Source: a virus
IMG/VR virus record: IMGVR_UViG_3300035698_008372
Location: 64,001-128,000 of that record
Direction: 5' to 3' (one strand)
DNA: 64,000 bases
In this document: in pieces, positions 1 through 64,000 of the stretch
How the letters are laid out: each line of letters opens with the position of its first letter
How positions within the stretch are numbered: position 1 is the first letter of the stretch
Notes under the pieces: model-generated
Databases searched by the model: none
Told to the model about the DNA's origin: nothing
Seen by the model: the letters and a program-made list of their open reading frames with translations, nothing else
Position numbers and translations under genes: made by a program

Positions 1-559
1 ATGTAATCAAATATGAAACCAAAGGTCATTGGGATTATTTATACGAAATTGAAATATTGGTAACAAAATAATGGCCAGCGATTTAAAAAATGAAATTGCC
101 CTCGCTGTTGGTAAAGAAAAAGGTCGAATTCTTCATAGTGATTATGTTAAAGAATTGAACAAAAGGCTGGAATTGATATCAAAGGGGACATTGGCACATA
201 AGGTGTGGGCAGCTATGTGGATGGATAATAAATTGCGAACCAATATGAAAAAAGATTTGAGCACCGAATATTACGATGGTACAGTGGATATGTGCAATAT
301 GATTTTAAGAGAATTTGACGAAGTATTTTTAGAAGAGGAATTCGTCACACAAGAGGAAGAATAATGAAATTAAAAGATTTACAGCCATACGATAGTTTGA
401 CATTTAGAAATAATAGAGTATATTTGACGTATGCCGGTTCTATTTGGGATACGCATAACGAAGATTTTACGTCAAAAAAGAACAGAAAATTTGACATTGT
501 TAGGGTTGAACGAAACGGGGAAATCCTATTCGAAGATGAGGAATATAAAAGGTTACACA

Positions 560-1504
560 ATGTTACTTAGTAGAAAAGAATTTGGGATGCAAGTATTTGA
601 GCGGGATATATCACTGTGCGTTATGTGTGGTGAAGAAGCCGTTGATGCACATCATATCATGGATAGAAAATTGTTCAAAGATGGTGGATATTACTTAGAC
701 AATGGGGCATCATTATGCTCCAAGCATCACATTGACGCTGAAAATGGAACTATTACACCCGCTGAATTGCGTGAAATTATTGGTATCAAAACGGCAGTTC
801 TACCCAATGGAACCTATGACCCAAGAGTAGATTATGATAAGTGGGGCAATACACAAAAATATTTCAAGTACCCACGCACATATCATTTCCCTTGGTCAGA
901 GGGGCTACAGAATGATGATAAGATGATGCAGAATCCCAATCAATTTGTTGGTAAAGAAGTAGTGGTCACTATCAAAATGGATGGTGAAAATACTACAATG
1001 TATAATGATTATATTCATGCTCGGTCATTGGATAGTCGGCATCACGCTAGCCGCAATTATGTTAAGGGAATCCATGGGTCGATTAAATACAGAATTCCAG
1101 CGGGTTGGCGAATATGTGGTGAGAATTTGTACGCGGAACATGCGATAAAATACAAAAATTTGGACAATTATTTTCAGGTGTTTTCTATATGGCAGGCCGA
1201 TAATATTTGTTTGTCGTGGAAAGCAGCCCAACATTACGCGGTGGACGCCGGACTAATGCCGGTTAGCACCATATATGAAGGTATATATGACGAAGCTTTA
1301 ATTCGTGAATTGGGTGATGAAATAATGGTAAATGGGTTCAATGGTGATCCAGTTGAAGGTTATGTTGTTAGACTGGCCGACCGATTCCATTACGATGATT
1401 TTGCCGATTCTATGGGAAAATGTGTACGAGCGGGACATGTTGGTGCAACTGATGATCATTGGATGAGCCAATGGAATGAATCAATGGTAAATAAATTAGG
1501 TTAA
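560..1504 (+). CDS. HNH domain fused to an ATP-dependent RNA ligase (Rnl2-like)
   Basis: N-terminal VFERD..CVMC..DAHHI..NGASLCSKHH (HNH). C-terminal KYPRTYH, KMDGEN (KxDG motif I), GENLYA, EGYVVR. ATG 560 preferred over 431. Confidence 0.8.
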   Translation: MLLSRKEFGMQVFERDISLCVMCGEEAVDAHHIMDRKLFKDGGYYLDNGASLCSKHHIDAENGTITPAELREIIGIKTAVLPNGTYDPRVDYDKWGNTQKYFKYPRTYHFPWSEGLQNDDKMMQNPNQFVGKEVVVTIKMDGENTTMYNDYIHARSLDSRHHASRNYVKGIHGSIKYRIPAGWRICGENLYAEHAIKYKNLDNYFQVFSIWQADNICLSWKAAQHYAVDAGLMPVSTIYEGIYDEALIRELGDEIMVNGFNGDPVEGYVVRLADRFHYDDFADSMGKCVRAGHVGATDDHWMSQWNESMVNKLG

Positions 1505-1518
1505 TTGCAAAATAACGG

Positions 1519-1547
1519 TTGACTTTGTCATTTTTATCTTGTATCTT
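1519..1547 (+). promoter_or_regulatory. sigma70-type early promoter (TTGACT-17-TATCTT)
   Basis: One of 7 copies of TTGAC(T/A)TTGTC...ATCTTGTAT(C/A)TT, each upstream of a gene start. Confidence 0.85.
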
Positions 1548-1813
1548 CTAGTATGATAAGAGAGGAACACATGACAAAAGAAGAATTAGAAATTTTAGAG
1601 GATGTCTTTAGGACACCTTATTCCCGTTTAGTGGAAATGGATGACTTTGTTAAATTTCCAAAGGGTGCCACCATATTTTTAAGTGGCATGGTTCACTGTC
1701 CATATACATTGACATTAACACCCAAAAGGGTTTTTGTTGACATGAAAATGGACAATTTTCAAAAAATGCAATTCGATAAAATATTACCAACTTTTAATTG
1801 GAAAATGATTTAA

Positions 1814-2527
1814 ATGGCAAATGTAGAACGACAAGACTTTGATAAGTTACAGGAATTTTTGAATACCAATCTGGTGTATCTGTTTAGGAACAGCAGATAT
1901 ATTTCGATTAAGATTGAAAGGGTTCACGACCATTCAATTACTATACTCGGAAACAACATCACCAGCCAATCTGGTCTAACCAACCAAATGCGTATTAGGA
2001 TTACAAGAGATTATGTTGATTCTAATATATCTCCTGGTAGATTTGCATATAACCCAAGTGGAATGTATCTGGGTCACAAAGAGGGTCGGGAACGAAAATT
2101 GGGTAAATTCAAGAAAATTCTACAAGTATCCAATGATCACATGAAAACTTATGAAAATGGGGTTCGTGAAAAACTGGCAGATTTTAATAGGGAAGCTGAT
2201 CATAACACTCTAATGGAGAATGAATTTTCCCGTCATTTTGAGGTTGCCACTTCGGGAGCTCGTGGAGGGAAATTGATCAGTAGGAATTATCAGTATGAAC
2301 CAAAACGCTGGGGCAGACCCAGTGATGAAGTTGAACAATTACCATTGGTTTCATTCAGAAAAAATGAAGATGAAACATATACAATTAATAGGGATTCGGG
2401 ATTCTTTGTGAATCCAGAAGAATTCCAATTCAACGCCCGACATCTCAAGGAATTGGGTGAATTTTTAGAACGAGTCCTTTTTGATAAGGAACACATGACA
2501 GAATTATTGGAGGAAGATGATGATTGA
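1814..2527 (+). CDS. hypothetical protein (ends on TGA)
   Basis: 237-aa ORF in an early operon; no motif recognised. Confidence 0.7.
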   Translation: MANVERQDFDKLQEFLNTNLVYLFRNSRYISIKIERVHDHSITILGNNITSQSGLTNQMRIRITRDYVDSNISPGRFAYNPSGMYLGHKEGRERKLGKFKKILQVSNDHMKTYENGVREKLADFNREADHNTLMENEFSRHFEVATSGARGGKLISRNYQYEPKRWGRPSDEVEQLPLVSFRKNEDETYTINRDSGFFVNPEEFQFNARHLKELGEFLERVLFDKEHMTELLEEDDD

Positions 2528-3038
2528 GGGAGCACGGAAATACGCGATACTTAGGCACAACAAAGCCAACCAGACCTATGATGGTAAACCATACGAAACT
2601 CATCTGAGTGAAGTTGTAAACGTGGTTGAAGAATATAAACATTTAATTCGGGGATTCCACGAACGGTACGAACATCTGATTTCGGCCGCATGGAACCACG
2701 ACGTAATTGAAGATACCGATACCAGTTATGGTGACTTGGAAAAGGAAATTGGAACCACTGTTGCCGATTTGGTGTATAGAGTCACCAACGAATTGGGCAA
2801 AAACAGAATCGAAAGGGGAATGAAAACATACCCCAAAACACGAGAGAGTGATGCCGCAATATTCCTGAAATTATCGGATAGGATTGCGAACACCAGACGT
2901 TCCAAGCGGAACGGCCATAGAATGTTTAAGGCATACATTAAAGAGTACCCAACATTCAGATACGCTTTGAAAAAGGGTCATCTGTTTGATGAGATGTGGG
3001 CACATCTTGACGAACTATATGGATACGAGGAATCTTAA
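2517..3038 (+). CDS. HD-domain (p)ppGpp hydrolase-like protein (small alarmone hydrolase/Mesh1 type)
   Basis: H..Q.YDGKPY.TH, AAWNHDVIEDT, LKLSDRIAN match RelA/SpoT hydrolase motifs. Confidence 0.8.
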   Translation: MMIEGARKYAILRHNKANQTYDGKPYETHLSEVVNVVEEYKHLIRGFHERYEHLISAAWNHDVIEDTDTSYGDLEKEIGTTVADLVYRVTNELGKNRIERGMKTYPKTRESDAAIFLKLSDRIANTRRSKRNGHRMFKAYIKEYPTFRYALKKGHLFDEMWAHLDELYGYEES

Positions 3039-3359
3039 AATGGAACCTATTGAAGTGGAAGTGATGTACCACGAGCCACCAATTTATAAGTATATCCCCA
3101 AGACTACAGAACGGCTGCAAGACGAAACGTGGTATCCTGAATTTCATGAATTTTGTGAATGGGCCGCATTTGAAGATTGGTGGAATTATAAGATACTGCC
3201 CGACACGGACGAAATCAGAGAATTGTATTTGATGTTCTATGAAGATTTGAATGATGAAAAATTTGATGGTGATATGGACAGATTGCAATCGTATTGTGAA
3301 TATGAATTACTTGCTATTCCGGGTCTAATTGAAGTTTATAAAGAATTTGGGAATGGATA

Positions 3360-4028
3360 ATGAGAAAAATTAGTAAAATGATTTGTGAACAATGTGGATC
3401 AAATGATGTAAATTTTATAATCGAACATCCAGATTATGATGGATTAATTGAAGTGGATAAAAACGGGAATTTATTTGATTCGGGGCAAATTTTGCATCGC
3501 TCCATAGATGATCTTAACCTAAATAGTTTCGAATTCATTGATGGGGAATGTTTGGATTGTGGGGATTTTAACACTGTTATGGTGTACTTTGAAGACGGTG
3601 TGTTTGAAAAGGATGAAAAGGCTTTTATGCATTTTACCGAATTGGGCACATCCACTAGAACGGAAACAAAATTAACTAAAATTGAAGACATCAATGTTGG
3701 GGACATTTATTTTAATGTCGGGGATACAATCAATGGCGATTTTTCAATTCAACTCATCCAGGTGGAAAAGAAAGCGGTTAGAAGTTTTACTGGTCGGAGA
3801 TATCTATTTTTCTCCAAATTTGCCGAATTGGGGGCGATGAAATATGAAAATGATCAAGTTCGGAGTAAATGTTTTAAAGATGAATTGTGGTTACCGGCTA
3901 CCAATGAACATCTAATGGCGTTTGAAATGTTGGAATTATTGGCATTTCCAAATGGTGAAGTAACATTTGAATCGGCCAAATTGAAAATTCAATCAGCTGG
4001 AGTTGACTATGAAGGATTATTTGGATAA
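3360..4028 (+). CDS. hypothetical protein with Zn-ribbon CxxC pairs
   Basis: CEQC and CLDC; TAATG coupling to both neighbours. Confidence 0.6.
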   Translation: MRKISKMICEQCGSNDVNFIIEHPDYDGLIEVDKNGNLFDSGQILHRSIDDLNLNSFEFIDGECLDCGDFNTVMVYFEDGVFEKDEKAFMHFTELGTSTRTETKLTKIEDINVGDIYFNVGDTINGDFSIQLIQVEKKAVRSFTGRRYLFFSKFAELGAMKYENDQVRSKCFKDELWLPATNEHLMAFEMLELLAFPNGEVTFESAKLKIQSAGVDYEGLFG

Positions 4029-4369
4029 TGAGAAAAATCCCCGAAATATTGAAAAAGAAGAGAATTCATTCGTCAAATCATTATGGTCAATATAGGGATA
4101 TTCACGTTCTAGGTGGTGTATGGAAATGGTGTAAGCGTGGCAGTACGATTATGATTGTATCTCCAGCTTGGAAGAAATACACTATTTCTGAATCAGATTT
4201 CACTGGTATATCACACGAAGAACTAAGCCGAGGGGCATACAAGGGGTACTACGTTGGCATAGATCCCGCTCAGGTTAAACGATACATAATGAATACTATT
4301 TGGGGCACTGAGTATCCCCAGAAAATTAATATAAAATATGAAAAAGATAAGGAATGGGAATAATAAAGC

Positions 4370-4398
4370 TTGACTTTCTCATAAATATCTTGTATATT
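4370..4398 (+). promoter_or_regulatory. sigma70-type early promoter; likely leaderless start at ATG 4404
   Basis: TTGACT-17-TATATT; ATG 5 nt after the -10 box with no SD. Confidence 0.8.
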
Positions 4399-5098
4399 AT
4401 AGTATGAATAAGAATGACATTATTGGAGAATTGCTTAGAATATTAATTCAGGCCACTATTGAATATGTGGATTCGGTTGAAAAGGAGCTATTTGATTTCG
4501 AAGATAGTAACGATTTACTGTCGGATACCATAACTGATATGGAAGAAGAAAATGAAGATTTACGTGAACAACTGAATGAAGTTTTACATGAATTGGAAAT
4601 ACGGGACATGGATATGAGAAATATATTGGATGATGACAATGAATAAAAAGGACATAATTGCGCGATTAAAAGATTTGAGCCGATTCGATATGGCAGCTGA
4701 AATTGATCCCTACAGTGATCGCATCGGCGGATATTCAACATGGGTTGAAAAAGACCGTTATGAGTTTGGGGATTATGTGGAATGGGATGATATTGCCATT
4801 CTCATAAAAGAGCTGGAAAATGATACAATTTTGGAGTATGACAATGAAACCGATTAATATATTAAATGAACCAATAAAAGTGTATCATGCAAATTTACTG
4901 GAATCTGATGACAATTCAATGTATAGGCGTGAATGCCCATTTTGTGAAATTGGGTTATTTATGGTAAGGCGTGATAATGAAACATTTGTATTGGAAGATA
5001 CTGATAATTGTATTTCATGTGGACAACAGGTGATTTACATGGATATTGACAAAATGAGAGCTAAAGAAAATTTCGAAGAATTAAAGGATGTGGAATAA

Positions 5099-6040
5099 AT
5101 GAAAACATTAATTATTGTTAGGGGAGTACCAGGTTGTGGTAAGTCCACCTATGCAAAGGAATTGGTTCGAAAGGACCCACAGAATTGGCTTCGCGTTAAC
5201 CGAGACGATTTCAGGACGATGGCAAATGCCGGAGTATATTCTGAAGTATTTGAAATGGTTATCCAAGATACAGTTATGGCGATGGCTCGTAAGGCCCTAC
5301 AAAAAGGGTTGAATGTGGTTACTGATGACACCAACTTAAAAGGTAAAACCGTATCACAATGGCACAGACTTGCACAGAGTGTGGGTGATGTTGAAGTGAT
5401 AGAAAAATATATTGATGTGGAGCTGAAAACTGCGTTACATCGTAACGCTACTCGACCGTCTGAAGATCAGGTGCCAGAGGGAGTGGTTAAGAAATTTTTC
5501 ACCAAATACATCAACAAGAATCTTAAAGTGACTCCAAAATCATATTGCCCACCAGTGGATAATCCAATGTTCACCAATATTCAGGATCAGAGTTTGCCAC
5601 AAGCAATCGTATGTGACTTGGATGGGACATTGGCAAAGATGGTTGCTAGGGGCCCATACGATTGGGACAAGGTGGATACTGATGCAGTGAATAGCCCAGT
5701 ACGCCACGTATTGGATACATACGGATATTCGAACATGATGCTCAATGAAGATGACGAAGACGAACACGTTGAAATCATTCTATTCTCGGCACGCGATGGT
5801 TCTTCCCGTGATTTGACTGAATCTTGGCTGCGTACACATAACATCCATTATAACCAGTTGATTATGCGTGAAGCGGGTGATATGCGTAAAGACAGTACGG
5901 TTAAAAAAGAAATGTATGAACAATTTCTTGAGGACAAGTATAATATCCTATTTGTTCTAGATGACAGAGATTCCGTGGTCGAATTATGGCGAAACGAAAT
6001 TGGGGTTCCGTGTTTTCAGGTCGACTACGGTAATTTTTAG
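5099..6040 (+). CDS. pseT: polynucleotide 5'-kinase/3'-phosphatase (T4 PseT-like)
   Basis: GVPGCGKST P-loop, NRDDFR, DDTNL; HAD motif CDLDGTL; DDRDSVV...CFQVDYGNF. Confidence 0.93.
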   Translation: MKTLIIVRGVPGCGKSTYAKELVRKDPQNWLRVNRDDFRTMANAGVYSEVFEMVIQDTVMAMARKALQKGLNVVTDDTNLKGKTVSQWHRLAQSVGDVEVIEKYIDVELKTALHRNATRPSEDQVPEGVVKKFFTKYINKNLKVTPKSYCPPVDNPMFTNIQDQSLPQAIVCDLDGTLAKMVARGPYDWDKVDTDAVNSPVRHVLDTYGYSNMMLNEDDEDEHVEIILFSARDGSSRDLTESWLRTHNIHYNQLIMREAGDMRKDSTVKKEMYEQFLEDKYNILFVLDDRDSVVELWRNEIGVPCFQVDYGNF

Positions 6041-6285
6041 CAGAAAGGTTAAGAAATGAAAATTAATACGGAACACATGAGAAAATTAATGGAAGCGTAT
6101 AATATCGCCGCGAAGGGTGATGATCCATATAAACATTATGCGGCCGTAGTTACACTGCGAAAAGAAATTCAGGGGTTTGAACGGACTCTTGAAATCTATG
6201 AGAAACACATCCATGCAAATATGTTTGCACAGTTGGAAAAAGACTTGCTCAAAGGAAATTAATTTCAAAAAAGCGAAAATAACGG

Positions 6286-6314
6286 TTGACTTTGTCGTTT
6301 TTATCTTGTATCTT
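6286..6314 (+). promoter_or_regulatory. sigma70-type early promoter
   Basis: TTGACT-17-TATCTT, near-identical to the 1519 copy. Confidence 0.85.
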
Positions 6315-7485
6315 GAGGTATGATAAGAGAGGACAATCAAATGCATAAAAGTGAAAGAGTCGAATTATTGACTAACGCCCAAGACTTAATTAATGAGGCC
6401 ATCGGCCTAATTGAAGAGGCAGTAAGCGGTACAGAAAACGATATGTCTGCACAGGCATATATTATAGCACACTTGAATAACTGGGCAAATGGTGGAAACC
6501 CATGCGACGAGACAATCCCAGTATTAATTGAAGAAATTGAGGAAAATTAAGATGAGTAAATATTGGTGGGACTTTGAGGGTCCAGATACGGTTATAGTTG
6601 AGAGTGAAAATTCAAATGTACCATTGGCCGAATTTGAATACGATTATATGGGTGGTGATGGAGAAATAATGACACATCCAGACGGCACACAATCTCGTCA
6701 GGGGTGTGCATCGGCCGCAATCGAGTTGGCAGAACAATTTATTAACGATTTAGAAGGACAGAATTAAAATGACATTGCAAGAATTTATTGACGACAACAG
6801 AGCTGAACTCGACTCGGGCATCCGAGCGGCTATAGGTCAACCAAATTTTGATCTTGACGACGACGAACGTGAGTTGTGGATTATGAATGACGAAGGCCTT
6901 TACAACTGGGCTCTATCAGAAGGTGTAGAGGAAATCTAAGATGTCAACCAATCAACTCAAAAAAATGGTGGAAGTCGATTTCGAAAGACATGCTTGTGAT
7001 TTTTGCAATCATTATGTTGAATATGGACCCAACCACGACCATTTCAATTCCAGCGGAGAAACTTTGATATGGGGCGAATCTCAACCGATTTTTATTGACA
7101 AGTGTGCTATTTGTGAAAATGATTTTTGCAACGATCACAAAGGAGTTGAATATTCCGAAGATGGTTCAATTTGCCACAAATGTGCCGAAACATACCAATT
7201 CGATATCAGTGGGGTGTCATTTATTAATATCAAAACTGGTGAAAAAGCCGGAAGCTTCAACCTATAGGGGTGGAATTATGGAAATCACACTGACTCCAGA
7301 AAATGTAAATGACTACCATCTGAATTATCGGAATGGTGTATTACATGCAAATATAATGAGACTGGTTGAAGCTGGAAAATCGGTCGATATTGAAGTGGAA
7401 ATTCAGACCAATGCCCAATTCTTGGTAGTTAATTATGGGGGCAATATTAACTAAAATAATTAAAAAAATAGTAAGATTTTTTTTC

Positions 7486-7517
7486 AAAACACCCAAAATA
7501 AAAGGGTGTTTTTCTTT
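7486..7517 (+). terminator. intrinsic terminator closing the early block
   Basis: AAAACACCC-loop-GGGTGTTTT followed by T-rich tract. Confidence 0.6.
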
Positions 7518-7623
7518 GCCTGCTTACTATATATTAATGTGAAAAGAAACACAGGTTGTATGAATTAAATATAACTAATTAAACATTAACGAATGAGCAT
7601 TTAAACACTTAGGAGAAACAAAA

Positions 7624-8388
7624 ATGGCCGATATTAATGCATTAAAAAAACGTCTAGAACAGCTAGAATCAACAAATCACCGTGTAAACAACCTCTGGAA
7701 ACCATCTTCCGGAAAAACCCAAATCAGACTCGTACCTTATAAAATGGATCATGATAATCCATTCATTGAGTTACTTTTTCATTATGACTTAGGTGGCAAG
7801 AACTACTTGTCTCCACTGTCATTTCAGAGACCCGATCCAATCGAGGAATTCTCTAAGAAGCTGCGGGCTTCAGGAGATTCAGAAGGTTGGAAACTGTCTA
7901 AGAAACTTAGTGCTAAGATGAGAACTTATGTTCCAATCGTGGTACGTGGTGAAGAAGATCAGGGTGTAAAATTCTGGGGTTTTGGAAAAACAGTTTACCA
8001 AGAACTGCTCGGATTCATGTCTGACCCAGACTACGGTGACATTACCGACCCAACAAGTGGTCGTGATGTAGTCGTGGAATTCAAAACCGCGGAAGAAGTC
8101 GGTGCGAGTTTTCCAAAAACTAACATTCGCGTTAAGCCAAATGTTACACCATTAACCGCCAATAAGGCACAACTGGATAACTTCTTGGAAAATCAAAAAG
8201 ATGTCCGCGAAATTTATCAGGAACTTTCTTATGATGATTTGGCAGAGGCTCTCAATGATTACCTTAGCCCAGATGCAGAGGAAGAATCTGATACAGCCGG
8301 AGACGGTATGACAAAATCTCAAATGCAGGAACATGTTGAAACTGCTTCCATTGATAATTTCGATGACATTTTTAACAAGAAAAACTAA
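7624..8388 (+). CDS. single-stranded DNA-binding protein (gp32-like)
   Basis: LWKP..G...IRLVP, NPFIELLFHY, KFWGFGKTVY, DITDP..GRD, acidic tail; SD AGGAG. Confidence 0.85.
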   Translation: MADINALKKRLEQLESTNHRVNNLWKPSSGKTQIRLVPYKMDHDNPFIELLFHYDLGGKNYLSPLSFQRPDPIEEFSKKLRASGDSEGWKLSKKLSAKMRTYVPIVVRGEEDQGVKFWGFGKTVYQELLGFMSDPDYGDITDPTSGRDVVVEFKTAEEVGASFPKTNIRVKPNVTPLTANKAQLDNFLENQKDVREIYQELSYDDLAEALNDYLSPDAEEESDTAGDGMTKSQMQEHVETASIDNFDDIFNKKN

Positions 8389-8402
8389 ATAATAAACGAT
8401 AC

Positions 8403-8434
8403 GGGGAGACTTCACAGTCTCCCCATATTATTTT
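8403..8434 (+). terminator. hairpin/terminator after gp32
   Basis: GGGGAGAC-TTCACA-GTCTCCCC then T-rich. Confidence 0.7.
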
Positions 8435-8445
8435 AGGAGACGCAA

Positions 8446-9564
8446 ATGAGAGATAGAGACGAATTAGCCTCAATGATCGCGGATTCGATTAACAAATCAT
8501 CCGCCGAAAAATCCGCTTTCTTTTTAGATAGCGAAGAATCACCCACAGATGTAACGGATTGAATTTCCACTGGATCATCAGAACTAGATTTAGCGATATC
8601 AAATATGCCCAACGGGGGAATACCCGTGGGTAGAATCACTGAATTTAATGGATTGGAAGGTACTGGCAAAAGTCTTGTCGGTGCTCACATCTTGGCTAAC
8701 GCCCAGCGTAAAGGTGGGGTGGCCATATACATTGATACTGAAACTTCAGTTAGCCCACAATTTTTGACAGCCATTGGAGTGGATGTTAAGAACATGATTT
8801 ATGATCATGTGGAAACAGTTGAAGAGATTTTTGAACACATTGAAAATATTGTGACAAAGGTTAGGGAACAAGATAAGGGCAGACTGGTTACAATTCTTGT
8901 GGACAGTATAGCCGCAGCCAGTACAAAGGTTGAAATGGAAGCCGATTTTGATAAGGATGGTTGGGCAACAAGCAAAGCCATTATTATCTCAAAGGCTATG
9001 AGAAAAATCACACAAATGATTGGTAAACAACGTGTCGCATTGGTTTTCACAAATCAATTGAGGCAGAAGTTGGGTGCAATGTTTGGTGACCAATGGACTA
9101 CTTCTGGTGGAAAGGCATTGCCATTCCATGCATCAGTTAGAGTTAGATTAAAGAACGCTGGCCGAATAAAGGTTGGTACTGGTACAAAAGAACAGGTCGT
9201 TGGAATGAAAATTAAAGCACAGGTAATCAAGAATAGAATGGGTCCGCCTCTGAGGCAGGCCGAATTCAACCTAAGTTTCGCTTCTGGAATTGATGACATT
9301 GGGAGCTGGATAAGAATTTTATCCGCTCATAAGATTGTCAAACAGGCCGGAGCTTGGTACACCATCGAGTACGAGGATAAAGAAATAAAATTTCAGGCAA
9401 AGAAATTTGAAGAGGTTTTAGAGAAAAATCCCAAATTGGAAAAATATCTATACGATCAAATATGTGAAAAAACCATATTGAAATACAGAAATTCTCCAGA
9501 CGAGCCGGTGGTATTGGATGCCGAAGTGGAAGAAATTGAAGAGATGTTGGAAGACGACAGTTAA
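8446..9564 (+). CDS. recA: RecA/UvsX recombinase, with in-frame UGA(Trp) at 8560
   Basis: SD AGGAG + ATG 8446; reads PTDVTD*ISTGSSELDLAIS into GRITEFNGLEGTGKS, IDTE, VDSIAA, FTNQLR, TSGGKALPFHASVR. Confidence 0.93.
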
Positions 9565-9665
9565 TCTTCATCGGACTTGGGGCATTTTTGCTTTTTAGGT
9601 TGTTACTCCAAAATACATACATAAATATTAGAAGTTAAGAATGCCCCTTTTTTAGAAAGGTGTAA

Positions 9666-10739
9666 ATGAACAATAAAACATTACAACGGATACTGGATCA
9701 AGTTCAGAAGGAACATGACAATGCAGATGATCTGGAATATAATAGCAACGTGTTGATAGTCGATGGACTAAATACATTTATCAGGGCCTTTTCGGCCGTA
9801 CCCATGACAAATACAAATGGGGCTCATGTCGGTGGAATCATCGGATTTTTGAGGTCTATAGCATATACTGTCAAAACATTAAATCCCACTCGGCTGATAA
9901 TCACATTTGATGGCAAGGGTGGTTCGGTGCGCCGTAGAGAATTGTATCCAGAATACAAAGGAAAACGGAAAGTATCAAAATTAAATAGAGCGGATGCATT
10001 CAGTACCGCTGAGGACGAACATCAGTCGATGATGGAGCAGTTGAAAAAGACTGTTGATTATTTGGGGACACTTCCGTTATCACTGATTACGGTGGAGAAT
10101 ATTGAGGCTGATGACACAATGGCATATATTGCCAAGCAGGTTTTGACTGATAGTAAAATCACATTAATGAGCACTGACAAAGATTTTCTACAACTTGTAA
10201 ATGATAGAATATCGGTGTGGTCACCTACCAAAAAAATACTCTATACTCCAGAGGTAATCAGGGCTGAATATCAAATACCACCAAATAATTTCCTAGCATA
10301 TAGGATTATGGAAGGTGATGTATCTGATAATATTCCAGGTGTCGGTGGAGCCAAAATCAAAACAATCATAAAGAGATTCCCAGATGTATTGGATGATTCA
10401 AAGAAATTGAATGTTGATGATTTGATAGAATATGCTAAGGGTCAAGACACCAAATTGAAAGTGTATGACAATGTTATTAATAACAAAGAGCTATTGGAAT
10501 TGAATTGGAAATTGATGCAACTGGATGAGGTGGTTATTAGTAATACCGCCAAATTTCATATACTGAGTGTGGTCGATAGGGATCAACAAACCAAGTTTAA
10601 TAAATTACAATTTGAGAAAATGTTTATTAGAGACCAACTGCACCAATCCATACCCAATCTGGAAACATGGTTAAACCAGTCCTTTTTAACATTGGACAAA
10701 TTCGTGCGAGAACATAATGGGAAGAAAAAAGAAGTATAA
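9666..10739 (+). CDS. 5'-3' exonuclease / flap endonuclease (PolI N-terminal, T4 RNase H-like)
   Basis: IVDGLN, FDGKG, YPEYKG.R, EADD, STDKDFLQL, GDVSDNIPGV. Confidence 0.92.
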   Translation: MNNKTLQRILDQVQKEHDNADDLEYNSNVLIVDGLNTFIRAFSAVPMTNTNGAHVGGIIGFLRSIAYTVKTLNPTRLIITFDGKGGSVRRRELYPEYKGKRKVSKLNRADAFSTAEDEHQSMMEQLKKTVDYLGTLPLSLITVENIEADDTMAYIAKQVLTDSKITLMSTDKDFLQLVNDRISVWSPTKKILYTPEVIRAEYQIPPNNFLAYRIMEGDVSDNIPGVGGAKIKTIIKRFPDVLDDSKKLNVDDLIEYAKGQDTKLKVYDNVINNKELLELNWKLMQLDEVVISNTAKFHILSVVDRDQQTKFNKLQFEKMFIRDQLHQSIPNLETWLNQSFLTLDKFVREHNGKKKEV

Positions 10740-10896
10740 TACAGTAGAAGAACGTAAAGAGGCACAGAGGAAATGGCAAGCCGATCATTACGAACGCAAT
10801 AAAAAGGAAATATTGAAGAGGGCTAGAGATGCCTATCGCAAGAAAAAGATTGAAAAAGCCAAGCGCGAACGAATGAAAAAATTGTATGATGAATAG
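10717..10896 (+). CDS. small basic protein
   Basis: MGRKKKYNTVEERKEAQRKWQ...; 59 aa, below track cutoff. Confidence 0.55.
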   Translation: MGRKKKYNTVEERKEAQRKWQADHYERNKKEILKRARDAYRKKKIEKAKRERMKKLYDE

Positions 10897-10958
10897 GAAA
10901 AATAAATCAATATGTTACAAAATATATCAGCGTTTTTCGCCATATATACGATATCTAT

Positions 10959-11156
10959 ATGTACGGAAAAGCTTGATTAATTAAAGGGTTGGGATATTGG
11001 GTTGACTTTTATAGCCCATCAAAAAATATAGTGATCGAATACTATGAAAAAAAACATCTAAAACAAATAAAACGGGATGTGAGAAGAAAAATGGAAATTA
11101 TAAGTTATATGGATTGTGAATTTATAGAAATTAGAGAATGGGAAAATGGTAGATAG
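10959..11156 (+). pseudogene. remnant of a Vsr/DUF559-like homing endonuclease (UGA at 10974)
   Basis: LGYWVDFYSPSKNIVIEYYEKKH..RD.RRK.EII....CEFIEIRE resembles the C-terminus of ORF 21243-22082; N-terminal part missing. Confidence 0.65.
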
Positions 11157-12537
11157 TGAAAAACTAACCCCATTTGGGAGTTCGTTTCAAACCAAAGTGA
11201 TATCGTCACTTCTGGCTGACACCAAGTATTTTCAGACAATAGGGGATATCTTGGAACCAGTCATGTTTGATAGTGACGCTAATCAATGGTTAGTGGCCAC
11301 CATCAGTGAGTATTTTATGGAGTACAAAACGACTCCAACACTCGATGTACTTAAAATCAAAATAAATGAAATACAGAATGACATCCTACAGACATCAGTA
11401 ATTGCTAAGCTCAAAGAGGCATGGCAAAATATGGATTCTACTGATCTAGAATTTGTCAAAGGGGAATCATTGGAATTTTGTAAAAATCAAATATTGAAAA
11501 ACGCAATTATTCAATCGGTTGATTTATTACAAGAAAAGAAATACGATTCGATTAAGGGGCTGATTGATAATGCCCTAAAAGCTGGATCGGAACGAGATAT
11601 AGGCCACGATTATATTGTGGGTTTGGAGGAGAGATTGACAAAAAGCACTAGAAGTACGATAGAAACCCCTTGGGAATCCGTCACTGAATTGATGGACGGG
11701 GGAGCTGGTAAGGGTGAATTAATAGTGGTGGTAGCACCCGCTGGTATTGGAAAAACGTGGGTATTACAGACAGTTGGGGCACATGGGGTTAAAATTGGTT
11801 TGACAGTAGTTCACTATACATTGGAATTAAATCAGAATTATGTTGGTTTGAGATATGATACTATTATGAGTGGGGTTCCAACCGCAAACATTAAGTATCA
11901 TCAAGAGGATGTAAAAAAGGTAATTGATGCATTACCGGGGAAAATGATAATTAAGTATTGGCCAACCAGATCGGCATCGGTACAAACGATTGCGGCTCAC
12001 TTAAAACAAATGGAAATTCAGAATATTATACCCGACCTAATTGTGGTTGATTATGCCGATATTCTGAGAGATTCATCTGGAGCCGTAGAAAAACGATTCC
12101 AGCTGAGTAATATTTATGAGGACTTGAGAGGTCTGGCCGGTGAATTCAGTTTACCAGTATGGACGGCATCTCAAGCGAATCGTAGTGCATTGGAAGAGGA
12201 AATTATTGATGCTTCCAAAGTTGCAGAGGATTATTCTAAGATAATGACAGCTGACTTTGTAATGTCTATTAGTCGTCAAGTATCTGATAAGATAGCGAAT
12301 ACGGCTAGATGTCACATTATCAAAAACAGATTTGGTCAGGATGGTATTACCTTGCCGATGAATATGAATACGAATATAGGTAAAATAGAAATCTTTGAGG
12401 GTCAAAGTTTTAGTGGAAAAGAACAACAGAAAAAGATGAATAACGGTGATGAGTATGTCCGCAAGGAATTGAAGAACCGATTCAAAGATTTGATGGTGGA
12501 TAATAAGGCCGAGAAAAAGGTCGATGGATATGAATAG
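11146..12537 (+). CDS. replicative DnaB/gp41-like helicase
   Basis: APAGIGKT, HYTLEL, VVDYADIL, WTASQANR, KNRFG. Confidence 0.93.
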   Translation: MVDSEKLTPFGSSFQTKVISSLLADTKYFQTIGDILEPVMFDSDANQWLVATISEYFMEYKTTPTLDVLKIKINEIQNDILQTSVIAKLKEAWQNMDSTDLEFVKGESLEFCKNQILKNAIIQSVDLLQEKKYDSIKGLIDNALKAGSERDIGHDYIVGLEERLTKSTRSTIETPWESVTELMDGGAGKGELIVVVAPAGIGKTWVLQTVGAHGVKIGLTVVHYTLELNQNYVGLRYDTIMSGVPTANIKYHQEDVKKVIDALPGKMIIKYWPTRSASVQTIAAHLKQMEIQNIIPDLIVVDYADILRDSSGAVEKRFQLSNIYEDLRGLAGEFSLPVWTASQANRSALEEEIIDASKVAEDYSKIMTADFVMSISRQVSDKIANTARCHIIKNRFGQDGITLPMNMNTNIGKIEIFEGQSFSGKEQQKKMNNGDEYVRKELKNRFKDLMVDNKAEKKVDGYE

Positions 12538-12547
12538 GAGAGAATAA

Positions 12548-13645
12548 ATGGTAACTTTTAAATTATCGGATAAATTTATAGATGGGTTCAAGCGCAAGCG
12601 GGCACCCTTCGGTTTCAATGGGTTAGGGGCCCTAGTATATATGAGGACATATTCCAGAATAAAGGAAGATGGTTCAAATGAACAATGGTGGGAAACAGTA
12701 CAGCGTGTAGTTGAAGGTACATATAGCATGCAGAAAAACTGGATAGACGAACAAGGTCTTGGATGGAACCCATGGCAGGCACAGAGGTCTGCACAGGAAA
12801 TGTATGAGCGTATTTTTGAAATGAAATTTCTACCACCCGGACGGGGTCTGTGGGCAATGGGCACTGCTATCACTGAAGAAAAGGGATTGTATGCGGCATT
12901 GAATAACTGTGCATTCGTATCCACCGAAAATTTGAAAGACGATTTGGCCAAACCATTCACGTTTCTAATGGACGCTTCCATGTTGGGAGTCGGTGTTGGA
13001 TTTGATACAAAGGGGGCAGGGCAACTTATTGTCAAAGGCCCTAATGTGGATAGACCACCAGAAAAGTTTGTAATCCCAGATTCCCGTGAGGGTTGGGTTG
13101 ATGCCATGAAATTATTGATCGAGAGCTATTTTCTTGGTACTTCACCTATGGATTATGATTATGATACAATCAGGCCAGAGGGAGCACCAATAAAGGGGTT
13201 CGGCGGCACTTCAAGTGGGTACAAACCACTTAAAGCTGCTATGGATGAAATATCCAAAACACTAGATAAAAATGTTGGGGCACCTATTACAATAACCACA
13301 ATAGTTGATATTATGAATCATATTGGTAAATGTGTGGTGGCCGGAAATGTCAGACGCTGTTTACCAAATCACTATGAAGTTCAAACGGAAAATGGTTTCA
13401 AATGTATGAGTGAACTTACATCGGGAGATATGATAAATACAGCAGGAGGTTTGCGAGAGGTTAATGATGTCATAGATAGCGGAAAACAGAAAGTGTTGAA
13501 AATTAAAACGATGAACAATACTGAATATGAAGCTACTGAAAAACATACATTATTGGTATATAATCAGAAACTAGGCTTTAAGTGGAAAATGGTAAAGGAT
13601 ATTGATTCGGAGTTAGATTTTTTAGTTAAACCCAAAAATAAATAA
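12548..13645 (+). CDS. nrdJ: class II (B12) ribonucleotide reductase part 1 + N-intein 1 (13358-13642)
   Basis: YMRTYSR, FLPPGRGLW, ALNNCAF, GVGVGF, VVAGNVRR then CLPNH...ATEKH (intein blocks A/B), stop TAA. Confidence 0.92.
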   Translation: MVTFKLSDKFIDGFKRKRAPFGFNGLGALVYMRTYSRIKEDGSNEQWWETVQRVVEGTYSMQKNWIDEQGLGWNPWQAQRSAQEMYERIFEMKFLPPGRGLWAMGTAITEEKGLYAALNNCAFVSTENLKDDLAKPFTFLMDASMLGVGVGFDTKGAGQLIVKGPNVDRPPEKFVIPDSREGWVDAMKLLIESYFLGTSPMDYDYDTIRPEGAPIKGFGGTSSGYKPLKAAMDEISKTLDKNVGAPITITTIVDIMNHIGKCVVAGNVRRCLPNHYEVQTENGFKCMSELTSGDMINTAGGLREVNDVIDSGKQKVLKIKTMNNTEYEATEKHTLLVYNQKLGFKWKMVKDIDSELDFLVKPKNK

Positions 13646-13711
13646 AATATGAAGCGGTTAAGAATAATGGATACCGATTTAAATTAGATGTATATTAATA
13701 GGAGAATGATT

Positions 13712-14458
13712 ATGTATGGGATAGAAGATTTCAATTTGGAAGATTTCAATTTAATTTCGATTATGGAAATAGTCGATGAAAATAAATATGTTCAAACGAT
13801 GGACATAGAGGTTGCGGACAAGCATCATTTCTTTGTACGAAATCCTGAATACTCGGATGAATGTATTGTATCACACAATACAGCCGAAATTGTATTTGGT
13901 GATCCTGAGAATCAGGAATATTTGGACTTAAAGGATTACGACGTGAATCCATATAGGGAAGAATTTGGGTGGACATCGAACAATTCTATATTTGCCGAAT
14001 TGGGCATGGATTATACTGATGCTTGTAAACGTGTTGTGAAAAATGGTGAACCGGGATTTGCATGGCTTGAGAATATGCAGGGTTACTCACGTATGAAGAG
14101 CGGTAAAGACTACAAAGATAGACGTGTAAAAGGTGGAAATCCATGTGTTGTTGGTGATTCAATTATTACTACTGATAGAGGTAGACTTAGAATGGATGAA
14201 TTAGTTGAACGTGTAAATTCAGGTGAAACCATAAAAGTTATGTCTTTTAATGAACAAACATTAACAACTGAATTTAATGTTATTACAAAAGCGTGGATGA
14301 GTAAAAAGGATGCTACTGTATTGACATTGGAAATTGAGGAAAATGACCAAATGTTTAAATTGACATGTACCCCCGACCATAAAATATATACAACTAATCG
14401 AGGATATGTTGAGGCTAATGATTTAACTGGGGAGGATGATATAAAAATAATTACATAA
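13712..14458 (+). CDS. nrdJ: RNR part 2: C-intein 1 (to 13879) + 88-aa extein + N-intein 2 (14144-14455)
   Basis: TMDIEV..KHHFF...VSHN|TAEIVFG...TSNNS...NGEPG...GGNP|CVVGDS...CTPDHKIYT; SD AGGAG before ATG 13712. Confidence 0.92.
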   Translation: MYGIEDFNLEDFNLISIMEIVDENKYVQTMDIEVADKHHFFVRNPEYSDECIVSHNTAEIVFGDPENQEYLDLKDYDVNPYREEFGWTSNNSIFAELGMDYTDACKRVVKNGEPGFAWLENMQGYSRMKSGKDYKDRRVKGGNPCVVGDSIITTDRGRLRMDELVERVNSGETIKVMSFNEQTLTTEFNVITKAWMSKKDATVLTLEIEENDQMFKLTCTPDHKIYTTNRGYVEANDLTGEDDIKIIT

Positions 14459-14526
14459 TTCGTTTGTATATGGTATTTATTTTTGATATTTATAATAAAG
14501 AAACACTCTATATAAAGGAATGAACT

Positions 14527-15582
14527 GTGAAAACATATTGTGAAAAAAAGAACGGAAAAATTAAATTTGGAGATACTAATCATATTAGTTACGTGGGTCA
14601 CTATACAAACAATAACAATAAAACATATTATTTGCGTAGCAAGATTGAATTCGTGGTGGCTAGATGATTAGATATAAAAAATCTTAAATTTTTATATGAA
14701 TGCAAAATATATATAATAAATTCAAAAAATTATAAACCCGATTTTTTCCACACTGTAAATGATAAAATCAGAACTATTATAGAAGTAAAACCAGATAAAC
14801 AAACGGCTCTGGAATATTATTCTAAATATAACGAGTATTTTAAGAATATAGGAATTCGGTATGTAGTTTTATGAGAAAAACACATACATCAATTAATACG
14901 TAAAAATAATTTACAAGATGAGGTACTAAATTGAATAGACTATAGCATCACGAATTATAAAGTTCCCGATATGAGAGGGAAAAATAATCCTAGATATGGA
15001 ATGAAAACATCAGCAACTACTAAAAAGAAGATAGGTGATAAGACCAGAGAAAGATGTAAGGATAATGAGTATATTGATAAATTGAGTACCTCTATTTCTA
15101 AGTTCTATAATACGGACATGGGACTAAAACGAAGAAATGAAATTTCAGAGTTAAGAAAACGTGAAAACGTAGAATTCTGGAAACGGAAAAATCATGATGA
15201 CCCACTTACTACTGCTATATGTAAAATATGTGGTGATTTATTTAGATATAGAGGTATTAGTGAAAGTGGTCGTGTAACTTGTAGAAAAAATGGATGTACT
15301 ACAAAATATAATAATAGTATTGGAATTCCTCGAAAACCATTATCTAAAAAATCAAGTATTAGCTCATATAAAACAAGACTGTTAAACGGTGGTAATAAAA
15401 TGAAATTAACTGAAAACTATAAAGATTGAAACGAGAAAATTAACATGTTAAAGAAAACGTATAATATTCCAATGACGTTTGGTATGAATGAAAATACCAT
15501 TGTCAAATATTTTGGAAATATAAACACCTATATAAAGGAGATAAAAAAATATGGGAAAACTAATAAGAACGATTTTACATAA
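14527..15582 (+). mobile_element. free-standing homing endonuclease (TnsA-like PD-(D/E)XK + NUMOD3-like), 4 in-frame UGA
   Basis: From GTG 14527: YYLRSKIE...YKPDFF...IIEVKP, then GKNNPRYGMKTSATTKKKIG; TGA at 14665, 14872, 14932, 15427; ends TAA 15582. Confidence 0.8.
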
Positions 15583-16767
15583 AACTGTGGAGGATGTATT
15601 CGATTTAACCGTCGATGCTGTCCATAATTTTATAGCCAATGGTATATTGGTACATAACTGCCTTAACTACTAAGTCTCGGGGCAGTATAAATTTCTCCTG
15701 ATTGACTTGGAAGGTGAGTATACACCGACAGGGCGCAAGGGTAAAGCCAGCGTGAGAGACTGAGCGGAGAAACTTCAAAATGAAGATGCGACAGTCCACC
15801 TTATGAATCGAAACTTCTGATACGATTTGTAAACAGCGAACAAAGTTTAGAATCCTATGAATTGTGTTGTCTAGTTGAAACATTTCCAGACAATCATACG
15901 AGCAAAGAAGATTATTTGCGAACATTGAAATATGCTTATCTTTATGCAAAGACAGTGACACTTGGAAAAACTCATTGGCCAGACACAAATAGGGTTATGC
16001 TGAGAAATCGTAGAATTGGTACATCGGTATCTGGTATTGCCCAATTCATTACCAATCGAGGTCTGGGTGTACTCAGGGATTGGTTGGAAAGTGGGTACGA
16101 TGAGATTAAGAAATGGGATGAGATGTATTCAGATTGGTTATGTATTCAGCCCAGTATAAAAATTACAAGTGTGAAACCTAGTGGGACAGTATCACTACTG
16201 GCCGGATCAACTCCAGGATTACATTATCCAGAGAGTAGGTTCTACATCAGGCGTGTACGACTGGCAAAAAGTAGTAAACTGATTACACCACTTGAAAACG
16301 CTGGATACAAAATAGAACCGGCTTATGGTTCTGAAGAAAGCACAGTTGTGGTGGAAATTCCCATTGATGAGGGTGATGGAATTAGGACAAAGAAGGACTT
16401 AACGATGTGGGAACAATTGGCCCTTGCGGCGTTTATGCAACGGCATTGGGCTGACAATGCTGTTAGTGCCACGATCACGTTTGATCCGGAAACCGAATCG
16501 GATCAACTCCCATTCGCTTTGAACTATTTTCAGTATCAATTAAAAGGCATTTCATTTCTACCTAGAGTGGAAAAGGGGGCCTATAGACAAATGCCGTATG
16601 AGGAAATCACTGAAAGTGAATATGATAATATGAAAACTAATCTAAAATATTTGAGTTTAATTCACATTGAAGGGGAAATGGCAAACCCAGAAAAATATTG
16701 TGGGAATGATACGTGTGAAATTGATGCCGAGTGGGCACAAGTTGAAGATGAACAGGATGAAAAATAA
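15551..16767 (+). CDS. nrdJ: RNR part 3: C-intein 2 (15551-15658) + C-terminal extein, interrupted by a group I intron
   Basis: MGKLIRT...VFDLTVDAVHNFIANGILVHN|CL^EQSLESYELCCLVE...RNRRIG...TSVKPSGTVS; C-terminal CGNDTC. Confidence 0.9.
15664..15836 (+). ncRNA. compact group I intron (173 nt, no ORF)
   Basis: 5' exon ends in U, intron ends in G. P1 ACTGCCT/GGGCAGT with U.G; P3 TTTCTCC/GGAGAAA; P7 GACTG/CAGTC; P8 CTTCA/TGAAG. Removal restores C-L-E-Q frame. Confidence 0.9.
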
Positions 16768-16817
16768 TCTAATCTCATAGTGAGATTGATATAGACAGAT
16801 AAACAAGGAGAAAGACA

Positions 16818-17258
16818 ATGTTAGTAAAGTTAAAAAGTTGGACAAGAGAGAAAGTTATTGAATGTGACAGTTACCATATTGAAAAAGTGGAGCATGGACA
16901 TAGATGACAAATAATGAGAAACGCCACACAAGGAGATGTTAATGGTCTCGTCCTTGACCAAGTAATGGAACATTGGTCAAATGGGGAAGATGTGCGGGTG
17001 TTTGTAACTGACAATGGTAAAAATGTGGAGTCATACAGATATACATGGACTAAGCCACCATGCGGTCCGCCGCAGGAAGGCTATGGTTCACGGGACATTG
17101 GGACGGTTGAGCCACGGTTTGACCACGATTTATCCAAGGACACATTGGCTTTTATAATCGGTGCAGTTGAAAAGTATGGAAATGATGCATCATATAGTGA
17201 GTCGCTTGTAGTGTATTTACAAGAGCGTCTTTTTGGTAAGGATGAAATAGCTAAATAA
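16818..17258 (+). CDS. hypothetical protein (UGA at 16905)
   Basis: SD AAGGAG + ATG 16818 in frame with the 16914 ORF across one TGA. Confidence 0.65.
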
Positions 17259-17314
17259 AACAAAAACTGGTGGGGTGGGCTTCTCGGTCTGCCCCTAAGT
17301 AAACGGAGAAATAA

Positions 17315-17770
17315 ATGTACACATTAAAATTAAACGCATTTAGCGATGATATGATTGAACGGTATGCAAACCATACACATTATCATGAAGGAGATTCGGG
17401 GATAGATTTGTTCTTCCCAGACCCAGTAACAATACCAGCTGGAACTTTGGGTAAGAAAATCGGTCTCGGATTTTCGTGTGAAATGATATATGGGATGTCT
17501 GAAAACGTGTCATTCAATATATACCCACGATCCAGTATTTCCAAAACACCATTGAGATTGTCAAATTCGGTTGGTCTAGTGGATGCTGGTTATAGAGGTG
17601 AGATCATGGCATTATTTGATAATCACAGTGATAGGGATTACCATATTAGTGCGGGAGACAGGCTGCTACAGATCGTAGGACCCAACCTCCAGCCCATTGA
17701 TTTGGAATATGCTGAAGAATTATCTGGTTCCGATAGGGATGAAGATGGTGTTGGAAGCACGGGAAAATAG
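17315..17770 (+). CDS. dut: trimeric dUTPase
   Basis: DSGIDL, PRSSIS, NSVGLVDAGYRGEI, GDRLLQI, R...GVGSTG. Confidence 0.95.
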   Translation: MYTLKLNAFSDDMIERYANHTHYHEGDSGIDLFFPDPVTIPAGTLGKKIGLGFSCEMIYGMSENVSFNIYPRSSISKTPLRLSNSVGLVDAGYRGEIMALFDNHSDRDYHISAGDRLLQIVGPNLQPIDLEYAEELSGSDRDEDGVGSTGK

Positions 17771-17805
17771 TTGAAAATAAATCGTGTCTTTGGGAAATAA
17801 AACAC

Positions 17806-17813
17806 TATTTATA
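17806..17813 (+). promoter_or_regulatory. TATTTATA motif, putative phage middle/late promoter
   Basis: Exact intergenic copies at 14487, 17806, 21189, 27044, 53369; variants near 7524, 13689, 23018, 30315, 34026, 45642; here 3 nt before tRNA 1. Confidence 0.6.
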
Positions 17814-17816
17814 TAC

Positions 17817-17889
17817 GCGGTTGAGGTGTAAGGGGATTTGCATGTCGGCTTTCCAGCCGGAGGAGTTGGTTCAAAACCTTCCAACCGCT
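17817..17889 (+). tRNA. atypical tRNA-Gly-like (UCC in a 6-nt loop, mismatched T-stem)
   Basis: GCGGTTG/CAACCGC acceptor, U73; TCGGC-TTTCCA-GCCGG; GGTTCAAAACC; A at position 8; no CCA. Confidence 0.7.
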
Positions 17890-17900
17890 CTATTACAAAT

Positions 17901-17973
17901 GCGATTGAGGTGTTCAAGGGGAGCACGTCGGTATTCCATATCGAAGGAGTGGGTTCGAATCCTGCCGATCGCT
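17901..17973 (+). tRNA. atypical tRNA-Gly(UCC)
   Basis: GCGATTG/CGATCGC, U73; TCGGT-ATTCCAT-ATCGA; GGTTCGAATCC; A8; no CCA. Confidence 0.85.
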
Positions 17974-17984
17974 CTATTAAAAAT

Positions 17985-18057
17985 GCGATTGAAGTGTAAC
18001 AGGTAAGCACGCCGACATACCATGTCGGAAGAGTGGGTTCGAGTCCTACTGATCGCT
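17985..18057 (+). tRNA. atypical tRNA-Gly(ACC)
   Basis: GCGATTG/TGATCGC, U73; CCGAC-ATACCAT-GTCGG; GGTTCGAGTCC; A8; no CCA. Confidence 0.85.
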
Positions 18058-18084
18058 CTATTAATGCAAGGAAAAAAATGTTAT

Positions 18085-19242
18085 ATGAACTTCTCAAGTA
18101 AATTTTTCGATATCAAACCATTTGATATAGAAGAAGAAAAACAAAATCTAATCAATAATTTGGACTTTTTACATTCTATGACAGTGGAAGAACAAACCCT
18201 GTATAAGAAATGGCAGGAGTTCAATAAGAACGAACATAAGATCAGGGGGAAAGCCCACCTGTTTGATGTGTTTGAAAAAAGGTTATGGGCACCAACCGAT
18301 ATCTATGATGAGGATTTAACCATTAAGGAAATTAATGCGTTGGAGCCAGTTGTAGAATATGCAGGAAGCGATGAAGCTGCTGATTGGTCATTGTATAGGA
18401 TGTTAATTCACACAATGGATTGGTCTGCGAACCCCGGTAGAAATATGAAATTCTATGTAAAGGATGCTGTCACTCGTAAGGTGTTGGGTCTAATATCAAT
18501 GGGTTCAGATGTTACCAGTATCAAGGTCAGAGATGATTATATTGGTTGGAAAAAAGAAGATAAATTTGTAAATCACAAGTTGAATAATACGGCTATAGCC
18601 AGCACAATTGTGTCGGTTCAACCATTGGGTTATAACATGCTTGGTGGAAAATTGATAGCCGCGTTGGCAACAGTGTCAACAATTAGGGACAAGTGGGAAA
18701 AGGAATATGGTGATGTTCTAGCTGGGGTTACAACCACTTCATTATATGGCATCCATTCACAATATAACGGAATTCCACATTGGAAAACGATGGGTGAATC
18801 TGCTGGCAAGATTAGGATCAAGCCAGATGATAGTGAATATTTGAAATGGAATAAGTGGCTCAAAGAGAATTATCCAGATGAGTTTGAAAAAGCCATTACT
18901 GGAACGGGTCCCAAACAGAATGTATTAAGCAAGGTATTCAGCCATTTGAAAATTAGAGGTTATGAGCATGGATTTCATAGAGGTGTCTATTTTGCGTCAA
19001 TCTATGATAATACAGTGCCATTCTTAAAGGGTGAAATTGAACAATCTGAGCTCAAAATGAAACTGAAATATGAACAGGATTATGAATATATCGACAGGTG
19101 GTGGAAAAAGAAAGCCATAAGACGATATCAGAACATGATTGCACAGGATAGGATTAAACCAGAGAAATTATTCTATGGTGATATCGTGGGTGTATCTTGG
19201 GAAGAATGCCAAGAAATGTATTTAAAAGAAGTGGGGAGATAA
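18085..19242 (+). CDS. DUF4338/DruA-like protein (putative GNAT fold, Mom-related)
   Basis: NPGRNMKFYVKD, RDDYIGW, QPLGYNMLGGKLIA, TTTSLYG..SQYNG; ATG 18085 (track start overlaps the tRNA). Confidence 0.7.
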   Translation: MNFSSKFFDIKPFDIEEEKQNLINNLDFLHSMTVEEQTLYKKWQEFNKNEHKIRGKAHLFDVFEKRLWAPTDIYDEDLTIKEINALEPVVEYAGSDEAADWSLYRMLIHTMDWSANPGRNMKFYVKDAVTRKVLGLISMGSDVTSIKVRDDYIGWKKEDKFVNHKLNNTAIASTIVSVQPLGYNMLGGKLIAALATVSTIRDKWEKEYGDVLAGVTTTSLYGIHSQYNGIPHWKTMGESAGKIRIKPDDSEYLKWNKWLKENYPDEFEKAITGTGPKQNVLSKVFSHLKIRGYEHGFHRGVYFASIYDNTVPFLKGEIEQSELKMKLKYEQDYEYIDRWWKKKAIRRYQNMIAQDRIKPEKLFYGDIVGVSWEECQEMYLKEVGR

Positions 19243-19419
19243 TGAGTAAAACACTAGTTGAGAAGATCGAAGAATTGGGTACTGATTGGAGCAAGGTGAA
19301 TACCGCTTTGCATCACTTATGGTCAAAAAATGTCGGAACTGATAATTATGACAAAGAAGAATGGAAATTGTTAGAAAAATATATATATAAAATTATATTG
19401 AAAGACAGGGGATAAGCTT

Positions 19420-21180
19420 ATTTATAAGTCAATTTATTTCGAAGCGGAAAAACAGAAGATTCATTTGTGGGATGATGACCGCGGCTATTTCACAATACCA
19501 TATAGACGTTATGGGTATATAAAAGATAGGGGCGGCACATATACTTCATTATATGGGGACAGGCTTAAGAAAATCCACAAGTGGGGCAAAGATTCCACTG
19601 GATTATTTGAGAGTGATGTACACCCTGAAACAAGAACATTAATTGATCTGTACACCAATGACGATGAACCATCAAAAGGTAACAAAACGATTATTATTGA
19701 TATTGAAGTCGAGGTCACAGATGGATTCCCAACTGCTACTTTGGCCGAGAATAAGGTTACGGCTATATCAATTTACGATTTTACGGATAAGAAATATTAT
19801 GGTTTGGTATTGGAAAATGGCAAGGGTATTATCAAGCCATCCACAACTCCAGAGCTTGACATTGAAGTGTTTGATATGGAAGTTGATTTGTTGAATAGAT
19901 TCATGCAGATATACCTACGCATAAAACCAACTATTATTACTGGTTGGAATGTGGATAGATTTGATGTAACATACCTATACAATAGAATGGCCGATCAGCT
20001 GGATGAAGATGTAGCCAATTGCTTGTCTCCAATCGGTGTGGTACATTGGAGTGATTTCAGGGGTAGCTACAGAATCGCTGGGGTTGCAACAATGGATTAC
20101 TTACAGTTGTATAAGAAATTTACATTTACGCAACAGGCTTCATACAGATTGGATGCGATTGCTGATTTCGAATTGGGTGAACGCAAAATTGAATATGATG
20201 GTACACTAAACGAATTATATGAAAATGACATTGAAAAATTTGTCCAATACAACATCCATGATGTTCGACTAATTGAGATGTTGGACAAGAAATTGAATTT
20301 TATAGAAATCGCTCGTGGTATTTGTCACTTGGGGCATGTTCCGTATGAAGATATTTACTATGACAGTAGATACCTAGAGGCTGCTATTCTTGTTTATCTG
20401 AAAAAATTGAACATCATCGCTCCGAATAAGCCCGAGCGTGAGGGTTGGAAGGATGAAATTGGCTTTGAGGGTGCTCACGTTCAAAAGCCCAAGAAGGGTC
20501 GTCATAATTGGGTATATGATTTGGATTTAACATCAATGTATCCAAGCATCATTATGTCGTTGAACATTTCTCCAGAGACAAAAATAGGTAAAATAGATGG
20601 GTGGGATTCCAATAAATTTGTGAAAAAAACCCCAAAAACCTATACTGTCAAATATGGTACAACCGCACTCCAATCCATGGATCAGGATGAACTACAGGTA
20701 TTTTTTGATACCAATCATGTGTCGGTATCGGCCAATGGGATATTGTACAAAACTGATAGGGATGGCCTAATCGCGTCACTCCTGAAAAAGTGGTTCGACG
20801 AACGTGTTGAATTCAGAAAATTGGCTAAGAAGTTTGCCGACGCGGGTGATAACGAGAAATATGATTATTTCAATAGACGACAACATATCCAGAAGATTCT
20901 CCTTAACTCACTTTTTGGGGCACTCGGTTTGCAGGGTTGGAGATTCCATGACGTAGACAACGCCCTTGCAGTTACATCGACGGGGGTAGAATTAATTCGA
21001 TTTTCCAAAACCATTGCAAACCATTATTACAATACTGAGCTTGGTAAAGAAATTGAACTTGAAATGGAAGATGGGTCTATCAGAAAATTATATGAAAATT
21101 GGCCAATCCATGTAAAAAGGGGTGGTAAAAAAGTTCAAATTTTAGCCAAAAATCTCAAAATAAATGATGATATTCTCTAA
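19420..21180 (+). CDS. family B DNA polymerase, N-terminal part (probable ATT start)
   Basis: ExoI DIEV, TGWNVDRFD, YNIHDV, motif A DLTSMYPS, motif B KILLNSLFG; ends in an intein-like tail. Confidence 0.93.
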   Translation: MYKSIYFEAEKQKIHLWDDDRGYFTIPYRRYGYIKDRGGTYTSLYGDRLKKIHKWGKDSTGLFESDVHPETRTLIDLYTNDDEPSKGNKTIIIDIEVEVTDGFPTATLAENKVTAISIYDFTDKKYYGLVLENGKGIIKPSTTPELDIEVFDMEVDLLNRFMQIYLRIKPTIITGWNVDRFDVTYLYNRMADQLDEDVANCLSPIGVVHWSDFRGSYRIAGVATMDYLQLYKKFTFTQQASYRLDAIADFELGERKIEYDGTLNELYENDIEKFVQYNIHDVRLIEMLDKKLNFIEIARGICHLGHVPYEDIYYDSRYLEAAILVYLKKLNIIAPNKPEREGWKDEIGFEGAHVQKPKKGRHNWVYDLDLTSMYPSIIMSLNISPETKIGKIDGWDSNKFVKKTPKTYTVKYGTTALQSMDQDELQVFFDTNHVSVSANGILYKTDRDGLIASLLKKWFDERVEFRKLAKKFADAGDNEKYDYFNRRQHIQKILLNSLFGALGLQGWRFHDVDNALAVTSTGVELIRFSKTIANHYYNTELGKEIELEMEDGSIRKLYENWPIHVKRGGKKVQILAKNLKINDDIL

Positions 21181-21242
21181 GTTTATACTATTTATATACA
21201 GACACAATGTATCAATGTATAAAATATAAATTGGAGAGTAAG

Positions 21243-22082
21243 ATGAAAAAGGGGTCAGCGAGAACATTACAATATTGATTGGATAAAGGGTATAAAGGGG
21301 AAGAAGCAGAAAAAATGCGTATGAGCAGAATTCCAGGTACTATAGAATATTTTACTATATTTAAGGGGCTCCCATTGAATGAGGCCGAAATTGCGAAAGA
21401 AAATTATAACAAAAGGTCCGTTCCGACATTGGAAAATATGATACGCAAGTATGGGGAAACTGAAGGTGAAATTAGGTGGGGTGCATATCGTGAAAAACAG
21501 GCAAAATCCAATACATTTGAATATAAGCGTGATAAGTATGGTTGGACATTGGAACAATTCGATGCTTATAACAAATCAAGGGGATTGTCTGGTAAAGACA
21601 ATGGCAATTATGGGTCGAGCTATTATGAAGCTTGGGTTAAAAAGTATGGAAAAATAAAGGCCGATGAAATGAATAATGCTTTAGGTGAATTGAAAGCCAA
21701 AGGGGGGAAATCTCAAAAAGGTGTACCCAAATCATTTGTGGCTAGAAAAAATATGAGTATAGCTGCAAAGAAAAGGATAATGGATCAGGGTACTTACATT
21801 TCATATAATCCAAATTCAATTCCGATAATTGAAAAATATGGAAAAGAAAATGGATATAAATTTCAACATGCTGAAAATGGCGGCGAATATTTGGTTAGGG
21901 AAGTTTACTATTGGGTAGATGGGTATGATCATGAAAATAATGTGGTGGTTGAATATGATGAAAAATACCATGAAATGCAAACGGAAAAAGATAAAATTAG
22001 GCAACAACATATAATGGATGTGTTGGGGTGCAAATTTATAAGAATTAAAGAATCTGGAGAAATTAAGATTTATGAAAATTAA
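21243..22082 (+). mobile_element. free-standing Vsr/DUF559-like homing endonuclease splitting polB (UGA at 21276)
   Basis: QY*LDKGY..EEA, KYG...G repeats, FQHAENGGEY...YWVDGYD.ENNVVVEYDEKYH...D..RQ..I...LGCKFIRI. Confidence 0.82.
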
Positions 22083-22993
22083 AAATATAAGGGAATCAAA
22101 AGGTGTCGATGTGGATCATGTTATCTACATCGACACGTAGTGCGGATTCACTATTTATTTCGTCAACCGCGATGGTGAGCAAACGATATGGAAACAAGAA
22201 ATTCAGTGATGTCATGCTGTCACAGTACATCTTGACAATAGCTGGTGACACCCAAAAATTCATAAATAACTCGTATGACTATTTTGCCAAGAAATTCTGT
22301 AATCTTCCCGGTGCACACCGGTTTGAGATTAAACAGGAATTGATTGCAAAGTCAGCTGTATTTGTCAATGCTAAGAAAAATTATGGGTTGCGTGTTATCA
22401 ATGACAATGGTGTGAAAGTGGATAAAAATGTGTACAAAGGCTTGGCCGTAGTTCGCAGTGATTTCCCACAATCATACAGAAAATTGTTAGGTGAGGTGCT
22501 AGGTGATGTTCTAGCGGATGTTCCAAAAGATAAGATCGACGATCGTATTATTGAATACAAAAACAACATGAGATACTTGAATGTCGAAGATATCGCCAAA
22601 CCAACTGGGGTTAAGAATATCAAAAAATATTTGGTTCCACCTGGAGCGGGTGGGGGATTTTCTACTTGGAAGTCTCGTTGTCCTATCCATGTCAAATCAT
22701 CTATCATATACAATGATTTGATTAAGCATTTTGACAAACAAAAGAAGTACGCATTGATAGGGGCCGGCGACAAGGTCAAATGGGTGTACTTAAAGAAAAA
22801 TAATTTAGGATTAGAAAGTGTGGCTTATACAGGTCACGAAGACCCAAAGGAAATTATGGATTTCATATATAATTTTGTGGATAGGGATAAGATGTACGAT
22901 AGTATATTTTTGAACAAAATCACATCAATATATTCTGCCATGGACTGGTCGTTGCCCATAGATAAAAAGTTCTCGATGGACAGATTTTTTTAA
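22072..22993 (+). CDS. family B DNA polymerase, C-terminal part; 7-nt coding gap (22138-22144) inside YIDT^DS
   Basis: ATG 22072 MKIKNIRESKGVDVDHVIYIDT-TAG; DSLF resumes at 22145 in the +1 frame; later AKKNY, KGLAVVRSD, PIHVK, GDKVKWVYL, C-terminal SMDRFF. Confidence 0.9.
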
Positions 22994-23044
22994 TCGTTTG
23001 GGCACATTAATGTATATGTATATATAAAGAAACAAGGAGTTACA

Positions 23045-23764
23045 ATGGAAAAAGGAAAATTAGTACGGTTTATTCAAAAATATCATTTGAATGGCAACGT
23101 ACAATCGGTTTCAATGAATAGTGACGGTGAGACGTTAAAGGCGGAGTTTGTAACTTCGGACAGAGGGTTGCTCGGAACTATTAAAATGAAGAATTGGGGA
23201 TTTGAAAAATCCAAAATTGGTATCTTGGATACTGAGAAGTTCTTAAAATTATTGGCAGTATTGGATAATGATGTTAAATTGTCATTGTTAAAAGCTGGCG
23301 ATACGGCAATCACATTAAAGGTCGCGGACAATAGTTCTACAGTCAATCTGATGTTATCAGACTTGTCGGTAATTCCAGCTGTACCGCCTTTGAAGTATGT
23401 GCCGCCAATGAATCTCAAGTTGAACTTGGATTCAAATTTCATTAAGAAGTTTATCGCTGGTAAGGGTGCTCTATCCGATGTGGATAATTTCACAGTGGTC
23501 ACAGATAACGATTCTGTTAATTTGGTGATCGGTTATGCATCAATTAATACGGACAGGGTTATTGTTCCAGTTGATACTGAAGTATTCGAAAAGATTGACA
23601 AGGTATCATTCAACGCAAATATCTTCAAAGATATCCTGCAATGTAACCGTGAATGTAAAAGTGGAGTAATGGAAATCAGCTCAGAGGGTCTTTCAAAACT
23701 GACCTTTAATGTTGATGACTATGAAGTTGTGTATTTCTTAGCCGCATCTGAAAACGTAGGATAA
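23045..23764 (+). CDS. DNA sliding clamp (gp45/PCNA-like)
   Basis: 239 aa, beta-rich, between polB and clamp loader; IGILDTEKFLKLL. Confidence 0.7.
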   Translation: MEKGKLVRFIQKYHLNGNVQSVSMNSDGETLKAEFVTSDRGLLGTIKMKNWGFEKSKIGILDTEKFLKLLAVLDNDVKLSLLKAGDTAITLKVADNSSTVNLMLSDLSVIPAVPPLKYVPPMNLKLNLDSNFIKKFIAGKGALSDVDNFTVVTDNDSVNLVIGYASINTDRVIVPVDTEVFEKIDKVSFNANIFKDILQCNRECKSGVMEISSEGLSKLTFNVDDYEVVYFLAASENVG

Positions 23765-23770
23765 ACAACA

Positions 23771-24697
23771 ATGGTTAGAAAAACATCTCATTCGATATGG
23801 TGTGAATTATATCGACCAACATCAATGGAAACATTCGTAGGAAATGATCATCTCAAGGATAAAATTGATATGTACATTGAAACCAATGATCCGCCCCACC
23901 TGTTATTTCATGGTAAGGCGGGCACTGGTAAAACTACATTGGCCAAGGTCATACATAATAGTATAGACTGTGACCACTTGTACATCAATGCTTCAGACAA
24001 AGGTGGTGTGGATTACATTAGGACTGATATCATTCCATTTGCCAGTAGTGTTGGATTTAGGGAGTTGAAATTGGTTATCCTCGATGAGGCCGACTTTTTG
24101 ACTCCACAATTCCAAGCATCACTACGCAACGCTATGGAAACGTACGCGATGAATACTCGGTTCATATTGACTTGCAATTACCCCGAACGGATAATCGAAC
24201 CAATACAGAGCCGGTGCCAAATGTTTGAAGTTTATCCTCCAAGCAAAAAGGAAATCGCCGTACATGTCAGTGCAATATTGGCAAAAGAGGGTGTGAACCA
24301 TACCGCGAGTGACATCGGATTGATTGTCAATAGTAAATATCCAGACATTAGAAGTATTATCAATACATTGCAGAAACAATCAATTAATGGTGAGCTGAGA
24401 TTGGACAAGCGTTCGGTTGTGGAAAGTGACTATAAATTGAAGATATTGGATGTACTGAAAAAGCAGGATAAGAAAAACTCATTTGCTAGTATTAGACAAA
24501 TGGTGGCGGACAATTCAATCAGAGATTTCGCTGAGATTTATTCAATGTTATTTTCTGAGGTGGATGATTACGCTAAGGGTCATATCGCTCAAACGATATT
24601 GATTCTGGCCAGATACCAATTGAGTGATTCTCAAAGTGTCGATAAAGAAATAAATTTTATGGCATGCGTAATAGAATTGTTAGATTGTATTAAGTAA
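23771..24697 (+). CDS. clamp loader ATPase (gp44/RFC small subunit)
   Basis: WCELYRP, GKAGTGKTT, INASD, ILDEAD, FILTCNY, IQSRC. Confidence 0.95.
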   Translation: MVRKTSHSIWCELYRPTSMETFVGNDHLKDKIDMYIETNDPPHLLFHGKAGTGKTTLAKVIHNSIDCDHLYINASDKGGVDYIRTDIIPFASSVGFRELKLVILDEADFLTPQFQASLRNAMETYAMNTRFILTCNYPERIIEPIQSRCQMFEVYPPSKKEIAVHVSAILAKEGVNHTASDIGLIVNSKYPDIRSIINTLQKQSINGELRLDKRSVVESDYKLKILDVLKKQDKKNSFASIRQMVADNSIRDFAEIYSMLFSEVDDYAKGHIAQTILILARYQLSDSQSVDKEINFMACVIELLDCIK

Positions 24698-25501
24698 ATG
24701 GAAGAACAATTTGTAGACACGTCGAGGGTAGAACTTAGGATTATTACTACCGCTATAGCAAAAAGGATGATTGTAAAATACCATTACAGTCACGCATGGC
24801 CCGCATCAACTCAAGCTCCATTAGGGGTATTCTATAAGACAGGCAAGAAACATAAGTTTCTTGATGAGGATGATGAAAAATTGATTGGTTGTATTGTCTA
24901 TGGCAATCCAGTTGGTCGTAGAGCGGCCGCATCTATAGTGGATAGTGATGAGATTAACGCTCATGAAAGTGTTTATGAATTGACAAGGTTATTCATCCAT
25001 GATGGATACGGCAAGAATATTGAGAGTTATGTTATAGGTCAATCGTTCAAATGGTTGAAAGAGAATAGGCCTAAAATCAAAATGTTGATCAGTTATGCCG
25101 ACCCAGCACAGGGTCATGTTGGAGGAATCTATAAGGCCACCAACTGGGGATACCAAAGTGCGGATGATATGAAGTTGATGTTCAATTACCCAATTTCATT
25201 AACAAACGATCCTTATGATTGGATTCATAGCCGTACTGTATTTTCAAGGTACGGAGTGACTCCATATCCAACGGATGATGCAGTAGCCAAAATGAAGAAA
25301 GCGGTGGGCCAGACATTCTGGATGAAACGAGAATGTGTGAAGCATCGCTATATTCAATTCTTAGTGGACAAGAGGGAAAAACGGAAATTGATAAAATTGC
25401 TGAAGCACCCATTTCGAGACTATCCTACAACGGCCGACGACGATAGTGAAATTATTGAAGTGATAGTTGACGGGAGTGGAAAATTTGGGAAGTTCATGTA
25501 A
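24698..25501 (+). CDS. Mom-family DNA-modification GNAT, paralog 1
   Basis: KYHYSH, LIGCIVYG.P, ELTRL, ISYADP.QGHVGGIYKATNW, KHRYI. Confidence 0.8.
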   Translation: MEEQFVDTSRVELRIITTAIAKRMIVKYHYSHAWPASTQAPLGVFYKTGKKHKFLDEDDEKLIGCIVYGNPVGRRAAASIVDSDEINAHESVYELTRLFIHDGYGKNIESYVIGQSFKWLKENRPKIKMLISYADPAQGHVGGIYKATNWGYQSADDMKLMFNYPISLTNDPYDWIHSRTVFSRYGVTPYPTDDAVAKMKKAVGQTFWMKRECVKHRYIQFLVDKREKRKLIKLLKHPFRDYPTTADDDSEIIEVIVDGSGKFGKFM

Positions 25502-26268
25502 TGGAGAAATATACAGACATATCTAGAGTAAGTGTTCGACCAATAGATCGGACTACTGCTAAAGGTATCATTGAAAAATACCATTATAGTCATTTGATTC
25601 CAGCTACTTTACAGCTGTCATTGGGTGTATTTTATGAATCTGATGACACAGGTAAATTTTTTGATGACAATGAAAAATTGATAGGGTGCATAATGTATGG
25701 GCATCCATCTGGCAGAATGGTAGTGGATTCCATAACCGAAGGTGATTTGCTCGATCGGGAAAATATAATGGAACTTTTGAGGTTGTTTATCCATGATGGT
25801 TATGGCAAGAATATTGAGAGTTATGTAATCGGACAATCGTTCAAATGGCTCAAAATCAACAGACCAAAAGTAAAGGTGTTAATCAGCTTTTCCGACCCAG
25901 CAGAAGGTCATTTGGGTATCATATACCAATCGACCAACTGGTTGTTTCAAATGATTCCATCATCTGGTAAGTGGCAATTTTCAATGGAAAAAAACCCGTA
26001 TCATTGGGTACACCCCAGAACAATATTTGGAAGATATGGATTTTGTGGTGTGGAAGATATGAAAAAGTCATTTGATAAGAACTTCTATGCCAAGCGCCTG
26101 ACAAACAAATTTCGATATTTGTACATACTGACCAATAAATCGGAAGCTAGGAAAATCAAGAAAAATCTAATCCACGAACTACTGCCATACCCAAAGTCAA
26201 TTGATTATATGGAAGAAATAGTGGAAGTCGAAGTGAGCGGAAATTCGAAGCTCGGAAAGTTCATATAA
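25501..26268 (+). CDS. Mom-family DNA-modification GNAT, paralog 2
   Basis: KYHYSH, ELLRL, ISFSDP.EGHLGIIYQSTNW, KFRYL. Confidence 0.8.
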   Translation: MEKYTDISRVSVRPIDRTTAKGIIEKYHYSHLIPATLQLSLGVFYESDDTGKFFDDNEKLIGCIMYGHPSGRMVVDSITEGDLLDRENIMELLRLFIHDGYGKNIESYVIGQSFKWLKINRPKVKVLISFSDPAEGHLGIIYQSTNWLFQMIPSSGKWQFSMEKNPYHWVHPRTIFGRYGFCGVEDMKKSFDKNFYAKRLTNKFRYLYILTNKSEARKIKKNLIHELLPYPKSIDYMEEIVEVEVSGNSKLGKFI

Positions 26269-27035
26269 TGGAAAAATATACGGATACTTCTAGGGTCACT
26301 ATAAGGCCGATAGACAAAAAGACTGGTATTAATATGATTAAAAAATACCATTACACTCACAAAGCACCTGGTACTACTCAGGATGTGTTGGGTGTGTTTT
26401 ATAAGGGTGAAGAAGCCAACAAGTTTTTCGATGATGATGAAGTATTGATCGGGTGCATGTTATATGGTCATCCAGTTGGTAGGTGGACAATAAAATCCAT
26501 TATCGAAGATGAAAATATCAAATCCTATAATGTGTATGAATTACTGAGGTTATTTGTACACGATGGGTATGGCAAGAATATCGAAAGCTTTGTCATAGGT
26601 CAATCATTTAAGTGGCTGAAAGAGAACCGACCAGAGGTGAAAATATTGGTGAGTTATGCCGATCCTGAAGCCGGTCATGTGGGCATCATATACCAATCAA
26701 CTAACTGGATGTTCCAGATTCCAGAACCAGGTGGAGCAATGATGACTTCACTAACCAAAGACCCGTATGTATGGGTTCACCCAAGGTCAATGCACGCAAA
26801 GTTTGGTGCTTGTGGGGTGGATGGTCTCAAAGAGGCATTGGACAAACCATTCTACATGAAAAAATCACCTCCAAAATTTAGATATGTATATCTATTGACG
26901 GACAAAAGGGAGAGCAAGATATTGAAATCGAAATTCGTATATCAACAATCTCCATATCCAAAAGAGCACGATTATGTTGAAAAAGTTATTGAAATGGTGC
27001 CCAATGAAGAGAAAAAATTTAGTAAATTTATTTAA
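26268..27035 (+). CDS. Mom-family DNA-modification GNAT, paralog 3
   Basis: KYHYTH, ELLRL, VSYADP.AGHVGIIYQSTNW, KFRYV. Confidence 0.8.
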   Translation: MEKYTDTSRVTIRPIDKKTGINMIKKYHYTHKAPGTTQDVLGVFYKGEEANKFFDDDEVLIGCMLYGHPVGRWTIKSIIEDENIKSYNVYELLRLFVHDGYGKNIESFVIGQSFKWLKENRPEVKILVSYADPEAGHVGIIYQSTNWMFQIPEPGGAMMTSLTKDPYVWVHPRSMHAKFGACGVDGLKEALDKPFYMKKSPPKFRYVYLLTDKRESKILKSKFVYQQSPYPKEHDYVEKVIEMVPNEEKKFSKFI

Positions 27036-27067
27036 ATGGTATATATTTATACCTGAAAGGAAATGTT

Positions 27068-27331
27068 ATGAGTCAATTAAATCCAAGAAAACCATTACCA
27101 AAATCACCACCAAAACTAGACCTAGCGAAGGCAGAAACCATCGTATGTGAACAAGAGGGGTGTGGTAATATGTTATTTCTTCAGTCATTCGTGATGAAAA
27201 GAGTATCGGCCATTTTGAGCCCAAGCGGTAAAGAAGAATTACTACAAATTCCAGTTATGAGTTGCGGAGCATGTGGTGGGGTCAATAAGGAATTCATGGC
27301 CGCATTCGGAGAACCCGACAGCGATGGTTAA
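27068..27331 (+). CDS. small Zn-ribbon protein
   Basis: CEQEGCGN...SCGACG. Confidence 0.65.
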   Translation: MSQLNPRKPLPKSPPKLDLAKAETIVCEQEGCGNMLFLQSFVMKRVSAILSPSGKEELLQIPVMSCGACGGVNKEFMAAFGEPDSDG

Positions 27332-27773
27332 TACCAAGATCAAAAAGGCCAAAACCTTATTTGAACATGTAAACCATGTCAATGAAAAACAAACCAAAAA
27401 TTACTGGGAAACCTTATCTGAAGCCGATAAGAAAAATTGGTCCAATTATATGATCCACAGGTTTTTGTCGATGGAACCAGCATTTATTGAGATAGTGAAT
27501 GAGGTTCAAAAATATAATCTCACTCCGGATATGGTGTATAAATTCTACATAGATGTTCTGCCAAAGGGTAAGCGGTGGTTGAAATATGTAAAAAAAACGG
27601 CCAAACAGAAATTCGAGAGTGGATTGGTGGAATTGTTTGCAAAGCATTTTGAGGCTAGTATTCTTGAATCGACTGAATACATTGAATTATTGAGCCGATC
27701 TGAAATTGAAGAGATTTTGGACAAATATGGTCTGGATGCAAAAACAAAACGAAAATATCTGAAAGGAATTTAG
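27324..27773 (+). CDS. clamp loader small subunit (gp62-like)
   Basis: YMIHRFLSM...YKFYIDVLPKGKRWLKYVK resembles the T4 gp62 family; context. Confidence 0.6.
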   Translation: MVNTKIKKAKTLFEHVNHVNEKQTKNYWETLSEADKKNWSNYMIHRFLSMEPAFIEIVNEVQKYNLTPDMVYKFYIDVLPKGKRWLKYVKKTAKQKFESGLVELFAKHFEASILESTEYIELLSRSEIEEILDKYGLDAKTKRKYLKGI

Positions 27774-27962
27774 AATGTCATTACACAAGAGATGGTTAAT
27801 AGAAGAAATCCAGAAATACTGGAATGTAACACAAGAGGAAGCATTAAGGTATGCAGATACATACGATGCGACTGAGCAAGGTAGAGTTGAATTGAAAGCC
27901 ATATTGATCAAATGTGGAGTTTCCAGAGAAAAATTAAGAGAATTGAGATTATAGGAGCTAGT

Positions 27963-28580
27963 ATGGAAGAAAATGTAGATTTAGAAGAGGGTGTAAAAGA
28001 ACCCGGAGAAATAGAAGAAGTATCGGTGGCGTTTGATTTGGGGTCATTCCAATTGGATAATGGTATTGATTTGATCAATAACGCTCTCCATTTTGTGGGA
28101 GAATTCAATTCAGAATCAATCGCTGATATTATTAATAGGATGACATTTATGTATAATGTCAACTCCGAGAGGGATATCAATTTAATGGTGACTTCTCAAG
28201 GTGGTGATGTGTACGCATTATTCGGCCTGCTCGATTTTATACATGGCCTAAAGGTAAAGGTAAATGTGTATGTAATTGGTAGTGCATTGTCTTCAGGGGG
28301 TATCCTGCTTGCATGTACGACGGGTGAACGAGTGGTCGGCCCACATTCAGTGGTTTTATTCCATGATGGTGAAATATCAATGGGTGGCAAATTGGATGAT
28401 GTAAAGGGTCAAAGTAAGCACATGGAAATGTTAGCCGATAAAATTCTCGATATGTTGGAAGAAAAAACTTCAATGAATCGCAAGTTTTGGCTTGACAATA
28501 CCAAAAATGACTTGTATCTTGAAGCTGACGATTGTGTAACTTATGGGATAGCTGATAGAATTGGAGGAATGCATGACTAA
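27963..28580 (+). CDS. ClpP-like protease
   Basis: INLMVTSQGGDV, GSALSSG, VLFHD, DLYLEADDCVTYGIAD. Confidence 0.85.
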   Translation: MEENVDLEEGVKEPGEIEEVSVAFDLGSFQLDNGIDLINNALHFVGEFNSESIADIINRMTFMYNVNSERDINLMVTSQGGDVYALFGLLDFIHGLKVKVNVYVIGSALSSGGILLACTTGERVVGPHSVVLFHDGEISMGGKLDDVKGQSKHMEMLADKILDMLEEKTSMNRKFWLDNTKNDLYLEADDCVTYGIADRIGGMHD

Positions 28581-29454
28581 TCACGTTTCCAATTCACAGG
28601 TAGTGAAGTATTCAAAATGCCCATTACATTGGAAATTGGAGTATATTGATGAGATAGGGGACTATGAAACGAATATCTACTTGATATTTGGTACATCCGC
28701 TCATACTGTTATACAATCGTATATCAAGACATTGTATAACGAAAGTGTTAAGAAAGCCAATGAAATGGATTTGGATCAAATGCTCATAGATGAAATGAAA
28801 TCGGAGTATGCTAAGGCACAGGAAAAGGGCGATCCGAATCCTTGTACCAAAGCAGAGATGATTGAATTTTATTATGATGGTATCAAAATATTCAGATATT
28901 TGATAGCACATCAGAAGGAATATTTCCCTAAGAGAAACCACAAATTACTCGGAATAGAAACTGGGTTGGGTGTGGAATATGGCCCAGTAGAATTCGCTGG
29001 GTATCTGGATGTGGTTATTCTGAATGATACCACTAAAAAGATCAAGATAATTGACTTGAAAACGTCTACCAATGGGTGGAACAAGTGGCAGAAAATGGAC
29101 AAATCCAAATCCAATCAACTGTTATTCTATAAGAAATTCTATGGAGAAAAGTTTAATATCCAGATGAATGACATTATGGTGGAATTTTTGATACTCAAGC
29201 GCAAGTTATATGAGAATATGGATTTCCCACAAAAGCGAATACAAAGGTTTGTGCCCGCAAGTGGTACACCTTCTATAAACAAAGCGATGAATGATTTGGA
29301 AACCTTTGTAAATGAGGCTTTCACTGAAACAGGAGAAAAGAATACGGAACGGAAATATCCGGCAAGGTCTGGCAAAAACAATAGAAATTGTACATACTGC
29401 CCCTTCAAAGATCATCCAAAGTATTGTGATCCAAAAGATAGGATAAGGGGTTAA
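28573..29454 (+). CDS. PD-(D/E)XK nuclease (RecB/Cas4-like)
   Basis: S.SQ...Y.KCP, FGTSAH, GYLDVV, IIDLKT, QLLFY, CTYCPF...C. Confidence 0.85.
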   Translation: MTNHVSNSQVVKYSKCPLHWKLEYIDEIGDYETNIYLIFGTSAHTVIQSYIKTLYNESVKKANEMDLDQMLIDEMKSEYAKAQEKGDPNPCTKAEMIEFYYDGIKIFRYLIAHQKEYFPKRNHKLLGIETGLGVEYGPVEFAGYLDVVILNDTTKKIKIIDLKTSTNGWNKWQKMDKSKSNQLLFYKKFYGEKFNIQMNDIMVEFLILKRKLYENMDFPQKRIQRFVPASGTPSINKAMNDLETFVNEAFTETGEKNTERKYPARSGKNNRNCTYCPFKDHPKYCDPKDRIRG

Positions 29455-29899
29455 TTATGACCATACTTTTAAGAATATTATTAACGGATATGCTGGATAA
29501 TCCAATGGAGAACATAGTTCTGCACAGAATTGAGAAGGCCACAAAAGAACTGAAAACTGGTTTTGCGGTTGAATTTTGGTATATCAAGGGGGAAGTGGGA
29601 GTTCCCAGAGTACAGAAATTTATTGATAAAATTTCAACGATGTTCCACTGCCAAATGTCGGTAAAAATGGTAGAATCTGATGCAGACCAACCACATGGAT
29701 TTGTACTCCCGCCACATGAAAAGCATGTGTGGTTCAATGTCACTCCAATGAGGTACAAGAATTTGCACATAAGTTATAGGTTTGAATATGTGTACGATGG
29801 AATAGAAGATATGGGTAACGCTGTATCCGATTTTATCAAAACAGTTAAATTCTATGAAAAACCAAAACAAGATAATAGACGACAAAAAAGGAACGATTA

Positions 29900-30307
29900 A
29901 TGAATGTGAAAATCGGTATTGTGGGCAGTCGCAAATATGCCAATAATAGGAAAATGAAGGATATCATATTCAAGCTGAAAGAACGGTTTGGTGACGATGT
30001 TGAAATAGTAAGTGGTGAACAGAAGCAAGGTGCCGATGGAATGGCTAAGAAAATAGCATTGGAAATGGGCATGAAATATGTGTCATTCCCGCCAAAGCAT
30101 TATCCTTACAATAGTTATTGTATTATGGAATCATCCGATTATGGCAAGCCATACAGGGTGTGGTATTATAATGAACGGAATACTCAAATAGCCGAATATT
30201 CCGATTATGTGTTCGCATTCATTCCAGAGGGTGTGGATTCTAGGGGCACAATGGACACCGTAAAAAAAGCTCGTAAATTGGAAAAAAAAGTCGTCATTTT
30301 TAACTAG
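29900..30307 (+). CDS. SLOG/YspA-like protein
   Basis: IGIVGSR, IVSG..QGAD, RN..IAEYSD, SRGTMDT. Confidence 0.8.
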   Translation: MNVKIGIVGSRKYANNRKMKDIIFKLKERFGDDVEIVSGEQKQGADGMAKKIALEMGMKYVSFPPKHYPYNSYCIMESSDYGKPYRVWYYNERNTQIAEYSDYVFAFIPEGVDSRGTMDTVKKARKLEKKVVIFN

Positions 30308-30341
30308 TTCATTGATATATATAAATATACAGGAGATAGAA

Positions 30342-30539
30342 ATGGATAAAGACAACACAAAATTAACAACGGTAAAGCTGATCGACGATTGATATAGGCA
30401 GTTCAAATTGCATGCTATCAATGACGATTTCACTTTGCAAAAACTTGTAAATCGAACCATACATAGATATGTAAATGACGATGTATATAGAAATGATATG
30501 TTAAATTATGATATGCCATTGAGTGGCAGTAAATATTAA
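30342..30539 (+). CDS. small RHH-like protein (UGA at 30390)
   Basis: SD AGGAG; KLTTVKLIDD*YRQFK...FTLQKLVNRTIH. Confidence 0.6.
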
Positions 30540-30552
30540 TCGGAGGTTATAA

Positions 30553-32148
30553 ATGGCTGACAAAGTTATAAAGAATTGAAATGTCGGAGACATAAGAAAC
30601 GGGACAGAGGTTTTAGCACCAGAACAGAGAAAAACACTATTAATATTATCGGATGATCTGAGAATGTCGTCTGGGGTAGGGACAATGACTAGAGAAATAA
30701 CTATGGGTATTTGCCATAGATTTAATATCGTTCAAGTTGGTGGAGCTATAAACCATCCAGATAAAAATAAAGTGATTGATTTAAATCAAAGCTTTCAAGA
30801 CGGAACGGGTGTCCCAGAGGCACATTGCAAGGTGTATCCAGTTGATGGATATGGAAATTCGGATGTCGTTAGACAAATAATGAATACTGACAAACCCGAT
30901 GCCATACTACACTTCACAGACCCTAGATTTTGGGGTTGGTTGTATCAAATGGAACATGAGATTCGTCAGAATATTCCAATTTTTTACTACGCTTTGTGGG
31001 ATGATTTGCCAGTACCAATGTACAATAAAAGATTTTATGAATCATGTGACTTGATTATGTCAATTTCAAAACAATCACATTACATCCATAGATCGGCATT
31101 AATGGAAACTGACACCAAAATAATTGACATGACCATAAATGAGGTACTAAATGAATATCCAGACGGAAACAATATGGAGACCAGAGTTAGTTATGTTCCG
31201 CATGGTATCAATGAAAATGAATTCTATCCCATAGAAGAGGGTCATCCGGAATGGGATGATATGAGGAAATTTAGGAGTGAAGTCACTACAGGGACTCTTG
31301 GAAATATCGAATTTATATTCCTATACAATAGTAGAAATATTAGAAGAAAAATGACAACCGATTTGATATATGCATTTAAAGTATTTTGTGACGCTCTGCC
31401 CCAAGGTGAAGCCGACAAATGCTTATTGTTATTACATACACAGCCGGTTGACGAAAACGGAACGGATTTGCCAGCTGTAATCAGTGAATTGGTCGATAAC
31501 TATAATATCGTTTTTTCACATCAAAAATTAGATACTAAGCACATGAACTACCTATATAATATATCGGATGTCACTGCACTAATTTCTTCAAATGAAGGAT
31601 TTGGATTGGGCACAGCTGAATCATTAATGGCGGGTACTCCAATTCTGGTTAATACCACTGGAGGACTTCAAGATCAAGTTGGGTTCAAAAGAGAAGATGG
31701 TGAATATGTCGGAGTAGAAGATTATAGAGATGGTTGGGGTTCCAATCATGATGGTCGATATACTGAGCACGCGGAATGGTGTAAACCAGTCTGGCCTGTT
31801 AGTAGGGCTATAGTGGGTTCGGTTCCAACTCCATATATTGCAGACGACCGATGTGATTGGCAAGATGTGGCAATCAGAATGTTGGAATGGTATGGCACAC
31901 CAATAGACGACCGCAAAGCTTCTGGGAAGTCTGGTCGTGAGTGGTTACTTTCAGAAAAGACGGGGATGTCTGCTTCAGAAATGGCTCGACGATTTGTGGT
32001 TCACATGGATGAAACTTTTGAAAATTGGATGCCGAGAAAGAGGTTTTCAATGATTAAAGTTGAAATGCCGGAAAAAGTTATGAAGGAAAATGGCTTGAAA
32101 CTCACCAAAAAAATTGAACATGGAAATGTTTACATACCAAATAAATAG
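30553..32148 (+). CDS. GT-B (GT4-like) glycosyltransferase (UGA at 30577)
   Basis: SD GGAGG + ATG 30553; LLILSDDLRMSSGVG lies upstream of the track start; RNIRRK, NEGFGLGTAE. Confidence 0.88.
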
Positions 32149-32162
32149 GAATAGGAAAAATT

Positions 32163-33518
32163 ATGCCAATACCAGAAAATAAAGTAATGTTAGTTTTTAT
32201 GGCCCCAGTGGCCACAAGATCAGGTTATGGTTCCCATTCTAGGGATATTATCAGGTCTATTATCAAAATGGACAAATTCGATGTTAGAATTCTGCCCACC
32301 AGATGGGGTGAAACTCCACAGGATGCGTTGGATTATCTCAATCCGGATGACAGGATAATCATAGATAGGTTGCTCCCTGAGCCCAAATTGGACAGACAAC
32401 CAGAGATATTCATGCAGTGTACAGTGCCAAATGAATTTCAGGCACCCGGTAAATATAATATCGGTATCACGGCTGGTGTCGAAACTACCATTTGTCCTCC
32501 AGAATGGATAGATGGAATGAATAGAATGGATATGAATATTGTACCTTCAAAATTCGTTAAGGATATGTTTGAGAGCCTGAAATTTACGGAGAAGAATGAA
32601 CAGGGTCAACCAGTAAGAGAAATCAAAATGGAAAAACCCATTGAAGTATTGTTCGAAGGAGCAGATACTAAAATCTATAAAAAGACCAGTGATTTCAGCA
32701 GTGAATTAAAAGAGGAAATGTCTCTTGTAAAAGAATCATTTGCATTTTTATTTGTGGGGCATTGGTTGCAGGGTGGACTTGGCAAGGATCGAAAGGATGT
32801 TGGAATGTTAGTTAGGATGTTTCTTGAGACATTCAAAAATAAGGCTAAATCGCCCGCACTTATAATGAAAACCAGTGGGTCTAGTTTTTCGGTGTTGGAT
32901 AGGGAAAACATGCTGGCCATGATTAATCAAATCAAACAATCATTGGGTAACCATAAATGGCCAAATATCTATGTGATGCATGGAGATTTGACTGACAATG
33001 AAATGAATGAATTGTATAATCATCCGAAGGTTAAGGCTCACGTAACATTCACTCATGGTGAAGGATTCGGCCGACCATTACTTGAAGCGGTGTTTAGTGA
33101 AAAGCCAATTATCGCTCCGAAATGGTCTGGGCACTTGGATTTCTTGAATCCAAAATATGTTACATTGTTACCAGGTGGACTTACTGCCGTGGATAAAAAC
33201 TCACTACAAAAGGGGTTGGTTGTCGATGGTGCAAAATGGTTCACAGTGGATTATGGTCACGCTGGCAAGGTATTGAAGGATGTGTTTGATAGTTATAAGA
33301 AATATACCCAAAATACAAAAATATTGGCGATGGCAAATAAAACCAAATTTTCTATAGAAGCGATGGATGCGGAGTTTTTGAAAATTTTGGATACACATCT
33401 TCCAGAATTCCCAAAATTGGTGGACAATCTCAAGCTCCCCAAATTGAAGAAAACGGGTGGCACTGTACCTAAAATGAAATTCCCCACATTAAAAAAATCA
33501 AGTAAACTTACTAAATAG
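32163..33518 (+). CDS. GT-B (GT4-like) glycosyltransferase
   Basis: RSGYGSHSR, FVGHW..RKDV, GEGFGRPLLEA. Confidence 0.88.
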   Translation: MPIPENKVMLVFMAPVATRSGYGSHSRDIIRSIIKMDKFDVRILPTRWGETPQDALDYLNPDDRIIIDRLLPEPKLDRQPEIFMQCTVPNEFQAPGKYNIGITAGVETTICPPEWIDGMNRMDMNIVPSKFVKDMFESLKFTEKNEQGQPVREIKMEKPIEVLFEGADTKIYKKTSDFSSELKEEMSLVKESFAFLFVGHWLQGGLGKDRKDVGMLVRMFLETFKNKAKSPALIMKTSGSSFSVLDRENMLAMINQIKQSLGNHKWPNIYVMHGDLTDNEMNELYNHPKVKAHVTFTHGEGFGRPLLEAVFSEKPIIAPKWSGHLDFLNPKYVTLLPGGLTAVDKNSLQKGLVVDGAKWFTVDYGHAGKVLKDVFDSYKKYTQNTKILAMANKTKFSIEAMDAEFLKILDTHLPEFPKLVDNLKLPKLKKTGGTVPKMKFPTLKKSSKLTK

Positions 33519-33696
33519 AAAAGGGGTAAATCATGAAAAATGATTGGCTGGTTGTAAAAAATGAAAAGGGTGAATTGGTAAAAATCAATGTCGAACCCGA
33601 AATATACAAATATGTTACACAATTGGAATACGCAATTAAATTCCCGATTAGGAGCAAGATTGCGGAATTGTATCCCGATAGATTTGGAGGGGAATA

Positions 33697-33993
33697 GTGT
33701 CCGATGTAATGACTGGAACATACGAAGAACTGAGGCATTGGTGATACGACGTAATGAAAATTATACCAAGAAATCAGAATATGGATTATGATAAATATCC
33801 ATATAGGGAATTGACTGACAAAATGACATTCAAAGATCAGGTCGACGCTGGAATAGGCGCGTGTAGGAAACTTGATCAAGACCCCGAATTTGCGTTGTAC
33901 TATATGAAATATGATAGGCGGTCAAAAAAGAATGCAGATGAAATTGATGAGATAGAACTGATAGTTATAAACCAACGTGTAAAAATAATATAG
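33697..33993 (+). CDS. hypothetical protein (UGA at 33742)
   Basis: SD GGAGGGG + GTG 33697 in frame with the 33754 ORF. Confidence 0.5.
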
Positions 33994-34049
33994 GAAAAAA
34001 TAATATCTTTTTTTATCTTTTTTGATACTTATTATAAAAGGAGATTACA

Positions 34050-34199
34050 ATGGATAAGAAAAATTTAAAAATTGATTCGAATGTGCACAATAAATTAAAA
34101 GAATATTGTGATAATAATTTTTTGAAAATGAGTGAATGGGCGTCTAATATTATTTTAAATCATATATTGGAATTGGAAAAAAATGATGGGAAAAACTAA
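34050..34199 (+). CDS. small RHH/CopG-like DNA-binding protein
   Basis: KNLKIDSNVHNKLKEYCDNNFLKMSEW; SD AAGGAG. Confidence 0.6.
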   Translation: MDKKNLKIDSNVHNKLKEYCDNNFLKMSEWASNIILNHILELEKNDGKN

Positions 34200-34216
34200 G
34201 AATAAAGGAGTTATGA

Positions 34217-34699
34217 ATGAGTAAAAATGAAAATTATGAAGGTGAAAGGGTCATTACCTGCCCCATCTGTTTTAATGATGAAAAATGTTTTGAGGATATG
34301 CATGGTGATTTTTCATCGTATTTGTGCTTCAGATGTGGATACACAAGCAATTCACACTACACCAAAGATTCTGCCGAGAGAGCCAAACACATAGGTAACA
34401 CCCCCGAACTTATAAAGGGTCTGGAATTTTTTGATAACGAGCGAGAGCTCTATTGGTATCCTAGTGTACTTAATATGGGCACTAAGGGTATCATATTTCC
34501 GGAGGGAAAAGAAGATAATTGGGTATGGAAATATGCCAAAGTAATTGATATTCCAGAAGATGAGAAAAAGGATTACCCTGTCCCTGGAAAAGATGGTGAA
34601 TTTTATGACACCAAATTGGATGTAGATGGAGCCGAATCGTTTGACAAATATGATTTCTTGTCAGCGGTTAAAGGCATGGGCATCACTGTGGACTTATAA
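34217..34699 (+). CDS. Zn-finger hypothetical protein
   Basis: CPIC...LCFRCGY. Confidence 0.65.
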   Translation: MSKNENYEGERVITCPICFNDEKCFEDMHGDFSSYLCFRCGYTSNSHYTKDSAERAKHIGNTPELIKGLEFFDNERELYWYPSVLNMGTKGIIFPEGKEDNWVWKYAKVIDIPEDEKKDYPVPGKDGEFYDTKLDVDGAESFDKYDFLSAVKGMGITVDL

Positions 34700-35155
34700 G
34701 ATGGCTGAAGAGAGAATCAAAATAAGCTGGAATGAAATCGAACCGGGGATGATTTTATCATTCGTATATGGTGAGGGTGCCAGAAAGAAATGGCGTACTT
34801 GTATGGTACTAACCGACCCATTAGATTCTAGGGCTTGGCTCACGCGCAAGGATGGATCAAAAAACAAAGTGGTACATACGCTCCAGCTAAGAAAACAACA
34901 AAAATTACAATTACGTGGGACCAAGCTCAGAAGAGTATTGAATCATTTTGGCGGTGTTATCCGTGAGGAAATGGAAGGATTCAGACACAACCGCATGATT
35001 ATTGGTGACATCAAAAACTCATACCCAATGCTCAGTCCGATGCTCAAAGGTACTGATGTATATAGGATATTGGAAGTAGATAAACTAAAGACTACAGCGT
35101 TGTATCTTATAGATTATAAATTTCCAAGAGACATTAAAATACAAAGGAGATACTA

Positions 35156-35779
35156 ATGATATCATTTTCAATTTTATCACATAATGAAGGTGAAGATTTA
35201 GGTAAATTATTACATCAGATTGCCACCAAAAGTGATTTGGATTATGAGTTTGAAATTGTCATAGTGGATGATTTTAGCACAGATAGTAGGACAATGGAAA
35301 TATTAGAAGAATATGGTAATGTGGATAATGTGCATGTATTCCAAAGGAAATTGGATATGGATTTTGCCGGACAGAAGAATTTTGCCAATTCAAAATGTGT
35401 GGGAGAATACATATTTTCAGTCGATGCCGATGAATATTTCCCTGACAATCTTATTGCAAATCTGTATGAATTGGTTAAAATGAATGGTGATATTGATTTA
35501 ATGTGAGTCCCCAGGATTAATCTTGTGGGGGGTATTACAAAAGAACATATTGCCAAATGGGGTTGGAATGTGAATGCACAGGGTTGAATAAATTTTCCCG
35601 ATTATCAGGCCCGCCTTTTTAAGAATTCTCCAGACATAAAATGGAAAAATAAGGTTCACGAAGTTATCGAGGGCGCGATGACTATAAGCCGACTACCAAC
35701 GGAACAAGATTGGTGTTTGGTACATAACAAACATATAGATAAACAAGAAAAACAGAATGAATTTTATGAGACCATTTAA
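35156..35779 (+). CDS. GT2 glycosyltransferase (UGA at 35504, 35585)
   Basis: IVDDFSTD, FAGQKN, VDADE, LM*VPRIN, QG*INFPDYQARL, WKNKVHE. Confidence 0.88.
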
Positions 35780-35913
35780 TGAAAATTGTTATAATAGCTC
35801 CGAAAATACAAGAATGGGTGGACATGGATACAGTGGCAGCGGCAAATTGGTTAATTGAAAATAATAAACAAAATGAAGATTATAAAAATTTTACATTGGA
35901 AAAGAGTTAAAAT

Positions 35914-37062
35914 ATGGATATTAGAAAATGCCCATTAAAAGTATTAGGACCTCATGGTGATGAGTCGGATGTTCAAGCTTTAAGGGAAGTTATTGAAAGT
36001 GGTTGGTGGGGTAAAGGCCCCAAGGTTGAAGAATTTGAACACGATTTTGCAAAAATGGTTGGGTCAAAACACGCCATAGCGGTTACTAGTAATTCACATG
36101 GTCAAGACTTAATTATGAAAGCCATGGGATTCAATGGCATTGATGTTATCAATCCAACGATTTCATTTGTAGCTACAGCCGAAATACCATTATGGAATAA
36201 TTGTACATCGAATATAGTCGATGTTGATCCAATTAATATGAATATAACGGCCGAAGAGGTTGACAAATGGAAAACCCAAGATACCGAATTGGTGATTGCC
36301 GTAAATATGGCCGGAGTTCCAGCTCCCATAGAGGAAATTAGGAAGGTGTATGGTGGATTCATCATTGAAGATTGTGCCCATAGTTGTTATACTCCAGGTG
36401 CTGGAATGTTGGGTGATGTGGCCGTTTGGTCATTTCAGGCTGTTAAGACAATGCCTATAGGTGATGGTGGCATGATAACATTAAACGATGATGCATTGGC
36501 CAAAAAAATGAGAGAAATGTTGTGGTTCGGTGTTACGTCGACGTGGAGTAGATCAGCCGATTCTACAGGGACAAGACCTGGTTATGCTTGGGATTACAAT
36601 GTTGATAAATTGGGATATAAATATTATATGACTGATTTGTATGCGGCACTTGGATTATCACAAATGAAAAAGCTTCCCAGATTTTTAGATACTAGGAGAC
36701 ACATCCAAGAGAGATACAATTCAGAATTAAATTCCACAATTCAAAAGCCCCCATATAGTGACACAGTTCAATATTATTGTATGAAATTGGAAGATAAAAG
36801 AAATTATGCTCCAGATGCATCGGGATATTCTGGTAAAAGCCGCGACGATTTAATAGGTTATTTGGCGGATAAAAAAATCCATACATCTGTGCACTTCAAA
36901 CCATTGCACCAATACGATTTGTTAAAAATGGATAGGGAATTCCCAGTAGCTGATGCTGAATGGGTTAAATTAATTTCACTGCCATGCCATAATGGGATGA
37001 CTGACGATGATATTGATTATGTCATATATTGGGTAAATAAATTTATCGAAGAGGAATATTAA
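35914..37062 (+). CDS. DegT/DnrJ/EryC1 sugar aminotransferase
   Basis: GPKVEEFE, IEDCAHS, SFQAVK.MPIGDGG, ISLPCH. Confidence 0.93.
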   Translation: MDIRKCPLKVLGPHGDESDVQALREVIESGWWGKGPKVEEFEHDFAKMVGSKHAIAVTSNSHGQDLIMKAMGFNGIDVINPTISFVATAEIPLWNNCTSNIVDVDPINMNITAEEVDKWKTQDTELVIAVNMAGVPAPIEEIRKVYGGFIIEDCAHSCYTPGAGMLGDVAVWSFQAVKTMPIGDGGMITLNDDALAKKMREMLWFGVTSTWSRSADSTGTRPGYAWDYNVDKLGYKYYMTDLYAALGLSQMKKLPRFLDTRRHIQERYNSELNSTIQKPPYSDTVQYYCMKLEDKRNYAPDASGYSGKSRDDLIGYLADKKIHTSVHFKPLHQYDLLKMDREFPVADAEWVKLISLPCHNGMTDDDIDYVIYWVNKFIEEEY

Positions 37063-37063
37063 A

Positions 37064-37843
37064 ATGAAGCGATTAATATTGGGAGATGGATTACTTGGTT
37101 CTGAAATCGCGAAACTCACTGGGTGGGATTATATTAGTAGAAAAAAGGATGGACTTGATTTTGCAGATATTAATACTTATTCTGAAATTTTAAATGGGTA
37201 TGACGATGTAATAAATTGTATAGCTCATTGCAATACTTATGATGAAAATATTGATATTCATTGGAATGTCAATTATAAGGGTGTTGTGAACTTGGTTGAT
37301 TATATTATGAATAAGGGGATTAAATTGGTACACATATCCACAGATTATATTTATTCAAATTCACAATCAAATGCATCCGAAACAAGTGTTCCAGTACATT
37401 GTGAAAATTGGTATGGTTATACCAAATTGTTATCAGACGCGTATGTGCAACTTAAAATGCCCAACTATCTATTAATTAGGGGGACACATAAAGAAACTCC
37501 ATTTGAATATAATGGGGCGTATATAAATCAAATAGGCAATTTTGATTATATTGATGTTGTAGCTAAGATGATAGTGGATTTGATAACAGCTGAAGAAACT
37601 GGCATTTACAACGTGGGAACGGAATTGAAAACCATGTATGATTTGGCTAAAAAAACGAAATCGAATGTAATGCCAATAAATGAGAAATTTCATCATACCA
37701 TGCCATCCGATGTTAGCATGGATTTAACTAAATTGAATAATTTTTTGGACGACAATAAAAAACTAACAATTCTACTAAGTGTTGTCATGTTATATCATTC
37801 TGAGGCGGATGAAGGAGAAAATCAACGGGCGGGTGACTTTTAG
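37064..37843 (+). CDS. RmlD-like NDP-sugar reductase (probably continues by -1 shift near 37760)
   Basis: LGDGLLG, INCIA, HISTDYIY, YGYTKL. Confidence 0.85.
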   Translation: MKRLILGDGLLGSEIAKLTGWDYISRKKDGLDFADINTYSEILNGYDDVINCIAHCNTYDENIDIHWNVNYKGVVNLVDYIMNKGIKLVHISTDYIYSNSQSNASETSVPVHCENWYGYTKLLSDAYVQLKMPNYLLIRGTHKETPFEYNGAYINQIGNFDYIDVVAKMIVDLITAEETGIYNVGTELKTMYDLAKKTKSNVMPINEKFHHTMPSDVSMDLTKLNNFLDDNKKLTILLSVVMLYHSEADEGENQRAGDF

Positions 37844-38529
37844 AATCACTTAAATTATTAAAATATATTGATAAAATCCATAAATCAGTCGATGGGGGAA
37901 TTAATTTTGATATTATTATAGTTAATAATATTTCTGAAAATACTCTTACAAATGATCTTTTGTCTGAAATGGATAATCAATCCACTAAAAATGGCAAAAT
38001 TATAGTTGTTTCCAGAGAAAATATTGGAATTTCGTTTGGTGGATTTAATTACGCGTTTCAAAAATTTAAAGATGATTATGATTACTGATTTTTCACGGAA
38101 GATGATATTATTTTGAATAAGCCCATGTGGTATAAAGACGCTTATGATGAATTAAATAAAAATATGGATTCTGATAATAATATTGCATATATTACTCCCA
38201 ATGGCATTAATAGGGATCACAGTAGTAACCATGTGCTTAACGGGTGTGGTTTGACTCATAAAAAATTTTTAGATGAAATTTGTTTGATTAATAATGGGGA
38301 GTTGCCGCATGGGAAATTCAAGGGGAAGGACGGGTTTGTCCCAGATAAATGGGTTGCTATTAATACCGAAATAGAATTTACCAACATATTGATTAGAATG
38401 GGATATGACTTTAAGGATATTTTATATGACAATGAGAAAAAAACCAGATATTCAGATTCTTGGTACACTGCTGTAAATAAAATTGGAATACGTGGAGGAA
38501 ACCATGGGCAAAAAGATAATTATAAATAA
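37759..38529 (+). CDS. GT-A-like domain with 4 UGA, no own start codon
   Basis: Open frame after TAA 37756: CCHVISF*GG*RR...G*LL...FDIIIVNN...RENIGISFGGFNYAF...DY*FFTEDD; TGA at 37801, 37810, 37834, 38086. Confidence 0.7.
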
Positions 38530-39208
38530 TAAAATTGGATTTGTGTGCACTATTCATCAGAGTGATGCCCATAGACCAAATGGGTTTGAATTATTTAACA
38601 ATTTTGTGGAATCATTGTATCAATCTTGTGAATACCCATTCATGCTATATGTATTTGACAATGGGTCTACAGATAAATTTGAAATTGAAAATGATGTTGA
38701 TAATATGAAAATTATTAGGGTTGATGATCAATATGCTAGGGGGGTAACTGGAACTTGGAATGATGGTATTAAATTGGGACTGGCCGATGGATGTGATGTG
38801 ATGATAATAACGGAAGATGATGAAATTATAGATAATTCTATCAATAATTTAATTAGTGTTGTATTGTCTCACCCACTTAATGATAATGCAATGTATGGTC
38901 CTGTTAGTAATGCACCAAATAATGGTCACCAATCAGCGTCCGAACCAACTGGAAAAATCTTTGAGATTGATGGTACTCCCACAAAAGAATTGAACGGATT
39001 TTGCATGGCCATGACCCGCAAAACTATCGAAGCCAATTATTATGATACCGACAACTTTTTTAGCACCGATTTTGAAAATGCGTGGGGTGGTCAGGACGTT
39101 GAAGTTCAATCGAGAGTTGGTCATTCAATTGTGGTGGGAACTTGTTATGTTCATCATATCAAACAAGGTGGTTGGAGAAAAATCAGGGATGGAAATTATG
39201 AAAAATAA
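38504..39208 (+). CDS. GT2-like glycosyltransferase
   Basis: VFDNGS, TWNDG, ITEDD, VHH. Confidence 0.7.
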   Translation: MGKKIIINNKIGFVCTIHQSDAHRPNGFELFNNFVESLYQSCEYPFMLYVFDNGSTDKFEIENDVDNMKIIRVDDQYARGVTGTWNDGIKLGLADGCDVMIITEDDEIIDNSINNLISVVLSHPLNDNAMYGPVSNAPNNGHQSASEPTGKIFEIDGTPTKELNGFCMAMTRKTIEANYYDTDNFFSTDFENAWGGQDVEVQSRVGHSIVVGTCYVHHIKQGGWRKIRDGNYEK

Positions 39209-39914
39209 TAAAGTTATATATACGGCCATCATCGGCGGGTATGATAAGTTGATAGAGCCCAAATTTAAACCCAATGGTTGGGATTTCGTGTGTTTCACTG
39301 ACAGGGAATTGGAATCTGATACTTGGGAAATACGCAATACCTTGCCATTATATACAGACAATACTCGGACTGCGAGAAAACATAAATTATTAACACACAG
39401 GTATTTGCCGGAATATGATTTCAGCTTGTGGGTTGATGGTAATATAAATATTGTTGGCGATCCCATTGAACTATTGCCATATATAGATAATTGCAATTAT
39501 GCCACATACGATCATAATCAAAATATTCTCGATCCTAGAAAATGTATTTATGAAGAAGCTAGGGTGATATTGAATTTTGGTGATATCAATATGAAAAGAA
39601 ATCCTGAAAAAGGCATGGGCAATTACAAGGATAACCCCGATGCCATTAAAAAGCAAATGATAAAATTTAAGGAAGATGGATATCCAGAAAATAATGGTTT
39701 GGTGGTTCAAATGGAAGTCTTGAGGCGGCATAATGAAATGGATGTCATAGAAGCAATGGAATCTCAATGGGATATATTGAAATATTATAGTAAACGTGAA
39801 CAGTTGAGCTTTAACTATATAGCGTGGAAAAATCATTTGAGATTTGAATATATAGAAGGGGATTCCAGACTTAATAAATATTTTGTACATACTGGAAAGC
39901 ATGGTGGCAAATAA
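39198..39914 (+). CDS. DUF616-like glycosyltransferase
   Basis: VIYTAIIGGYD, VCFTD, ARKHKLLTH, WVDGN, REQLSFNY. Confidence 0.8.
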   Translation: MKNNKVIYTAIIGGYDKLIEPKFKPNGWDFVCFTDRELESDTWEIRNTLPLYTDNTRTARKHKLLTHRYLPEYDFSLWVDGNINIVGDPIELLPYIDNCNYATYDHNQNILDPRKCIYEEARVILNFGDINMKRNPEKGMGNYKDNPDAIKKQMIKFKEDGYPENNGLVVQMEVLRRHNEMDVIEAMESQWDILKYYSKREQLSFNYIAWKNHLRFEYIEGDSRLNKYFVHTGKHGGK

Positions 39915-40789
39915 TGATATTTTGGAGAATTATTGGAGATAAATTATATTCGACGGGTGAAGTGGAACAACTCGGATTTAATGAAAATGATGCATCTTAC
40001 ATACCAGATGAGTATCTGGAAAATGGTGAATTTGTAATATGTCGAACCGCCTTTGGTTTTGGTGATTGGTCAATAATATCGGCCATGCCGAGATTGTTAA
40101 AAGAAAAATACCCAAATTGTAAAGTGAATATCCCAACGGTGGAATGGTTTGAAAATACATTTGGTGATTTGAAATATAATTGGTCAAGTTGGTCAAATCC
40201 ATATCAAATGGCACACGCTGTGTTTGATAATAATCCCTATGTGGATGGATTTGTATATCCAAAAGATGGTGATATATTTCACGATCATTATAGAATTTAC
40301 AATGGGGAAGACACACCGCTAGTTAAACAGATATTGAAATTCTGGCAGTTTTCGGAAAATGAAATGATTGATAATCAACCAGAACTATATTGGAGTGATA
40401 AAGAACGGGAATTTGGAGATCGTATAATAGCAGAAAAGGTGGGCGATCTTCCCTTTGGGGGATTGCTGGTATCGGATAGATGTGATGAAACTGATATTGA
40501 ATTACTAAATGGGGCACTGCGTGATAATGTGTATCCATATTTTTATCTTACTCCCGAACCATTAAAAGGCGGGCATTTCAGTTATGTGAACCCGGCTATG
40601 GATTTGAGACACATGGATATCAGGATTCAATTATATATAAGGTCTAGAGCTAAATTGAATGTGGGCAATCAATGCGGGGTGTTGGACACACTACCTAGAT
40701 ACGCCGATGTATATTCAGTGCAACGCCAGTATCCTCTTGGCGGAAATTTTGTAGAGGGTGAAATTTATTTAAAAAAGGATAATCAATAA
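39914..40789 (+). CDS. GT9-like glycosyltransferase
   Basis: GFGD...SAMPRLLKEKYP, FDNNPYVD. Confidence 0.6.
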   Translation: MIFWRIIGDKLYSTGEVEQLGFNENDASYIPDEYLENGEFVICRTAFGFGDWSIISAMPRLLKEKYPNCKVNIPTVEWFENTFGDLKYNWSSWSNPYQMAHAVFDNNPYVDGFVYPKDGDIFHDHYRIYNGEDTPLVKQILKFWQFSENEMIDNQPELYWSDKEREFGDRIIAEKVGDLPFGGLLVSDRCDETDIELLNGALRDNVYPYFYLTPEPLKGGHFSYVNPAMDLRHMDIRIQLYIRSRAKLNVGNQCGVLDTLPRYADVYSVQRQYPLGGNFVEGEIYLKKDNQ

Positions 40790-41349
40790 TGGAAATTTTG
40801 GATTCAATACCAGACAAGAGAGAATATACAAATACAACTTCATTGAAATTTAAAGAAGATTTGATTGGATATTTTACAGAAAATAAAATGCATACCATTT
40901 TAGAAGTTGGGGCCGATCGCGGATATACGACAAGAATTCTCAGCTTTTTATTTGATAAGGTTATCTCATTTGAATTCAATGAAGAAAAACTTGAATTTGC
41001 AAGGAAATTAAATTCCGATAGGGATAACATACAATTTATTAATAAGGATGTGTATCGCAATGATTGGGAAGTGGGCCAATATGATGTGGTTTTTATAGAT
41101 TGTGATCATCAATATGATAGTGTGATTGCCGATACAATAAATGCTATCAAATGGGCGGACAGGGAATTGTTAATAATTTATGATGATTATGGTCACCCTA
41201 CCACTGGAGTTAAAAGGGCCGTGGATGATTTGTTGGAAAAAAATGATGGATTGTCATTGGTGAAATACATGGGTGAGGCTGAAGGGTCTGATTGCCGACC
41301 CGGATTGATATTAAAAGATTATGAAGGGGTCATGTGCAAATATGTCTAA
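40789..41349 (+). CDS. class I SAM methyltransferase
   Basis: ILEVGADRG, FIDCDHQY, IYDDY. Confidence 0.85.
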   Translation: MEILDSIPDKREYTNTTSLKFKEDLIGYFTENKMHTILEVGADRGYTTRILSFLFDKVISFEFNEEKLEFARKLNSDRDNIQFINKDVYRNDWEVGQYDVVFIDCDHQYDSVIADTINAIKWADRELLIIYDDYGHPTTGVKRAVDDLLEKNDGLSLVKYMGEAEGSDCRPGLILKDYEGVMCKYV

Positions 41350-42127
41350 TATAGTATTTATTCCAAATATAGATGTTGGTGATAATAGGAGCAACCCATA
41401 CTCCTATTCCATCAAAAGCTGGGAAAAGTGGTGTGCCAAACATGATTGTGAATTGGTTATTTTGGATCAGTTATTATTCCCCGTTGAAGAAATTAAAATT
41501 ACATGGCAGCGATGGTATGTGTTTGATATTCTTGAGGCCAATAATATGAAATTGGGTAAGGATGATCAGGTGGCACTAGTTGACGCTGATATGGTGGTAC
41601 ATCCAGATTGCCCCAACTTTTTTGAATATACGGATATGAAATGGGCTGGGGTATTGAACAACGGCTCTTATGAATGGGTTGTTAGGAGCATCAATGGGTA
41701 TGGTGATTTGATGTTTGACAATGACCGTATTCATCCTTGGGAATATATAAACAACGGGTTGGTCATATTCAATAATAAACACAAGAAATTCGTCAAATCC
41801 ATTACAGATTATTACTGGGATAATCAACCAGAAATTATTGCCAGTTATGATAAAATCAAGTGTAGCACTGACCAAACCATTATAAATTATTTGCGGGTTT
41901 TGGGTGGGATTGAAACTACTTATTTACAAGACAGATTCAACTTGCAGGATTTACATAGCAAGCAGTTATTGTACCATGACCCATCAAATTGGTGGGGTGA
42001 TTCAATAAGTAATTTATTACAATCTGGATATGTATTTCATATAAACGCTATACCTTCAAATAGATTGAATAGGACAGCCGGATACTGGATTAAACGGTTA
42101 TACAAGGAGATGTACCCCAATGATTAA
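41342..42127 (+). CDS. GT8-like glycosyltransferase
   Basis: LVDAD, YINNG, DQT..NY. Confidence 0.7.
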   Translation: MSNIVFIPNIDVGDNRSNPYSYSIKSWEKWCAKHDCELVILDQLLFPVEEIKITWQRWYVFDILEANNMKLGKDDQVALVDADMVVHPDCPNFFEYTDMKWAGVLNNGSYEWVVRSINGYGDLMFDNDRIHPWEYINNGLVIFNNKHKKFVKSITDYYWDNQPEIIASYDKIKCSTDQTIINYLRVLGGIETTYLQDRFNLQDLHSKQLLYHDPSNWWGDSISNLLQSGYVFHINAIPSNRLNRTAGYWIKRLYKEMYPND

Positions 42128-43064
42128 TGTGGCATTTTTCACAGAAAACGGATTCGTAGGAGAAGTTCCTAGAAATCACAGTAACATGCGAACGGAATAT
42201 TCATGAATGGTTGCCACTAGAGCAACACATTACAACATTCACGGGCCGTATGATCCAATTGCAACCTATGATTTGGGCATAGTAATTGTACCCAAAAACA
42301 ATCCACAGGTGGATATGGACAGGATACGGGCAGTATGTGATAAGGTGACCATAATGCAAGAGGGCCCATCAACATTTTGGCAGGATTATTCAGTGCCAAA
42401 TCAAATCCATTTCTTCAATACATTGACTGAAGCCGATTTCCTATTATGTCATAACAAACAGGACCAATTATACTACAATGGGTTGACAGGCAAGGATACG
42501 TTTGTCATGAAGTCTCTAATGATACCCGACGCGATTATGACAACGAGCCCGCGGGAACCTACCAATTCGGTCATGTTGGGGGGCAATTGGACAAGTTGGT
42601 ATTCGGGTGTGGATTCCTATATACTGGGACAAGTATTCACTCCAGAGTATGAACTGTATGCTCCATCTATGGGTAGGAAAAAAGAAGAAGAAAATGAAAT
42701 CGAAGATGTAAATTATTTCGACTATATGATGTGGCAGGAATGGATTGATTCCATAAAAAATATGAAGGTTGGGATTCACATGATGAGAATATTTGCGGCA
42801 GGGACCTTCGCATTGAATTGCTCATATTGGGGCATACCTTGTATTGGGTATAAGGGGTTGGATACACAAGAAACGTGCCACCCGTTGACATCGGTTGATT
42901 TGGGTGATATGGAAAAGGCTGGGCACATTGCCGAAAAATTGAAAAATGATAAAGGGTTTTATGATCTGTGCTCTATGGCGACTTTAAAGCGATACGAGAA
43001 ACACTATTCAGAAGCCGCATGGTTGAAAGACTGGAAAAGTATAGAGGAGTACACAAATGGATAA
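42120..43064 (+). CDS. GT-B-like protein (UGA at 42204)
   Basis: MINVAFFTE...NMRTEYS*MVA...AAGTFALNCSYWGIPCIG. Confidence 0.7.
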
Positions 43065-43252
43065 AATACCAATATCGGCAGGAAAAGAAATCGCTGAAAA
43101 ATACGGATATGATCAAATTGTCATAATTGGCAGAAGAGTTGGCGACGATGGGTTGGAGAGTGTTACTACATACGGGATTGACAAAGCACATTGTGGTGTT
43201 GCCTCTAGAATGGGTGATTACATTAAATATAGAATAATGAAATGGGAGAAAA

Positions 43253-44524
43253 ATGGATAATATCAGTCTCATCGTTCCATCGAGGAACAATTTAAAATAC
43301 TTAAAATGGAACTATAATTCGGTTAGGGCATTGTACCCAAATGTGGAGTTTTGTGTTTTTTCAGATTTTTCAACCGATGGTACTGTTGAATGGTGTGAAG
43401 AAATTACAGAAACGGATACGAATTTTAAGTACATTGTAAATGATGGAACGTGGTTTGGTAAGAATGCTGGCGAGCTAAGTCGCATGGGTCACACTTTGGG
43501 TTACGATATGTTAATCGAGGACGTGGCCACCAGAGATTTTGTTATGATATGGCATGCGGACATGAGTGCATTACCCAATATGTTAGAGAATATGATGAAA
43601 TATGCCAAGAGTGGTCGGGTGATTTCAGCGACACGTATAGAACCTCCGCTACACCCGCCAGGACCCGAAAAGGAGATTGTTGACTGTGGCATCGAGCCCG
43701 AAGAGTTCAATTTGGAACTGGCACTATCAGAGAATGCCCGTTTACAGAAAAACCACGTGGATGAAACTTCAGATGGTATTTTTGCACCGTGGATAATCAC
43801 AAGGGAAAATTTCTTATCTATGAATGGTCATGACCCATTATACGCCCCACAATCAAAAGAGGACAGCGACATTTTTAATAGATTCAAATTGGCCGGATTT
43901 CAGCTGATACAATCCCGTGACGCGTTTTGTTATCACATGACATGCCGTGGTAGCCGTTTTAAGGATGGTGCGAAAAGAAATCCCACTGGTGAGGTGTTTA
44001 TGAAAAACCGTGAAACGGATGAATGGTTGGCGCAGAACATACGGAGCACACGCAATTTTATTCGCAAGTGGGGAACGATGGTGAGACATGATAACATGTT
44101 ACATCCGATTGTGCCACATAAATACAACATTGGATTTGTGGTGAAAAACTGTGATGCTCAACTATTAATGGGTTTGGAACCTTGGTGTGACGCCTTGTAT
44201 TTGATGGAAATGGGTGATGGGGATCGTGATATTGTCCGGAATTATATTGAATTGGAACAGAATTTTACATTATATAATTTGTCCAATAAGATTTTTGTAA
44301 ACATAGAGCCCCCTAAATCGAGAGAAGATATATTGGTGACATTTGACGCTAAAGAATTGACTTCAGAAAATATGAACATACTTGCACAGTTGCCGGATAT
44401 CATAACAGATAGCGGCGATGTGGGGGAATTCGATTTGGACCCATTTAAACTAAATATTAGAAATATGTCATATTATGAAGATACACTAATAAAGGCTGAC
44501 AAGTCGGGCAAATTAAGGAGATAA
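43253..44524 (+). CDS. GT2 glycosyltransferase
   Basis: IVPSRN, SDFSTDGT, HADM, EDSD...R, YH. Confidence 0.85.
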   Translation: MDNISLIVPSRNNLKYLKWNYNSVRALYPNVEFCVFSDFSTDGTVEWCEEITETDTNFKYIVNDGTWFGKNAGELSRMGHTLGYDMLIEDVATRDFVMIWHADMSALPNMLENMMKYAKSGRVISATRIEPPLHPPGPEKEIVDCGIEPEEFNLELALSENARLQKNHVDETSDGIFAPWIITRENFLSMNGHDPLYAPQSKEDSDIFNRFKLAGFQLIQSRDAFCYHMTCRGSRFKDGAKRNPTGEVFMKNRETDEWLAQNIRSTRNFIRKWGTMVRHDNMLHPIVPHKYNIGFVVKNCDAQLLMGLEPWCDALYLMEMGDGDRDIVRNYIELEQNFTLYNLSNKIFVNIEPPKSREDILVTFDAKELTSENMNILAQLPDIITDSGDVGEFDLDPFKLNIRNMSYYEDTLIKADKSGKLRR

Positions 44525-44748
44525 TATGGATTGGTTGGAAACTCAACAAAGGGATAGGGAAACTTGCATTGGTACGATTGACGCTTATCAATATGCAAAC
44601 GGACCTTTTCCAGATAGACCGGGTAAATATTGGATATTTGCTACTGGTAGTTTTTCCAAATATTTTGATGGAAATAAATGGGAACATTCCGAATACGGAT
44701 GGCACGGATTTACGGGGTATAAATATGATGGATATGGTAGAAGAATAG

Positions 44749-45618
44749 ATGAATAGGAAAGCTATAGTAACTGGGGGTGCTGGGTTCGTGGGCACCAATC
44801 TAATTAAGAGGTTGGTAAGCGATAATTGGAAAGTGGTATCATTGGACAACTACTGTATTGGTACTGAATCCAATCATGTAGATGACAAGAGGGTGTCATA
44901 TTATAATGTAGATTTGACTGAAACATCGGATTATGATTTTTTTATGAATGATGCCGATATCCTGTTTCATCTAGCGGCAATACCAAGAATCCAACCATCA
45001 TTGAAACGGCCCAAGACCACATTGGACAACAACCATTTATCAACTGTCAATGTTTTGGAATATGCCAGAAAAAATAACATCAAAGTCATATTTTCATCTT
45101 CATCATCAGTGGTTGGGAATGTGTTTGCAAACCCATATACGGTGTCAAAGCATAATGGTGAAAATCTATGCGGGATGTACAAACATGTTTATGGATTGGA
45201 GATAGCGATGGCTAGGTTCTATAATGTGTATGGACCTCACATGATAGGAGATTCAGAATTTGGCACTGTGCTTGGAATATGATTGGAGCGGTACAAAAAA
45301 GGTATGCCGCTACTGGTAACCGGGGATGGTACACAGCGGCGTGATTATACCCATGTGGAAGATATTGTTGATGGGCTGATATTAATGGCGGATAATACAG
45401 AAATATGTGGTACATATTCTCCAATTGAACTCGGCAGGGGTGAGAATTATTCACTAAACGAATTGGTCAGATTATTTGACTGTGCTGAAGTAGAATATGT
45501 GGACAGACCAAAGGGAGAAATGGCACATACTTTGCGGTATGATAAAGAGAATGAAATCAATGGTTTGGGTTGGAATCCGCAAAGAAATGTAAAAGATTTT
45601 ATAAAAAACATGAAATAA
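44749..45618 (+). CDS. NAD-dependent epimerase/dehydratase (UGA at 45280 joins two track ORFs)
   Basis: TGGAGFVG, YTVSK, RFYNVYGP, VLGI*LE...GDGTQRRDYTHVEDI. Confidence 0.93.
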
Positions 45619-45672
45619 AGTTGTATTTGGGCAAATTTGCCGATATATATATATAAAAAGGGAATCAAGGTT

Positions 45673-46590
45673 ATGGAATACAAAATAGGTGTTATAGGTA
45701 TGGGGTTTGTAGGGACCGCCGTGCGAGAAGGATTGGTAAATCATTACCCAATTCATACTTCAGATTTAAATCCAAAAGTAAATGAGTGGAATGGTAATGA
45801 TAACCATTTAGTATGTGCCGATAATATCCATGTATTGAATCGGTCAAATATCATATTTTTATGTGTTAATACTCCGATGAATAAGGATGGTAGCTGCAAT
45901 ACTGGGATACTTGAGAAAATCATTGGTGAATTTGATAATGTTGGATTTGATGAAAAGAAAATAGTGGTGGTTAAATCTACTGTTTATCCGGGATTTACGG
46001 CAATGATGAATAAACGATTAACAAACCCGAATTTGAGTATCGTATTTAATCCAGAGTTCTTGACTGAAGCGAATTTTATTGAAGAATTTAAGAATCAAAA
46101 TAGGATCGTATTGGGTGGACCCGAAGAATCAGTTAATTTTGTGGTGGATATGTATCAAAAAATATTTCCAGATGTTGATCGTTGGGAAACTGGAATATTT
46201 TCACCGTGTGCTCATTACTTGTGTACGGATTCCACAACCGCTGAAATGGTGAAATATTCAGCCAATTCGTTTTTAGCGACAAAGGTATCATTTTTTAATG
46301 AAATAAAACAGATAAGTGACAAATTAGATGTTGACTTTGTCGAATTAATCTCGTATATTGTATATGACAAAAGGATAGGAAAGTCTCATTATAATTCCCC
46401 GGGGCCCGATGGAAAACTCGGTTTCGGTGGGTCGTGTTTCCCCAAAGATTTGAATGGCCTAAAGTTTTTAGGCAAGAAATTGGGGGTGAAAACAACGATG
46501 TTAGATGCGACTTGGGAAAAGAATTTAGAGGTCAGACCCGAAAAGGATTGGGAACAATTAAAGGGTAGGGCGGTAACAAAAGATGAATAG
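45673..46590 (+). CDS. UDP-glucose/GDP-mannose dehydrogenase family
   Basis: GMGFVG, CVNTP, KSTV.PG, NPEFL, AEMVKY..N, GFGGSCFPKD. Confidence 0.92.
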   Translation: MEYKIGVIGMGFVGTAVREGLVNHYPIHTSDLNPKVNEWNGNDNHLVCADNIHVLNRSNIIFLCVNTPMNKDGSCNTGILEKIIGEFDNVGFDEKKIVVVKSTVYPGFTAMMNKRLTNPNLSIVFNPEFLTEANFIEEFKNQNRIVLGGPEESVNFVVDMYQKIFPDVDRWETGIFSPCAHYLCTDSTTAEMVKYSANSFLATKVSFFNEIKQISDKLDVDFVELISYIVYDKRIGKSHYNSPGPDGKLGFGGSCFPKDLNGLKFLGKKLGVKTTMLDATWEKNLEVRPEKDWEQLKGRAVTKDE

Positions 46591-47563
46591 TATAGGGATT
46601 GGGACAGTAAATTCAAAAGCAAAATTAGTAATAGGATATTCCACAGGGGATACCGAACAAAAATCGAAAAGGAACGCAATGGAAACGCCGGAAATTAAAA
46701 CGTGTCAATATGCTGTACTACCAGATGGGGTATTTCAGCCAACGAGTACAACCATTGAAACGATACCTCCAGGTATCTATCAAGGTGATGAGAACAATGG
46801 TGCAATAATCATGCAGCTTAAAGAGCAAAATATCGGGGACTTGATTATTTTTGAGGACAGTATGACCGACATGATCATTCAGGAATTTGATAAATTTTGG
46901 GAACTTCAGGAAAAATATGAAGAAATGGGTGAAATTCACAAAAGGGGTTATCTGCTTCATGGACCTCCCGGTGGTGGAAAAACTTCATTGATTGAAATTA
47001 TCAAGAGCAAGTTCGTCTCAGAAGGTAACATCGTTATCGAATTTAACCACTACACAATGCAACTTGTTAAAGCTATCAAATCCATTGAACCAAACCGTAG
47101 GGTTATGGTAACAATCGAGGATATTGACGCTTGGGCAAAGGGCTCCAATGAAAGTACAATCTTGAACTTTCTCGATGGTGATCAAGATTTTAACAACATC
47201 GTAGTATTGGCAACAACCAACTACATCGAACAACTTCCAGATAGAATCGTAAACAGACCTTCAAGGTTTGACAGGGTTGAATTCGTAGGATTCCCCAACT
47301 CAGATGAACGTGAAGTGTATCTCCAGAAAAAATCAAAATTCATTTCTGAAGACATGAAACAATGGGTGGACACGACTGAGAACTGGACATTTGCACACAT
47401 CAAGGAATTGCTGTTGGCAACTGAAGTCTATGATATCCCTTTTGCGGATACTGTAGCACGAATCAATGTCATGCGTAGAAAAGAAGCTCATTCAGATGAC
47501 TATTTGAATCAACTGCGTGGAGAAAAAGAAAAAGCCGGACTGGGGTTTGGTGGCAATAAATAA
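46583..47563 (+). CDS. AAA+ ATPase (start may be 46679)
   Basis: RGYLLHGPPGGGKT, IEDID, ATTN, RPSRFD. Confidence 0.9.
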   Translation: MNSIGIGTVNSKAKLVIGYSTGDTEQKSKRNAMETPEIKTCQYAVLPDGVFQPTSTTIETIPPGIYQGDENNGAIIMQLKEQNIGDLIIFEDSMTDMIIQEFDKFWELQEKYEEMGEIHKRGYLLHGPPGGGKTSLIEIIKSKFVSEGNIVIEFNHYTMQLVKAIKSIEPNRRVMVTIEDIDAWAKGSNESTILNFLDGDQDFNNIVVLATTNYIEQLPDRIVNRPSRFDRVEFVGFPNSDEREVYLQKKSKFISEDMKQWVDTTENWTFAHIKELLLATEVYDIPFADTVARINVMRRKEAHSDDYLNQLRGEKEKAGLGFGGNK

Positions 47564-47564
47564 T

Positions 47565-48212
47565 ATGCGTTACGCATTTCTCATCCCAATAGGCGATTCC
47601 ATATCTGGAAAGCTCATCCCCCAACTCCTGAATCTCCAGGATTATACAAAACAGGTGGATGGTAAGATTTTTACAATCGCAAATAGAACACATGTTGACG
47701 CACGAAACTGGCTGGCAACAGCCGGTGGCGGGTTCAAGAATCCAACTAACCTAATTGATCAATGCGAATGGTTAGTGTGGTTGGATTCAGATCAACAGTT
47801 CAATCTTGGACAGATTAAGATGTTATTGGACAGACCTGAAAAATTTGTAAGTGGGTGGTATATCAAAGACCACGCTGGGCAAAGAAGTCCCCAAGCTATG
47901 GTTGCCCATTGGGATGAGGAATATTTCAAAAAGAATGGTTCAATGCAATTCTTACATGAAGATGAATTGATTGGGAAAAAAGACCCAATTGAAGTTTCGT
48001 ATGTGGGGTTTGGATTCGTGAAAATACATACTTCCATTCTAAAAGAAATGGAATACCCATATTTCAGACAACACGTTCAACACATCGGTGGGTACAAAGA
48101 TAATTCAAGCGAGGATGTATCATTCTGCTTGGATGCATACGAAGCGACTGGTATCAAACCACTTGTCATTCCACAACTAAAAATAGGACATTTAAAGGAG
48201 ATAATAATCTAA
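47565..48212 (+). CDS. GT-A-like glycosyltransferase
   Basis: ARN, WLDSD, GFGFV, SEDVSFC, IGH. Confidence 0.75.
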   Translation: MRYAFLIPIGDSISGKLIPQLLNLQDYTKQVDGKIFTIANRTHVDARNWLATAGGGFKNPTNLIDQCEWLVWLDSDQQFNLGQIKMLLDRPEKFVSGWYIKDHAGQRSPQAMVAHWDEEYFKKNGSMQFLHEDELIGKKDPIEVSYVGFGFVKIHTSILKEMEYPYFRQHVQHIGGYKDNSSEDVSFCLDAYEATGIKPLVIPQLKIGHLKEIII

Positions 48213-48733
48213 TGTCAGAATTATTAATAGGCGCAGGACATCGTAGAAAGAAATTTATGCCAATCGGTTCAACGTGGTCCGAGTTGACAACACTTGACAT
48301 TAATCCACTGTGTAAACCCGATGTAGTGCATGATTTAAACGACTTGCCATATCCATTTGGGAATGAACAATTTGATGAAATACATGCATACGAAGTATTA
48401 GAACATTGTGGTACTCAAGGCGATTTTAAATTCTTTTTTGGTCAATTTGATGAATTTTACAGAATACTAAAGCCAAATGGGATTATATATGGCAGCGTTC
48501 CAACATGGAATTCCAGATGGGCATTTGCAGACCCTGGACATACTCGCATAATAACACCGGACACATTAAGTTTTTTATCACAGGATATGTATGTGATAAA
48601 TCAAGAACAGCCTACCAGTGATTATAGAGAATGGTATGATAGTAATTTTAAATTAATTTTTAATAAAACGGAAGGTGCAACTTATATATTTGGACTTAGA
48701 AAAATTGGACACTTGAAGGAGATAATAATCTAA
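48212..48733 (+). CDS. class I SAM methyltransferase (type 11-like)
   Basis: IGAG, TLDI...HDL...PF, VLEH, RILKPNG, DPGH. Confidence 0.85.
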   Translation: MSELLIGAGHRRKKFMPIGSTWSELTTLDINPLCKPDVVHDLNDLPYPFGNEQFDEIHAYEVLEHCGTQGDFKFFFGQFDEFYRILKPNGIIYGSVPTWNSRWAFADPGHTRIITPDTLSFLSQDMYVINQEQPTSDYREWYDSNFKLIFNKTEGATYIFGLRKIGHLKEIII

Positions 48734-48964
48734 TGGGATTTTTTGATGGAGTTAAGTACGCTGGCTGGAGAGTTGGTCAGTCAATAAAAGAGACATGGGA
48801 CGATATTGGAAAACCGCGTAAGTTCAATGACTATTGTGACGACTGCGGACGTGAAACCGAGCATGTTATTAGCGAGGAATTTTACGGAACTGGGTCGGAT
48901 ACATACCAAATATGTCAAAAGTGTGGCAAAAAATCATCAGCTTATTAAGATGGGTAGGGGTATA

Positions 48965-49654
48965 ATGAAAACCACATACGAAAATATAATGGCACCCGGA
49001 CAGGGTGTTGTATCATTGGTTGATTTTATGGGGAACGATTTGAGTGTGGTTAATGCCGCACGTGTGTCATTCGGCAAACGCGCTGATTTATTGAACAAAA
49101 AGGACAAGGTACTGATTAAGTATTTGGCCGAAAACAGACATACTTCACCATTTGAACATGTAACATTTACATTCCATATTAAGTGTCCACTATTCATTGC
49201 AAGACAATGGCACAGACACAGGACATGGTCATATAATGAGGTTAGCCGCCGGTACACATCAGAGAATATTGAATTTTTCGTACCAACTAAGCTCAGACTG
49301 CAAGACAATACGAATAATTTTCAGGGTAGTGCCGGATTATTGTCTGAGGTCGAGGCGGAAATCCTTTCAGTAAGTATGGTAAATAATTGTAAACAATCCG
49401 TGGGATTATATGAAGAAATGTTAGATAGGGGTGTAGCTAGGGAACAGGCTAGAATGATACTCCCACAAAATATGTACACCGAATTCTACGCTACAGTGAA
49501 TCTATGGAATTTGGCACACTTCTTAGAATTGAGAATGGATGAACATGCACAACTAGAAATCCAGCAGTATGCTGGAACATTATATGAAATTGCAAAAGAT
49601 GTAGCCCCAATATCGGTTGAAGCCCTATTGGGAAAAACAATAAATAAGGGGTAA
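48965..49654 (+). CDS. thyX: flavin-dependent thymidylate synthase
   Basis: AARVS, HTSPFEH, RQWHRHR..SYNEVSRRY, AREQARMILP, LR...HAQ.EI. Confidence 0.96.
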   Translation: MKTTYENIMAPGQGVVSLVDFMGNDLSVVNAARVSFGKRADLLNKKDKVLIKYLAENRHTSPFEHVTFTFHIKCPLFIARQWHRHRTWSYNEVSRRYTSENIEFFVPTKLRLQDNTNNFQGSAGLLSEVEAEILSVSMVNNCKQSVGLYEEMLDRGVAREQARMILPQNMYTEFYATVNLWNLAHFLELRMDEHAQLEIQQYAGTLYEIAKDVAPISVEALLGKTINKG

Positions 49655-49656
49655 TT

Positions 49657-50289
49657 ATGTACACAAGAGTTGTTACAATGGAACGTGGGAATAAAAAAAT
49701 TAAATTGGTGGGTTGCGTTCACATTGCACCACAGTCATATTTTGACAAATTACAACATGAGTTGGAAGAGGGATTGGTACTATTTGAATCGACTTCTTCA
49801 AAAAATGGTGAGAACGAGCAATTAAGTAATTTGAAAACCGTATATGGTATATTCAGTGAAATTACGGGATTGATGTTCCAAAAGGATGCACTAGATTATT
49901 CCAATCCAGAATGGGTTAATTCGGACTTATCCATTGAAATATTGGAATCATCCAATGAAAAATTTAAAGTGATGTCCACTGAAAAGGTGAGTGACGCCGT
50001 GGAAATGTTGGAAAATCTGGGTGAAGAGGGCAAGGAACGGATTGCTAGTGTATTCAAGTGGTTCCTAAAATTGATACCAATTATGAGGGGAATTGTTCCA
50101 TCACGTCTGGGTCCAACTATTATCGGCCTGCGCAATGATAAGGTGATTATTGATACATTCGAACAAATGATAGATCACGATTTTATTACAATTGCATACG
50201 GTGAGGGTCACATCAAAGATTTCATCAAAAAATTTAAGAAATTCAAATTTAAAGTGACTGAAGTTCGCAAGATTATGGTGATGGATTAA
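49657..50289 (+). CDS. hypothetical protein (TraB/GumN-like motifs)
   Basis: LVGCVHI, VLFE, RN, YGEGH. Confidence 0.45.
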   Translation: MYTRVVTMERGNKKIKLVGCVHIAPQSYFDKLQHELEEGLVLFESTSSKNGENEQLSNLKTVYGIFSEITGLMFQKDALDYSNPEWVNSDLSIEILESSNEKFKVMSTEKVSDAVEMLENLGEEGKERIASVFKWFLKLIPIMRGIVPSRLGPTIIGLRNDKVIIDTFEQMIDHDFITIAYGEGHIKDFIKKFKKFKFKVTEVRKIMVMD

Positions 50290-50905
50290 TGGCCGAAAGT
50301 AAGGAAAGCATTTTGGAAGACATTCTTCGATTTGGAGAGGGATACCCAGAAACGGTATTCACTATTCCATCCGGATGTCAACACGCATATTCTGAAGAGA
50401 AGGACGAGAAATTGGTCAAAGTGGGATTCACCAGTCAATATGGCGTGATTAATGAATATGTGTCAGAAGATGGAAAATCATTTAAAATCAACAAAATTGT
50501 GTTTCCGGATGGATTCGAAATTGATGTTGATACATTACTGGAGGGAAAGTAAATGAAACTGTACAGGGTTGAAAACAAAGCTACAACTAATGGTATGTGG
50601 ACAGACAAATTTGATGGAAAATTGGTATTGGAGCACCTGTCCGATAAACGGCTGGCTGAAATGCCAATGCCCTATGATTCCATCCACAATACAGATGGTA
50701 AGGATTGGAAAACGGCTGTAGGTAATATGGCTGATATGAGTTATTGGTTCTCCAAACAGGATGTTGAGGAAATGATGGGTTATGGGTTTGTAATGGTCGA
50801 ATTTGATTCAGATGAGACTATTGAAATGGGACATCAGATTCTATACAACGGGGGCACTCGTACAAATGTAGTGGACGTTACAGATAAATTCTTGGCCAGC
50901 GTCTA

Positions 50906-51136
50906 ATGATATTCTATTTAATACCTAAAGACCCATTGAAAGCTGACTGAGAATATGTCACAATTGGTGAGGAAAGCTTCGGTACATTCTATGCCGAAAA
51001 AGGATTGGATGCTCTCGTTAAATCCATTGACAGGGGGTTTGAAGATCAAATTTCCATAAAGGATGAAAAGGGCAAAGTGTGGGATATTCAGAAATTTTTG
51101 GATATATTGGAAACTTTAAAAATACGAAAAAATTAA
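50906..51136 (+). CDS. hypothetical protein (UGA at 50948)
   Basis: TAATG-coupled; fills the gap exactly if TGA is read through. Confidence 0.65.
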
Positions 51137-51145
51137 AGATTTCGC

Positions 51146-51174
51146 TTGACTTTGTCGTTTTTATCTTGTATCTT
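51146..51174 (+). promoter_or_regulatory. sigma70-type early promoter
   Basis: TTGACT-17-TATCTT, core identical to the 6286 copy. Confidence 0.85.
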
Positions 51175-51862
51175 GTGATATGAAACGAAAGGAAACGAAA
51201 TGAAAATACAAGTTTCGACGGGTAATAACAACACCCAAACGAGCACAGATGAGAACACTACACAAATTCAGTTTGGCAAAACTGTATTATTTTTAGTGTC
51301 CGTCGCATTGACAATTGGAGCAGGGGCCACATTGGGCTTCGCCGCATCCATTCTCTTGCTGACATGGTCCCCAATGGGGCTCTTATTGACATCATTGGTG
51401 GCATTTTTACATCTCATTATGGTATCGGCAAGTATTGTCACGATTTATTTAGTACCGTACCACTGGGTAGCATGGTACAGATTAATCAGGGGCATTTAAT
51501 ATGGGATTGATTGTTTTTGTTGTAATATCTCATGCTGGGGGAGAAGACGAGATTATGTCAATCCATTATACCAAACCTGCGGCCAAAAAGAATCTGAAAA
51601 AGATTAAGAAATGGCCCATTTTTACGGAAGATGCTGGATTTAGTATTCAGGAGCATGAAGTAACTTAACACATAACCGAAAGGAATGCAATGAAACGCAT
51701 GAACTTTAAATGGCGTATTGAACTACGCCGAACCGAAGCCCTCGAGCGAGAAGAGGACAGAGCTAAGAGGAGCACTGCAAAGCAGATTGCCCTCATCAAA
51801 ACCCGTAGGGGCGATTCCACAAAGGAATTGGCACGACTACAGGAGCCCGTGGTCATAGACTA

Positions 51863-52324
51863 ATGGACATCGGCAGTAAATCTAAATGGCCATCGCGCCA
51901 ATTATCTAATTTTGCACTATCCCCATTCATAGTCGATGGGGTTTCGTGTGCTAGTATGGAAGGATTCATACAGGCGTTGAAACGGAAAAGCCACGACATT
52001 CAGATACATGGGTGTACATTGGTTGGAATAGGTGCAAAGAGATGGGGATCGGGTCCTAAATGGTGGAACCGACCTCCAGAAAAACAATTATGGTGGAAAG
52101 GTCAGGGGTTCCCCGCTCATGGCCGGACCCACCTCGAATTGATTGAATTGGCTCTGAGAGCTAAATTCACACAGCATAGTGGTAGTAAACGGGCTTTACT
52201 GGCCACCGGGGATGCAAAATTAACACATAGTATTGGTAGAAACTCCAATACATCATTAAAAAAATCCGATTTTTGCAGACTACTTATGCAAATTCGGACA
52301 GAACTGCAAAAAGAGGAGCAGTAG
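51863..52324 (+). CDS. NADAR-like protein (T4 gp30.3 family)
   Basis: LSNFA..PF.VDGV.CASMEGFIQALK, LLATG...LTHSIG. Confidence 0.75.
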   Translation: MDIGSKSKWPSRQLSNFALSPFIVDGVSCASMEGFIQALKRKSHDIQIHGCTLVGIGAKRWGSGPKWWNRPPEKQLWWKGQGFPAHGRTHLELIELALRAKFTQHSGSKRALLATGDAKLTHSIGRNSNTSLKKSDFCRLLMQIRTELQKEEQ

Positions 52325-52518
52325 AATGCCACAGTATGATTTGGAAGATTTCGAAGATTTGGAAGAAGTATCCACAGAGAAAATTAAACGGAGTGGAGCC
52401 AGAAAACCCAAGAAATCTTGGAAAGAAATCAATAAGGCGAAAGAACGTAAATTGGCTAAAAAGGTACTCACTAAAAAACGTAAAAATAGTGAGAAAATGA
52501 TGAATATTGAGGAAGACT

Positions 52519-53049
52519 ATGAATAAAACTGATACGGGTGAGGCTGCCTTTTGGATACTTTTAATTATTATGGCATTAATAATAGGATTCACTAATAGTT
52601 GTGAAAACCCCATATCGGACAACTACAATATTTCAGTCGATCCTCGATTGGATCAGGATTCAAGTGGATATTTTCATTTGACATTGGATAGGAACAGTTG
52701 GCAAACAATTCACCGATTTACAGGTCAGGTGTACCATGATGGTACTGCCGTAGAAAATGTTCGAGTAGAGTGGGAATCCGATAAGAACTGGATTTTGTCA
52801 GATACTATTGGTTATATTTCAACTTATAGTTATACGAGTGACCTAATATATATTGCCATTGATACTAGCTACATATACTTTGGACAGGAACAATTCATTG
52901 TGCCGATTATTAATCCAGTATCGTATTCAAATGCAGACGGTGAATTCAATATCATGTTCGCACCCGTCTTATCACAACGCGGTGATACCGCAACTGTATT
53001 CATGAATTCACTTGATAATGGGTTACAATTTAAAGTAGTATTGGATTGA
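52519..53049 (+). CDS. putative lipoprotein with Ig-like beta domain
   Basis: Hydrophobic leader then FTNSC; beta-rich body; ends on TGA. Confidence 0.55.
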   Translation: MNKTDTGEAAFWILLIIMALIIGFTNSCENPISDNYNISVDPRLDQDSSGYFHLTLDRNSWQTIHRFTGQVYHDGTAVENVRVEWESDKNWILSDTIGYISTYSYTSDLIYIAIDTSYIYFGQEQFIVPIINPVSYSNADGEFNIMFAPVLSQRGDTATVFMNSLDNGLQFKVVLD

Positions 53050-53428
53050 AATGAAGCAATACAAACCAAATGGGCACTATTCAATATCAAGCCCAGACGT
53101 GGACAGACACCTTTCAAACATCTTAAAGGGTCAACTCATAACTGATATTAGTCGCATGATGTCGGGTCAAAAAGATACGGAAATTGACATGCACAATCCA
53201 TCTATAGTGGATGTGATGTTAATTGTATCCAAATTAATCATTGACAGGGATCGGCACGACATTCCAATCCCAGAAGATATGGACCAGACTTATGGTAAAT
53301 TGTTATCTAAAATTGTCACAAATACCATAAAAACTCTGGATAAACAAACGTAAAATTCTCCAAAATGATATTTATATACGAAAATATGTATATCAACGCA
53401 GTATAAATTGAGAATTGGAGAACCTTAG

Positions 53429-53812
53429 ATGGCACTAACAGCACGTGATAAGGAAATCATAAAAGAAATAGCTTCAAATATTAAACAGGGTTCTGCTGAA
53501 GATTCAACTTCTAGGTGAGAACTAATAGCCGAAATAAAGGCCCAGACCACTATCAACACCCAAATATTCGATGAAATTAGGGCAGTTGGTACAAATATGG
53601 GCAATATAGCAACATCCCTAAACAATGGGATTACCGAGAAAATCAATACAACCGCCGAAAAGGTTGAAAACATTGAATTCGAAGTTAAAGACAAAGACGG
53701 GGCCTTAAATAAATTGTATTCTAAACTCAATTATTTCTGGATTCCGTGAGTTGGTTCTATAATTGGTATCATACTGATTATAATCAAAATATCAATGGGA
53801 TCGCCCATATAG
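53429..53812 (+). CDS. coiled-coil protein with C-terminal TM helix (holin/XhlA-like?), UGA at 53516 and 53747
   Basis: SD GGAG + ATG 53429; 127 aa when UGA=Trp; FWIP*VGSIIGIILIIIKI; TATTTATA motif upstream. Confidence 0.65.
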
Positions 53813-54047
53813 GAAAAGGTAAAAATGAAGGTTATAAAAGTGGGAGAAATGGCGTATCAAATACTAACCATGATTCCATATTCAGAAAAAGACAACATCG
53901 AAATTCACAAGCGCACAGCTACATACGATGTCTTAATTCAAAACGATAAACAACAACTTCTGTACTTCTGCGATAAAATAGAAGATGCGGAATTCACCGA
54001 GATTGATATCTCACTACAAAAAATAGAGAAAAAAGTAAAGAAAACCG

Positions 54048-54076
54048 TTGACATTGTGGTTTAAATCTTGTATCTT
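54048..54076 (+). promoter_or_regulatory. sigma70-type early promoter
   Basis: TTGACA-17-TATCTT. Confidence 0.85.
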
Positions 54077-54882
54077 CTAGCATGTAAGAAACACTAATAT
54101 AAAGGGTTATAAATGAAATGAATGATTTTAATAAACTCATTGAGTTGCTCGATGAGTATGGTTATTTAATAACAGAAGACATCTGCCTTGTCGAAGATAA
54201 AGAGTATAGAATGGTTACCATTGATGGTAACAATATTCGTGCCGCATTTTGTGAGGAAGGATATGGTGGTTATAAATCACTAGATGGTAGGGTTGCCATT
54301 GAAAACGCTGGCGCGTTCAATAAGTGGAGCCAGGCCCCCGTGTCACTCCCCATACCAACTACAGACGAACAGAGGGAAATCATAATGGGACAATTGGAAT
54401 ACTGGGGTACTGCCGGAGGATTCGAACTGTCCAATGGTTATGCCGAACCGATTACTAGTTATGATGAATTGATGTAATGATATTATTCACTACATGGGTT
54501 CTCGTCATCATTGGTGTGGGAATATGGACCCGCGCGGAACAAGGTTCGTCTTGGGCTGAATTCGGAGCTGCAATGATATTCGTTTGTGCAATTCTTGGGT
54601 TTGGTTTACTTGGTGGGATTGTCTCAGTCGATACAACAATATTCAATACAACCAATGATATTTACTGGTTACAAGATAGTACAGCGGTTATTGTATCATA
54701 TTCCGAGGACAAGAAAATGGTTGAACACATTTCAGATCAAAAGGTATTGGATTGTGTGGAAAATGATAGCGTTAATGTGGTGTACAAAACGAATAGAAAT
54801 TCCTATGGTGGGAAACTCGACGGTAGGTTCATAATAACAATTTACTCCGATTCAACCAAATTTATTATTAGAAGGACAGGCA

Positions 54883-57800
54883 ATGGGCTTTAAAATTGGT
54901 GACATAGTAACATTAATTCCGTATTTGGAAGATGGCAAAATGTACGGGCATGACTCGTTCCATCACAGTACGATGCATTTTGATGGTCAAAGGCAAATTA
55001 CTGGAGAAGATGAGGACAGGGGTTGGTATTTGGGTGATGATAATACCTTTACATTTACGACCGAAATGTTGAATTATTCAGCGTCAGAATTCCCAACTCC
55101 AAGGGAAATGCGACCTGGGGATATGGTTAAATTGAGGGTTAATTTGGTTGAAGGTGCTAGATATGGCAAACGGTACTTTTCCAATGCGATGTATTATTCT
55201 GGGGTTCGTAAAGTACGGGAAGTTTTCCAAAATGGTGTACATCTGAAAGGCAACCTTTCCGTATATGACACCGAAATGTTCGACCCACATGTTAATCCAG
55301 AAACAGATATACAGAGGTTGGAACGGAAAATTGATGGAATTATGGAGGTCTTAGGAATGTGTGAATATGAAGATTGAATTTAGTAATAATAGGTATATTG
55401 TAAGTTCCAAATGGGGCCCAATTGCATATTTTAATTCATACGGTGGGGCCGAACATTATGTAGAAATGAATAAAAAAGTGTATGCGGTACTCGATGGCAA
55501 TGGAAATGTGGATAAGGTATTTTCAAATAGACATCAGGCCACATTGGATGGCCGCCAGATAGTCGAACTATCGGATATTAACGACGATTTAATGGAACAG
55601 GAAGAAGACGAACCGGAAGAAATGGAAGAGGACAATGACTGAGTATAAGATCGGGGACAAGCTTATTGATTTAATGACAACAATAGAATACGAGGATTAA
55701 ACGTGAATTTTCAAGAAGGTGACAATGTAATAGTGACAGATACAAATAATGATTACCCCGATATGTTCCGAATTGGCCAATCCAGAAAAGGGGTTGTGGT
55801 TGAAAATGATGGGAGCTCCATGCCATATTGGGTTGAGGTTGAGCTCGATGAACCCGGAAAAACTGACGATTTTTGGTTTGTACCAAAATCAGTTAGTGCG
55901 GGGTCCCCACATCCGCCAGAAATTATCAAAAGAACGGTGGAAGAAATATTAGAATCAATTGAAAATCGTTTGGGCCGTATGGAAGATATAATGGGAATCG
56001 CTGAATACGAGGACTAAAAGTGGGACTTAAAGAATTAAAACAGAATATGAAGATTGAAATAGGTTATGACATAATTGAAGTCTGGGACAATGGGGTTGAA
56101 TACGACCTGATAATGTGGAAATATAATAGGGTACTTGGACAAAAATGGGTGGTAAAAGTGATAAAAGGTGATGAGGTGCTAGAATATGTCAACTAAATTC
56201 GAGATTGGGGATTGGGTTGTTTTGGATGAAAACCCCGGAATATGCGCGGGATGGAGAATCTATGACTGGCCGGCCCAAGTTATTAAGTATTCACAAAATG
56301 CTAGTGGATCGAGAACATTCGTGTTGGATAATAACCATACATTCGCCGGATTCCGGATAAAATTGCATTCGAAAGGTACACTATCCGCAGCGGAATACAT
56401 AACACCAATAAAAGACCCTATGGAACAGATATTAAACGAAATAAATAACAGATTGAAAAACATAGAAGAACTATTAGGAGTAGTAGAGCATGAAGATTAA
56501 GGAAAAAGAGTTAAAATTACTATGGTTACTGGCTGGATTATCAGATGGTGCCATGAAAAATATGTTGGAATTACAGTACGGCAAATCGGCTATACTCAAA
56601 GTTGATTCGCGGTCACAACACATGTTTACAACCCTTGATGAATATTACAAGTCCGAATATCCAAAGGAATATGCGGATCACATCGCGTGGGCTCAGGAAT
56701 TGGAAGATAATTTCAGGCACGATGGTTGGAATGAATTTTCATCCAGAATTCCAGCGACTACAAATATGCGGGATGAGATTAAAGAGATATTGAGTATCTT
56801 AAAATCGGTTGAACAAGAGGACTAGAAATGAAAGTTGGAGATAAGGTTGTAATAACCAATCAGAATTATGCGGAATGGGGGGTTTTACAGGGTGCCATAG
56901 GGGTTATTGTAGGCATGGGTGGTGCACCCAGTTATATTGATGTGGAAATGGATTTTGCACATAAGGGTAGTAGCAGCCCTATTATTCACGTCGACGAGAA
57001 ATCTATTTCTCCCATAACTAAGATGGATGATGACCCATTAGTTGACGTGTTGAAAACAATCAGTAAGGAAATGGAAATTACTAATAAACGACTTCTAACA
57101 ATAGAAACCCTACTTGGGATATGTGAGGAAGAAAAATGAGACCAGGAGATATGGTAATGATGGTTGACCCGGCAACATTCAATCATCATGACCCCCCGTG
57201 TATTATCCGGGTATGTTTTTCGGGGGTTCAAAACAGATAGAACGCATCACCCCAGATGGATACCTATTATTAAATGGACGGGAGGGGTGTTATAATTCTA
57301 GATGGGTAACACTTGCGGACACAAAGGGAATTGATAGGATTGCAGCTATTGAGAATAGGCTGGCGACATTGGAAAAGGTAATAGGTGACCTTATAGGAGC
57401 GTGTGATGAAGATAGGTGATAGTGTAAGGTTAAGGGACTCCAGCACTTGGGATTGGGGACAAACACCCGGATACAGTTCTGATATGGAATTTGGGGGATT
57501 TGCCAAAATTACGGGTACAAGTCCATCAGGTTATTTGATGTTGGATGTAAAAACCGAGTATGTGTATAATGAGAATTGGTTATCAGTAGTTTACATCGGC
57601 GAGATGTTCTCCGTTGAAGATGAAATAAGGTCACTTCATAAAAAAATGGACTTGATATTGGAAATTTTGGGAGCGTGTGAGCGTGAGTAAATACAAAAAA
57701 GGCGATAGGATACGGCTTCTACAGGGTCATAGTTATTTTGGGTTGTCGGGATATGGGGTATATAGTCACATGAGCCTCGATGATGAACGACATTGGCTCG

Positions 57801-59636
57801 ATGTCACTTATGAAGGTGAATCCTATGGGCATCCATTCCTCTTTCTTGAAAAACATTTTGAACTTGTGGGTCATCCCGTTGAAGAAGAGGGGCAATATTC
57901 AGATCATGATAGAATCAAAATGTTGGAAATAAAGATGGATCAACAAGCCCTCCAAATTAAAATATTAAATGAAATTATTTACGCTTGTGAGCAAGATAAC
58001 GGTTGACTTTGTCAGTATAATCTTGTATCTTCAAGTATGAAAAGAGAGGTATCAATGAAAGTATTTTTAGTCACCGGGGATTGGTGGGACGATGGTTGTC
58101 ACGAGTGTAATAGCGGTAGTCGTCACACTACAAAGGTATTCGGCAAACGGTCGGATGCTGAGGACTATATCACTGAACAGAAACAGAAATCGTTCCGAAT
58201 TACTTATGATATTGACGAAATGGAAGTAGAGTAAAATGGATCATTATAAAAGAAAAACCTTGGCTGAGTTAGAAAAAATGACTGCCCAAAGGTTATTGAA
58301 GTATTATCAAATGAAACGAAATTCATTGTATGGATTTCAGGACATGGATTTCTCCATAGAAAATGGAGAAGAGTATGAAGCCGAACGTGACGCCGAGTAC
58401 GATTATGTGGAAAAAATCAAACTGGTTCTAGAAACCAAAGGACATGTGGTGAGAAAAAATGACACTAATAAAAAGAATTAAACGAGTTAATAAGACTAAA
58501 TTGGCAATCATGATTGTTGCAATCATCGTGGGATTTGTCGCAATATCACACGCAATCTACGGGGTCACGATAGTGAATCCCTTGATAATCTGGTGCTCAG
58601 GTGTTGGACTCATCTACGCTGGCATTTACAATTTTGCTGTACCACATCCAATAGATAGGGTCAATAGATAATGTAATATGGAGTAAAAATGACTGAAATT
58701 AAAGAGAAAATTGAAGATTTGAGAAACGGATTCAACCCTACATCGGTAAGCCTCATCCTAGATGAGTTGTTGAAGAAAATTGAAGAACTCGAGTCCAAAC
58801 TAGCCAATCAGAAATCCGAATTCCAATCGGAAATTATATCGGCCGCTGGAAGAAGATAATGTTATTGACCATTGGCAAGGGTCATTTGGTAAGTATTGAT
58901 CCAAATAAGATAGGCGATACTGTTAAAGTTGACCAGCTAAACGGGGAATTGAAATTTACTCCGGATATGTATTTTCAGGGGAATTTCTATGTCGAGCGGG
59001 TGGATTGGACTGACAATACAGCTATAGTGAATGGATTGTGGTATTCATTGAGATGGTTGACTAGAGAGGGCCCTGAAGAAAGGCATTCTGAATTGGATGA
59101 CTTGAAAGCCGAGGTAGCTGAATTGAGGAAAATGATAGAAGATTTTATAGGAGCGTGTGAACAGGATGTCTAATACAGATTTCAAAGTTGGAGATACTGT
59201 TAGACTAACCGATCCCAATGGGGTTAGTGCCCTAGCAGGGTTCGATGGAACCAAAAAGATTATTGAAAAGAGTGCGGCGAATAATATTAAATTGGATAAT
59301 GATCATTGGTATGACCCTAGTATGTTGGTACTTGTGAAAAGACCAATACCAGGTGCTTTAAATGTGGGTGATTGGGTTACTATAAATAAATCACGTATAG
59401 CACCAGCGGAATACAATTATTTTGTGGGCAGTAAACAAATAGAACAAGTTGATAACCATGATAGTACCGTTTGCTTGTCAAATCAAATGTGGTATAGCTT
59501 TTCATTTTTGGAAAAAGTGGAAAACACGGGACCTGATTTGGAGCCTAGGATAAAGACACTTGAGGAAAAGATTGACAGCATGGATAAGAAAATGGATAAA
59601 ATTTTAGAGATATTGGGAGTGTGCGAATATGAATAA
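54883..59636 (+). repeat. array of ~11 paralogous small ORFs (KxGDxV SH3/KOW-like start, coiled-coil + LGxCExED tail)
   Basis: Starts at 54883, 55635, 55703, 56186, 56490, 56828, 57136, 57406, 57683, 58859, 59166; an outlier at 62772. Confidence 0.8.
58003..58031 (+). promoter_or_regulatory. sigma70-type early promoter
   Basis: TTGACT-17-TATCTT. Confidence 0.85.
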
Positions 59637-60949
59637 ATATGAAATAAAAATAGTAACGGAACACATGACAAGAAAAGAAGTCAATGCGTTAATGGGACTA
59701 TTGGGTAGAGCTGGATATGCTGCCTATTTGGGTTATGATAAGTCCGTATGTTTCACCGCTGAAGAGGGCGATAGTGTTACAAAAATTAAAGGGAAGTGGA
59801 TACAAGATGACTAGGATGAGAGATAAGATAGATGTATACGAGAGTATATTTCACAGGATACAGATGTTGCGAGAGGTTGTTATGGATAAGGATAAGCTCC
59901 TTGAGGTGTTGGATATCATAGGTAGTTGGTCCTATGCACACAGGTCTGGCAACGGTGAGCTAAGTGAGAACGAGCAGCAAGAGAGAATTGATTATCAGTT
60001 TAATAAGATGAAGGAAAACCTTTGGGGTAAACAAGAAGATATTGATGCCACAATGGAAAAATGCATGAAAATTATAAAGGAAAATGAAGATGAGCGAAAC
60101 CGTACATTATAGAGGACGACTGGTTCCTATCAATATGGGAGACAAAACTGTTGAAGAAGTGGCCAGAAAATTAGTTGGTGGTGGCAGGGTTAAACCCCAT
60201 TTTGATGATTATGCCGAACAGCTGATATATGATCATGATAATTATACCGTTCTGAATGGTGCTATTTATGAAATAGTCGAAAAGGAATGGGTCGATGTTG
60301 ATGAGGATATATTCAGATCAACCAAGAATGGTAATGGTACTATTGATTTTGAAATCAAATATTACAATGGTGGCTGTGGATTCGAGGAAGCCCTTGAGGA
60401 AGCGATTAAAGATGACGCATAATATGAAAATGGGTTTGGCTTACTATGGTGGCCTGATCCTGGTTTGGGTCTATCGCGGGGTTTTTAACAGCTCTGGGAC
60501 TATTAATTGTTTCAGCAGTAATATACAATGAAGCTAAAGGGTAAAATAGTGAGTAAATTTTGGAAAAATTTGGGATCGGGGTTGAGTGTATATCCAGATG
60601 CTGGTGAAACGTGGATGTATAAAGAGGACAGCCCGTGGGGCAATAGTACAATTAAAATCATCGACCGCAAGGCGGGTTGGGTGTTATTTGAAATTGATGA
60701 AACCGAAGTATCAATTCCACAAAGGGATTTTTGGTCAATGTTTAGGATGGCAGAATAATGGATTTAGTAAAAGTAAATGATTTTAGTGTGGCGGTAATGA
60801 TTAAGTGGACTTGTCCAAAGTGTGGTAAGGAACATGAAAACCATTGGGAGGCATCACCATATAATGCGGTGGCCGACGATGGGTTGGATCAGTATTGTGA
60901 TAATTGTGAAGAATGGTTTGAATTAACTATGTATGAGACAAAATAAAGC

Positions 60950-60979
60950 TTGACTTTGTCAAAATAATCTTGTATATTA
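60950..60979 (+). promoter_or_regulatory. sigma70-type early promoter
   Basis: TTGACT-18-TATATT. Confidence 0.8.
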
Positions 60980-62061
60980 TAGTATAATAAAAAAGGAACA
61001 AGTATATGGCTAGATATAGATATTTTTTAACGGATACGGTGGACAATACCGATTTTGGATATGAAGCGGATTATGAAATATTCGTTACCGACGAAGACGA
61101 TTCGTCACAAGAATGGGATGGAGACGACATCGGTATCCATACTGAGGGGTTCTTGGAAATTATGACACCGCTGGAAATTCAGGGTGAAGATATGGAAAAT
61201 GTGTTTACTGGGTACTACATTCCAGCATTCCCGACATTTGAGAGTGTGGCGACACATCTTGAATCGTTTGGATGGATACTTGATAAGGATTTGGAAGAAT
61301 AATGGATGGTATGTTACATCTGAAGGTAATTTGGTCATTTGCATGGCCAACCATTAAATTTGTCTTAGTGCTAATGGTGGCATTTGCCTTCATTGGACTG
61401 GGAACGGCATTTCCAGCTGTCAGTGCGTGGATAGTTGGGATAGTTGGAGCAATTGTAGTCCTTGGATTACTTGGACTGGTATATTATGACAGACTTACAG
61501 ATATGAGGGATTTGGATAATGGATAAACCACAAGTTAGAACAACGGAGTATTTGGACTTTCTTGAATGCAAAGCATTCATAGCTGACAAATTGGGTTACG
61601 ATTTACGTGATACTATGGGTTGGCGGAAACTTCTGATGAAGGACAGGGAACATGAAGTTGAATATAGAGATTGGTGGCACCACTTCTTAGATTACAATGA
61701 TGTCAAGAATGATAGCTACTCCACATATTACTTTTGTGATATGTTAGAAGAGGGTGAAGACTGGCAAAAAGAGATTACCCAAGCTTGGATTGATGAATTC
61801 GGTGAAGAAGGTATGTATTGGATGTGTTGGTAATATGAACGATAAAATTATATTTTTGGTAATTGGAACGGAAAATACCGACCATTGGGCGGACACGATA
61901 GTGGATGCGTTTATGGATGAACATGAAGCCGGACACAAATCATTGGAATTGAACAATCGAGATGGATTATCCAGATTGTATTGGATTCAACCATTTTTAT
62001 TGAATGATGCGATGAACATGTTATTCGAATTTTATGAAGAAAAGCGACAGGGAGATTAGAT

Positions 62062-62472
62062 ATGAATTTAAATGCGATGATAGGTAAAACGATTGAGTCG
62101 ATTACAAACAAAAATAATGATGAATTGATTTTCATTGTGAGCGACGACGAACAATATATAATGTATCACGATCAAGATTGTTGTGAGAGTGTGACTATTG
62201 AAGATATCATTGGTGATTTAGATGATTTGGTTGGTAGTCCACTTGTTATGGCCGAAGAAGTTGTGAGTGACGAGAATCCAGACAAGGTTTTGGTGTCTGA
62301 AGACGATTCGGACGATGAAAGGGGATATTATCCAGACTCGGAAACGTGGACATTCTACAAATTTGCTACAATAAAGGGGTATGTAACTATACGCTGGTAT
62401 GGTACAAGTAACGGGTATTACTCAGAATCGGTAAGTTTTGATAAAATTGGAGAAAGGTGGCGGGATAGATGA
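62062..62472 (+). CDS. conserved phage hypothetical protein
   Basis: MYHDQDCCESV.IEDI.GDL..L.G, TWTFYK.AT.KG.VTIRW.G.SNGYYSE, a motif I recognise from many phages; ends on TGA in an ATGA overlap. Confidence 0.7.
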   Translation: MNLNAMIGKTIESITNKNNDELIFIVSDDEQYIMYHDQDCCESVTIEDIIGDLDDLVGSPLVMAEEVVSDENPDKVLVSEDDSDDERGYYPDSETWTFYKFATIKGYVTIRWYGTSNGYYSESVSFDKIGERWRDR

Positions 62473-64000
62473 AAAAATTAATTAAATACACAGGGTATGT
62501 GTTGGCTTTTGTGGCTGGTGTATGCATTACATCTAGTTTCTATGTGCCGGCCCTTGTACTTGGGTTGACATCAATGGGGATGGTGATATATGGGTCGGAA
62601 TAAAATGATTATAACTAAGGAATTTGTACCTGAAGCACTATCGTTTGTAGTATCGACTGTGGCCGCAACGGTCTTGTCATTCTTTGCACCCGCGGTGTGG
62701 TTGGTCGCTGGGTTGGGATGGGCAGTTATATTGTACATAACTATTAAGCGTTTTATAGGGGCGTAACCAATATGAATAGTGAATTTGGAGAATTCCAAAT
62801 TGGGATGTGGGTCAATCTCACTGAAAAGGCTTGGGAACTGGCCCGAGAAAACCCTTGGGCAGATTGTGTGGCCGCCAAGTGGCCCCAACAAATAACCGGA
62901 CATCATGACAATAAAATGGATGTCACTCTAAACTCAGTTGGACCAATTGGAATCAGGCATTTGGTACTGGAAGAGAATCAGAAAAGGATTCCATTTATTC
63001 AACCACTTACATTGGAACAGAAAGTGGATATTTTAACAGACAAATTCGATGAATTACTAACCAAATTGGACAAGGTAATTGATTGGGATGTATTGGAATA
63101 TGATAATTGAAATATCCTTTTTTAGACAAAACCCTACAAATACAGTAAATGATAGGGATATGTGGTGGCTGTCAATGGATGGCCGAAGGGATACTCATTT
63201 TATAGATGATTGGGAAATGTATGAATTTATTAAGGACCAGACATATGTGGGCCCAATTGGTTTATAATTGATGAAACGGTATTAGAACATGATAATGGAA
63301 ATCAAACAGCGTAGGACATTCTGGGGGTTGACTTTCGATTTGGACATAGATGGTTCTACAATGTATGTTTGTCATTGGACAGAAGATGTAGTAAATAAAG
63401 GATTAAAGGCGTGGCCCATGGCAGAATGGGGTCCAACCTTTGAAGAAAACGCAAATTATTATATTTGTGAACATGAAAAGGAGTAAGTATGAACAGTGAG
63501 ATATTGGGTGGAGTTTTGGGGAGAATTAAAAAGAGATTTATTTCTGAATCCTAGGTTTTGGGCCGGATTGGTTATGATATGGGCTGGAATAGCTATGGCC
63601 AGTCTATCGTGGTTTCCCGGTTTGTTGGTGTGTATAGTCGGATGGACTTTGTATTGGAAATTCCTTGGGGGATATCACAGATGAGCTGGAGATGTCTACC
63701 TTGGGTAAATTTTTCAATAGGGGTATGGTGTTTGATAGTTGGAATCCTTAGCACTACACCATTTTTGGGCCCATTGAATATATTTCTTGGGGTATTGAAT
63801 ATTGCGGCGGGGTTCCATACAATTTATCTAGAGAGGAAAAACTCGTGGATGAGAAACTAAGTACATTATTGGAATCATTGAACTATCGGCATCAGATACT
63901 AAAGGATGAATTAACTAGTATTGATAGAATGGGTACAATTGAGGAAGAAATAGAACGTGCAGGGATCAAAGGCCGCATGAATGAGAACGATTTAATGGTC

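Follow-up and report, generated by a model that had tools for sequence, protein, structure and literature searches.

Does a phage genome that contains both in-frame TGA codons and genes ending in TGA assign two meanings to this codon? The window considered here, that is, the whole 64,000-nt stretch of DNA that was analyzed, is part of a 140-kb contig (GC content 37%, CheckV completeness 71%) from a large, T4-like environmental phage, the lineage of which was found only in metagenome contigs of IMG/VR. By TerL (50-55%), Flavobacterium phage immuto and Microcystis phage Mel-JY01 come closest among cultured phages. The standard code is used by relatives with about 60% TerL identity, which have TGG at 13 of the 13 conserved Trp columns, and the related contigs used for comparison (including G001 and G006) are about 75% identical in DNA. 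A complete standard-code relative, G011, in which 28% of the genes, large ones included, end in TGA, served as the standard-code control.

The meaning of in-frame TGA

A previous reading of the window from sequence alone had listed 22 in-frame TGAs. All 22 positions read TGA and each lies in a frame open with respect to TAA and TAG, but grading of the sites by alignment with homologs or relatives, Pfam span, Shine-Dalgarno start and coding score places only about 18 of them inside real genes (Table 1). The TGAs at 37801, 37810 and 37834 are rejected as sense codons: they are off-frame within the 3' end of gene 37064-37843, whose own frame has a positive coding score whereas theirs is negative. 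The TGA at 10974 is doubtful, with a weak coding score and no start codon.

Table 1. Features of the window, with positions counted from its first nucleotide
Feature	Position	Strand	TGA codons	Remarks
Early gene	1814..2527	+	Stop 2525	Overlapped by ATG of next gene (ATGATGATTGA)
RecA-family recombinase	8446..9564	+	Sense 8560 (codon 39)	Pfam RecA 2e-56, residues 13-283
Homing-endonuclease-like gene	14464..15582	+	Sense 14665, 14872, 14932, 15427	NUMOD3/TnsA-N matches
Gene without assigned function	16818..17258	+	16905, probably sense	
Three tandem tRNA-Gly-type genes	17817..18058	+		6-nt loop UUUCCA; UCC; ACC (ARAGORN, Infernal)
DUF559/endonuclease-like gene	21207..22082	+	21276, possibly sense (weaker case)	Weak Pfam DUF559 match
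Small gene	30312..30539	+	Sense 30390	TGA kept in G001/G006
GT4-family glycosyltransferase	30553..32148	+	Sense 30577 (codon 9)	Pfam Glycos_transf_1
Small gene	33697..33993	+	Sense 33742	TGG in G001/G006
GT2-family glycosyltransferase	35156..35779	+	Sense 35504, 35585	Pfam Glycos_transf_2, residues 6-165
Gene without assigned function	37960..38529	+	Sense 38086	TGA kept in G006
Gene without assigned function	42120..43064	+	42204, probably sense	
NAD-dependent epimerase/dehydratase	44749..45618	+	Sense 45280 (codon 178)	Pfam Epimerase 1.5e-46, residues 6-217
Small gene	50906..51136	+	50948, probably sense	Last gene ahead of early promoter
Conserved early promoter, 29 nt, sigma70-type	51146..51174	+		TTGACTTTGTC-N6-ATCTTGTATCTT
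Further promoter copies (starts)	1519, 4370, 6286, 54048, 58003, 60950	+		Weaker copy at 46331
Early gene	52507..53049	+	Stop 53047	Next ATG 1 nt on; coding frame shifts after TGA
Tail-anchored membrane protein (127 aa)	53429..53812	+	53516, 53747, probably sense	Within early-promoter unit
Two overlapping early genes	54883-55377, 55361-55642	+	Both TGA-ended	TAA/TAG one codon on
Early gene	56828-57139	+	Stop	In ATGA overlap
Early gene	57198-57419	+	Stop	End is TGATAG
Early gene	57677..58006	+	Stop 58004	Within -35 hexamer TTGACT of next promoter
Early gene, DUF7448	62062-62472	+	Stop	Pfam DUF7448 1.6e-31 complete upstream of TGA; next TAA/TAG 2 codons on
Early gene	62772-63110	+	Stop	Next TAA/TAG 4 codons on

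Codon alignments show that sense TGA is tryptophan, as the earlier reading proposed: the homologous columns hold TGG or an aromatic residue. TerL contains three TGAs, and for each of them the aligned codon is TGG in 21-24 relatives. Among the contigs that are about 75% identical, sense TGA exchanges with TGG alone, and does so both ways (among about 250 Trp columns compared, 14 changed from TGG to TGA and 6 from TGA to TGG); for example, codons 35504 and 35585 are both TGG in G006, and codon 45280 is aligned with either TGG or TGA in G006, depending on the alignment. Pfam domains extend across the TGAs at 8560, 35504, 35585 and 45280. At the RecA column of 8560, 19 relatives have F, 4 have W (TGG) and 1 has H, whereas the 4 closest ones have TGA. 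The homing-endonuclease-like gene, an insertion with a GC content of 31% that is missing from G006, has a Trp column invariant in 7 homologs at 14932, W in 4 of the 7 at 14665 and W in the two closest at 14872, and its frame stays open and coding at 15427; its true start may be further downstream of another TGA, at 14521. The DUF559-like gene is likewise an insertion missing from G006, and its start is uncertain.

For the remaining genes, the evidence comes from conservation and from gene starts. The changes that flank the TGAs at 30390 (compared with G001/G006) and 38086 (compared with G006) are mostly synonymous on both sides, and the TGA at 30577 is kept in relatives, within a gene whose ATG (30553) is preceded by a strong GGAGG. 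In the cases graded as probable, ATG 16818 is preceded by GGAG, which the other candidate, ATG 16914, lacks; ATG 42120, where the alignment with the relative breaks, has an upstream GGAG and an 8-nt overlap with the end of the preceding gene; and the coding score is positive ahead of the TGA at 50948, with no other start close by.

Assembly errors, pseudogenes, selenocysteine codons or, as in code 25 phages of the Gracilibacteria/Absconditabacteria type, glycine codons are an extremely improbable explanation for the in-frame TGAs. The only tRNA genes of the contig are three of the Gly type, which could hint at glycine, but their anticodons are UCC and ACC, not UCA, and relatives have TGG at the aligned position and in no case GGN: in the homolog alignments, no TGA column is Gly, and all are TGG or F/W/Y. 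The TGA-containing frames are never interrupted by TAA or TAG, and the same TGAs are present in independent assemblies from other samples, so that they are not read errors. The codon alignments refute this entire group of explanations.

Two classes of TGA usage tied to promoter clusters

The conserved promoter occurs in about 22 copies in the contig, on the + strand only, distributed between early clusters, of which there are at least four, interleaved with recoded modules. The exact motif is also found in 14 stretches of related IMG/VR contigs, including positions between tRNA genes in recoded ones. With the early class defined by promoter sequence alone, TGA falls into two usage classes. The TGA 'ends' of 25 non-early ORFs are followed by TAA or TAG only after a median of 212 codons, compared with a median of 5 codons for the 19 TGA-ended early ORFs, whose ends in this respect resemble ordinary stops (8-10 codons after TAA/TAG control ends; Mann-Whitney p = 2e-7). 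Sense TGA vs TGG, about 45/404 in non-early genes, drops to about 5/274 in the early class (Fisher p = 7e-6), and true TGA ends are found in about 15/123 early genes vs 0 of about 101 non-early ones (p = 2e-4). Internal TGAs also exceed chance: deep ones are present in 27 of the 102 long code-4 ORFs of this contig vs 6/174 in the complete standard-code relative.

Between 7.6 and 51.1 kb of the window, none of the roughly 50 genes checked was said to end in TGA, and indeed 56 genes end in TAA (43) or TAG (13), whereas the sole three ORFs 'ending' in TGA continue for 50-111 more codons. The confinement of recoding to a 'central block' does not hold, however: across the 140-kb contig, all modules outside the early class are recoded, among them TerL, the portal and large virion genes, which lie upstream of the window. 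The recoded modules encompass recombination, homing endonucleases associated with replication, enzymes for sugars and for DNA modification, packaging, and the virion genes. The extension of recoding to recombination and glycosylation genes is present here but is not new: Borges et al. (bioRxiv 10.1101/2021.08.26.457843) reported replication genes to be 'variably encoded in alternative code'.

Of the nine TGA gene ends listed previously, eight (2525, 53047, 55375, 55640, 57137, 58004, 62470 and 63108) terminate coding ORFs, with a change of coding frame at each; the ninth, 63682, ends a 62-aa ORF that is not confirmed as a gene. As claimed, such ends lie behind sigma70-type promoters, many of them in small genes, and none occurs outside the promoter clusters. 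The G006 homolog of the gene at 1814..2527 stops at the same TGA (after ...EEDDD), and the next gene begins in an overlapping frame. Downstream of the stop at 58004 are the promoter, an AGAGAGG ribosome-binding site and ATG 58055, exactly where Pfam DUF7336 begins. Two genes run counter to this division. The gene at 53429..53812 has GGAG ahead of its ATG, a coding score of +29.6 in frame vs -54 and -46 in the other frames, and a hydrophobic C-terminal segment that runs on beyond 53747; it lies, together with a gene with an internal TGA at contig positions 138122-138481, inside the promoter-defined early clusters.

It appears improbable that the phage uniformly uses code 4 in a code-4 host (TGA as Trp, no RF2), with the early 'TGA stops' being Trp codons followed by short tails. 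This explanation accommodates a phage without a detected decoder and the in-frame TAA/TAG that follows every early TGA end, but a sense codon would not pile up at gene ends as TGA does in early genes, where its density over the final 8 codons (13 TGAs in 123 genes) is about 30-fold that of the interiors, from which TGA is nearly absent (about 5 in 12,600 codons). TGA predominates over TGG in AT-rich code-4 organisms, whereas it accounts for just about 10% of the Trp codons in the non-early modules at 37% GC. Uniform code 4 would also fuse two genes at 58004 across a promoter and a ribosome-binding site, and is at odds with the standard code of the relatives with about 60% TerL identity and with the hosts of the nearest cultured relatives, Flavobacterium and Microcystis.

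Constitutive and partial decoding of UGA throughout infection, by the host or the phage and with no temporal switch, is unlikely as well. Under this scenario, early genes would tolerate read-through via nearby TAA/TAG and would lack internal TGAs as young, imported genes. The TAA/TAG a median of 5 codons past early TGA ends is compatible with this, given that both readings yield nearly the same protein, as reported for dual-coded blocks (Pfennig, Lomsadze and Borodovsky, bioRxiv 10.1101/2022.06.29.495998); so are the two early-cluster genes with internal TGAs and the lack of homologs of most early genes in related contigs. However, the post-TGA distances are equally short in G011 (median 4.5 codons), which shows no read-through signature, and hence do not indicate that back-up stops were selected. 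Constitutive decoding leaves unexplained the loss of all TGA ends in non-early genes, in contrast to the 28% in G011, and the portal gene with five TGAs and other large virion genes with four or five each would require efficient rather than partial decoding. Early genes turn over fast, and the paucity of internal TGAs could in part reflect recent import from standard-code phages; the 13 early Trp columns comparable with relatives are too few to decide between import and selection against internal TGA.

Proposed order of events and candidate decoders

The explanation that we consider probable is that this T4-like phage of a standard-code host uses TGA in two ways, namely as a stop early and as Trp later, once UGA is decoded. 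A standard-code host is suggested by codon statistics, by the early genes that end in TGA and by the hosts known for the closest relatives in culture. For the timing of the change and the decoder, we infer the following scheme. The small genes behind the copies of this strong promoter would be translated first, when TGA still terminates; early genes would avoid internal TGA, and may end in it, because of termination at that stage. The non-early modules would yield full-length proteins only after UGA comes to be decoded as Trp.

None of the three tRNAs of the contig can read UGA. A tRNA(UCA), which the sequence-only reading had found missing from the window, was indeed detected neither there nor elsewhere in the 140-kb contig, nor in the related contigs G005, G007, G008 and G009; this negative result weighs less than first thought because the contig is about 71% complete. 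Domains of RF1/RF2, TrpRS, TilS-type proteins and cytidine deaminases were likewise sought in these contigs, and none was found. Related contigs carry 46 tRNAs, a near-complete set that includes tRNA-Trp(CCA) but not UCA.

The Hirsh suppressor, which is E. coli tRNA-Trp G24A, exemplifies near-cognate decoding of UGA by tRNA-Trp(CCA), and Bacillus subtilis shows natural UGA read-through. In its D stem, the canonical tRNA-Trp(CCA) of G009 has a U11-A24 pair, as does the product of the Hirsh mutation, again with no UCA tRNA seen; unlike in the Hirsh case, this tRNA is encoded in related contigs rather than in the contig studied. Because U11-A24 is common among natural tRNA-Trp, the pair is no sign of suppressor activity. 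Our best guess, offered only tentatively, is that an early phage function weakens RF2 termination, whereupon tRNA-Trp(CCA), perhaps the phage lineage's own, would read UGA as a near-cognate codon with no UCA suppressor tRNA involved. The tRNA in question may be the copy in the 46-tRNA array, and these early promoters would then also drive its transcription. Alternatively, a tRNA(UCA) could be encoded in the approximately 29% of the genome outside the contig.

Relationship with known recoded phages

A multi-code genome has reportedly been described for Phage 2 (by Ivanova in 2014), and crAss-like phages are said to be multi-code as well. Block-wise dual coding in gut phages is already published (Borges et al., 2021; Pfennig et al., 2022), so that the present phage is a clean new example rather than a new principle. 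Among the TGA-recoded (code 4) phages of Borges et al., the Agate and Jade clades resemble it in having in-frame TGA on Trp, recoding mainly outside early genes, standard-code close relatives, the same proposed mid-infection code switch and a suppressor tRNA that is often undetectable (found in only 35% of code-4 genomes). Unlike these gut clades, it belongs to a T4-like myovirus lineage near immuto and Mel-JY01, its recoding is sparse, its early clusters are interleaved with recoded modules, and the related contigs hold a near-complete tRNA set with tRNA-Trp(CCA). Borges et al. proposed depletion of the stop codon ahead of recoding, whereas here early genes still commonly stop at TGA. As in the multi-code phages with dual-coded early blocks identified with Mgcod by Pfennig et al., among which code 11/code 4 examples are few, one gene set needs the alternative code and the early proteins are nearly the same either way, but there are at least four early clusters with one repeated promoter instead of two large blocks.

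With these observations, block-wise TGA-to-Trp recoding reaches beyond the gut phage clades to a T4-like lineage, whose standard-code close relatives fit a recent origin of the recoding. Because a single repeated promoter marks the early class, a clean numerical comparison of the two codon usages is possible. In practical terms, standard gene callers fragment about 30 genes of the contig unless a mixed code is permitted. If the tentative RF2 reading is correct, the meaning of a codon would be switched via termination, without a new decoder. With its near-complete tRNA set and no visible UGA decoder, this lineage is a good system in which to study how phages switch code, the question left open by Borges et al.

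The meaning of TGA and the extent of recoding

The 140,003-bp IMG/VR phage contig, bases 64001-128000 of which make up the window, is 71% complete by CheckV estimate, is without terminal repeats and carries almost all of its coding on the + strand. Pfam searches identified a RecA-family recombinase, a large terminase (TerL) and an intein-containing portal, the last two of T4 type. Among cultured phages, Microcystis phage Mel-JY01 is closest, at 55% in TerL, followed by Flavobacterium phage vB_FspM_immuto at 50%; six related contigs are syntenic with this one at ~75% DNA identity.

A sequence-only reading of the window had listed 22 in-frame TGAs and proposed that UGA is Trp in a central block and a stop in early genes, that is, genes behind sigma70 promoters. 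All 22 triplets are indeed TGA in frames unbroken by TAA or TAG, and 18 of them are backed by homologues, close relatives, or a Shine-Dalgarno start combined with a coding score. The TGAs at 37801, 37810 and 37834 fall in a frame that has a negative coding score and overlaps the 3' end of gene 37064-37843, and are therefore not in a gene; position 10974 is weakly supported as a sense TGA.

TerL, which is encoded upstream of the window, contains three TGAs at positions where 21-24 relatives have TGG; all relatives at ~60% identity have TGG throughout at its 13 conserved Trp columns, and TerL of the three 88%-identity relatives contains four TGAs each. The homing endonuclease TGA at 14932 corresponds to a Trp invariant in seven homologues. 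For TerL and for this site, alignment of homologues at the TGA columns, a check that the sequence-only reading had suggested, yields Trp. At the TGA column of RecA, 19 relatives have Phe, 4 have TGG and one has His, and compared with the six syntenic contigs the sense TGAs alternate with TGG only, in both directions. Judged by these TGG and Trp columns in TerL, RecA, the homing endonuclease and the syntenic contigs, TGA is Trp, and its reading as Gly or Sec is ruled out. Read errors are excluded as well because independent assemblies share the same TGAs.

The recoding extends beyond the central block of the sequence-only reading: several large genes upstream of the window also carry TGAs (see the table). 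Two endonuclease genes, at window 14160-15850 (31% GC, five TGAs) and 21040-22110, are insertions missing from the syntenic relative G006, and roughly one sense TGA in five lies in a mobile endonuclease element (both insertions and the portal intein). The ORF at contig 20709-21869, upstream of the window, has the top coding score of all ORFs in the contig, contains no TGA and is probably the major capsid protein, suggesting avoidance of TGA in the late gene that is expressed most strongly. Sense TGAs are skewed N-terminally relative to TGG (p = 0.01), a signal to which we give little weight, as miscalled starts would produce it too.

Locations of promoter copies and of genes with sense TGAs (contig coordinates differ from window coordinates)
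Feature	Location	Strand	Remarks
Promoter copies, 29 nt each	window 1519, 4370, 6286, 51146, 54048, 58003, 60950	+	
NUDIX-domain protein, 1192 aa	upstream of window		sense TGAs
TerL	upstream of window		sense TGAs
Portal	upstream of window (intein, contig 8.4-9.6 kb)		five sense TGAs, four in the intein
957-aa protein	upstream of window		sense TGAs
848-aa protein	upstream of window		sense TGAs
Tail-anchored membrane protein, 127 aa, C-terminal membrane segment	window 53429-53812		two well-supported sense TGAs; exception within the 51146-promoter unit
Second exception, gene in an early cluster	contig 138122-138481		sense TGA

Two classes of TGA usage

The 29-nt motif TTGACTTTGTC-N6-ATCTTGTATCTT (-35 TTGACT, 17-nt spacer, -10 TATCTT) is present in about 22 copies in the contig, on the + strand only, with a ribosome-binding site and an ATG downstream of every copy. 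These copies delimit four small-gene clusters (contig 24.8-34.1, 43.4-48.3, 63.2-71.6 and 115.1-140 kb; in the window, from the start to 7.6 kb and from 51.1 kb to the end), which we infer to be early genes because the motif resembles a host sigma70 promoter. Its conservation extends far past both hexamers, suggesting that an extra recognition factor is involved. The T4-type late promoter TATAAATA is not enriched (12 found versus 15 expected).

The median distance from a terminal TGA to the next TAA or TAG is 212 codons for the 25 non-early ORFs that end in TGA and 5 codons for the 19 such ORFs of the early clusters (8-10 codons in TAA/TAG controls; Mann-Whitney p = 2e-7). Sense TGA and TGG codons number about 45 and 404, respectively, outside the early clusters versus about 5 and 274 within them (Fisher p = 7e-6), and true TGA ends are found in 0 of 101 non-early and about 15 of 123 early genes (p = 2e-4). 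As the sequence-only reading had it, there is no true TGA gene end at 7.6-51.1 kb, where all 56 genes close with TAA or TAG. The TGA ends it listed for small genes are real ORF ends at which the coding frame changes, with 63682 unconfirmed as a gene end.

The TGA at 58004 is part of the following promoter's -35 hexamer. A ribosome-binding site and an ATG come next, and a separate Pfam domain, DUF7336, begins at this ATG; window 57677-58234 accordingly comprises two same-frame genes with this TGA between them, and reading it as Trp would give a 185-aa fusion across the promoter and the ribosome-binding site. The G006 homologue of the gene that ends at 2525 stops at this TGA too, and its downstream neighbour begins in an overlapping frame. 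Of the early gene ends, 2525 is the only one that could be compared with homologues: a search with the 54883-55374 protein found no relatives, and the DNA of window 51-64 kb matches related contigs at the promoter element only. Two early-cluster genes with sense TGAs are exceptions (see the table). The membrane protein, its neighbours and six other TGA-containing unknown genes have no match in PHROGs or Pfam; the membrane protein may act late, perhaps in lysis, and be gated by TGA.

The complete standard-code relative G011 (216 kb), in which the Trp columns of TerL are TGG, served as a control. TGA ends 70 of its 252 genes (28%) and 25 of its 92 ORFs of at least 300 aa, and long ORFs called in code 4 (TGA read as Trp) contain a deep internal TGA in 6 of 174 cases versus 27 of 102 in our contig. 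Outside the early clusters, our lineage has therefore given up TGA as a gene end and acquired it as a sense codon. We also considered selection for a back-up TAA or TAG close behind the early TGA ends, but the effect is not significant (p = 0.07); equally short distances are normal in G011 (median 4.5 codons), and the idea was therefore withdrawn.

The search for a UGA decoder

The only tRNAs in the contig are three tandem tRNA-Gly-type genes at window 17817-18058 (6-nt loop; UCC; ACC). In the first, which ARAGORN missed, the anticodon loop is 6 nt long (UUUCCA) and the T stem contains two U.U mismatches; all three carry the GlyRS identity features G1-C72, C2-G71, G3-C70 and U73. Further related contigs were found through an IMG/VR search for the promoter motif. 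G007 and G008 (loci L208, L193, L192, L188, L189) overlap at 100% identity and together span 64 kb, with 46 tRNAs and a tmRNA, and G009 (L190, L191), from the same sample as G006, has 31 tRNAs and a tmRNA; each array covers all 20 amino acids, and the phage tmRNA tags are GTQVQYAVAA and GTNYAYPVAA. These contigs carry the same promoter between their tRNA genes, along with clearly recoded long ORFs, and probably represent the part missing from our contig; they show no overlap with either of its ends or with the 9-kb extension in the related contig G005.

The array contigs encode tRNA-Trp(CCA). No tRNA(UCA) was detected in them or in our contig, even in the ARAGORN intron mode, which returned implausible calls only; a manual search for anticodon stem-loops with UCA, combined with a T-loop, matched a single site, which is not a tRNA, and neither of two tRNA-like sequences in G008 and G009 missed by ARAGORN carries UCA. 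The RF-1 domain, class Ib aminoacyl-tRNA synthetases (TrpRS), the TilS PP-loop and CDA-type deaminases had no match in our contig, G005, G007, G008 or G009. The tRNA-Trp(CCA) of G009 has U11-A24, the state that the Hirsh suppressor mutation reportedly creates in tRNA-Trp; U11-A24 is widespread among natural tRNA-Trp and is therefore no more than a lead. The G008 tRNA-Trp(CCA), at 83 nt, carries an additional hairpin in its variable region.

Comparison with published recoded phages

With these minor corrections, the observation made in the sequence-only reading is confirmed; its interpretation is partly supported, since the code switch and the standard code of the host are what we infer. Borges et al. 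(bioRxiv 10.1101/2021.08.26.457843) described gut phages recoded from TGA to Trp and from TAG to Gln, with close standard-code relatives; the recoding centres on structural and lysis genes and varies in replication genes, suppressor tRNAs occur in just 35% of the code-4 genomes, and a mid-infection code switch is proposed as a model. Pfennig et al. (10.1101/2022.06.29.495998) reported phage genomes with differently coded blocks, of which the early one is 'dual-coded', giving near-identical proteins in either code. Our contig is consistent with both descriptions and differs from these cases in its lineage, its sparse recoding, the interleaving of promoter-marked early clusters and the persistence of TGA as a frequent early stop. 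Block-wise TGA-to-Trp recoding is an already known kind of recoding, of which this phage is an added example.

Follow-up and report, generated by a model that had tools for sequence, protein, structure and literature searches.

The 64,000-nucleotide window analysed here (positions 64,001 to 128,000 of IMG/VR virus record IMGVR_UViG_3300035698_008372) contains, between 12548 and 16767, a ribonucleotide reductase (RNR) gene broken up by intein halves, a free-standing endonuclease gene and an intron. Can such a gene still give rise to a working enzyme and, if so, how would its pieces be joined? Based upon the anatomy, junctions, selection, covariation and polymorphism documented below, we consider it likely that the locus encodes a working class II RNR broken by three independent selfish elements, with splicing as the predicted route to the complete protein.

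A class II reductase in pieces

Reading frame by reading frame, the locus is laid out as extein 1-IntN1, then IntC1-extein 2-IntN2, then IntC2-Cys-intron-extein 3, with the following features:

12548-13357, plus strand: extein 1, 270 aa, ending in GNVRR
13358-13645, plus strand: IntN1, 95 aa and a TAA stop; Cys1, block B TEKH
13646-13711, plus strand: gap of the first split, 66 nt; Shine-Dalgarno AGGAG at 13700-13704, 30-nt remnant at 13669-13698
13712-13879, plus strand: IntC1, 56 aa, ending in IVSHN, net charge -10
13880-14143, plus strand: extein 2, 88 aa, from Thr+1 (TAEIVFG...) to ...GGNP
14144-14458, plus strand: IntN2, 104 aa and a TAA stop; Cys1, block B TPDH
14508-14519, plus strand: CTATATAAAGGA motif, in front of HEG2
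14527-15582, plus strand: HEG2, free-standing gene of the second split, 351 codons, GTG start; its last 32 nt overlap the start of IntC2
15551-15658, plus strand: IntC2, 36 aa, ending in LVHN
15659-15663, plus strand: end of exon 1, the Cys+1 codon TGC (15659-15661) and CT
15664-15836, plus strand: group I intron, 173 nt, ORF-less; P1 and P3-P9, no P2; terminal G at 15836
15837-16767, plus strand: exon 2; its first C completes a Leu codon, followed by 309 codons (EQSLESYELCC...) to the C-terminal Cys pair and stop

Part 1 thus spans 12548-13645, and part 2 (13712-14458) is one uninterrupted ORF of 747 nt encoding 248 aa. The preliminary description of this DNA had proposed a part 1 ending in IntN1 at GNVRR followed by Cys, a part 2 built as IntC1, an 88-aa extein with Thr+1 and IntN2, a part 3 opening with a 36-aa IntC2 whose +1 Cys is the cysteine of NPCxE, and a group I intron 2 nt after that codon. 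Each of these elements was recovered, with the IntN1 Cys codon at 13358, part 2 at 13712-14458, the +1 Cys equivalent to RTPR Cys408 (the thiyl-radical Cys of the NPC motif), and the insert at 15664-15836 following TGC CT.

The host enzyme is a class II, B12 (adenosylcobalamin) RNR of the RTPR-like, monomeric type, with the Pfam domains RNR_Alpha (1.2e-42) and RNR-II_ins_dom in extein 1. When compared with L. leichmannii RTPR (1L1L), extein 1 aligns with residues 6-320, including the equivalent of Cys119, extein 2 with residues 319-407, and the exon 2 part of extein 3 (311 aa in total) with residues 410-701; together, the three exteins tile residues 6-701. The equivalents of Cys119, Asn406, Cys408, Glu410, Cys419 and the C-terminal Cys pair are all kept, and conceptual assembly yields the NNC, NPCLE and ELCC motifs as well as a C-terminal C-x4-C in the exon 2 translation. 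RNR_Alpha and B12 insertion domains, NPC-x-E, a redox Cys pair and a C-terminal Cys pair are thus all found, as in class II enzymes of the RTPR type. No start codon was found 5' of the conserved EQSLESYE in exon 2.

A gene with so many interruptions could be a decaying pseudogene, killed by successive element hits in a phage that uses a host or other RNR. The three interruptions, the deletion of one endonuclease gene (see below) and a 140-kb record that is ~71% complete, in which no other RNR was detected but beyond which a second, intact one may lie, would all be compatible with decay, and some multiply interrupted phage nrdA genes have been argued to be degenerating (Dwivedi et al. 2013, PMC3653736). 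Yet the catalytic residues of the reductase and the splicing residues of the inteins are intact, no frameshift or stop was found within any RNR or intein piece, and dN/dS is low, at 0.04-0.2 for the exteins and 0.09-0.31 for the inteins across lineages that are 62-96% identical. Moreover, at least four diverged assemblies share this layout, and the pairing of the intron core is maintained by compensatory changes. We therefore regard a dead reductase as very unlikely.

Two unrelated split inteins

The junctions expected from splicing can be read from 68 uninterrupted relatives, which carry GNVRRTAEI and GGNPCLEQ[ST]LE, with extein 2 contiguous with both flanks. These are the predicted junctions, and the NVRR-TAEI and GGNP-CLEQ joints proposed earlier are identical to them. 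The splicing residues are invariant across diverged copies and evolve under purifying selection, and we regard both split inteins and the group I intron in this RNR gene as genuine. A chance origin of the junctions and of the open endonuclease frame is excluded.

Excision of intein 1 restores the GNVRRTAEI of the 68 relatives. An IntN1 profile built from six copies matches the gp41-1 intein 6QAZ (E=1.5e-6), and in these six copies Cys1 and T-E-K-H are invariant; dN/dS of IntN1 is 0.09-0.17. IntC1 alone had no match among PDB sequences, but its block F (DIEV..HHFFV), the terminal HN and the following Thr are invariant in five copies. Pfam scores fall below the curated cut-off for three of the four intein halves; for IntN1, for example, PF14890 gives 21.5 bits against a cut-off of 35.8. 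The first split had been described as a 66-bp gap without an endonuclease. The gap is indeed there, but it still holds a trace of a lost gene: 13669-13698 aligns to the last ~10 codons and stop of a DUF7487 homing-endonuclease gene that sits at this position in L095 and L096. The gene of the first split is present in L095, L096 and L102-L105 and absent from this phage and, by this comparison, the empty first split is the product of its deletion.

Intein 2 interrupts the gene between GGNP and CLEQ, with the single Cys of NPCLEQ serving as the +1 residue after the terminal HN. IntN2 matches the NrdJ-1 intein 8UBS (E=2.5e-16) and is kept in L089, L095 and L096 (dN/dS 0.09-0.31). IntC2 matches Pfam Intein_splicing (5.3e-8, profile positions 130-155) and the C-termini of DnaB mini-inteins (E=3e-6), and Cys1, T-P-D-H and VHN of this intein are conserved in three to four copies. 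We also considered whether intein 2 is an allele of the NrdJ-1 insertion site and rejected this, as it sits before the Cys and not after it; its position assigns it instead, as an allele, to the common 'before-Cys' intein site of RNRs. The CTATATAAAGGA motif in front of HEG2 has an identical copy at 15528-15539, before IntC2, and no further exact copy occurs in the 64 kb.

The position of intein 2 bears on whether the halves splice at all. Instead of splicing, the intein halves could act as affinity domains that hold the reductase together non-covalently, and the account of Aeh1 NrdA-a/b offers a precedent for such an assembly (PMC3045599). However, Cys1, TxxH, HN and the +1 Thr or Cys are all kept here, unlike in a degenerate adapter. 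In addition, intein 2 separates Pro407 from the radical Cys408 within the finger loop of the active site, where an unspliced insert of 140 aa appears hard to reconcile with catalysis. Non-covalent assembly is, in our view, highly improbable, and trans-splicing remains the preferred reading.

Trans-splicing by two inteins raises a further problem. The middle piece has the order IntC-extein-IntN, the design engineered for cyclisation in SICLOPPS, and compatible halves would close it into a ring; the two inteins must therefore be orthogonal, a requirement that the preliminary description had already drawn. No collinear similarity was detected between intein pair 1 and pair 2, and on sequence comparison the pairs belong to unrelated families, one gp41-1-like and the other NrdJ-1-like. 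Charge complementarity gives partial support to orthogonality: repulsion is expected between IntC1 (-10) and IntN2 (-7), but IntN1 and IntC2 are near neutral. The closest relatives with solved structures, gp41-1 and NrdJ-1, have been used as an orthogonal pair for recursive assembly (Pinto et al. 2020, PMC7090010). Taken together, these observations suggest that the two pairs are orthogonal.

A small intron and a UGA-containing endonuclease gene

The intron begins 5 bases past the intein 2 junction at the catalytic Cys, and its bases 9-11 form an in-frame TAA. Its removal joins TGC CT to C GAA CAA, giving C-L-E-Q as in the relatives. In P1, ACUGCCU pairs with GGGCAGU such that the last exon U forms a U.G pair, and a 3-bp P10 is present. 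Across 11 distinct homologues, 97.2% of the cells are paired and 16 pairs change on both sides, as compared with 38-44% pairing in slid controls; none of 500 shuffles reached this level. The covariation covers P3-P8 with its pseudoknot between P3 and P7, of which P7 is bulged (the 74-119 pair occurs as G-C, A-U and U-A), and the introns at the same site in L089 and L095 show compensatory changes in P5, P7 and P9. RF00028 gave no match in the window at E<=1 and none among the homologues at E<=0.01, whereas a different intron in L082 and L086 scores 113-115 bits against this model. The Rfam miss lowers confidence in the label of a typical member, but not the structural case. The family is seen in 20 viral contigs, and the RNR of Roseobacter phage CRP-118 has a homologous intron of 172 nt, inserted 4 nt further upstream. 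At 173 nt, the intron is unusually small and may need a protein helper for its predicted self-splicing.

The second split had been reported to contain an endonuclease gene with in-frame UGA codons, and HEG2 is present at 14527-15582 with four of them (14665, 14872, 14932 and 15427). Could these be nonsense mutations that silenced the gene and left the cassette immobile, which would be compatible with a working RNR? Under the standard code, four in-frame TGA codons would suggest so, and TGA ends many genes of this genome, in which no tRNA with a UCA anticodon (UGA suppressor) was found. Nevertheless, each of the four TGAs is matched by TGG/Trp in L089 or L095, and the L095 copy itself has TGA at three positions, all three Trp-aligned and one of them TGG in this phage; the Trp columns that hold TGA thus coincide only in part between the two copies, a pattern expected of synonymous codons. 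The frame contains no TAA or TAG and no frameshift over its 351 codons, whereas shuffles of it contain 27 TAA/TAG codons on average and at least 13. Its dN/dS is 0.15-0.30, and still 0.18-0.30 downstream of the first TGA. Finally, Pfam domains span in-frame TGAs in the portal gene and its intein. Trp in the reductase pieces is encoded by TGG 18 times and never by TGA. A silenced HEG2 is unlikely; the gene looks intact and not dead, with UGA apparently read as Trp in a partly recoded phage code.

HEG2 comprises a putative N-terminal PD-(D/E)xK nuclease domain followed by a NUMOD3 motif and a Cys-rich region. Its Pfam matches are weak (TnsA-like_N, E=0.001, below the cut-off, and NUMOD3), and the AF2 model of its N-terminal domain (pLDDT 70-85) resembles TnsA (Z 7.9 over 129 aa), Vsr (5.4) and I-Bth0305I (5.2), all below Z 8. 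E41, D72 and E86-x-K88 are invariant in three copies. Cleavage of a homing site by HEG2 is predicted.

Mobile cassettes and known systems

Relatives carry split 1 only (L102, L105), split 2 with its endonuclease gene and intron only (L089), both splits, or neither, and L001-L005 carry a contiguous HNH intein between NP and C. Judging from this distribution, splits 1 and 2 are independent mobile cassettes. IntN2-HEG2-IntC2 and the intron travel together in this phage, L089 and L095, suggesting that the intron moves with HEG2. The coexistence of single-split variants in metagenomes (L089, L102, L105) might also point to an assembly chimera that merged two of them. However, IntC1 and IntN2 lie in the same 747-nt ORF, and the double split recurs in independent assemblies from separate samples, in which the 248-aa middle piece is 99% identical, 85% (L095), 70% (L096/L097) and 67% (P0006/P0009). 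In addition, the 40-aa IntC2 exon-1 product of this phage is found on 19 contigs. We find a chimera barely conceivable.

If the locus is a genuine and working one, its expression would proceed as follows. The region would be transcribed, probably as one unit, and self-excision of the 173-nt intron would join IntC2-Cys-CU to C-GAA-CAA, making the third ORF one of IntC2 and the 311-aa extein 3. Three polypeptides would then be made: extein 1-IntN1 (365 aa), IntC1-extein 2-IntN2 (248 aa) and IntC2-extein 3. IntN1 and IntC1 would join extein 1 to extein 2 via Thr+1, and IntN2 and IntC2 would join extein 2 to extein 3 via Cys+1, the thiyl-radical Cys, yielding an enzyme of 669 aa that reads ...GNVRRTAEI... 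and ...GGNPCLEQ.... Each split would represent a fractured-gene cassette of a split intein and a free-standing endonuclease, the first having lost its endonuclease and the second keeping an apparently intact, putative PD-(D/E)xK/NUMOD3 enzyme whose four UGA codons would be read as Trp.

The locus is a more extreme variant of the fractured genes of Dassa et al. At the NrdJ-1 locus, the gene of a phage-like class II RNR is likewise interrupted by a split intein with an endonuclease gene between its halves, one split per gene (Dassa et al. 2009, NAR, PMC2677866), and IntN2 is homologous to that intein. There, however, the intein follows the Cys with Ser+1, whereas here it sits one residue upstream, between NP and C, with Cys+1; the endonuclease here is probably a TnsA-like PD-(D/E)xK/NUMOD3 protein, with Trp apparently encoded by UGA; and the same gene also holds another split intein as well as the intron. 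Split 2 has all the features of a fractured gene, and split 1 has them in relatives of this phage. The gp41-7 locus, like split 1 here, has lost its intervening endonuclease gene (Dassa et al. 2009), but here relatives identify the lost gene as a DUF7487 endonuclease and the 30-nt remnant documents its deletion. gp41-1 is a distant relative of IntN1, which differs in its host (an RNR and not a helicase), its site (between NVRR and T) and its Thr+1.

The RNR of T. erythraeum contains several inteins and introns. [quoted passage not shown] In both, as here, the two self-splicing kinds pile up at conserved RNR motifs, but their inteins are contiguous and cis-splicing within one polypeptide, whereas this gene would need two trans-splicing events and has its intron 5 nt from an intein junction. 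The group I introns in nucleotide-metabolism genes of phages, such as T4 td, nrdB and nrdD and Twort nrdE (RF00028), share with ours the P1 U.G pair, the P3-P8 core with its pseudoknot, a J8/7-P7 resembling the consensus, the terminal G and an RNR host; ours differs in not being found by RF00028, in lacking P2 and in its length of 172-173 nt. An ORF-less group I intron also adjoins a free-standing endonuclease gene in the collaborative homing of cyanophage psbA/F-CphI (Zeng, Bonocora and Shub 2009, as cited in PMC2814812), but here a split intein lies between the two. Finally, the recursive ligation of Pinto et al. (2020) uses the same kind of middle block, flanked by the IntC of one pair and the IntN of the other. 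The present locus, with diverged inteins and predicted splicing, would be a natural counterpart of the ligations of several protein fragments engineered in synthetic biology.

The reductase pieces and their junctions

Three standard-code open reading frames at 12548-16767 jointly tile the monomeric B12-dependent reductase of L. leichmannii (RTPR, PDB 1L1L), with intein halves lying between the pieces, in agreement with the preliminary description of a class II RNR in three parts with two split inteins. The two splits also have the contents that it had assigned to them, the first lacking an endonuclease gene and the second holding one with UGA codons.

Features of the locus, in order (IntN1/IntC1 and IntN2/IntC2, halves of split inteins 1 and 2)
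First frame, residues 1-270: RTPR 6-320; ends GNVRR
IntN1: 95 aa; Cys1 at 13358; block B T-E-K-H
Split 1: 66-nt gap
IntC1: 56 aa; ends SHN, then Thr
Second frame, residues 57-144: RTPR 319-407; ends GGNP
IntN2: 104 aa; Cys1 at 14144; block B T-P-D-H
Split 2: 351-codon frame with four TGA, at 14527-15582 (endonuclease gene HEG2)
IntC2: 36 aa; ends VHN, then Cys (thiyl-radical Cys codon, 15659-15661)
Intron: 15664-15836, group I, 173 nt, without an ORF
Third frame, open from 15784: RTPR 410-701; starts EQSLESYELCC

With the middle piece as query, viral contigs yielded 73 related loci, at 68 of which the reductase is unbroken at both sites and reads GNVRRTAEI and GGNPCLEQ[ST]LE. Removing the two inteins and bases 15664-15836 yields exactly these two strings here, and the junctions NVRRTAEI and GGNPCLEQ proposed beforehand are thus the ones that 68 uninterrupted relatives encode. 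Since Cys-Leu-Glu is the same in the unbroken relatives, the unusual Leu is native to this RNR clade rather than the mark of a misplaced splice site. We consider it probable that the three pieces are assembled as described, through RNA splicing and two trans-splicing events.

The source record, of which these are bases 64001-128000, is 140 kb long and about 71% complete (CheckV), with 38% G+C and essentially every gene on the plus strand. A 5'-3' exonuclease and a DnaB-type helicase are encoded 5' of the RNR locus, and a dUTPase-like gene and three odd tRNA-Gly genes lie 3' of it. The latter stand in tandem (17817-18058) directly 3' of the dUTPase-like gene; two are ARAGORN calls, and the third has a sub-threshold Rfam score. 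Blastn against the phage collection gave no close relative of the whole locus, the matches being the intron core of Roseobacter phage CRP-118 and a short RNR stretch.

No terminator-like site was found inside the locus on the plus strand, and a scan for sigma-70 promoters and terminators performed at chance (26 found, 26.3 expected). A Shine-Dalgarno sequence precedes each downstream piece. The 12-mer CTATATAAAGGA occurs exactly twice in the 64 kb, just 5' of the HEG2 start (14508-14519) and just 5' of the IntC2 start (15528-15539), and could be a promoter or ribosome-binding element carried with the cassette.

Two split inteins and a compact group I intron

The two inteins belong to different families. 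IntN1 alone matches the gp41-1 intein weakly (E=0.001), and a profile of six copies matches it at E=1.5e-6. A PDB sequence search with IntC1 found no relative; this half has the block F and G pattern with a short insertion ahead of the terminal SHN, invariant in five copies. IntN2 matches the NrdJ-1 split intein (8UBS) at E=2.5e-16. Dassa et al. (2009, PMC2677866) place the GOS NrdJ inteins one residue past the thiyl cysteine, whereas intein 2 precedes that cysteine, at the classic RNR hot spot, making the radical cysteine itself the +1 nucleophile. The same insertion point is occupied in five relatives (L001-L005) by a contiguous intein, which has an HNH domain (Pfam). Purifying selection is evident on both inteins (dN/dS 0.09-0.31) and on extein 2 (0.04-0.18).

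The middle polypeptide has the order IntC-extein-IntN. Compatible halves in this order would circularize the extein, here 88 aa, as in split-intein cyclization (SICLOPPS). Between IntN1 and IntN2 there is no collinear similarity, and no alignment at all was obtained between IntC1 and IntC2. IntC1 and IntN2 are both acidic (net charge -10 and -7), which argues against their cross-pairing; IntN1 and IntC2 are near neutral, and charge alone therefore places no bar on a pairing between them. We rejected charge complementarity as a full account of orthogonality, since it fits the IntC1/IntN2 repulsion but not clearly IntN1/IntC2. The gp41-1 and NrdJ-1 inteins serve together as an orthogonal pair in stepwise protein assembly (PMC7090010). 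We infer that the two inteins are orthogonal, a reading that is well motivated by these comparisons.

The group I intron that had been placed 2 nt after the NPCxE Cys codon is borne out by its structure. P1 pairs exon ACUGCCU with GGGCAGU, with U.G at the end, and is accompanied by a three-base P10, a terminal G, and an element near the classical J8/7-P7 consensus. Rfam gave no group I match to this compact intron family on the locus, the whole window (E<=1) or eight related loci, so the call rests on our own alignment and pair counts; the minimum free energy fold of the intron region alone is unremarkable (z = -1.15). A pattern scan recovered the same core in 20 viral contigs. We aligned 11 distinct cores to a hand-written structure (P3-P4-P5-P6/6a-P7-P8 with a P3/P7 pseudoknot) and counted pairs. 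Pairing holds in 97.2% of cells, against 38-44% in slid controls, and none of 500 shuffles reached the observed pairing. Both sides have changed in 16 of 32 pairs, and the pair that closes P7 across the bulged base is variously G-C, A-U and U-A. Same-site copies in the related contigs L089 and L095 show compensatory changes in P5, P7 and P9.

The reductase requires RNA splicing, since exon 2 has no start codon 5' of its conserved EQSLESYE and it is exon 1 that encodes the essential Cys. Translation of the unspliced RNA would yield a 40-aa peptide, IntC2-CLNY, that might in principle compete for IntN2. The corresponding ORF (15551-15673) is on record from 19 contigs, the longest of 158 kb; public data thus contain the phage repeatedly, and its full genome probably exceeds the 140 kb of the record. 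The 40-aa exon-1 product, used as a query, matched nothing but itself. Two bases of the last intein codon with which the guide sequence pairs are different in intein-free alleles, and the intron therefore seems, from this pairing, to be adapted to the intein-bearing allele.

In CRP-118, found by blastn, a 172-nt homologue (L074:2473-2644; OR420741.1 about 35054-35225) sits in the RNR gene four bases further upstream than here, splitting the Cys codon after its first base, and is the unannotated stretch around which that RNR is annotated as two CDSs, gp44 and gp45. The start annotated for gp45 lies too far 3', and the two are really joined via the intron. A compact (~173 nt) family missed by current models thus leaves phage RNR genes mis-annotated. 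The small Azoarcus intron has about 205 nt, and 173 nt is below that; our literature search gave no confirmation of 173 nt as a group I size record.

Several relatives vary this arrangement. The podovirus-like RNR genes of L082 and L086 carry, besides the compact intron, a second, canonical group I intron (L082:838-1085; L086:1524-1746, minus strand; Rfam 113-115 bits). Identical RNR loci in L076, L077, L081, L088 and L094 have several hundred extra bases between the intron core and P7, possibly an ORF inserted in P8. In L078, L079, L083, L087 and L092 the core has a longer P6 or P9 and is flanked by exon sequence other than the RNR NPC motif, which places the family in other host genes as well.

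An endonuclease gene with UGA tryptophan codons

The HEG2 frame (14527-15582) contains no TAA or TAG, where 27 are expected. That its TGAs mark a nonsense-mutated pseudogene was rejected on comparison with L089 and L095. All four align with Trp in one or other of these copies. In the L095 copy, TGA occupies three Trp columns, at one of which HEG2 here has TGG; conversely, two columns with TGA here have TGG in L095. This differing placement is the pattern that synonymous codons produce. HEG2 has a dN/dS of 0.15-0.30, and stays in the same range 3' of the first TGA. The RNR pieces use 18 TGG and no TGA for Trp, against one TGG and four TGA in HEG2 (hand-calculated Fisher test, ~6e-4). On the Trp columns, the selection and this codon contrast, we read HEG2 as an apparently intact gene whose translation would depend on UGA decoding.

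Elsewhere in the genome, a T4-type portal protein and its HNH intein come together across five TGAs if these are taken as sense, and Pfam matches span them. In this gene, which lies outside the window (G000:C1:8085-11264; L100:86-3262), the contiguous HNH intein holds four of the five in-frame TGAs. Mobile-element ORFs of the phage seem to be enriched in TGA. Searches for a UCA suppressor tRNA with ARAGORN (default and relaxed, the latter giving noise only) and Rfam did not find one.

HEG2 could be translated only when UGA-to-Trp decoding by the phage is on, which would be a code-based timing gate; we offer this delay of its synthesis as a hypothesis. T4 intron endonucleases are timed by late promoters and hairpins that sequester the ribosome-binding site, and the proposed UGA gate would be their counterpart. 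A UGA-rich endonuclease beside a UGA-free host gene offers a concrete, testable link between phage stop-codon recoding and homing endonuclease control.

The N-terminal domain of HEG2 has a predicted fold, of moderate confidence, with a restriction-endonuclease-like core (TnsA best at Z 7.9, Vsr and I-Bth0305I lower), followed by a NUMOD3 motif and a Cys-rich region. No match to HEG2 came from sequence searches of PHROGs and the PDB. The HNH intein of the allelic L002 copy has a similar NUMOD3 stretch (E=7e-5), a hint, at the sequence level, of a shared DNA-binding module.

Cassette mobility and comparison with known systems

Protein searches and contig look-ups gave a series of relatives in which the cassettes are differently combined.

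Cassettes in the window and in related viral contigs (HEG1, DUF7487 endonuclease gene of split 1)
L102, L105: split 1 with HEG1 (316 aa); no split 2 (single 458-aa protein, IntC1 plus the rest), HEG2 or intron
L089: no split 1 or HEG1; split 2 with intact HEG2 (349 aa); intron
L095: split 1 with HEG1; split 2 with HEG2; intron
L096/L097: split 1 with HEG1; split 2 with HEG2 as far as contigs reach; contigs end before the intron site
P0006/P0009 (protein records only): IntC1; IntN2, cut at contig end
Window: split 1, HEG1 deleted; split 2 with HEG2; intron

By these distributions, the split cassettes appear to be independent and mobile. Sequence in the 66-nt gap of the window can be aligned to the final ten codons and stop codon of the DUF7487 gene; HEG1 has thus been deleted here, which makes split 1 like the gp41-7 locus of Dassa, also endonuclease-less. 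Loci with no split, with split 1, with split 2 plus intron, with both, with a contiguous intein and with the endonuclease lost together show, in living sequences, the steps of the 2009 gene-breaking model. In P0071 (Logan ERR13166144), an RNR middle piece of 370 aa, the IntC at NVRR|T is a different one, NPCLEQ is unbroken and an IntN follows KPSG, which suggests that double splits arise repeatedly and that P0071 may be a second, independent kind of double-split RNR.

Other genes of these phages are interrupted as well. A relative's recA is fractured alike (L103:1-2579: RecA N-part with an intein half, a 325-aa MTES_1575-like gene, the RecA remainder). L105 has an intein-bearing DnaB helicase (1061-2935; 624 aa) and a PolB gene in two pieces (7487-10393), which makes this phage group unusually rich in gene-breaking elements.

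RNR is a favourite target of such elements. Fractured genes are a known kind (Dassa 2009, PMC2677866), and an intron and an intein in one phage RNR gene are known from SPbeta (cited in PMC3653736). In the literature searched, with incomplete coverage, we found no description of a natural gene with two split inteins, which is absence of evidence only. The observation made beforehand is confirmed and its interpretation supported; the broader claim, that this is the first known natural enzyme ligated from three polypeptides by two orthogonal split inteins, with the genetic code restraining its selfish parts, we hold only tentatively and think rather unlikely in full.

What is new is the presence in one gene of two split inteins from different families, which makes the joining of three polypeptides necessary, and of a group I intron five bases from the intein junction at the catalytic cysteine. 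Also new are the documented polymorphic cassette series, an intron family invisible to Rfam, and the concentration of UGA-coded Trp in the endonuclease. The locus shows the extent to which selfish elements can fragment an essential gene still kept under selection. It is, finally, a natural counterpart of the gp41-1/NrdJ-1 orthogonal design, and provides a split-intein pair of predicted orthogonality, with Thr and Cys as +1 residues, for three-piece protein ligation.

Follow-up and report, generated by a model that had tools for sequence, protein, structure and literature searches.

A large marine phage carries three tandem tRNA-Gly-like genes (t1–t3) at 17,817–18,058 of the window, the 64,000-nucleotide stretch of DNA analyzed here (positions 64,001 to 128,000 of IMG/VR record IMGVR_UViG_3300035698_008372). 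They lie 20 nt 5′ of a gene for a DruA/DUF4338-family GNAT and 6.6 kb from three Mom genes. Judging from sequence features and gene neighborhoods, t1–t3 probably act outside the ribosome, as glycine donors that the phage encodes for its Mom enzymes and, probably, also for DruA-like GNATs. As odd tRNAs of this kind adjoin the enzyme genes across many phages, their most likely role is to carry glycine privately for the chemical disguise of phage DNA and not for protein synthesis. Viral tRNA genes are usually explained by codon usage or defense evasion. Dedicated non-ribosomal tRNAs are so far on record only from staphylococci, where they serve cell-wall synthesis; that Mom depends on tRNA was first reported in 2026, the donors being host tRNAs; and no description of a phage tRNA-Gly/GNAT pairing was found in the literature searched. 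If the donor reading is true, viruses themselves supply the donor tRNAs for hypermodifying DNA. Such a role, new for their tRNA genes, would explain many odd or unannotated phage tRNA-like genes and make natural orthogonal tRNA–enzyme pairs obtainable.

The tRNA-Gly-like genes and their surroundings

The genes sit in the replication module, where all features described here are on the plus strand. The tRNAs (t1, 17,817–17,889; t2, 17,901–17,974; t3, 17,985–18,058) are preceded by a dUTPase gene (17,315–17,770; PF00692, E = 3.6e-11; phrog_135) and followed by the DruA-like gene (18,079–19,242; PF14236, E = 2.8e-22; PADLOC DruA, E = 1.4e-22), an order conserved in the relatives L001–L003; no terminator-like site was found between the tRNAs and the DruA-like gene. 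Further downstream, a family B DNA polymerase (19,465–22,993; PF00136, PF03104, phrog_262) is encoded by two ORFs (19,465–21,180 and 22,103–22,993) with another ORF inserted between them (21,279–22,082; phrog_22677, weak DUF559 match). The three Mom paralogs (24,698–25,501, 25,501–26,268, and 26,268–27,035; PF25680, E = 3.9e-43, 1.9e-42, and 4.7e-41) occupy a slot bordered on the left by the gp44-like large subunit of the clamp loader (23,771–24,697; phrog_168, E = 9.7e-74; PF00004) and on the right by the gp62-like small subunit (27,273–27,773; PF16790 Phage_clamp_A, E = 2.4e-06).

ARAGORN called two tRNA-Gly genes, at 17,901–17,974 (UCC) and 17,985–18,058 (ACC), and the Rfam tRNA model matched three regions, at 17,817–17,889 (31.9 bits), 17,903–17,970 (23.8 bits), and 17,985–18,057 (47.1 bits). 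Given the RF00005 gathering score of 29 bits, t3 and t1, the latter missed by ARAGORN, lie above the threshold and t2 below it despite being called by ARAGORN; t2 scored 76 bits with model R1, the training set of which included the t2 sequence. ARAGORN, Rfam, and Pfam agree with the original prediction of three tandem tRNA-Gly-like genes 5′ of a DUF4338 gene and near three Mom genes. Across the entire 140,003-bp contig (CheckV completeness about 71%), ARAGORN found no tRNAs beyond this set, which is solely Gly.

The GlyRS identity elements claimed for all three RNAs could be read directly from the sequences: G1–C72, C2–G71, G3–C70, U73, C35, and C36, the set as listed in PMC7826273, is complete in t1–t3 and is also present in relatives found independently of the search pattern. 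An encoded CCA is absent from t1–t3, which have C74 alone. All three have A8 and weakened T-stem pairs at 50–64 and 51–63; the anticodon loop is either 6 nt long or has an A32–U38 that could pair. In t1 (anticodon UCC), a 5-bp anticodon stem carries the 6-nt loop UUUCCA, and the T stem has U50·U64 and U51·U63; t2 (UCC) has U14, the loop AUUCCAU (A32/U38), U50·G64, and G51·U63; and t3 (ACC) combines the loop AUACCAU (A32–U38) with U50–A64, G51·U63, and G·U pairs at 6–67 and 7–66. The pairs that determine EF-Tu binding are thus weak by sequence in each RNA, and base-pair rules from the literature suggest that t1–t3 would be excluded from EF-Tu.

The RNAs are real and under selection. In an alignment of 54 related sequences, 98.1% of the cells are paired, and changes on both sides are seen at 17 of the 21 pairs; the covariation score was 0.754, in comparison with 0.10–0.15 when the partners were slid, the alignment being fitted to the model and for that reason leaning toward the structure. 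The ortholog of t1 (L086:5785-5857) keeps the 6-nt loop and both U·U pairs, while its acceptor and anticodon stems vary in a compensatory manner. The score of t2 below the Rfam threshold, and several defects resembling damage, would fit functionless decaying pseudogenes or hitch-hiking duplicates, linked to the enzyme genes by an accident of shared ancestry. The compensatory changes make this extremely improbable, as do the conservation of the defects themselves across diverged lineages and the retention of the linkage over at least five gene arrangements and among Mom proteins of four clusters less than 40% identical.

Association with Mom and DruA-like genes across phages

We scanned IMG/VR for A8-type tRNA-Gly, giving 94 matches with 66 unique sequences, and used the same pattern with U8 as a control. 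A Mom or DruA-like gene was located within 400 nt in 56 of the 94 A8-type matches and in 7 of 120 U8 controls among the matches listed, 6 of these 7 being beside a DruA-like gene (Fisher p = 2e-18, kinship ignored and U8 figures being those among the matches listed). The co-occurrence set out beforehand as a check of the original prediction is thus strong. Its form was only partly as proposed, however: in the window lineage the tRNAs adjoin the DruA-like GNAT and are not coupled to Mom, whereas in other lineages the tRNA and Mom genes are directly adjacent.

The A8 tRNA-Gly was 22–105 nt upstream of a DruA-like gene in about 21 of the 94 matches and directly 3′ of a same-strand Mom gene in about 30; in two cases it preceded a Mom gene by 10 nt and in three it lay beside an opposite-strand Mom, the script tallies of these arrangements differing by one or two. 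In L154 and L160, the tRNA is followed by a 455-aa ORF and then by tandem Mom genes, at least six and at least four, respectively. All ten tRNA-adjoining genes tested with Pfam were Mom (E from 1e-33 to 1e-52), and the tRNA-adjoining Mom proteins fell into 16 clusters when grouped at 70% identity and into 4 when grouped at 40%.

This variety of positions bears on the possibility that the tRNA-like RNA is a target or regulator of the adjoining GNAT and not a donor. The DruA-like protein might acylate charged tRNA in the manner of TacT/AtaT-type toxins, or the RNA might control GNAT expression as a signal for RNase P/Z processing or as a sensor of charging. GNAT toxins that acetylate aminoacyl-tRNA do exist, and the short gap before the DruA-like start is terminator-free. 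We nevertheless regard such a role as quite unlikely: the tRNA may precede Mom, follow it, or lie on the other strand, which is hard to reconcile with fixed regulation in cis, and Mom, the other linked partner, is a proven user of a Gly-tRNA donor. Even the variants reduced the furthest retain the full GlyRS identity set and end in CCA or C74, which fits a need for glycine charging rather than a mere processing signal.

Comparing GNAT-adjacent and non-adjacent tRNAs inside the A8 set provided an internal control independent of the search pattern. Among unique sequences, G–C or C–G at 51–63 was found in 3 of 36 GNAT-adjacent and 23 of 30 non-adjacent A8 tRNAs (69 of 82 U8 controls among the matches listed), and the canonical loop CUUCCAA in 0 of 36 and 18 of 30, respectively (63 of 82 U8 controls among the matches listed). 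Just 6 of 22 Mom-adjacent tRNAs had a 7-nt anticodon loop; most had loops of other lengths and A·C or G·A mismatches in the EF-Tu-sensing pairs, and some were without a D arm or without a TΨC loop. It is the defects of the T stem and the anticodon loop that track the enzymes, and A8 alone is no mark of a non-decoding tRNA. Of the translation-breaking features originally proposed, then, these defects held up and A8 did not: the 30 A8 tRNA-Gly without a neighboring GNAT mostly look canonical, and phage Melnitz has A8 in a tRNA-Trp. In L012, L045, and L055, the other phage tRNAs (Ala, Cys, Glu, Tyr, and canonical Gly-UCC) have U8, and A8 is found only in the DruA-adjacent tRNA-Gly.

The RNAs could also be working translational tRNAs that supplement the common Gly codons of an AT-rich phage or replace host tRNAGly inactivated in defense by toxins acting on tRNAGly or Gly-tRNAGly, the adjacency to a GNAT reflecting at most an extra demand for glycyl-tRNA. 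The commonest Gly codons of the phage, GGT (42%) and GGA (28%), match the ACC and UCC anticodons; t2 and t3 have 7-nt anticodon loops, U33, A37, and TΨC-type T loops; known toxins (FaRel2, TacT) target tRNAGly; and canonical-looking A8 tRNA-Gly is found in other phages. This remains unlikely in view of the 6-nt loop of t1, conserved in its ortholog, the aberrant loops, mismatches, and missing arms of the Mom-adjacent relatives, and the presence of a separate canonical tRNA-Gly(UCC) alongside the odd one in L055. Gly is, moreover, the sole tRNA type on the phage contig, A34 for Gly is to our knowledge very unusual in bacteria, and the tight linkage to two GNAT families would be left unexplained. 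Phage tRNAs thought to offset codon usage or escape host anticodon nucleases are likewise phage-encoded and changed in sequence from host tRNAs, but they stay decoders, usually in mixed arrays, whereas the window set is Gly-only, GNAT-linked, and has putative decoding-disabling features. That t2 and t3, with their 7-nt loops, intact T loops, and anticodons fitting the commonest Gly codons, might decode counts against the donor reading, as does the occurrence of A8 in canonical-looking tRNA-Gly and in a tRNA-Trp.

Adjacency of the two gene types is not universal. About 58 of 80 DruA-like loci are without an adjacent tRNA, DruA-positive cyanophages have ordinary tRNA-Gly genes, and a tRNA beside Mom is absent in Mu and in Polaribacter phage P12002L; all three observations count against a donor role.

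The Mom and DruA-like enzymes

Each of the Mom paralogs matches PF25680 at 141–148 bits (cut-off 27.1), and paralogs 2 and 3 are 53 and 49% identical to paralog 1. Six of the seven active-site residues of Mu Mom (PDB 8bv8), H58, Y59, R111, S124, D149, and Y159, are invariant in the alignment of all three, while R151 aligns to A, A, and E; R111 and S124 are essential in Mu Mom. Published biochemistry confirms Gly-tRNA(Gly) as the Mom co-substrate, as the original prediction had it: the glycine of Gly-tRNAGly is what Mu Mom attaches to the N6 of adenine in double-stranded DNA, the product being N6-carbamoylmethyl-adenine (Silva et al., Nat Commun 2026, PMC13219725). Mu Mom accepts all three host tRNAGly isoacceptors (PMC13219725), so that a private donor is not required, which counts against the donor reading. 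Mu also differs from the window phage in having a single mom gene, no tRNA gene, and Com/C regulation; the window has three paralogs with a C-terminal extension, placed in the replication module with tRNAs present.

The product of the DruA-like gene matches PF14236 at 79.7 bits (cut-off 27) and falls in a virus-specific clade. The GNAT fold of DUF4338 was noted by the Aravind laboratory (PMC10853773), and the AF2 model of the window protein (pLDDT 89.2) had Mu Mom 8bv8 as its top PDB match (Foldseek probability 1.00). In the structural comparison (VIA), 8bv8 gave Z = 10.2 and rmsd 3.7 over 170 aligned positions, generic GNATs reaching Z of at most 8.9; no sequence similarity between the DruA-like protein and Mom was detectable (hhalign probability 1%), a point against the donor reading. 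In cyanophages S-SSM7 and S-T4, the DruA-like gene sits in the annotated gp44–gp62 slot, occupied by the Mom genes in the window phage, and in cyanophage S-PRM1 it comes just after the clamp loader gene. The window protein shares with DruA of type I Druantia the Pfam and PADLOC profile matches and the GNAT fold, but its gene is phage-borne, located between the dUTPase and DNA polymerase genes with clamp loader genes nearby and no DruBCDE alongside, and does not belong to a type I Druantia system.

As a tentative extension, which we think less likely true than not so, DUF4338/DruA proteins could be Mom-like aminoacyl-tRNA-dependent transferases moving glycine or a derived group onto nucleic acid, with phages having repeatedly evolved or captured private, non-decoding tRNA-Gly variants, down to D-arm-less mini-tRNAs, as orthogonal donors. 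Viruses would then possess a DNA-modification module complete in itself, made up of a tRNA plus a GNAT, and the DruA of type I Druantia may likewise mark or modify DNA via a charged tRNA. If the donor reading of t1–t3 is right, DUF4338/DruA, a family without known activity, gains a concrete, testable biochemical hypothesis.

A putative donor pathway and its closest known systems

Under the donor reading, the tRNAs would be co-transcribed with genes of the replication module, the DruA-like gene probably among them, and matured by enzymes of the host: RNase P, those for 3′ processing, and the one that adds CCA. The retained identity set would allow charging by host GlyRS, while the weak or mismatched 49–65, 50–64, and 51–63 pairs and the abnormal anticodon loops would largely keep the RNAs away from EF-Tu and ribosomes. 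The private Gly-tRNA pool formed in this way could then supply the GNAT transferases. The three Mom paralogs would place glycine onto the N6 of adenine in double-stranded phage DNA, with rearrangement, as in Mu, to N6-carbamoylmethyl-adenine; the DruA-like GNAT, having Mom as its closest solved structure, very probably would make similar use of the pool, on DNA or another target. The phage DNA would be shielded from host nucleases and the translational Gly-tRNA pool left undrained.

The precedent cited in the original prediction is sound: staphylococci keep EF-Tu-evading tRNAGly for Fem transferases, the non-proteogenic tRNAGly with A49–U65, U50–A64, and A51–U63 bind EF-Tu weakly, and such tRNAs are stated to be known only in staphylococci (PMC7826273). 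Like the phage set, NP1–NP3 of S. aureus and S. epidermidis are extra tRNAGly paralogs with GlyRS identity kept and weak first T-stem pairs, and their U50–A64 and A51–U63 are also seen in the DruA-adjacent phage tRNA family. NP1–NP3 donate glycine to a GNAT-fold Fem transferase outside the ribosome, and a like role is proposed for the phage tRNAs. The acceptor is peptidoglycan in staphylococci and presumably DNA for the phage tRNAs, and the phage genes are viral, adjoin that of the enzyme, and come from different tRNA lineages. A8, anticodon loops of other than 7 nt, and D-arm loss are found among the phage tRNAs and not in the staphylococcal ones. NP1–NP3 have altered D and T loops, whereas t1–t3 retain UUC-type T loops and G18G19.

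The staphylococcal type of non-TΨC T loop (UGC or UGU) and GG-less D loop was found elsewhere, in L055, the Psychrobacter phage vB_PmaS_Y8A, and the Pelagibacter phages HTVC008M and Mosig. The DruA-adjacent tRNA-Gly of L055 has a UGC T loop, also seen in the Psychrobacter phage, and a D loop without GG. The three cultured phages among these carry more pronounced forms of the tRNA and are test systems at hand. DruA-like genes are present and Mom is absent in HTVC008M and Mosig, where the tRNA-Gly(ACC) lacks both a TΨC-type T loop and G18G19. In vB_PmaS_Y8A, two unannotated tRNA-Gly-like RNAs lie directly 3′ of a Mom gene, with the D arm missing, CCA encoded, and a UGC T loop.

A tandem tRNA-Gly-like cluster next to a DruA-like gene

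The window holds three head-to-tail tRNA-Gly-like genes on the plus strand, t1 (17817-17889), t2 (17901-17974, anticodon UCC) and t3 (17985-18058, anticodon ACC), with spacers of 11 nt between t1 and t2 and 10 nt between t2 and t3. ARAGORN called t2 and t3, and t1 was detected with the Rfam tRNA model without an ARAGORN call. The three are the sole detectable tRNAs across the parent sequence, a single viral contig of 140,003 bp (37.6% G+C, about 71% complete), on which ARAGORN found no suppressor tRNA. By its polymerase, the phage groups with marine and freshwater T4-like myoviruses. A DruA/DUF4338 gene (18079-19242, plus strand; PF14236, E 2.8e-22; PADLOC DruA, E 1.4e-22) starts 20 nt past t3 and is followed by a two-piece family B DNA polymerase, the large subunit of the clamp loader, a tandem array of three Mom genes (24698-27035, plus strand; PF25680, E about 1e-42 each) and a gp62-type clamp loader subunit. 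Upstream of the tRNAs are a dUTPase gene and two ORFs, one ribonucleotide-reductase-like and one with intein-like matches.

All the tRNA oddities listed in the original prediction were found in the sequences. G1-C72, C2-G71, G3-C70, U73, C35, C36 and A8 (A at tRNA position 8) are common to the three genes. In t1, a 6-nt loop, UUUCCA, closes a 5-bp anticodon stem and the T stem contains U50.U64 and U51.U63; t2 has A32/U38, U50.G64 and G51.U63, and t3 combines the ACC anticodon with A32/U38 and G51.U63. In energy folding, the anticodon stems of t2 and t3 grew to seven pairs, leaving a loop of 3 nt. None of the three encodes CCA. A gene for a CCA-adding enzyme is likewise absent from the contig, so maturation of the tRNAs would rely on the host.

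Such departures might be read as decay of tRNA genes, which we regard as highly improbable. In the closest relatives, whose DruA-like protein is 90% identical, the 6-nt loop and the two U.U pairs are preserved in the t1 ortholog, and its acceptor and anticodon stems show compensatory substitutions. Across 54 related sequences, in an alignment fitted to the model, 98.1% of the cells pair and both sides change in 17 of 21 pairs, far above slid controls. The genes t1-t3 are under selection.

Several further features of the region were recorded. Of two ORFs upstream of the cluster (13688-14458 and 15862-16767), one has intein/HINT-like matches and the other a weak ribonucleotide-reductase barrel match, which suggests a reductase interrupted by an intein. 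The family B polymerase (19465-22993) is split into two ORFs, and the insert ORF (21279-22082; phrog_22677, weak DUF559) looks like a homing-endonuclease-type insertion. A RAGATH-20 match at 17475-17532 was rejected as chance (E 0.46, far under the gathering score).

The enzymes and their proposed glycine donor

The role of Gly-tRNA(Gly) as a Mom cosubstrate is borne out by Silva et al. (Nat Commun 2026; PMC13219725): Mu Mom moves glycine from Gly-tRNAGly to the N6 of adenine in double-stranded DNA, and a rearrangement follows. R111 and S124 are essential, and all three E. coli isoacceptors work; phage tRNA genes go unmentioned in that study (PMC13219725). The three Mom paralogs of the window keep H58, Y59, R111, S124, D149 and Y159 of Mu Mom, and R151 is replaced. 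The staphylococcal precedent likewise stands: Rietmeyer et al. described non-proteogenic tRNAGly with A49-U65, U50-A64 and A51-U63 in the T stem, T loops UGC or UGU and weak EF-Tu binding, a type that by their account was known from staphylococci only (PMC7826273). In the library searched, we found no paper that ties tRNA-Gly genes of phages to either Mom or DruA.

DUF4338 has been described as a GNAT (acyltransferase-fold) domain (PMC10853773). The DruA-like protein of the window was predicted with high confidence (pLDDT 89.2), and the best PDB match of the model was Mu Mom (Foldseek probability 1.00, E 2.4e-3). VIA-align gave Z 10.2, rmsd 3.7 and 170 aligned residues against Mu Mom vs. Z of at most 8.9 and about 145-150 residues against generic GNATs. 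A sequence search of the protein against the PDB returned nothing meaningful, and no similarity to Mom emerged from the profile-profile comparison (probability 1%); judged from the predicted model, the relationship between the DruA-like protein and Mom is one of fold only.

We consider a private, nonribosomal supply of Gly-tRNA for GNAT transferases the most economical reading of these data and a probable one. Such a pool would feed Mom and probably also the DruA-like protein, which we include as a user because of its linkage and fold. Against a private supply, Mu Mom does not need a special tRNA, and there are many DruA-like and Mom genes without a tRNA beside them.

Outside the window, contig positions 41677-43374 (equal to L294:1678-3375) encode a 565-aa protein whose C terminus carries a fourth, divergent Mom-like domain. 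The protein has further matches to DUF7487 and, at a weak level, to a REase-like domain; scored over its full length, it reaches 23 bits, short of the Pfam Mom cutoff. Its gene is flanked by genes for tail sheath and for NAD-dependent DNA ligase.

Linkage of tRNA variants to GNAT genes in IMG/VR

We searched IMG/VR for A8-type tRNA-Gly using a pattern that left positions 32, 38, 49-51 and 63-65 unconstrained and obtained 94 matches (66 unique sequences). The predicted co-occurrence with Mom and DruA genes was evident, with 56 of the 94 matches adjoining such a gene vs. 7 of the 120 listed for a U8 version of the pattern, which had at least 120 matches (Fisher p = 2e-18, relatedness ignored); six of these seven neighbors were DruA-like. 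By two script tallies that differ by one or two, about 21 A8-type matches precede a DruA-like gene by 22-105 nt, about 30 are directly 3' of a Mom gene in the same orientation and 2 lie 10 nt ahead of a Mom gene, while 3 adjoin one on the opposite strand. All 10 of the Mom neighbors tested were Pfam Mom, and clustering of the tRNA-adjacent Mom proteins gave 16 groups at 70% identity and 4 groups at 40%. The largest Mom arrays met in the analysis, with at least six genes in L154:759-6295 and at least four in L160:2-4109, follow a tRNA-Gly-like gene (two copies in L160) and a 455-aa ORF that matches no known family.

Starting from the enzyme, we retrieved 80 IMG/VR loci with DruA-like proteins 51-90% identical to that of the window and searched upstream using a covariance model built from DruA-adjacent tRNAs. 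About 22 of the 80 loci, in diverged clades, have an A8 tRNA-Gly that precedes the DruA-like gene by 22-125 nt; none was found in the rest. In whole-contig searches, two or three Mom genes were present on 3 of 5 tRNA-bearing vs. 2 of 5 tRNA-less DruA-like contigs. Eight of these 10 contigs are fragments with a completeness of 21-68%; on one contig that is 93% complete, a DruA-like gene occurs without any Mom gene.

Sequence features follow the neighborhood. G-C or C-G at 51-63 occurs in 3 of 36 unique GNAT-adjacent A8 tRNAs vs. 23 of 30 nonadjacent ones and 69 of the 82 U8 controls listed; for the canonical loop CUUCCAA the counts are 0 of 36, 18 of 30 and 63 of 82, respectively. In most Mom-adjacent tRNAs the anticodon arm spans 18 nt and can be read either as a 6-nt loop on six pairs or as an 8-nt loop; these tRNAs keep A49.C65 and G51.A63 in the T stem over many covarying acceptor stems. 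In DruA-adjacent tRNAs, positions 32-38 are pairable and the T stem has U50-A64/A51-U63. The alternative that the tRNAs are translational or defence-evading gains from t2 and t3, which could in principle decode and whose anticodons fit the commonest Gly codons; set beside these enzyme-tracking features, we think it unlikely. Another alternative, that the tRNA is a target or regulator of the GNAT, is one to which we give little credence. A private Gly-tRNA supply remains our preferred reading.

A8 was rejected as the key antitranslation feature. Canonical-looking A8 tRNA-Gly and an A8 tRNA-Trp exist, and we therefore treat A8 as a lineage marker, not a disabling feature. In three phages (L012, L045 and L055), A8 occurs only in the DruA-adjacent tRNA-Gly, and L055 has a second, normal tRNA-Gly(UCC) beside the odd one. 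The A8 tRNA-Trp(CCA), from Methylophilales phage Melnitz-3 (L296:2997-3070), shows that A8 is not limited to tRNA-Gly; it lies 0.9 kb upstream of the Mom gene of that phage, within an annotated hypothetical CDS.

Neighbors of A8 tRNAs lacking an adjacent GNAT gene were mostly unannotatable, the few annotated ones being a carbamoyltransferase, an EcoRI-type adenine methylase, a 2OG-Fe oxygenase and thymidylate synthase. At L146:5445-5918, a thymidylate synthase gene is preceded by three copies in tandem of an odd tRNA-Gly (6-nt loop AUUCCA), and no GNAT gene is present within this short locus.

Cultured phages

Megablast of the window region found no match in the cultured-phage collection. Psychrobacter phage vB_PmaS_Y8A has two unannotated tandem tRNA-Gly-like RNAs of about 66 nt directly 3' of Mom (L295:3162-3300, equal to OQ059336.1 7786-7924); they lack a D arm, have the acceptor stem of tRNA-Gly with U73 and an encoded CCA, and carry a UCC anticodon and T loops of the UGC type. 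Pelagibacter myophages HTVC008M and Mosig encode DruA-like proteins but lack Mom. Each carries, a few kilobases from the DruA-like gene, one tRNA-Gly(ACC) with encoded CCA (HTVC008M, L300:1501-1574; Mosig, L301:1501-1572, minus strand); G18G19 is absent from these tRNAs, and their T loops, AGCGUUA or GGCAGUA, are not of the TΨC type. No tRNA-like RNA was found near Mom in Mu or Polaribacter phage P12002L. In the DruA-positive cyanophages S-SSM7, S-T4 and S-PRM1 (L310, L311 and L312), the tRNA-Gly genes look canonical and are thus uninformative either way. The DruA-like gene of S-PRM1 follows a clamp loader gene, and in S-SSM7 and S-T4 it is flanked by gp44 and gp62, both annotated as clamp loader genes; this is the slot that in the window is occupied by the three Mom genes.

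Follow-up and report, generated by a model that had tools for sequence, protein, structure and literature searches.

The polB gene of the T4-like salt-lake phage described here consists of two open reading frames (ORFs) on the same strand with an endonuclease gene between them. The explanation that best covers the locus as a whole, and that is likely to be right, is a polB fractured by a cassette, with a pair of split-intein remnants that do not splice and a 7-nt gap that is crossed by a short hop. A mobile homing-endonuclease cassette would have broken polB just upstream of motif C, and it would have brought with it the last ~43 residues of an N-intein, now the tail of the N-half, and the first ~11 residues of a C-intein, now the leader of the C-half. 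Both pieces would be the segments flanking the natural split point of an intein, here a split intein of the “fractured gene” type. The window, by which we mean the whole stretch of DNA analyzed, is 64,000 nucleotides long (positions 64,001 to 128,000 of IMG/VR record IMGVR_UViG_3300035698_008372), and all of the features discussed below lie on its plus strand.

The N-half proper (19420 to 21048) includes the exonuclease, motif A, and motif B, runs through the residues NHYYNTELGK, and matches the Pfam families DNA_pol_B_exo1 and DNA_pol_B; it is homologous to the unsplit PolB of L003, the closest relative. Judging from an alignment with the ATG start of L136, a relative that carries the cassette, the N-half probably starts at the ATT at 19420, and the first listed start codon is a TTG at 19465. 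Directly after NHYYNTELGK comes a C-terminal tail of 43 amino acids (21049 to 21180), with EIELEMEDGS...NDDIL at 21049 to 21177 and the stop codon TAA at 21178 to 21180. The spacer 5' of the endonuclease gene (21181 to 21242) is well conserved relative to the L136 cassette in its 5' part, to about 21198, and less so in the remainder; the identity is 93% over 21139 to 21198, a bin that spans the end of the tail, whereas it is 68% over 21199 to 21258. The gene for the Vsr-like free-standing homing endonuclease (21243 to 22082) overlaps at its 3' end the ATG at 22072, which opens MKIKNIRESKGVDVDHVIYIDT. The leader itself, MKIKNIRESKG, occupies 22072 to 22104 and is followed by the motif-C strand of PolB, VDVDHVIYIDT (22105 to 22137), which is borne on the cassette, aligns with DKDYVIYIDT of the unsplit L003 protein, and is encoded by nearly identical nucleotides in L136 and L131. 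There follow the coding gap TAGTGCG (22138 to 22144), which begins with a TAG stop codon (22138 to 22140), and the C-part of PolB (22145 to 22993), which comprises 282 amino acids and a stop codon and extends from DSLFIS... through the thumb in the +1 frame relative to the leader. The C-part is 85% identical in amino acids to L084/L003 and has no further stops.

An earlier, sequence-only reading of this DNA had placed an endonuclease inside polB, a tail on the N-half after NHYYNTELGK, and a C-half that begins with MKIKNIRESK before DHVIYIDT. An endonuclease-like ORF is indeed found between the halves, and both added segments are where they were said to be, but the leader ORF stops straight after YIDT. 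Since it ends at the TAG at 22138 to 22140, a C-half that begins with MKIK requires a change of register by the ribosome.

The endonuclease gene starts at the ATG at 21243 and has an in-frame TGA at 21276 to 21278, where L136 has TGG; as judged from its reading frame, the gene is decaying. Its product matches PHROG 22677 (E = 1.8e-14), the family that also includes the endonuclease of Aes144 PolB, in a match that covers only the N-terminal repeats, and a BLASTP alignment gave 48% identity over 67 amino acids (E = 7e-16). A match to DUF559 at residues 211 to 258 was weak and below the cut-off (E = 1e-3), and no solved relative of the endonuclease was found by sequence search. A DNA search of reference phage genomes found no near-relatives, the sole match being 50 nt of the endonuclease gene to Aes phages. 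A group I intron was considered and rejected, there being no Rfam match at E ≤ 1 over 20500 to 22700.

The 7-nt gap lies between YIDT and DSLFIS..., where it interrupts the codons of the catalytic DTDS. Independent Logan contigs from two other runs cover the gap with 0 differences, so it is not an assembly slip of the record; this check rests on those two runs, with runs X22 and X24 having no coverage at the gap. Gaps of 5 or 7 nt are found at the same place in L136, L131, L143, and L142, which with the window make five gap lineages. Their sequences are ACG-TAGT-GCG, ACG-TAGT-ACG, ACT-TA-ACT, ACT-TG-ACT, and ACT-TGAA-ATT, each directly before GAT TC. A stop codon follows the Thr codon in all five, and TAG, TAA, and TGA are all used. 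The putative landing codon is an exact match to the take-off codon in three lineages (ACG..ACG and, twice, ACT..ACT) and is G.U-compatible with an NGU anticodon in the other two (ACG..GCG and ACT..ATT). The putative take-off codon of the window is the ACG at 22135 to 22137, and the putative landing codon is the GCG at 22142 to 22144, which pairs at only two of the three Watson-Crick positions. The gap of the window recurs in 24 runs, and that of the L143 type in at least 6 metagenomes. Viral contigs, the window's own record excluded, were also scanned by exact pattern for the window junction with gaps of 0 to 12 nt, and none was found.

A predicted RNA hairpin with a 14-bp stem and a 6-nt loop (22103 to 22136; 22103 to 22116 pairs with 22123 to 22136) ends at the take-off codon. 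Its calculated energy is -22.2 kcal/mol (z = -4.7), and 0 of 200 shuffled sequences were as stable. Hairpins of -12.7 to -23.3 kcal/mol are present in all five gap lineages, and the structure is weak or absent in 6 gap-less controls (-1.7 to -9.7 kcal/mol). No double-sided changes were found in an examination of covariation, so the hairpin is supported by its stability and by how its occurrence tracks that of the gap. An unsplit PolB with DVDYVIYIDT shows a weak fold of its own (-8.7 kcal/mol), because the codons for VDVD and IYID are complementary by nature. The hairpin was not called as a terminator and has no U-tract. Reading of the TAG as an amino acid was also rejected; that frame closes after 25 more codons and does not resemble PolB.

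By analogy with the T4 mobA/gene 60 system, this arrangement suggests that the C-half is made via a short translational hop. We infer that peptidyl-tRNA-Thr would leave the ACG at the following UAG and re-pair 7 nt downstream on the GCG, that the 14-bp hairpin, refolding behind the ribosome, would help the hop, and that the result would restore exactly YIDTDS; the junction peptide would then be ...VIYIDTDSLFISS... rather than the 22-aa leader peptide alone. A nascent chain of only 22 amino acids at a stop codon risks termination. Protection by the gap against the Vsr-like nuclease is not a general explanation of its presence, because L142 has a gap together with a GIY-YIG nuclease and L154 has a GIY-YIG nuclease and no gap.

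Crossing of the gap by an ordinary programmed frameshift, or a separate start of the C-part that would leave three pieces (N-half, 22-aa peptide, and C-part), seems to us rather unlikely. As in prfB, +1 shifting is classically stimulated by a stop codon in the A site, and a +1 shift is what the 7-nt gaps would need; the 5-nt gaps would need +2 or -1, so that sister lineages would require different shifts, and 1 or 2 extra residues would be left between the catalytic Asp residues (DTSADS, DTTDS, DTEIDS). The matched or G.U-compatible landing codons in all five lineages fit re-pairing instead. As for a separate start, the +1 frame of the window has its own ATG at 22109 with AAAGG before it, and L143 has a TTG just before ACT GAT; however, the ATG at 22109 sits inside the hairpin stem, and in the downstream frame of the L131 lineage the catalytic Asp is not preceded by any ATG, GTG, or TTG.

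The origin of the cassette can be followed by comparison with relatives. In L003 (79 to 85% amino acid identity) polB is continuous, reading ...ELGTDKDYVIYIDTDS..., and lacks the tail, and some 100 further relatives are likewise unsplit and without it, so the tail segment is an insertion and not an ordinary feature of PolB. The polB genes of L136, which has the cassette, and L003, which does not, are 100% identical in nucleotides outside the cassette and its flanks, and the identity in the flanks is 70% over ~150 nt upstream and 78 to 95% over ~190 nt downstream. This flanking divergence looks like co-conversion tracts, and at the level of sequence the near-isogenic pair of filled and empty sites shows recent homing. 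The same tail and leader pair was found in further split genes, both for PolB (LR756508, L129-132, L142, L143-151, and L154) and for PolA (L155, L138, and L156). The pair occurs in many metagenomes, always at the fracture point of a split PolB or PolA, and it is accompanied by a Vsr-like endonuclease, a GIY-YIG endonuclease, or none.

We regard it as improbable that the split gene is simply dead, in which case the gap would be a killing frameshift and the cassette selfish, and the phage would replicate via helpers or with a polymerase encoded in the unsequenced part of its genome. In favor of this reading, the record has a completeness of about 71%, the endonuclease genes show decay, and the cassette is all that separates L136 from the intact L003, so that mixed infection with intact relatives is plausible. 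However, in five diverged lineages the PolB frames on both sides of the gap are conserved and still open, as in the C-part of the window with its 85% identity to L003, and the gap recurs across many samples and years. Its length varies (5 or 7 nt) while the stop codon, landing codon, and hairpin are always kept, unlike random decay, and no second PolB was found in the 140-kb record.

Turning from the gap to the paired segments, the tail is a true intein remnant by sequence profile, by profile-against-profile comparison, and by predicted fold. Searching a library of 1.84e9 proteins with a profile of the tail gave 17 proteins at E ≤ 1e-3, and all 17 match at a C-terminus; together with the unsplit relatives that lack the segment, this rules out an ordinary insertion in unsplit PolB. 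Among the 17 are three true N-inteins, P0004, P0011, and P0016, which carry Cys1 and TxxH, have weak but correctly placed Pfam Intein_splicing matches, and also match the solved Ssp DnaE intein. The true N-inteins were matched at whole-library E-values of 2.5e-7 to 3.4e-4, and hhalign of the tail-only profile against a profile of true N-inteins gave a probability of 98.3% and an E-value of 2.4e-14 over columns 92 to 134 of 141. The hhalign test is not fully independent, since the tail profile itself had supplied three of the five true inteins in the target; given both sets of E-values, the resemblance is beyond chance. In alignment, the tail corresponds to the final ~43 residues of true split N-inteins, YENW standing in the columns of TxxH, and the T and H of that motif are kept in 5/5 true inteins and lost in 12/12 tail-only forms. 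An AF2 model of the tail (pLDDT 88.7) has four strands, and Hint folds fill both the top rows in Foldseek and the first 14 rows in an exhaustive VIA search (Z 6.2 to 3.3, rmsd 1.2 to 1.9 Å over 39 to 43 of 43 residues; best match to inteins, Z 6.2 and rmsd 1.2 Å over 43/43 residues). The region aligned in the solved Hint folds lies just before the split or endonuclease-insertion point (block-B region), and the model corresponds to this block-B substructure, which is only about a third of a Hint domain. The earlier proposal that the tail comprises the last strands of an N-intein, with YENW for TxxH, is thus borne out by profile hits, hhalign, and a Hint-like fold predicted for the tail modeled alone.

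The leader was proposed to be the first strand of a C-intein, and its opening residues, MKIK.I, are indeed common to two true C-intein partners, MKIKKIRK... of L140 and MKIKKIAR... of L159, which end in ...PN before C and in ...HN before T. All 7 leaders compared, among them the true C-intein of L140, have the motif MKIK.IR, and the L159 C-intein opens with MKIKKI. BLASTP of the leader against a true C-intein gave no alignment, and BLASTP alone cannot score so short a match. The weak point of this likeness is that it involves 6 to 7 residues that are common in AT-rich genomes.

A chance pattern in tails that are junk from the insertion, with no intein ancestry, like the generic CTE/NTE extensions of the MobE/NrdA and MobA/topoisomerase elements, is very improbable and is largely refuted here. 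Non-intein tails are a known solution in MobE and MobA elements (PMC3045599; bioRxiv 10.1101/2022.08.31.505936), a Pfam search of the tail and a search of PDB sequences with the tail profile found no intein, and BLASTP of the tail gave nothing significant against either the N-intein of Aes144 or the RNR N-intein of this phage; the sequence kinship is seen only by the 1.84e9-protein profile search and hhalign, not by plain sequence tools. Against junk tails, the true inteins matched in the library carry Cys1 and TxxH upstream of the matched stretch, the hhalign E-value is that given above, the predicted fold matches Hint domains almost exclusively, and the leader motif is common to true C-inteins.

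The remnants retain nothing of the splicing apparatus. The tail begins with Glu directly after ELGK, without a residue-1 nucleophile and without block A, and about 60 N-terminal intein residues are missing in comparison with P0004, P0011, P0016, and the window's own RNR inteins. The leader gives way to the PolB sequence VDVDHVIYIDT without blocks F and G and without the terminal HN, and no Asn is followed by a Cys, Ser, or Thr in the position of a +1 nucleophile. The full set of splicing residues has been lost from this pair, as it has from every tail-only relative. The sequence-only reading had already remarked on the absence of Cys1, block F, and the terminal HN, which we confirmed, and had called the pair a degraded, non-splicing intein, which is supported by the three lines of evidence for intein ancestry and the loss of every catalytic element. 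Because every catalytic element is absent, splicing has been lost, and the polymerase must work as two polypeptides. Non-canonical inteins exist. That this pair still works as a much reduced split intein and joins the PolB halves by trans-splicing with non-canonical chemistry is nonetheless scarcely credible. Although PolB of the related Aes123/144 phages is spliced by a split intein that lacks cysteine and flanks a related Vsr-like gene (PDB 9hth; the phage records carry N- and C-intein annotations), the N and C pieces here lack all the parts just listed, including the terminal Asn, and TxxH reads YENW, its T and H lost in 12/12 tail-only relatives.

The non-splicing pair probably holds the PolB halves together as a non-covalent clasp; tail and leader would associate as a small beta-sheet module, docking the halves and positioning the motif-C hairpin. 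Complex prediction with the tail and leader of the gap-less L154 folded alone gave ipSAE values of 0.28 and 0.05 (mark, 0.32), which we counted neither way. The tails of Aeh1 NrdA are reported to be essential for activity and not needed for heterodimer formation (PMC3045599). For that reason, “clasp” may be the wrong word for the role of the pair.

Known ways to live with a homing endonuclease in an essential gene are RNA splicing, protein splicing, and reassembling tails, and this locus links the latter two. An intein would here have lost its chemistry, while the association segments at its split site were kept and reused as a transferable adapter in two polymerase families; this provides a natural test of whether the central segments of split inteins suffice for association and offers small natural docking tags for protein engineering. 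If the gaps are bypassed, gene 60-type decoding is no longer isolated and has a minimal system for the study of take-off and landing; phages would then have a second natural family of translational bypass, independent of the first, and no programmed bypass would be shorter. The full combination, a portable non-splicing docking pair that repairs PolB and PolA and a minimal, hairpin-driven programmed hop of 5 to 7 nt in the DTDS of PolB, is a possibility that we put forward tentatively. For annotation, the warning is that gene callers will report an essential polymerase as broken.

Of the known systems, the split gp43 of Aeromonas phages 25 and 44RR, reported by Petrov, Karam, and co-workers (cited in PMC2677866), is similar in that a T4-like PolB is made as two subunits, with a homing endonuclease gene sometimes between the cistrons. 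It differs in that the split is upstream of motif B, as seen at the Aes144 gp43A/gp43B1 junction, and no intein-derived tails are reported there.

The “fractured genes,” in which split inteins flank a free-standing Vsr-like endonuclease (Dassa et al. 2009, PMC2677866), include the PolB split intein of Aeromonas phages Aes123/Aes144 (JN377899-902; PDB 9hth). As in those genes, a phage replication gene has been divided into two ORFs on one strand, between which lies a free-standing endonuclease of the same PHROG as that of Aes144, and the downstream half begins within the 3' end of the endonuclease gene; the tail and leader have homology to segments of such split inteins. In contrast to them, only the two segments beside the split point survive here, and the halves cannot be ligated because no splicing residue is left. 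The insertion is about 11 codons upstream of the site in Aes144, between DTD and S, and the 7-nt gap is extra.

A non-splicing solution is known from Aeh1 NrdA, which is split by mobE and whose C- and N-terminal tails are reported to be essential for activity and needed to rebuild the enzyme (Crona et al. 2011, PMC3045599). There too, sequences of an endonuclease insertion have become tails on both halves. No intein ancestry is reported for those tails, whereas the ancestry of the tails is traceable here and the same pair is found in PolB and PolA.

The closest parallel for the gap is the T4 mobA/gene 39-gene 60 cassette, with its 50-nt translational bypass (Bonocora et al. 2011, as presented by Manning and Atkins, bioRxiv 10.1101/2022.08.31.505936). 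The MobA element combines CTE/NTE tails with the bypass (same preprint). In T4 the gap shields the element from its own nuclease. The two systems share an endonuclease, often decayed or lost, with a split gene and conserved CTE/NTE tails. In both, the second ORF is interrupted after a few dozen codons by a coding gap whose take-off and landing codons match, a stop codon follows the take-off codon, and a stem-loop lies upstream; recent homing is also in evidence, and the endonuclease type is exchangeable (Vsr-like or GIY-YIG). They differ in the host gene, which here is polB, at its catalytic DTDS, and not the large subunit of topoisomerase II, and in the gap, which at 5 to 7 nt instead of about 50 nt is too short to contain a take-off stem-loop or an internal SD. 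The cassettes are not homologous in sequence, a Vsr-like endonuclease takes the place of MobA (HNH), and the bypass here is putative. The locus is therefore at most an analogue of the mobA/gene 60 cassette, not a member of that group.

The window encodes a T4-like family-B polymerase (PolB) in two parts; the source record, an IMG/VR virus of 140 kb and ~71% completeness, contains no second PolB, and the same stretch is present in 24 salt-lake metagenome runs. The ORF of the N-half carries the Pfam domains DNA_pol_B_exo1 and DNA_pol_B and ends with ...NHYYNTELGK followed by a tail of 43 residues (EIELEMEDGS...NDDIL, 21049-21177) and a TAA at 21178-21180. An endonuclease-like ORF lies between the halves and ends at 22082, its last codons overlapping the ATG at 22072 of the C-half leader ORF, which opens MKIKNIRESKGVDVDHVIYIDT; tail and leader are thus both present as the sequence-only reading had described them. 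In the closest relative (L003/L084, 79-85% amino acid identity) the gene is uninterrupted at this site, reading ...ANHYYNTELGTDKDYVIYIDTDSLFISS..., and tblastn with both flanks, against the loci gathered at that point, gave a normal spacing of 31-40 nt in nearly all close relatives. An ordinary insertion of unsplit PolB, the alternative that the sequence-only reading had raised against itself, is therefore not what the tail represents.

The N-half has no ATG (19420-19467) where the start of its homolog in the related locus L136 lies (MYQGIFFEAEK...), and an ATT at 19420 is placed behind AGGGGA, which suggests a start at this ATT or a shorter protein from TTG 19465. The polymerase region is closely preceded by a pair of neighbouring tRNA-Gly genes (anticodons TCC and ACC, 17901-18058); no tRNA-Thr was found in the window. 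Another locus, L081 (2885-6948), has PolB split at the same position ahead of motif C, with short, different ends (...KGQLKLDI-stop and MKHLQDTPWYICDPELTNYAAYCDTDS), no intein-like tail, and cargo genes, among them a cupin-like ORF, filling ~1.4 kb between the halves.

Standard searches (Pfam on the tail, the tail profile against PDB sequences, and BLASTP against the N-inteins of the window ribonucleotide reductase and of Aes144, an Aeromonas phage with a PolB split intein) gave no significant intein match. A profile built from three tails and run against 1.84 billion cluster representatives found 17 matches at E≤1e-3, all at the C terminus of the protein. These are PolB N-halves bearing the same tail, PolA N-parts bearing the same tail (P0009, P0013, and P0015), and complete N-inteins whose end is the matched 43 residues (P0004, E = 2.5e-7; P0011; and P0016). 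The N-inteins start with Cys (CFARGTEI..., CFPGSTQV..., and CQSLNNVI...), keep TxxH (TEDH, TPNH, and TENH), and have Pfam Intein_splicing matches that are sub-threshold yet correctly positioned; P0004 also aligns with the solved Ssp DnaE intein. An hhalign comparison of eight tail-only sequences with a set of five true N-inteins, which included the two of the window's own ribonucleotide reductase, gave a probability of 98.3% (E = 2.4e-14), with the 43 columns falling on intein columns 92-134 of 141. The YENW that had been read as replacing TxxH falls on the TxxH columns; every true intein compared keeps this T and H, and all 12 tail-only forms lack both.

An AlphaFold2 model of the 43-residue tail (8-row alignment; mean pLDDT, 88.7) has four strands. 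The best six Foldseek matches to this model are inteins (query TM, 0.70-0.77; rmsd, 1.3-1.6 Å), with E-values that are non-significant at such a short length, and when 48,161 chains were searched exhaustively with VIA-align, the best 14 rows were Hint domains (Z, 6.2-3.3; rmsd, 1.2-1.9 Å over 39-43 of the 43 residues). The matched segments all immediately precede the point of the split or of endonuclease insertion (for example, Npu DnaE 55-95, gp41-1 46-85, and NrdJ-1 63-105). The profile matches to true N-inteins, the hhalign alignment, and the Hint-fold matches of the model all support the proposal that the tail is an intein remnant. The ribonucleotide reductase of the window (12548-16767) is itself in three pieces, which two canonical split inteins (Cys1, TxxH-type block B, ...SHN/T) join; pieces 2 and 3 have a further ORF between them.

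The true N-intein P0004 belongs to a classic fractured PolA locus (L140), where a free-standing nuclease gene comes next and then the C-part, MKIKKIRKIEDQESFCLNVEGH...VVPN/C; the ribonucleotide reductase locus of P0016 has the C-intein MKIKKIARDV...VSHN/T. All PolB leaders open with MKIK.IR. BLASTP of the leader against a true C-intein gave no score, the match being too short; homology of the leader to the start of a C-intein is nonetheless likely, since the leader holds the partner position to a homologous tail. The PolB leaders turn into PolB sequence after ~11 residues and have no block F, block G, or terminal Asn, in keeping with the absence of block F and the terminal HN noted before, and this excludes a splicing-competent intein, a candidate ruled out on each defining feature tested. 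That tail and leader dock the PolB halves may reasonably be inferred.

The same tail/leader pair is found at the same PolB site in LR756508 (a 484-kb uncultured phage in which the halves lie 4 kb apart, separated by other genes, and a full intein occupies D/TDS), in L129-132 (no endonuclease and 18 nt between the halves), in L142 and L154 (each with a GIY-YIG nuclease), and in L143-151 (a small Vsr-like nuclease; at least six metagenomes). At the PolA locus L155 the tail is followed directly by a leader, MKVKRLKK..., with stop and start overlapping. PolA of L156 (1944-4463) is apparently in three pieces, and the 666-aa first and the 121-aa middle one (P0013) each have a tail of this family at the end. 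LR756508 PolB (L126 2947-6000 and L127 481-2346) has three interruptions: a full intein in motif B (KILIN/C...), the same tail/leader split, its halves separated by ~4 kb of unrelated genes, and a second full intein, at YTD/S...HN/TDS, the position of a 5-7-nt gap in other lineages.

Outside the cassette (tail, endonuclease gene, leader, and gap) and its flanks, polB of locus L136 has 100% nucleotide identity to that of the unsplit L003 over its full length; in the flanks, identity is 70% over ~150 nt upstream and 78-95% over ~190 nt downstream. Such a pattern is the hallmark of homing driven by an endonuclease, with co-conversion; the window equivalents of the tracts are 20899-21048 and 22145-22330. 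The upstream tract of L136 is no nearer to the window than to L003, which indicates that the donor was a third lineage. The window endonuclease gene (21243-22082) has a weak DUF559 match and shares PHROG 22677 with the Vsr-like gene between the Aes144 split-intein halves, with a 67-residue stretch 48% identical. Its ATG at 21243 follows a GGAG and is succeeded at codon 12 by an in-frame TGA (21276-21278) that is TGG in L136; the L136 gene has another in-frame stop, at a different Trp position. Both copies thus look like early pseudogenes, or else translation may restart (in the window, at TTG 21279).

The sequence-only reading had the C-half begin with MKIK...; the leader is indeed there at 22072, but its frame stops at a TAG (22138-22140) right after YIDT, and the rest of PolB (DSLFISSTAMVSKRYG..., 22145-22993) is in the +1 frame relative to it. 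Where L003 has GAC ACC GAT TCA, the window has GAC ACG TAGTGCG GAT TCA, i.e., seven additional bases (22138-22144) within the catalytic DTDS motif. Contigs assembled independently from two further runs (X11 record 5 and X13 record 9) confirm the gap with 0 differences. Five lineages have such a gap, reading ACG TAGT GCG in the window, ACG TAGT ACG in L136, ACT TA ACT in L131, ACT TG ACT in L143, and ACT TGAA ATT in L142, each followed by GAT TC(A/T). A stop immediately follows the Thr codon every time, and all three stop codons are represented. Three lineages repeat this Thr codon ahead of GAT, and in the other two the codon there is one transition off, so that G.U pairing with an NGU anticodon is still possible; the landing codon of the window (GCG, 22142-22144) is accordingly imperfect, a caveat to a hop.

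A hop of peptidyl-tRNA-Thr from the first Thr codon (in the window, ACG 22135-22137) to the codon before GAT would give exactly Y(I/V)DTDS in all five lineages, with the junction peptide GVDVDHVIYIDTDSLFISSTAMVSK after 7 nt in the window. A +1 frameshift in the window would yield ...DTSADS..., and with gaps of 5 or 7 nt sister lineages would require different frameshifts. Separate initiation would in the window produce a C-part beginning MWIML...; for the L131 lineage it cannot provide the catalytic Asp, because no ATG, GTG, or TTG precedes this residue in the downstream frame. A short translational hop, which the sequence-only reading had not included, is probable.

A strong hairpin lies directly 5' of the take-off codon in all five gap lineages: -22.2 kcal/mol in the window (14 bp; z, -4.7), -18.7 in L136, -19.2 in L131, -23.3 in L142 (17 bp, taking in the take-off codon and the UG of the stop; z, -7.9), and -12.7 in L143. 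The gap-less controls (L003, L004, LR756508, L154, L160, and Aes144) range from -1.7 to -9.7 kcal/mol, a stability similar to that of shuffles. When ACG occupies the P site, the 3' arm would be within the ribosome and the 5' arm outside, so that refolding would pull the mRNA forward, as has been proposed for the 5' stem-loop of T4 gene 60 (bioRxiv 10.1101/2022.08.31.505936). No double-sided covariation was seen in the hairpin, and the VDVD and IYID codons are inherently complementary. The unsplit PolB of L160 (1797-1849, minus strand) reads ...TDVDYVIYIDTDS...; DVD ahead of the motif-C strand thus occurs in intact genes, and the complementarity is older than the gap hairpin. L142 and L154, both with GIY-YIG nucleases, differ in having and lacking the gap, which is therefore not bound to one nuclease type.

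A limited literature search found no description of natural intein remnants as non-splicing tails, nor of polB bypass, which does not prove novelty. The arrangement of the window locus is that of the "fractured genes" (PMC2677866), except that the working intein is missing. The non-splicing tails of Aeh1 NrdA resemble those of the window PolB and are reported to be essential for activity and dispensable for heterodimer formation (PMC3045599); for this reason the "clasp" proposed for tail and leader is kept here as a hypothesis. The locus also parallels the MobA/gene 60 element, where the bypass cassette was described as still unique to topoisomerase (bioRxiv 10.1101/2022.08.31.505936). The two agree point by point: each combines an endonuclease with conserved CTE/NTE tails and with a coding gap that has a stop and matched codons, and both elements show nuclease loss or exchange together with recent homing.
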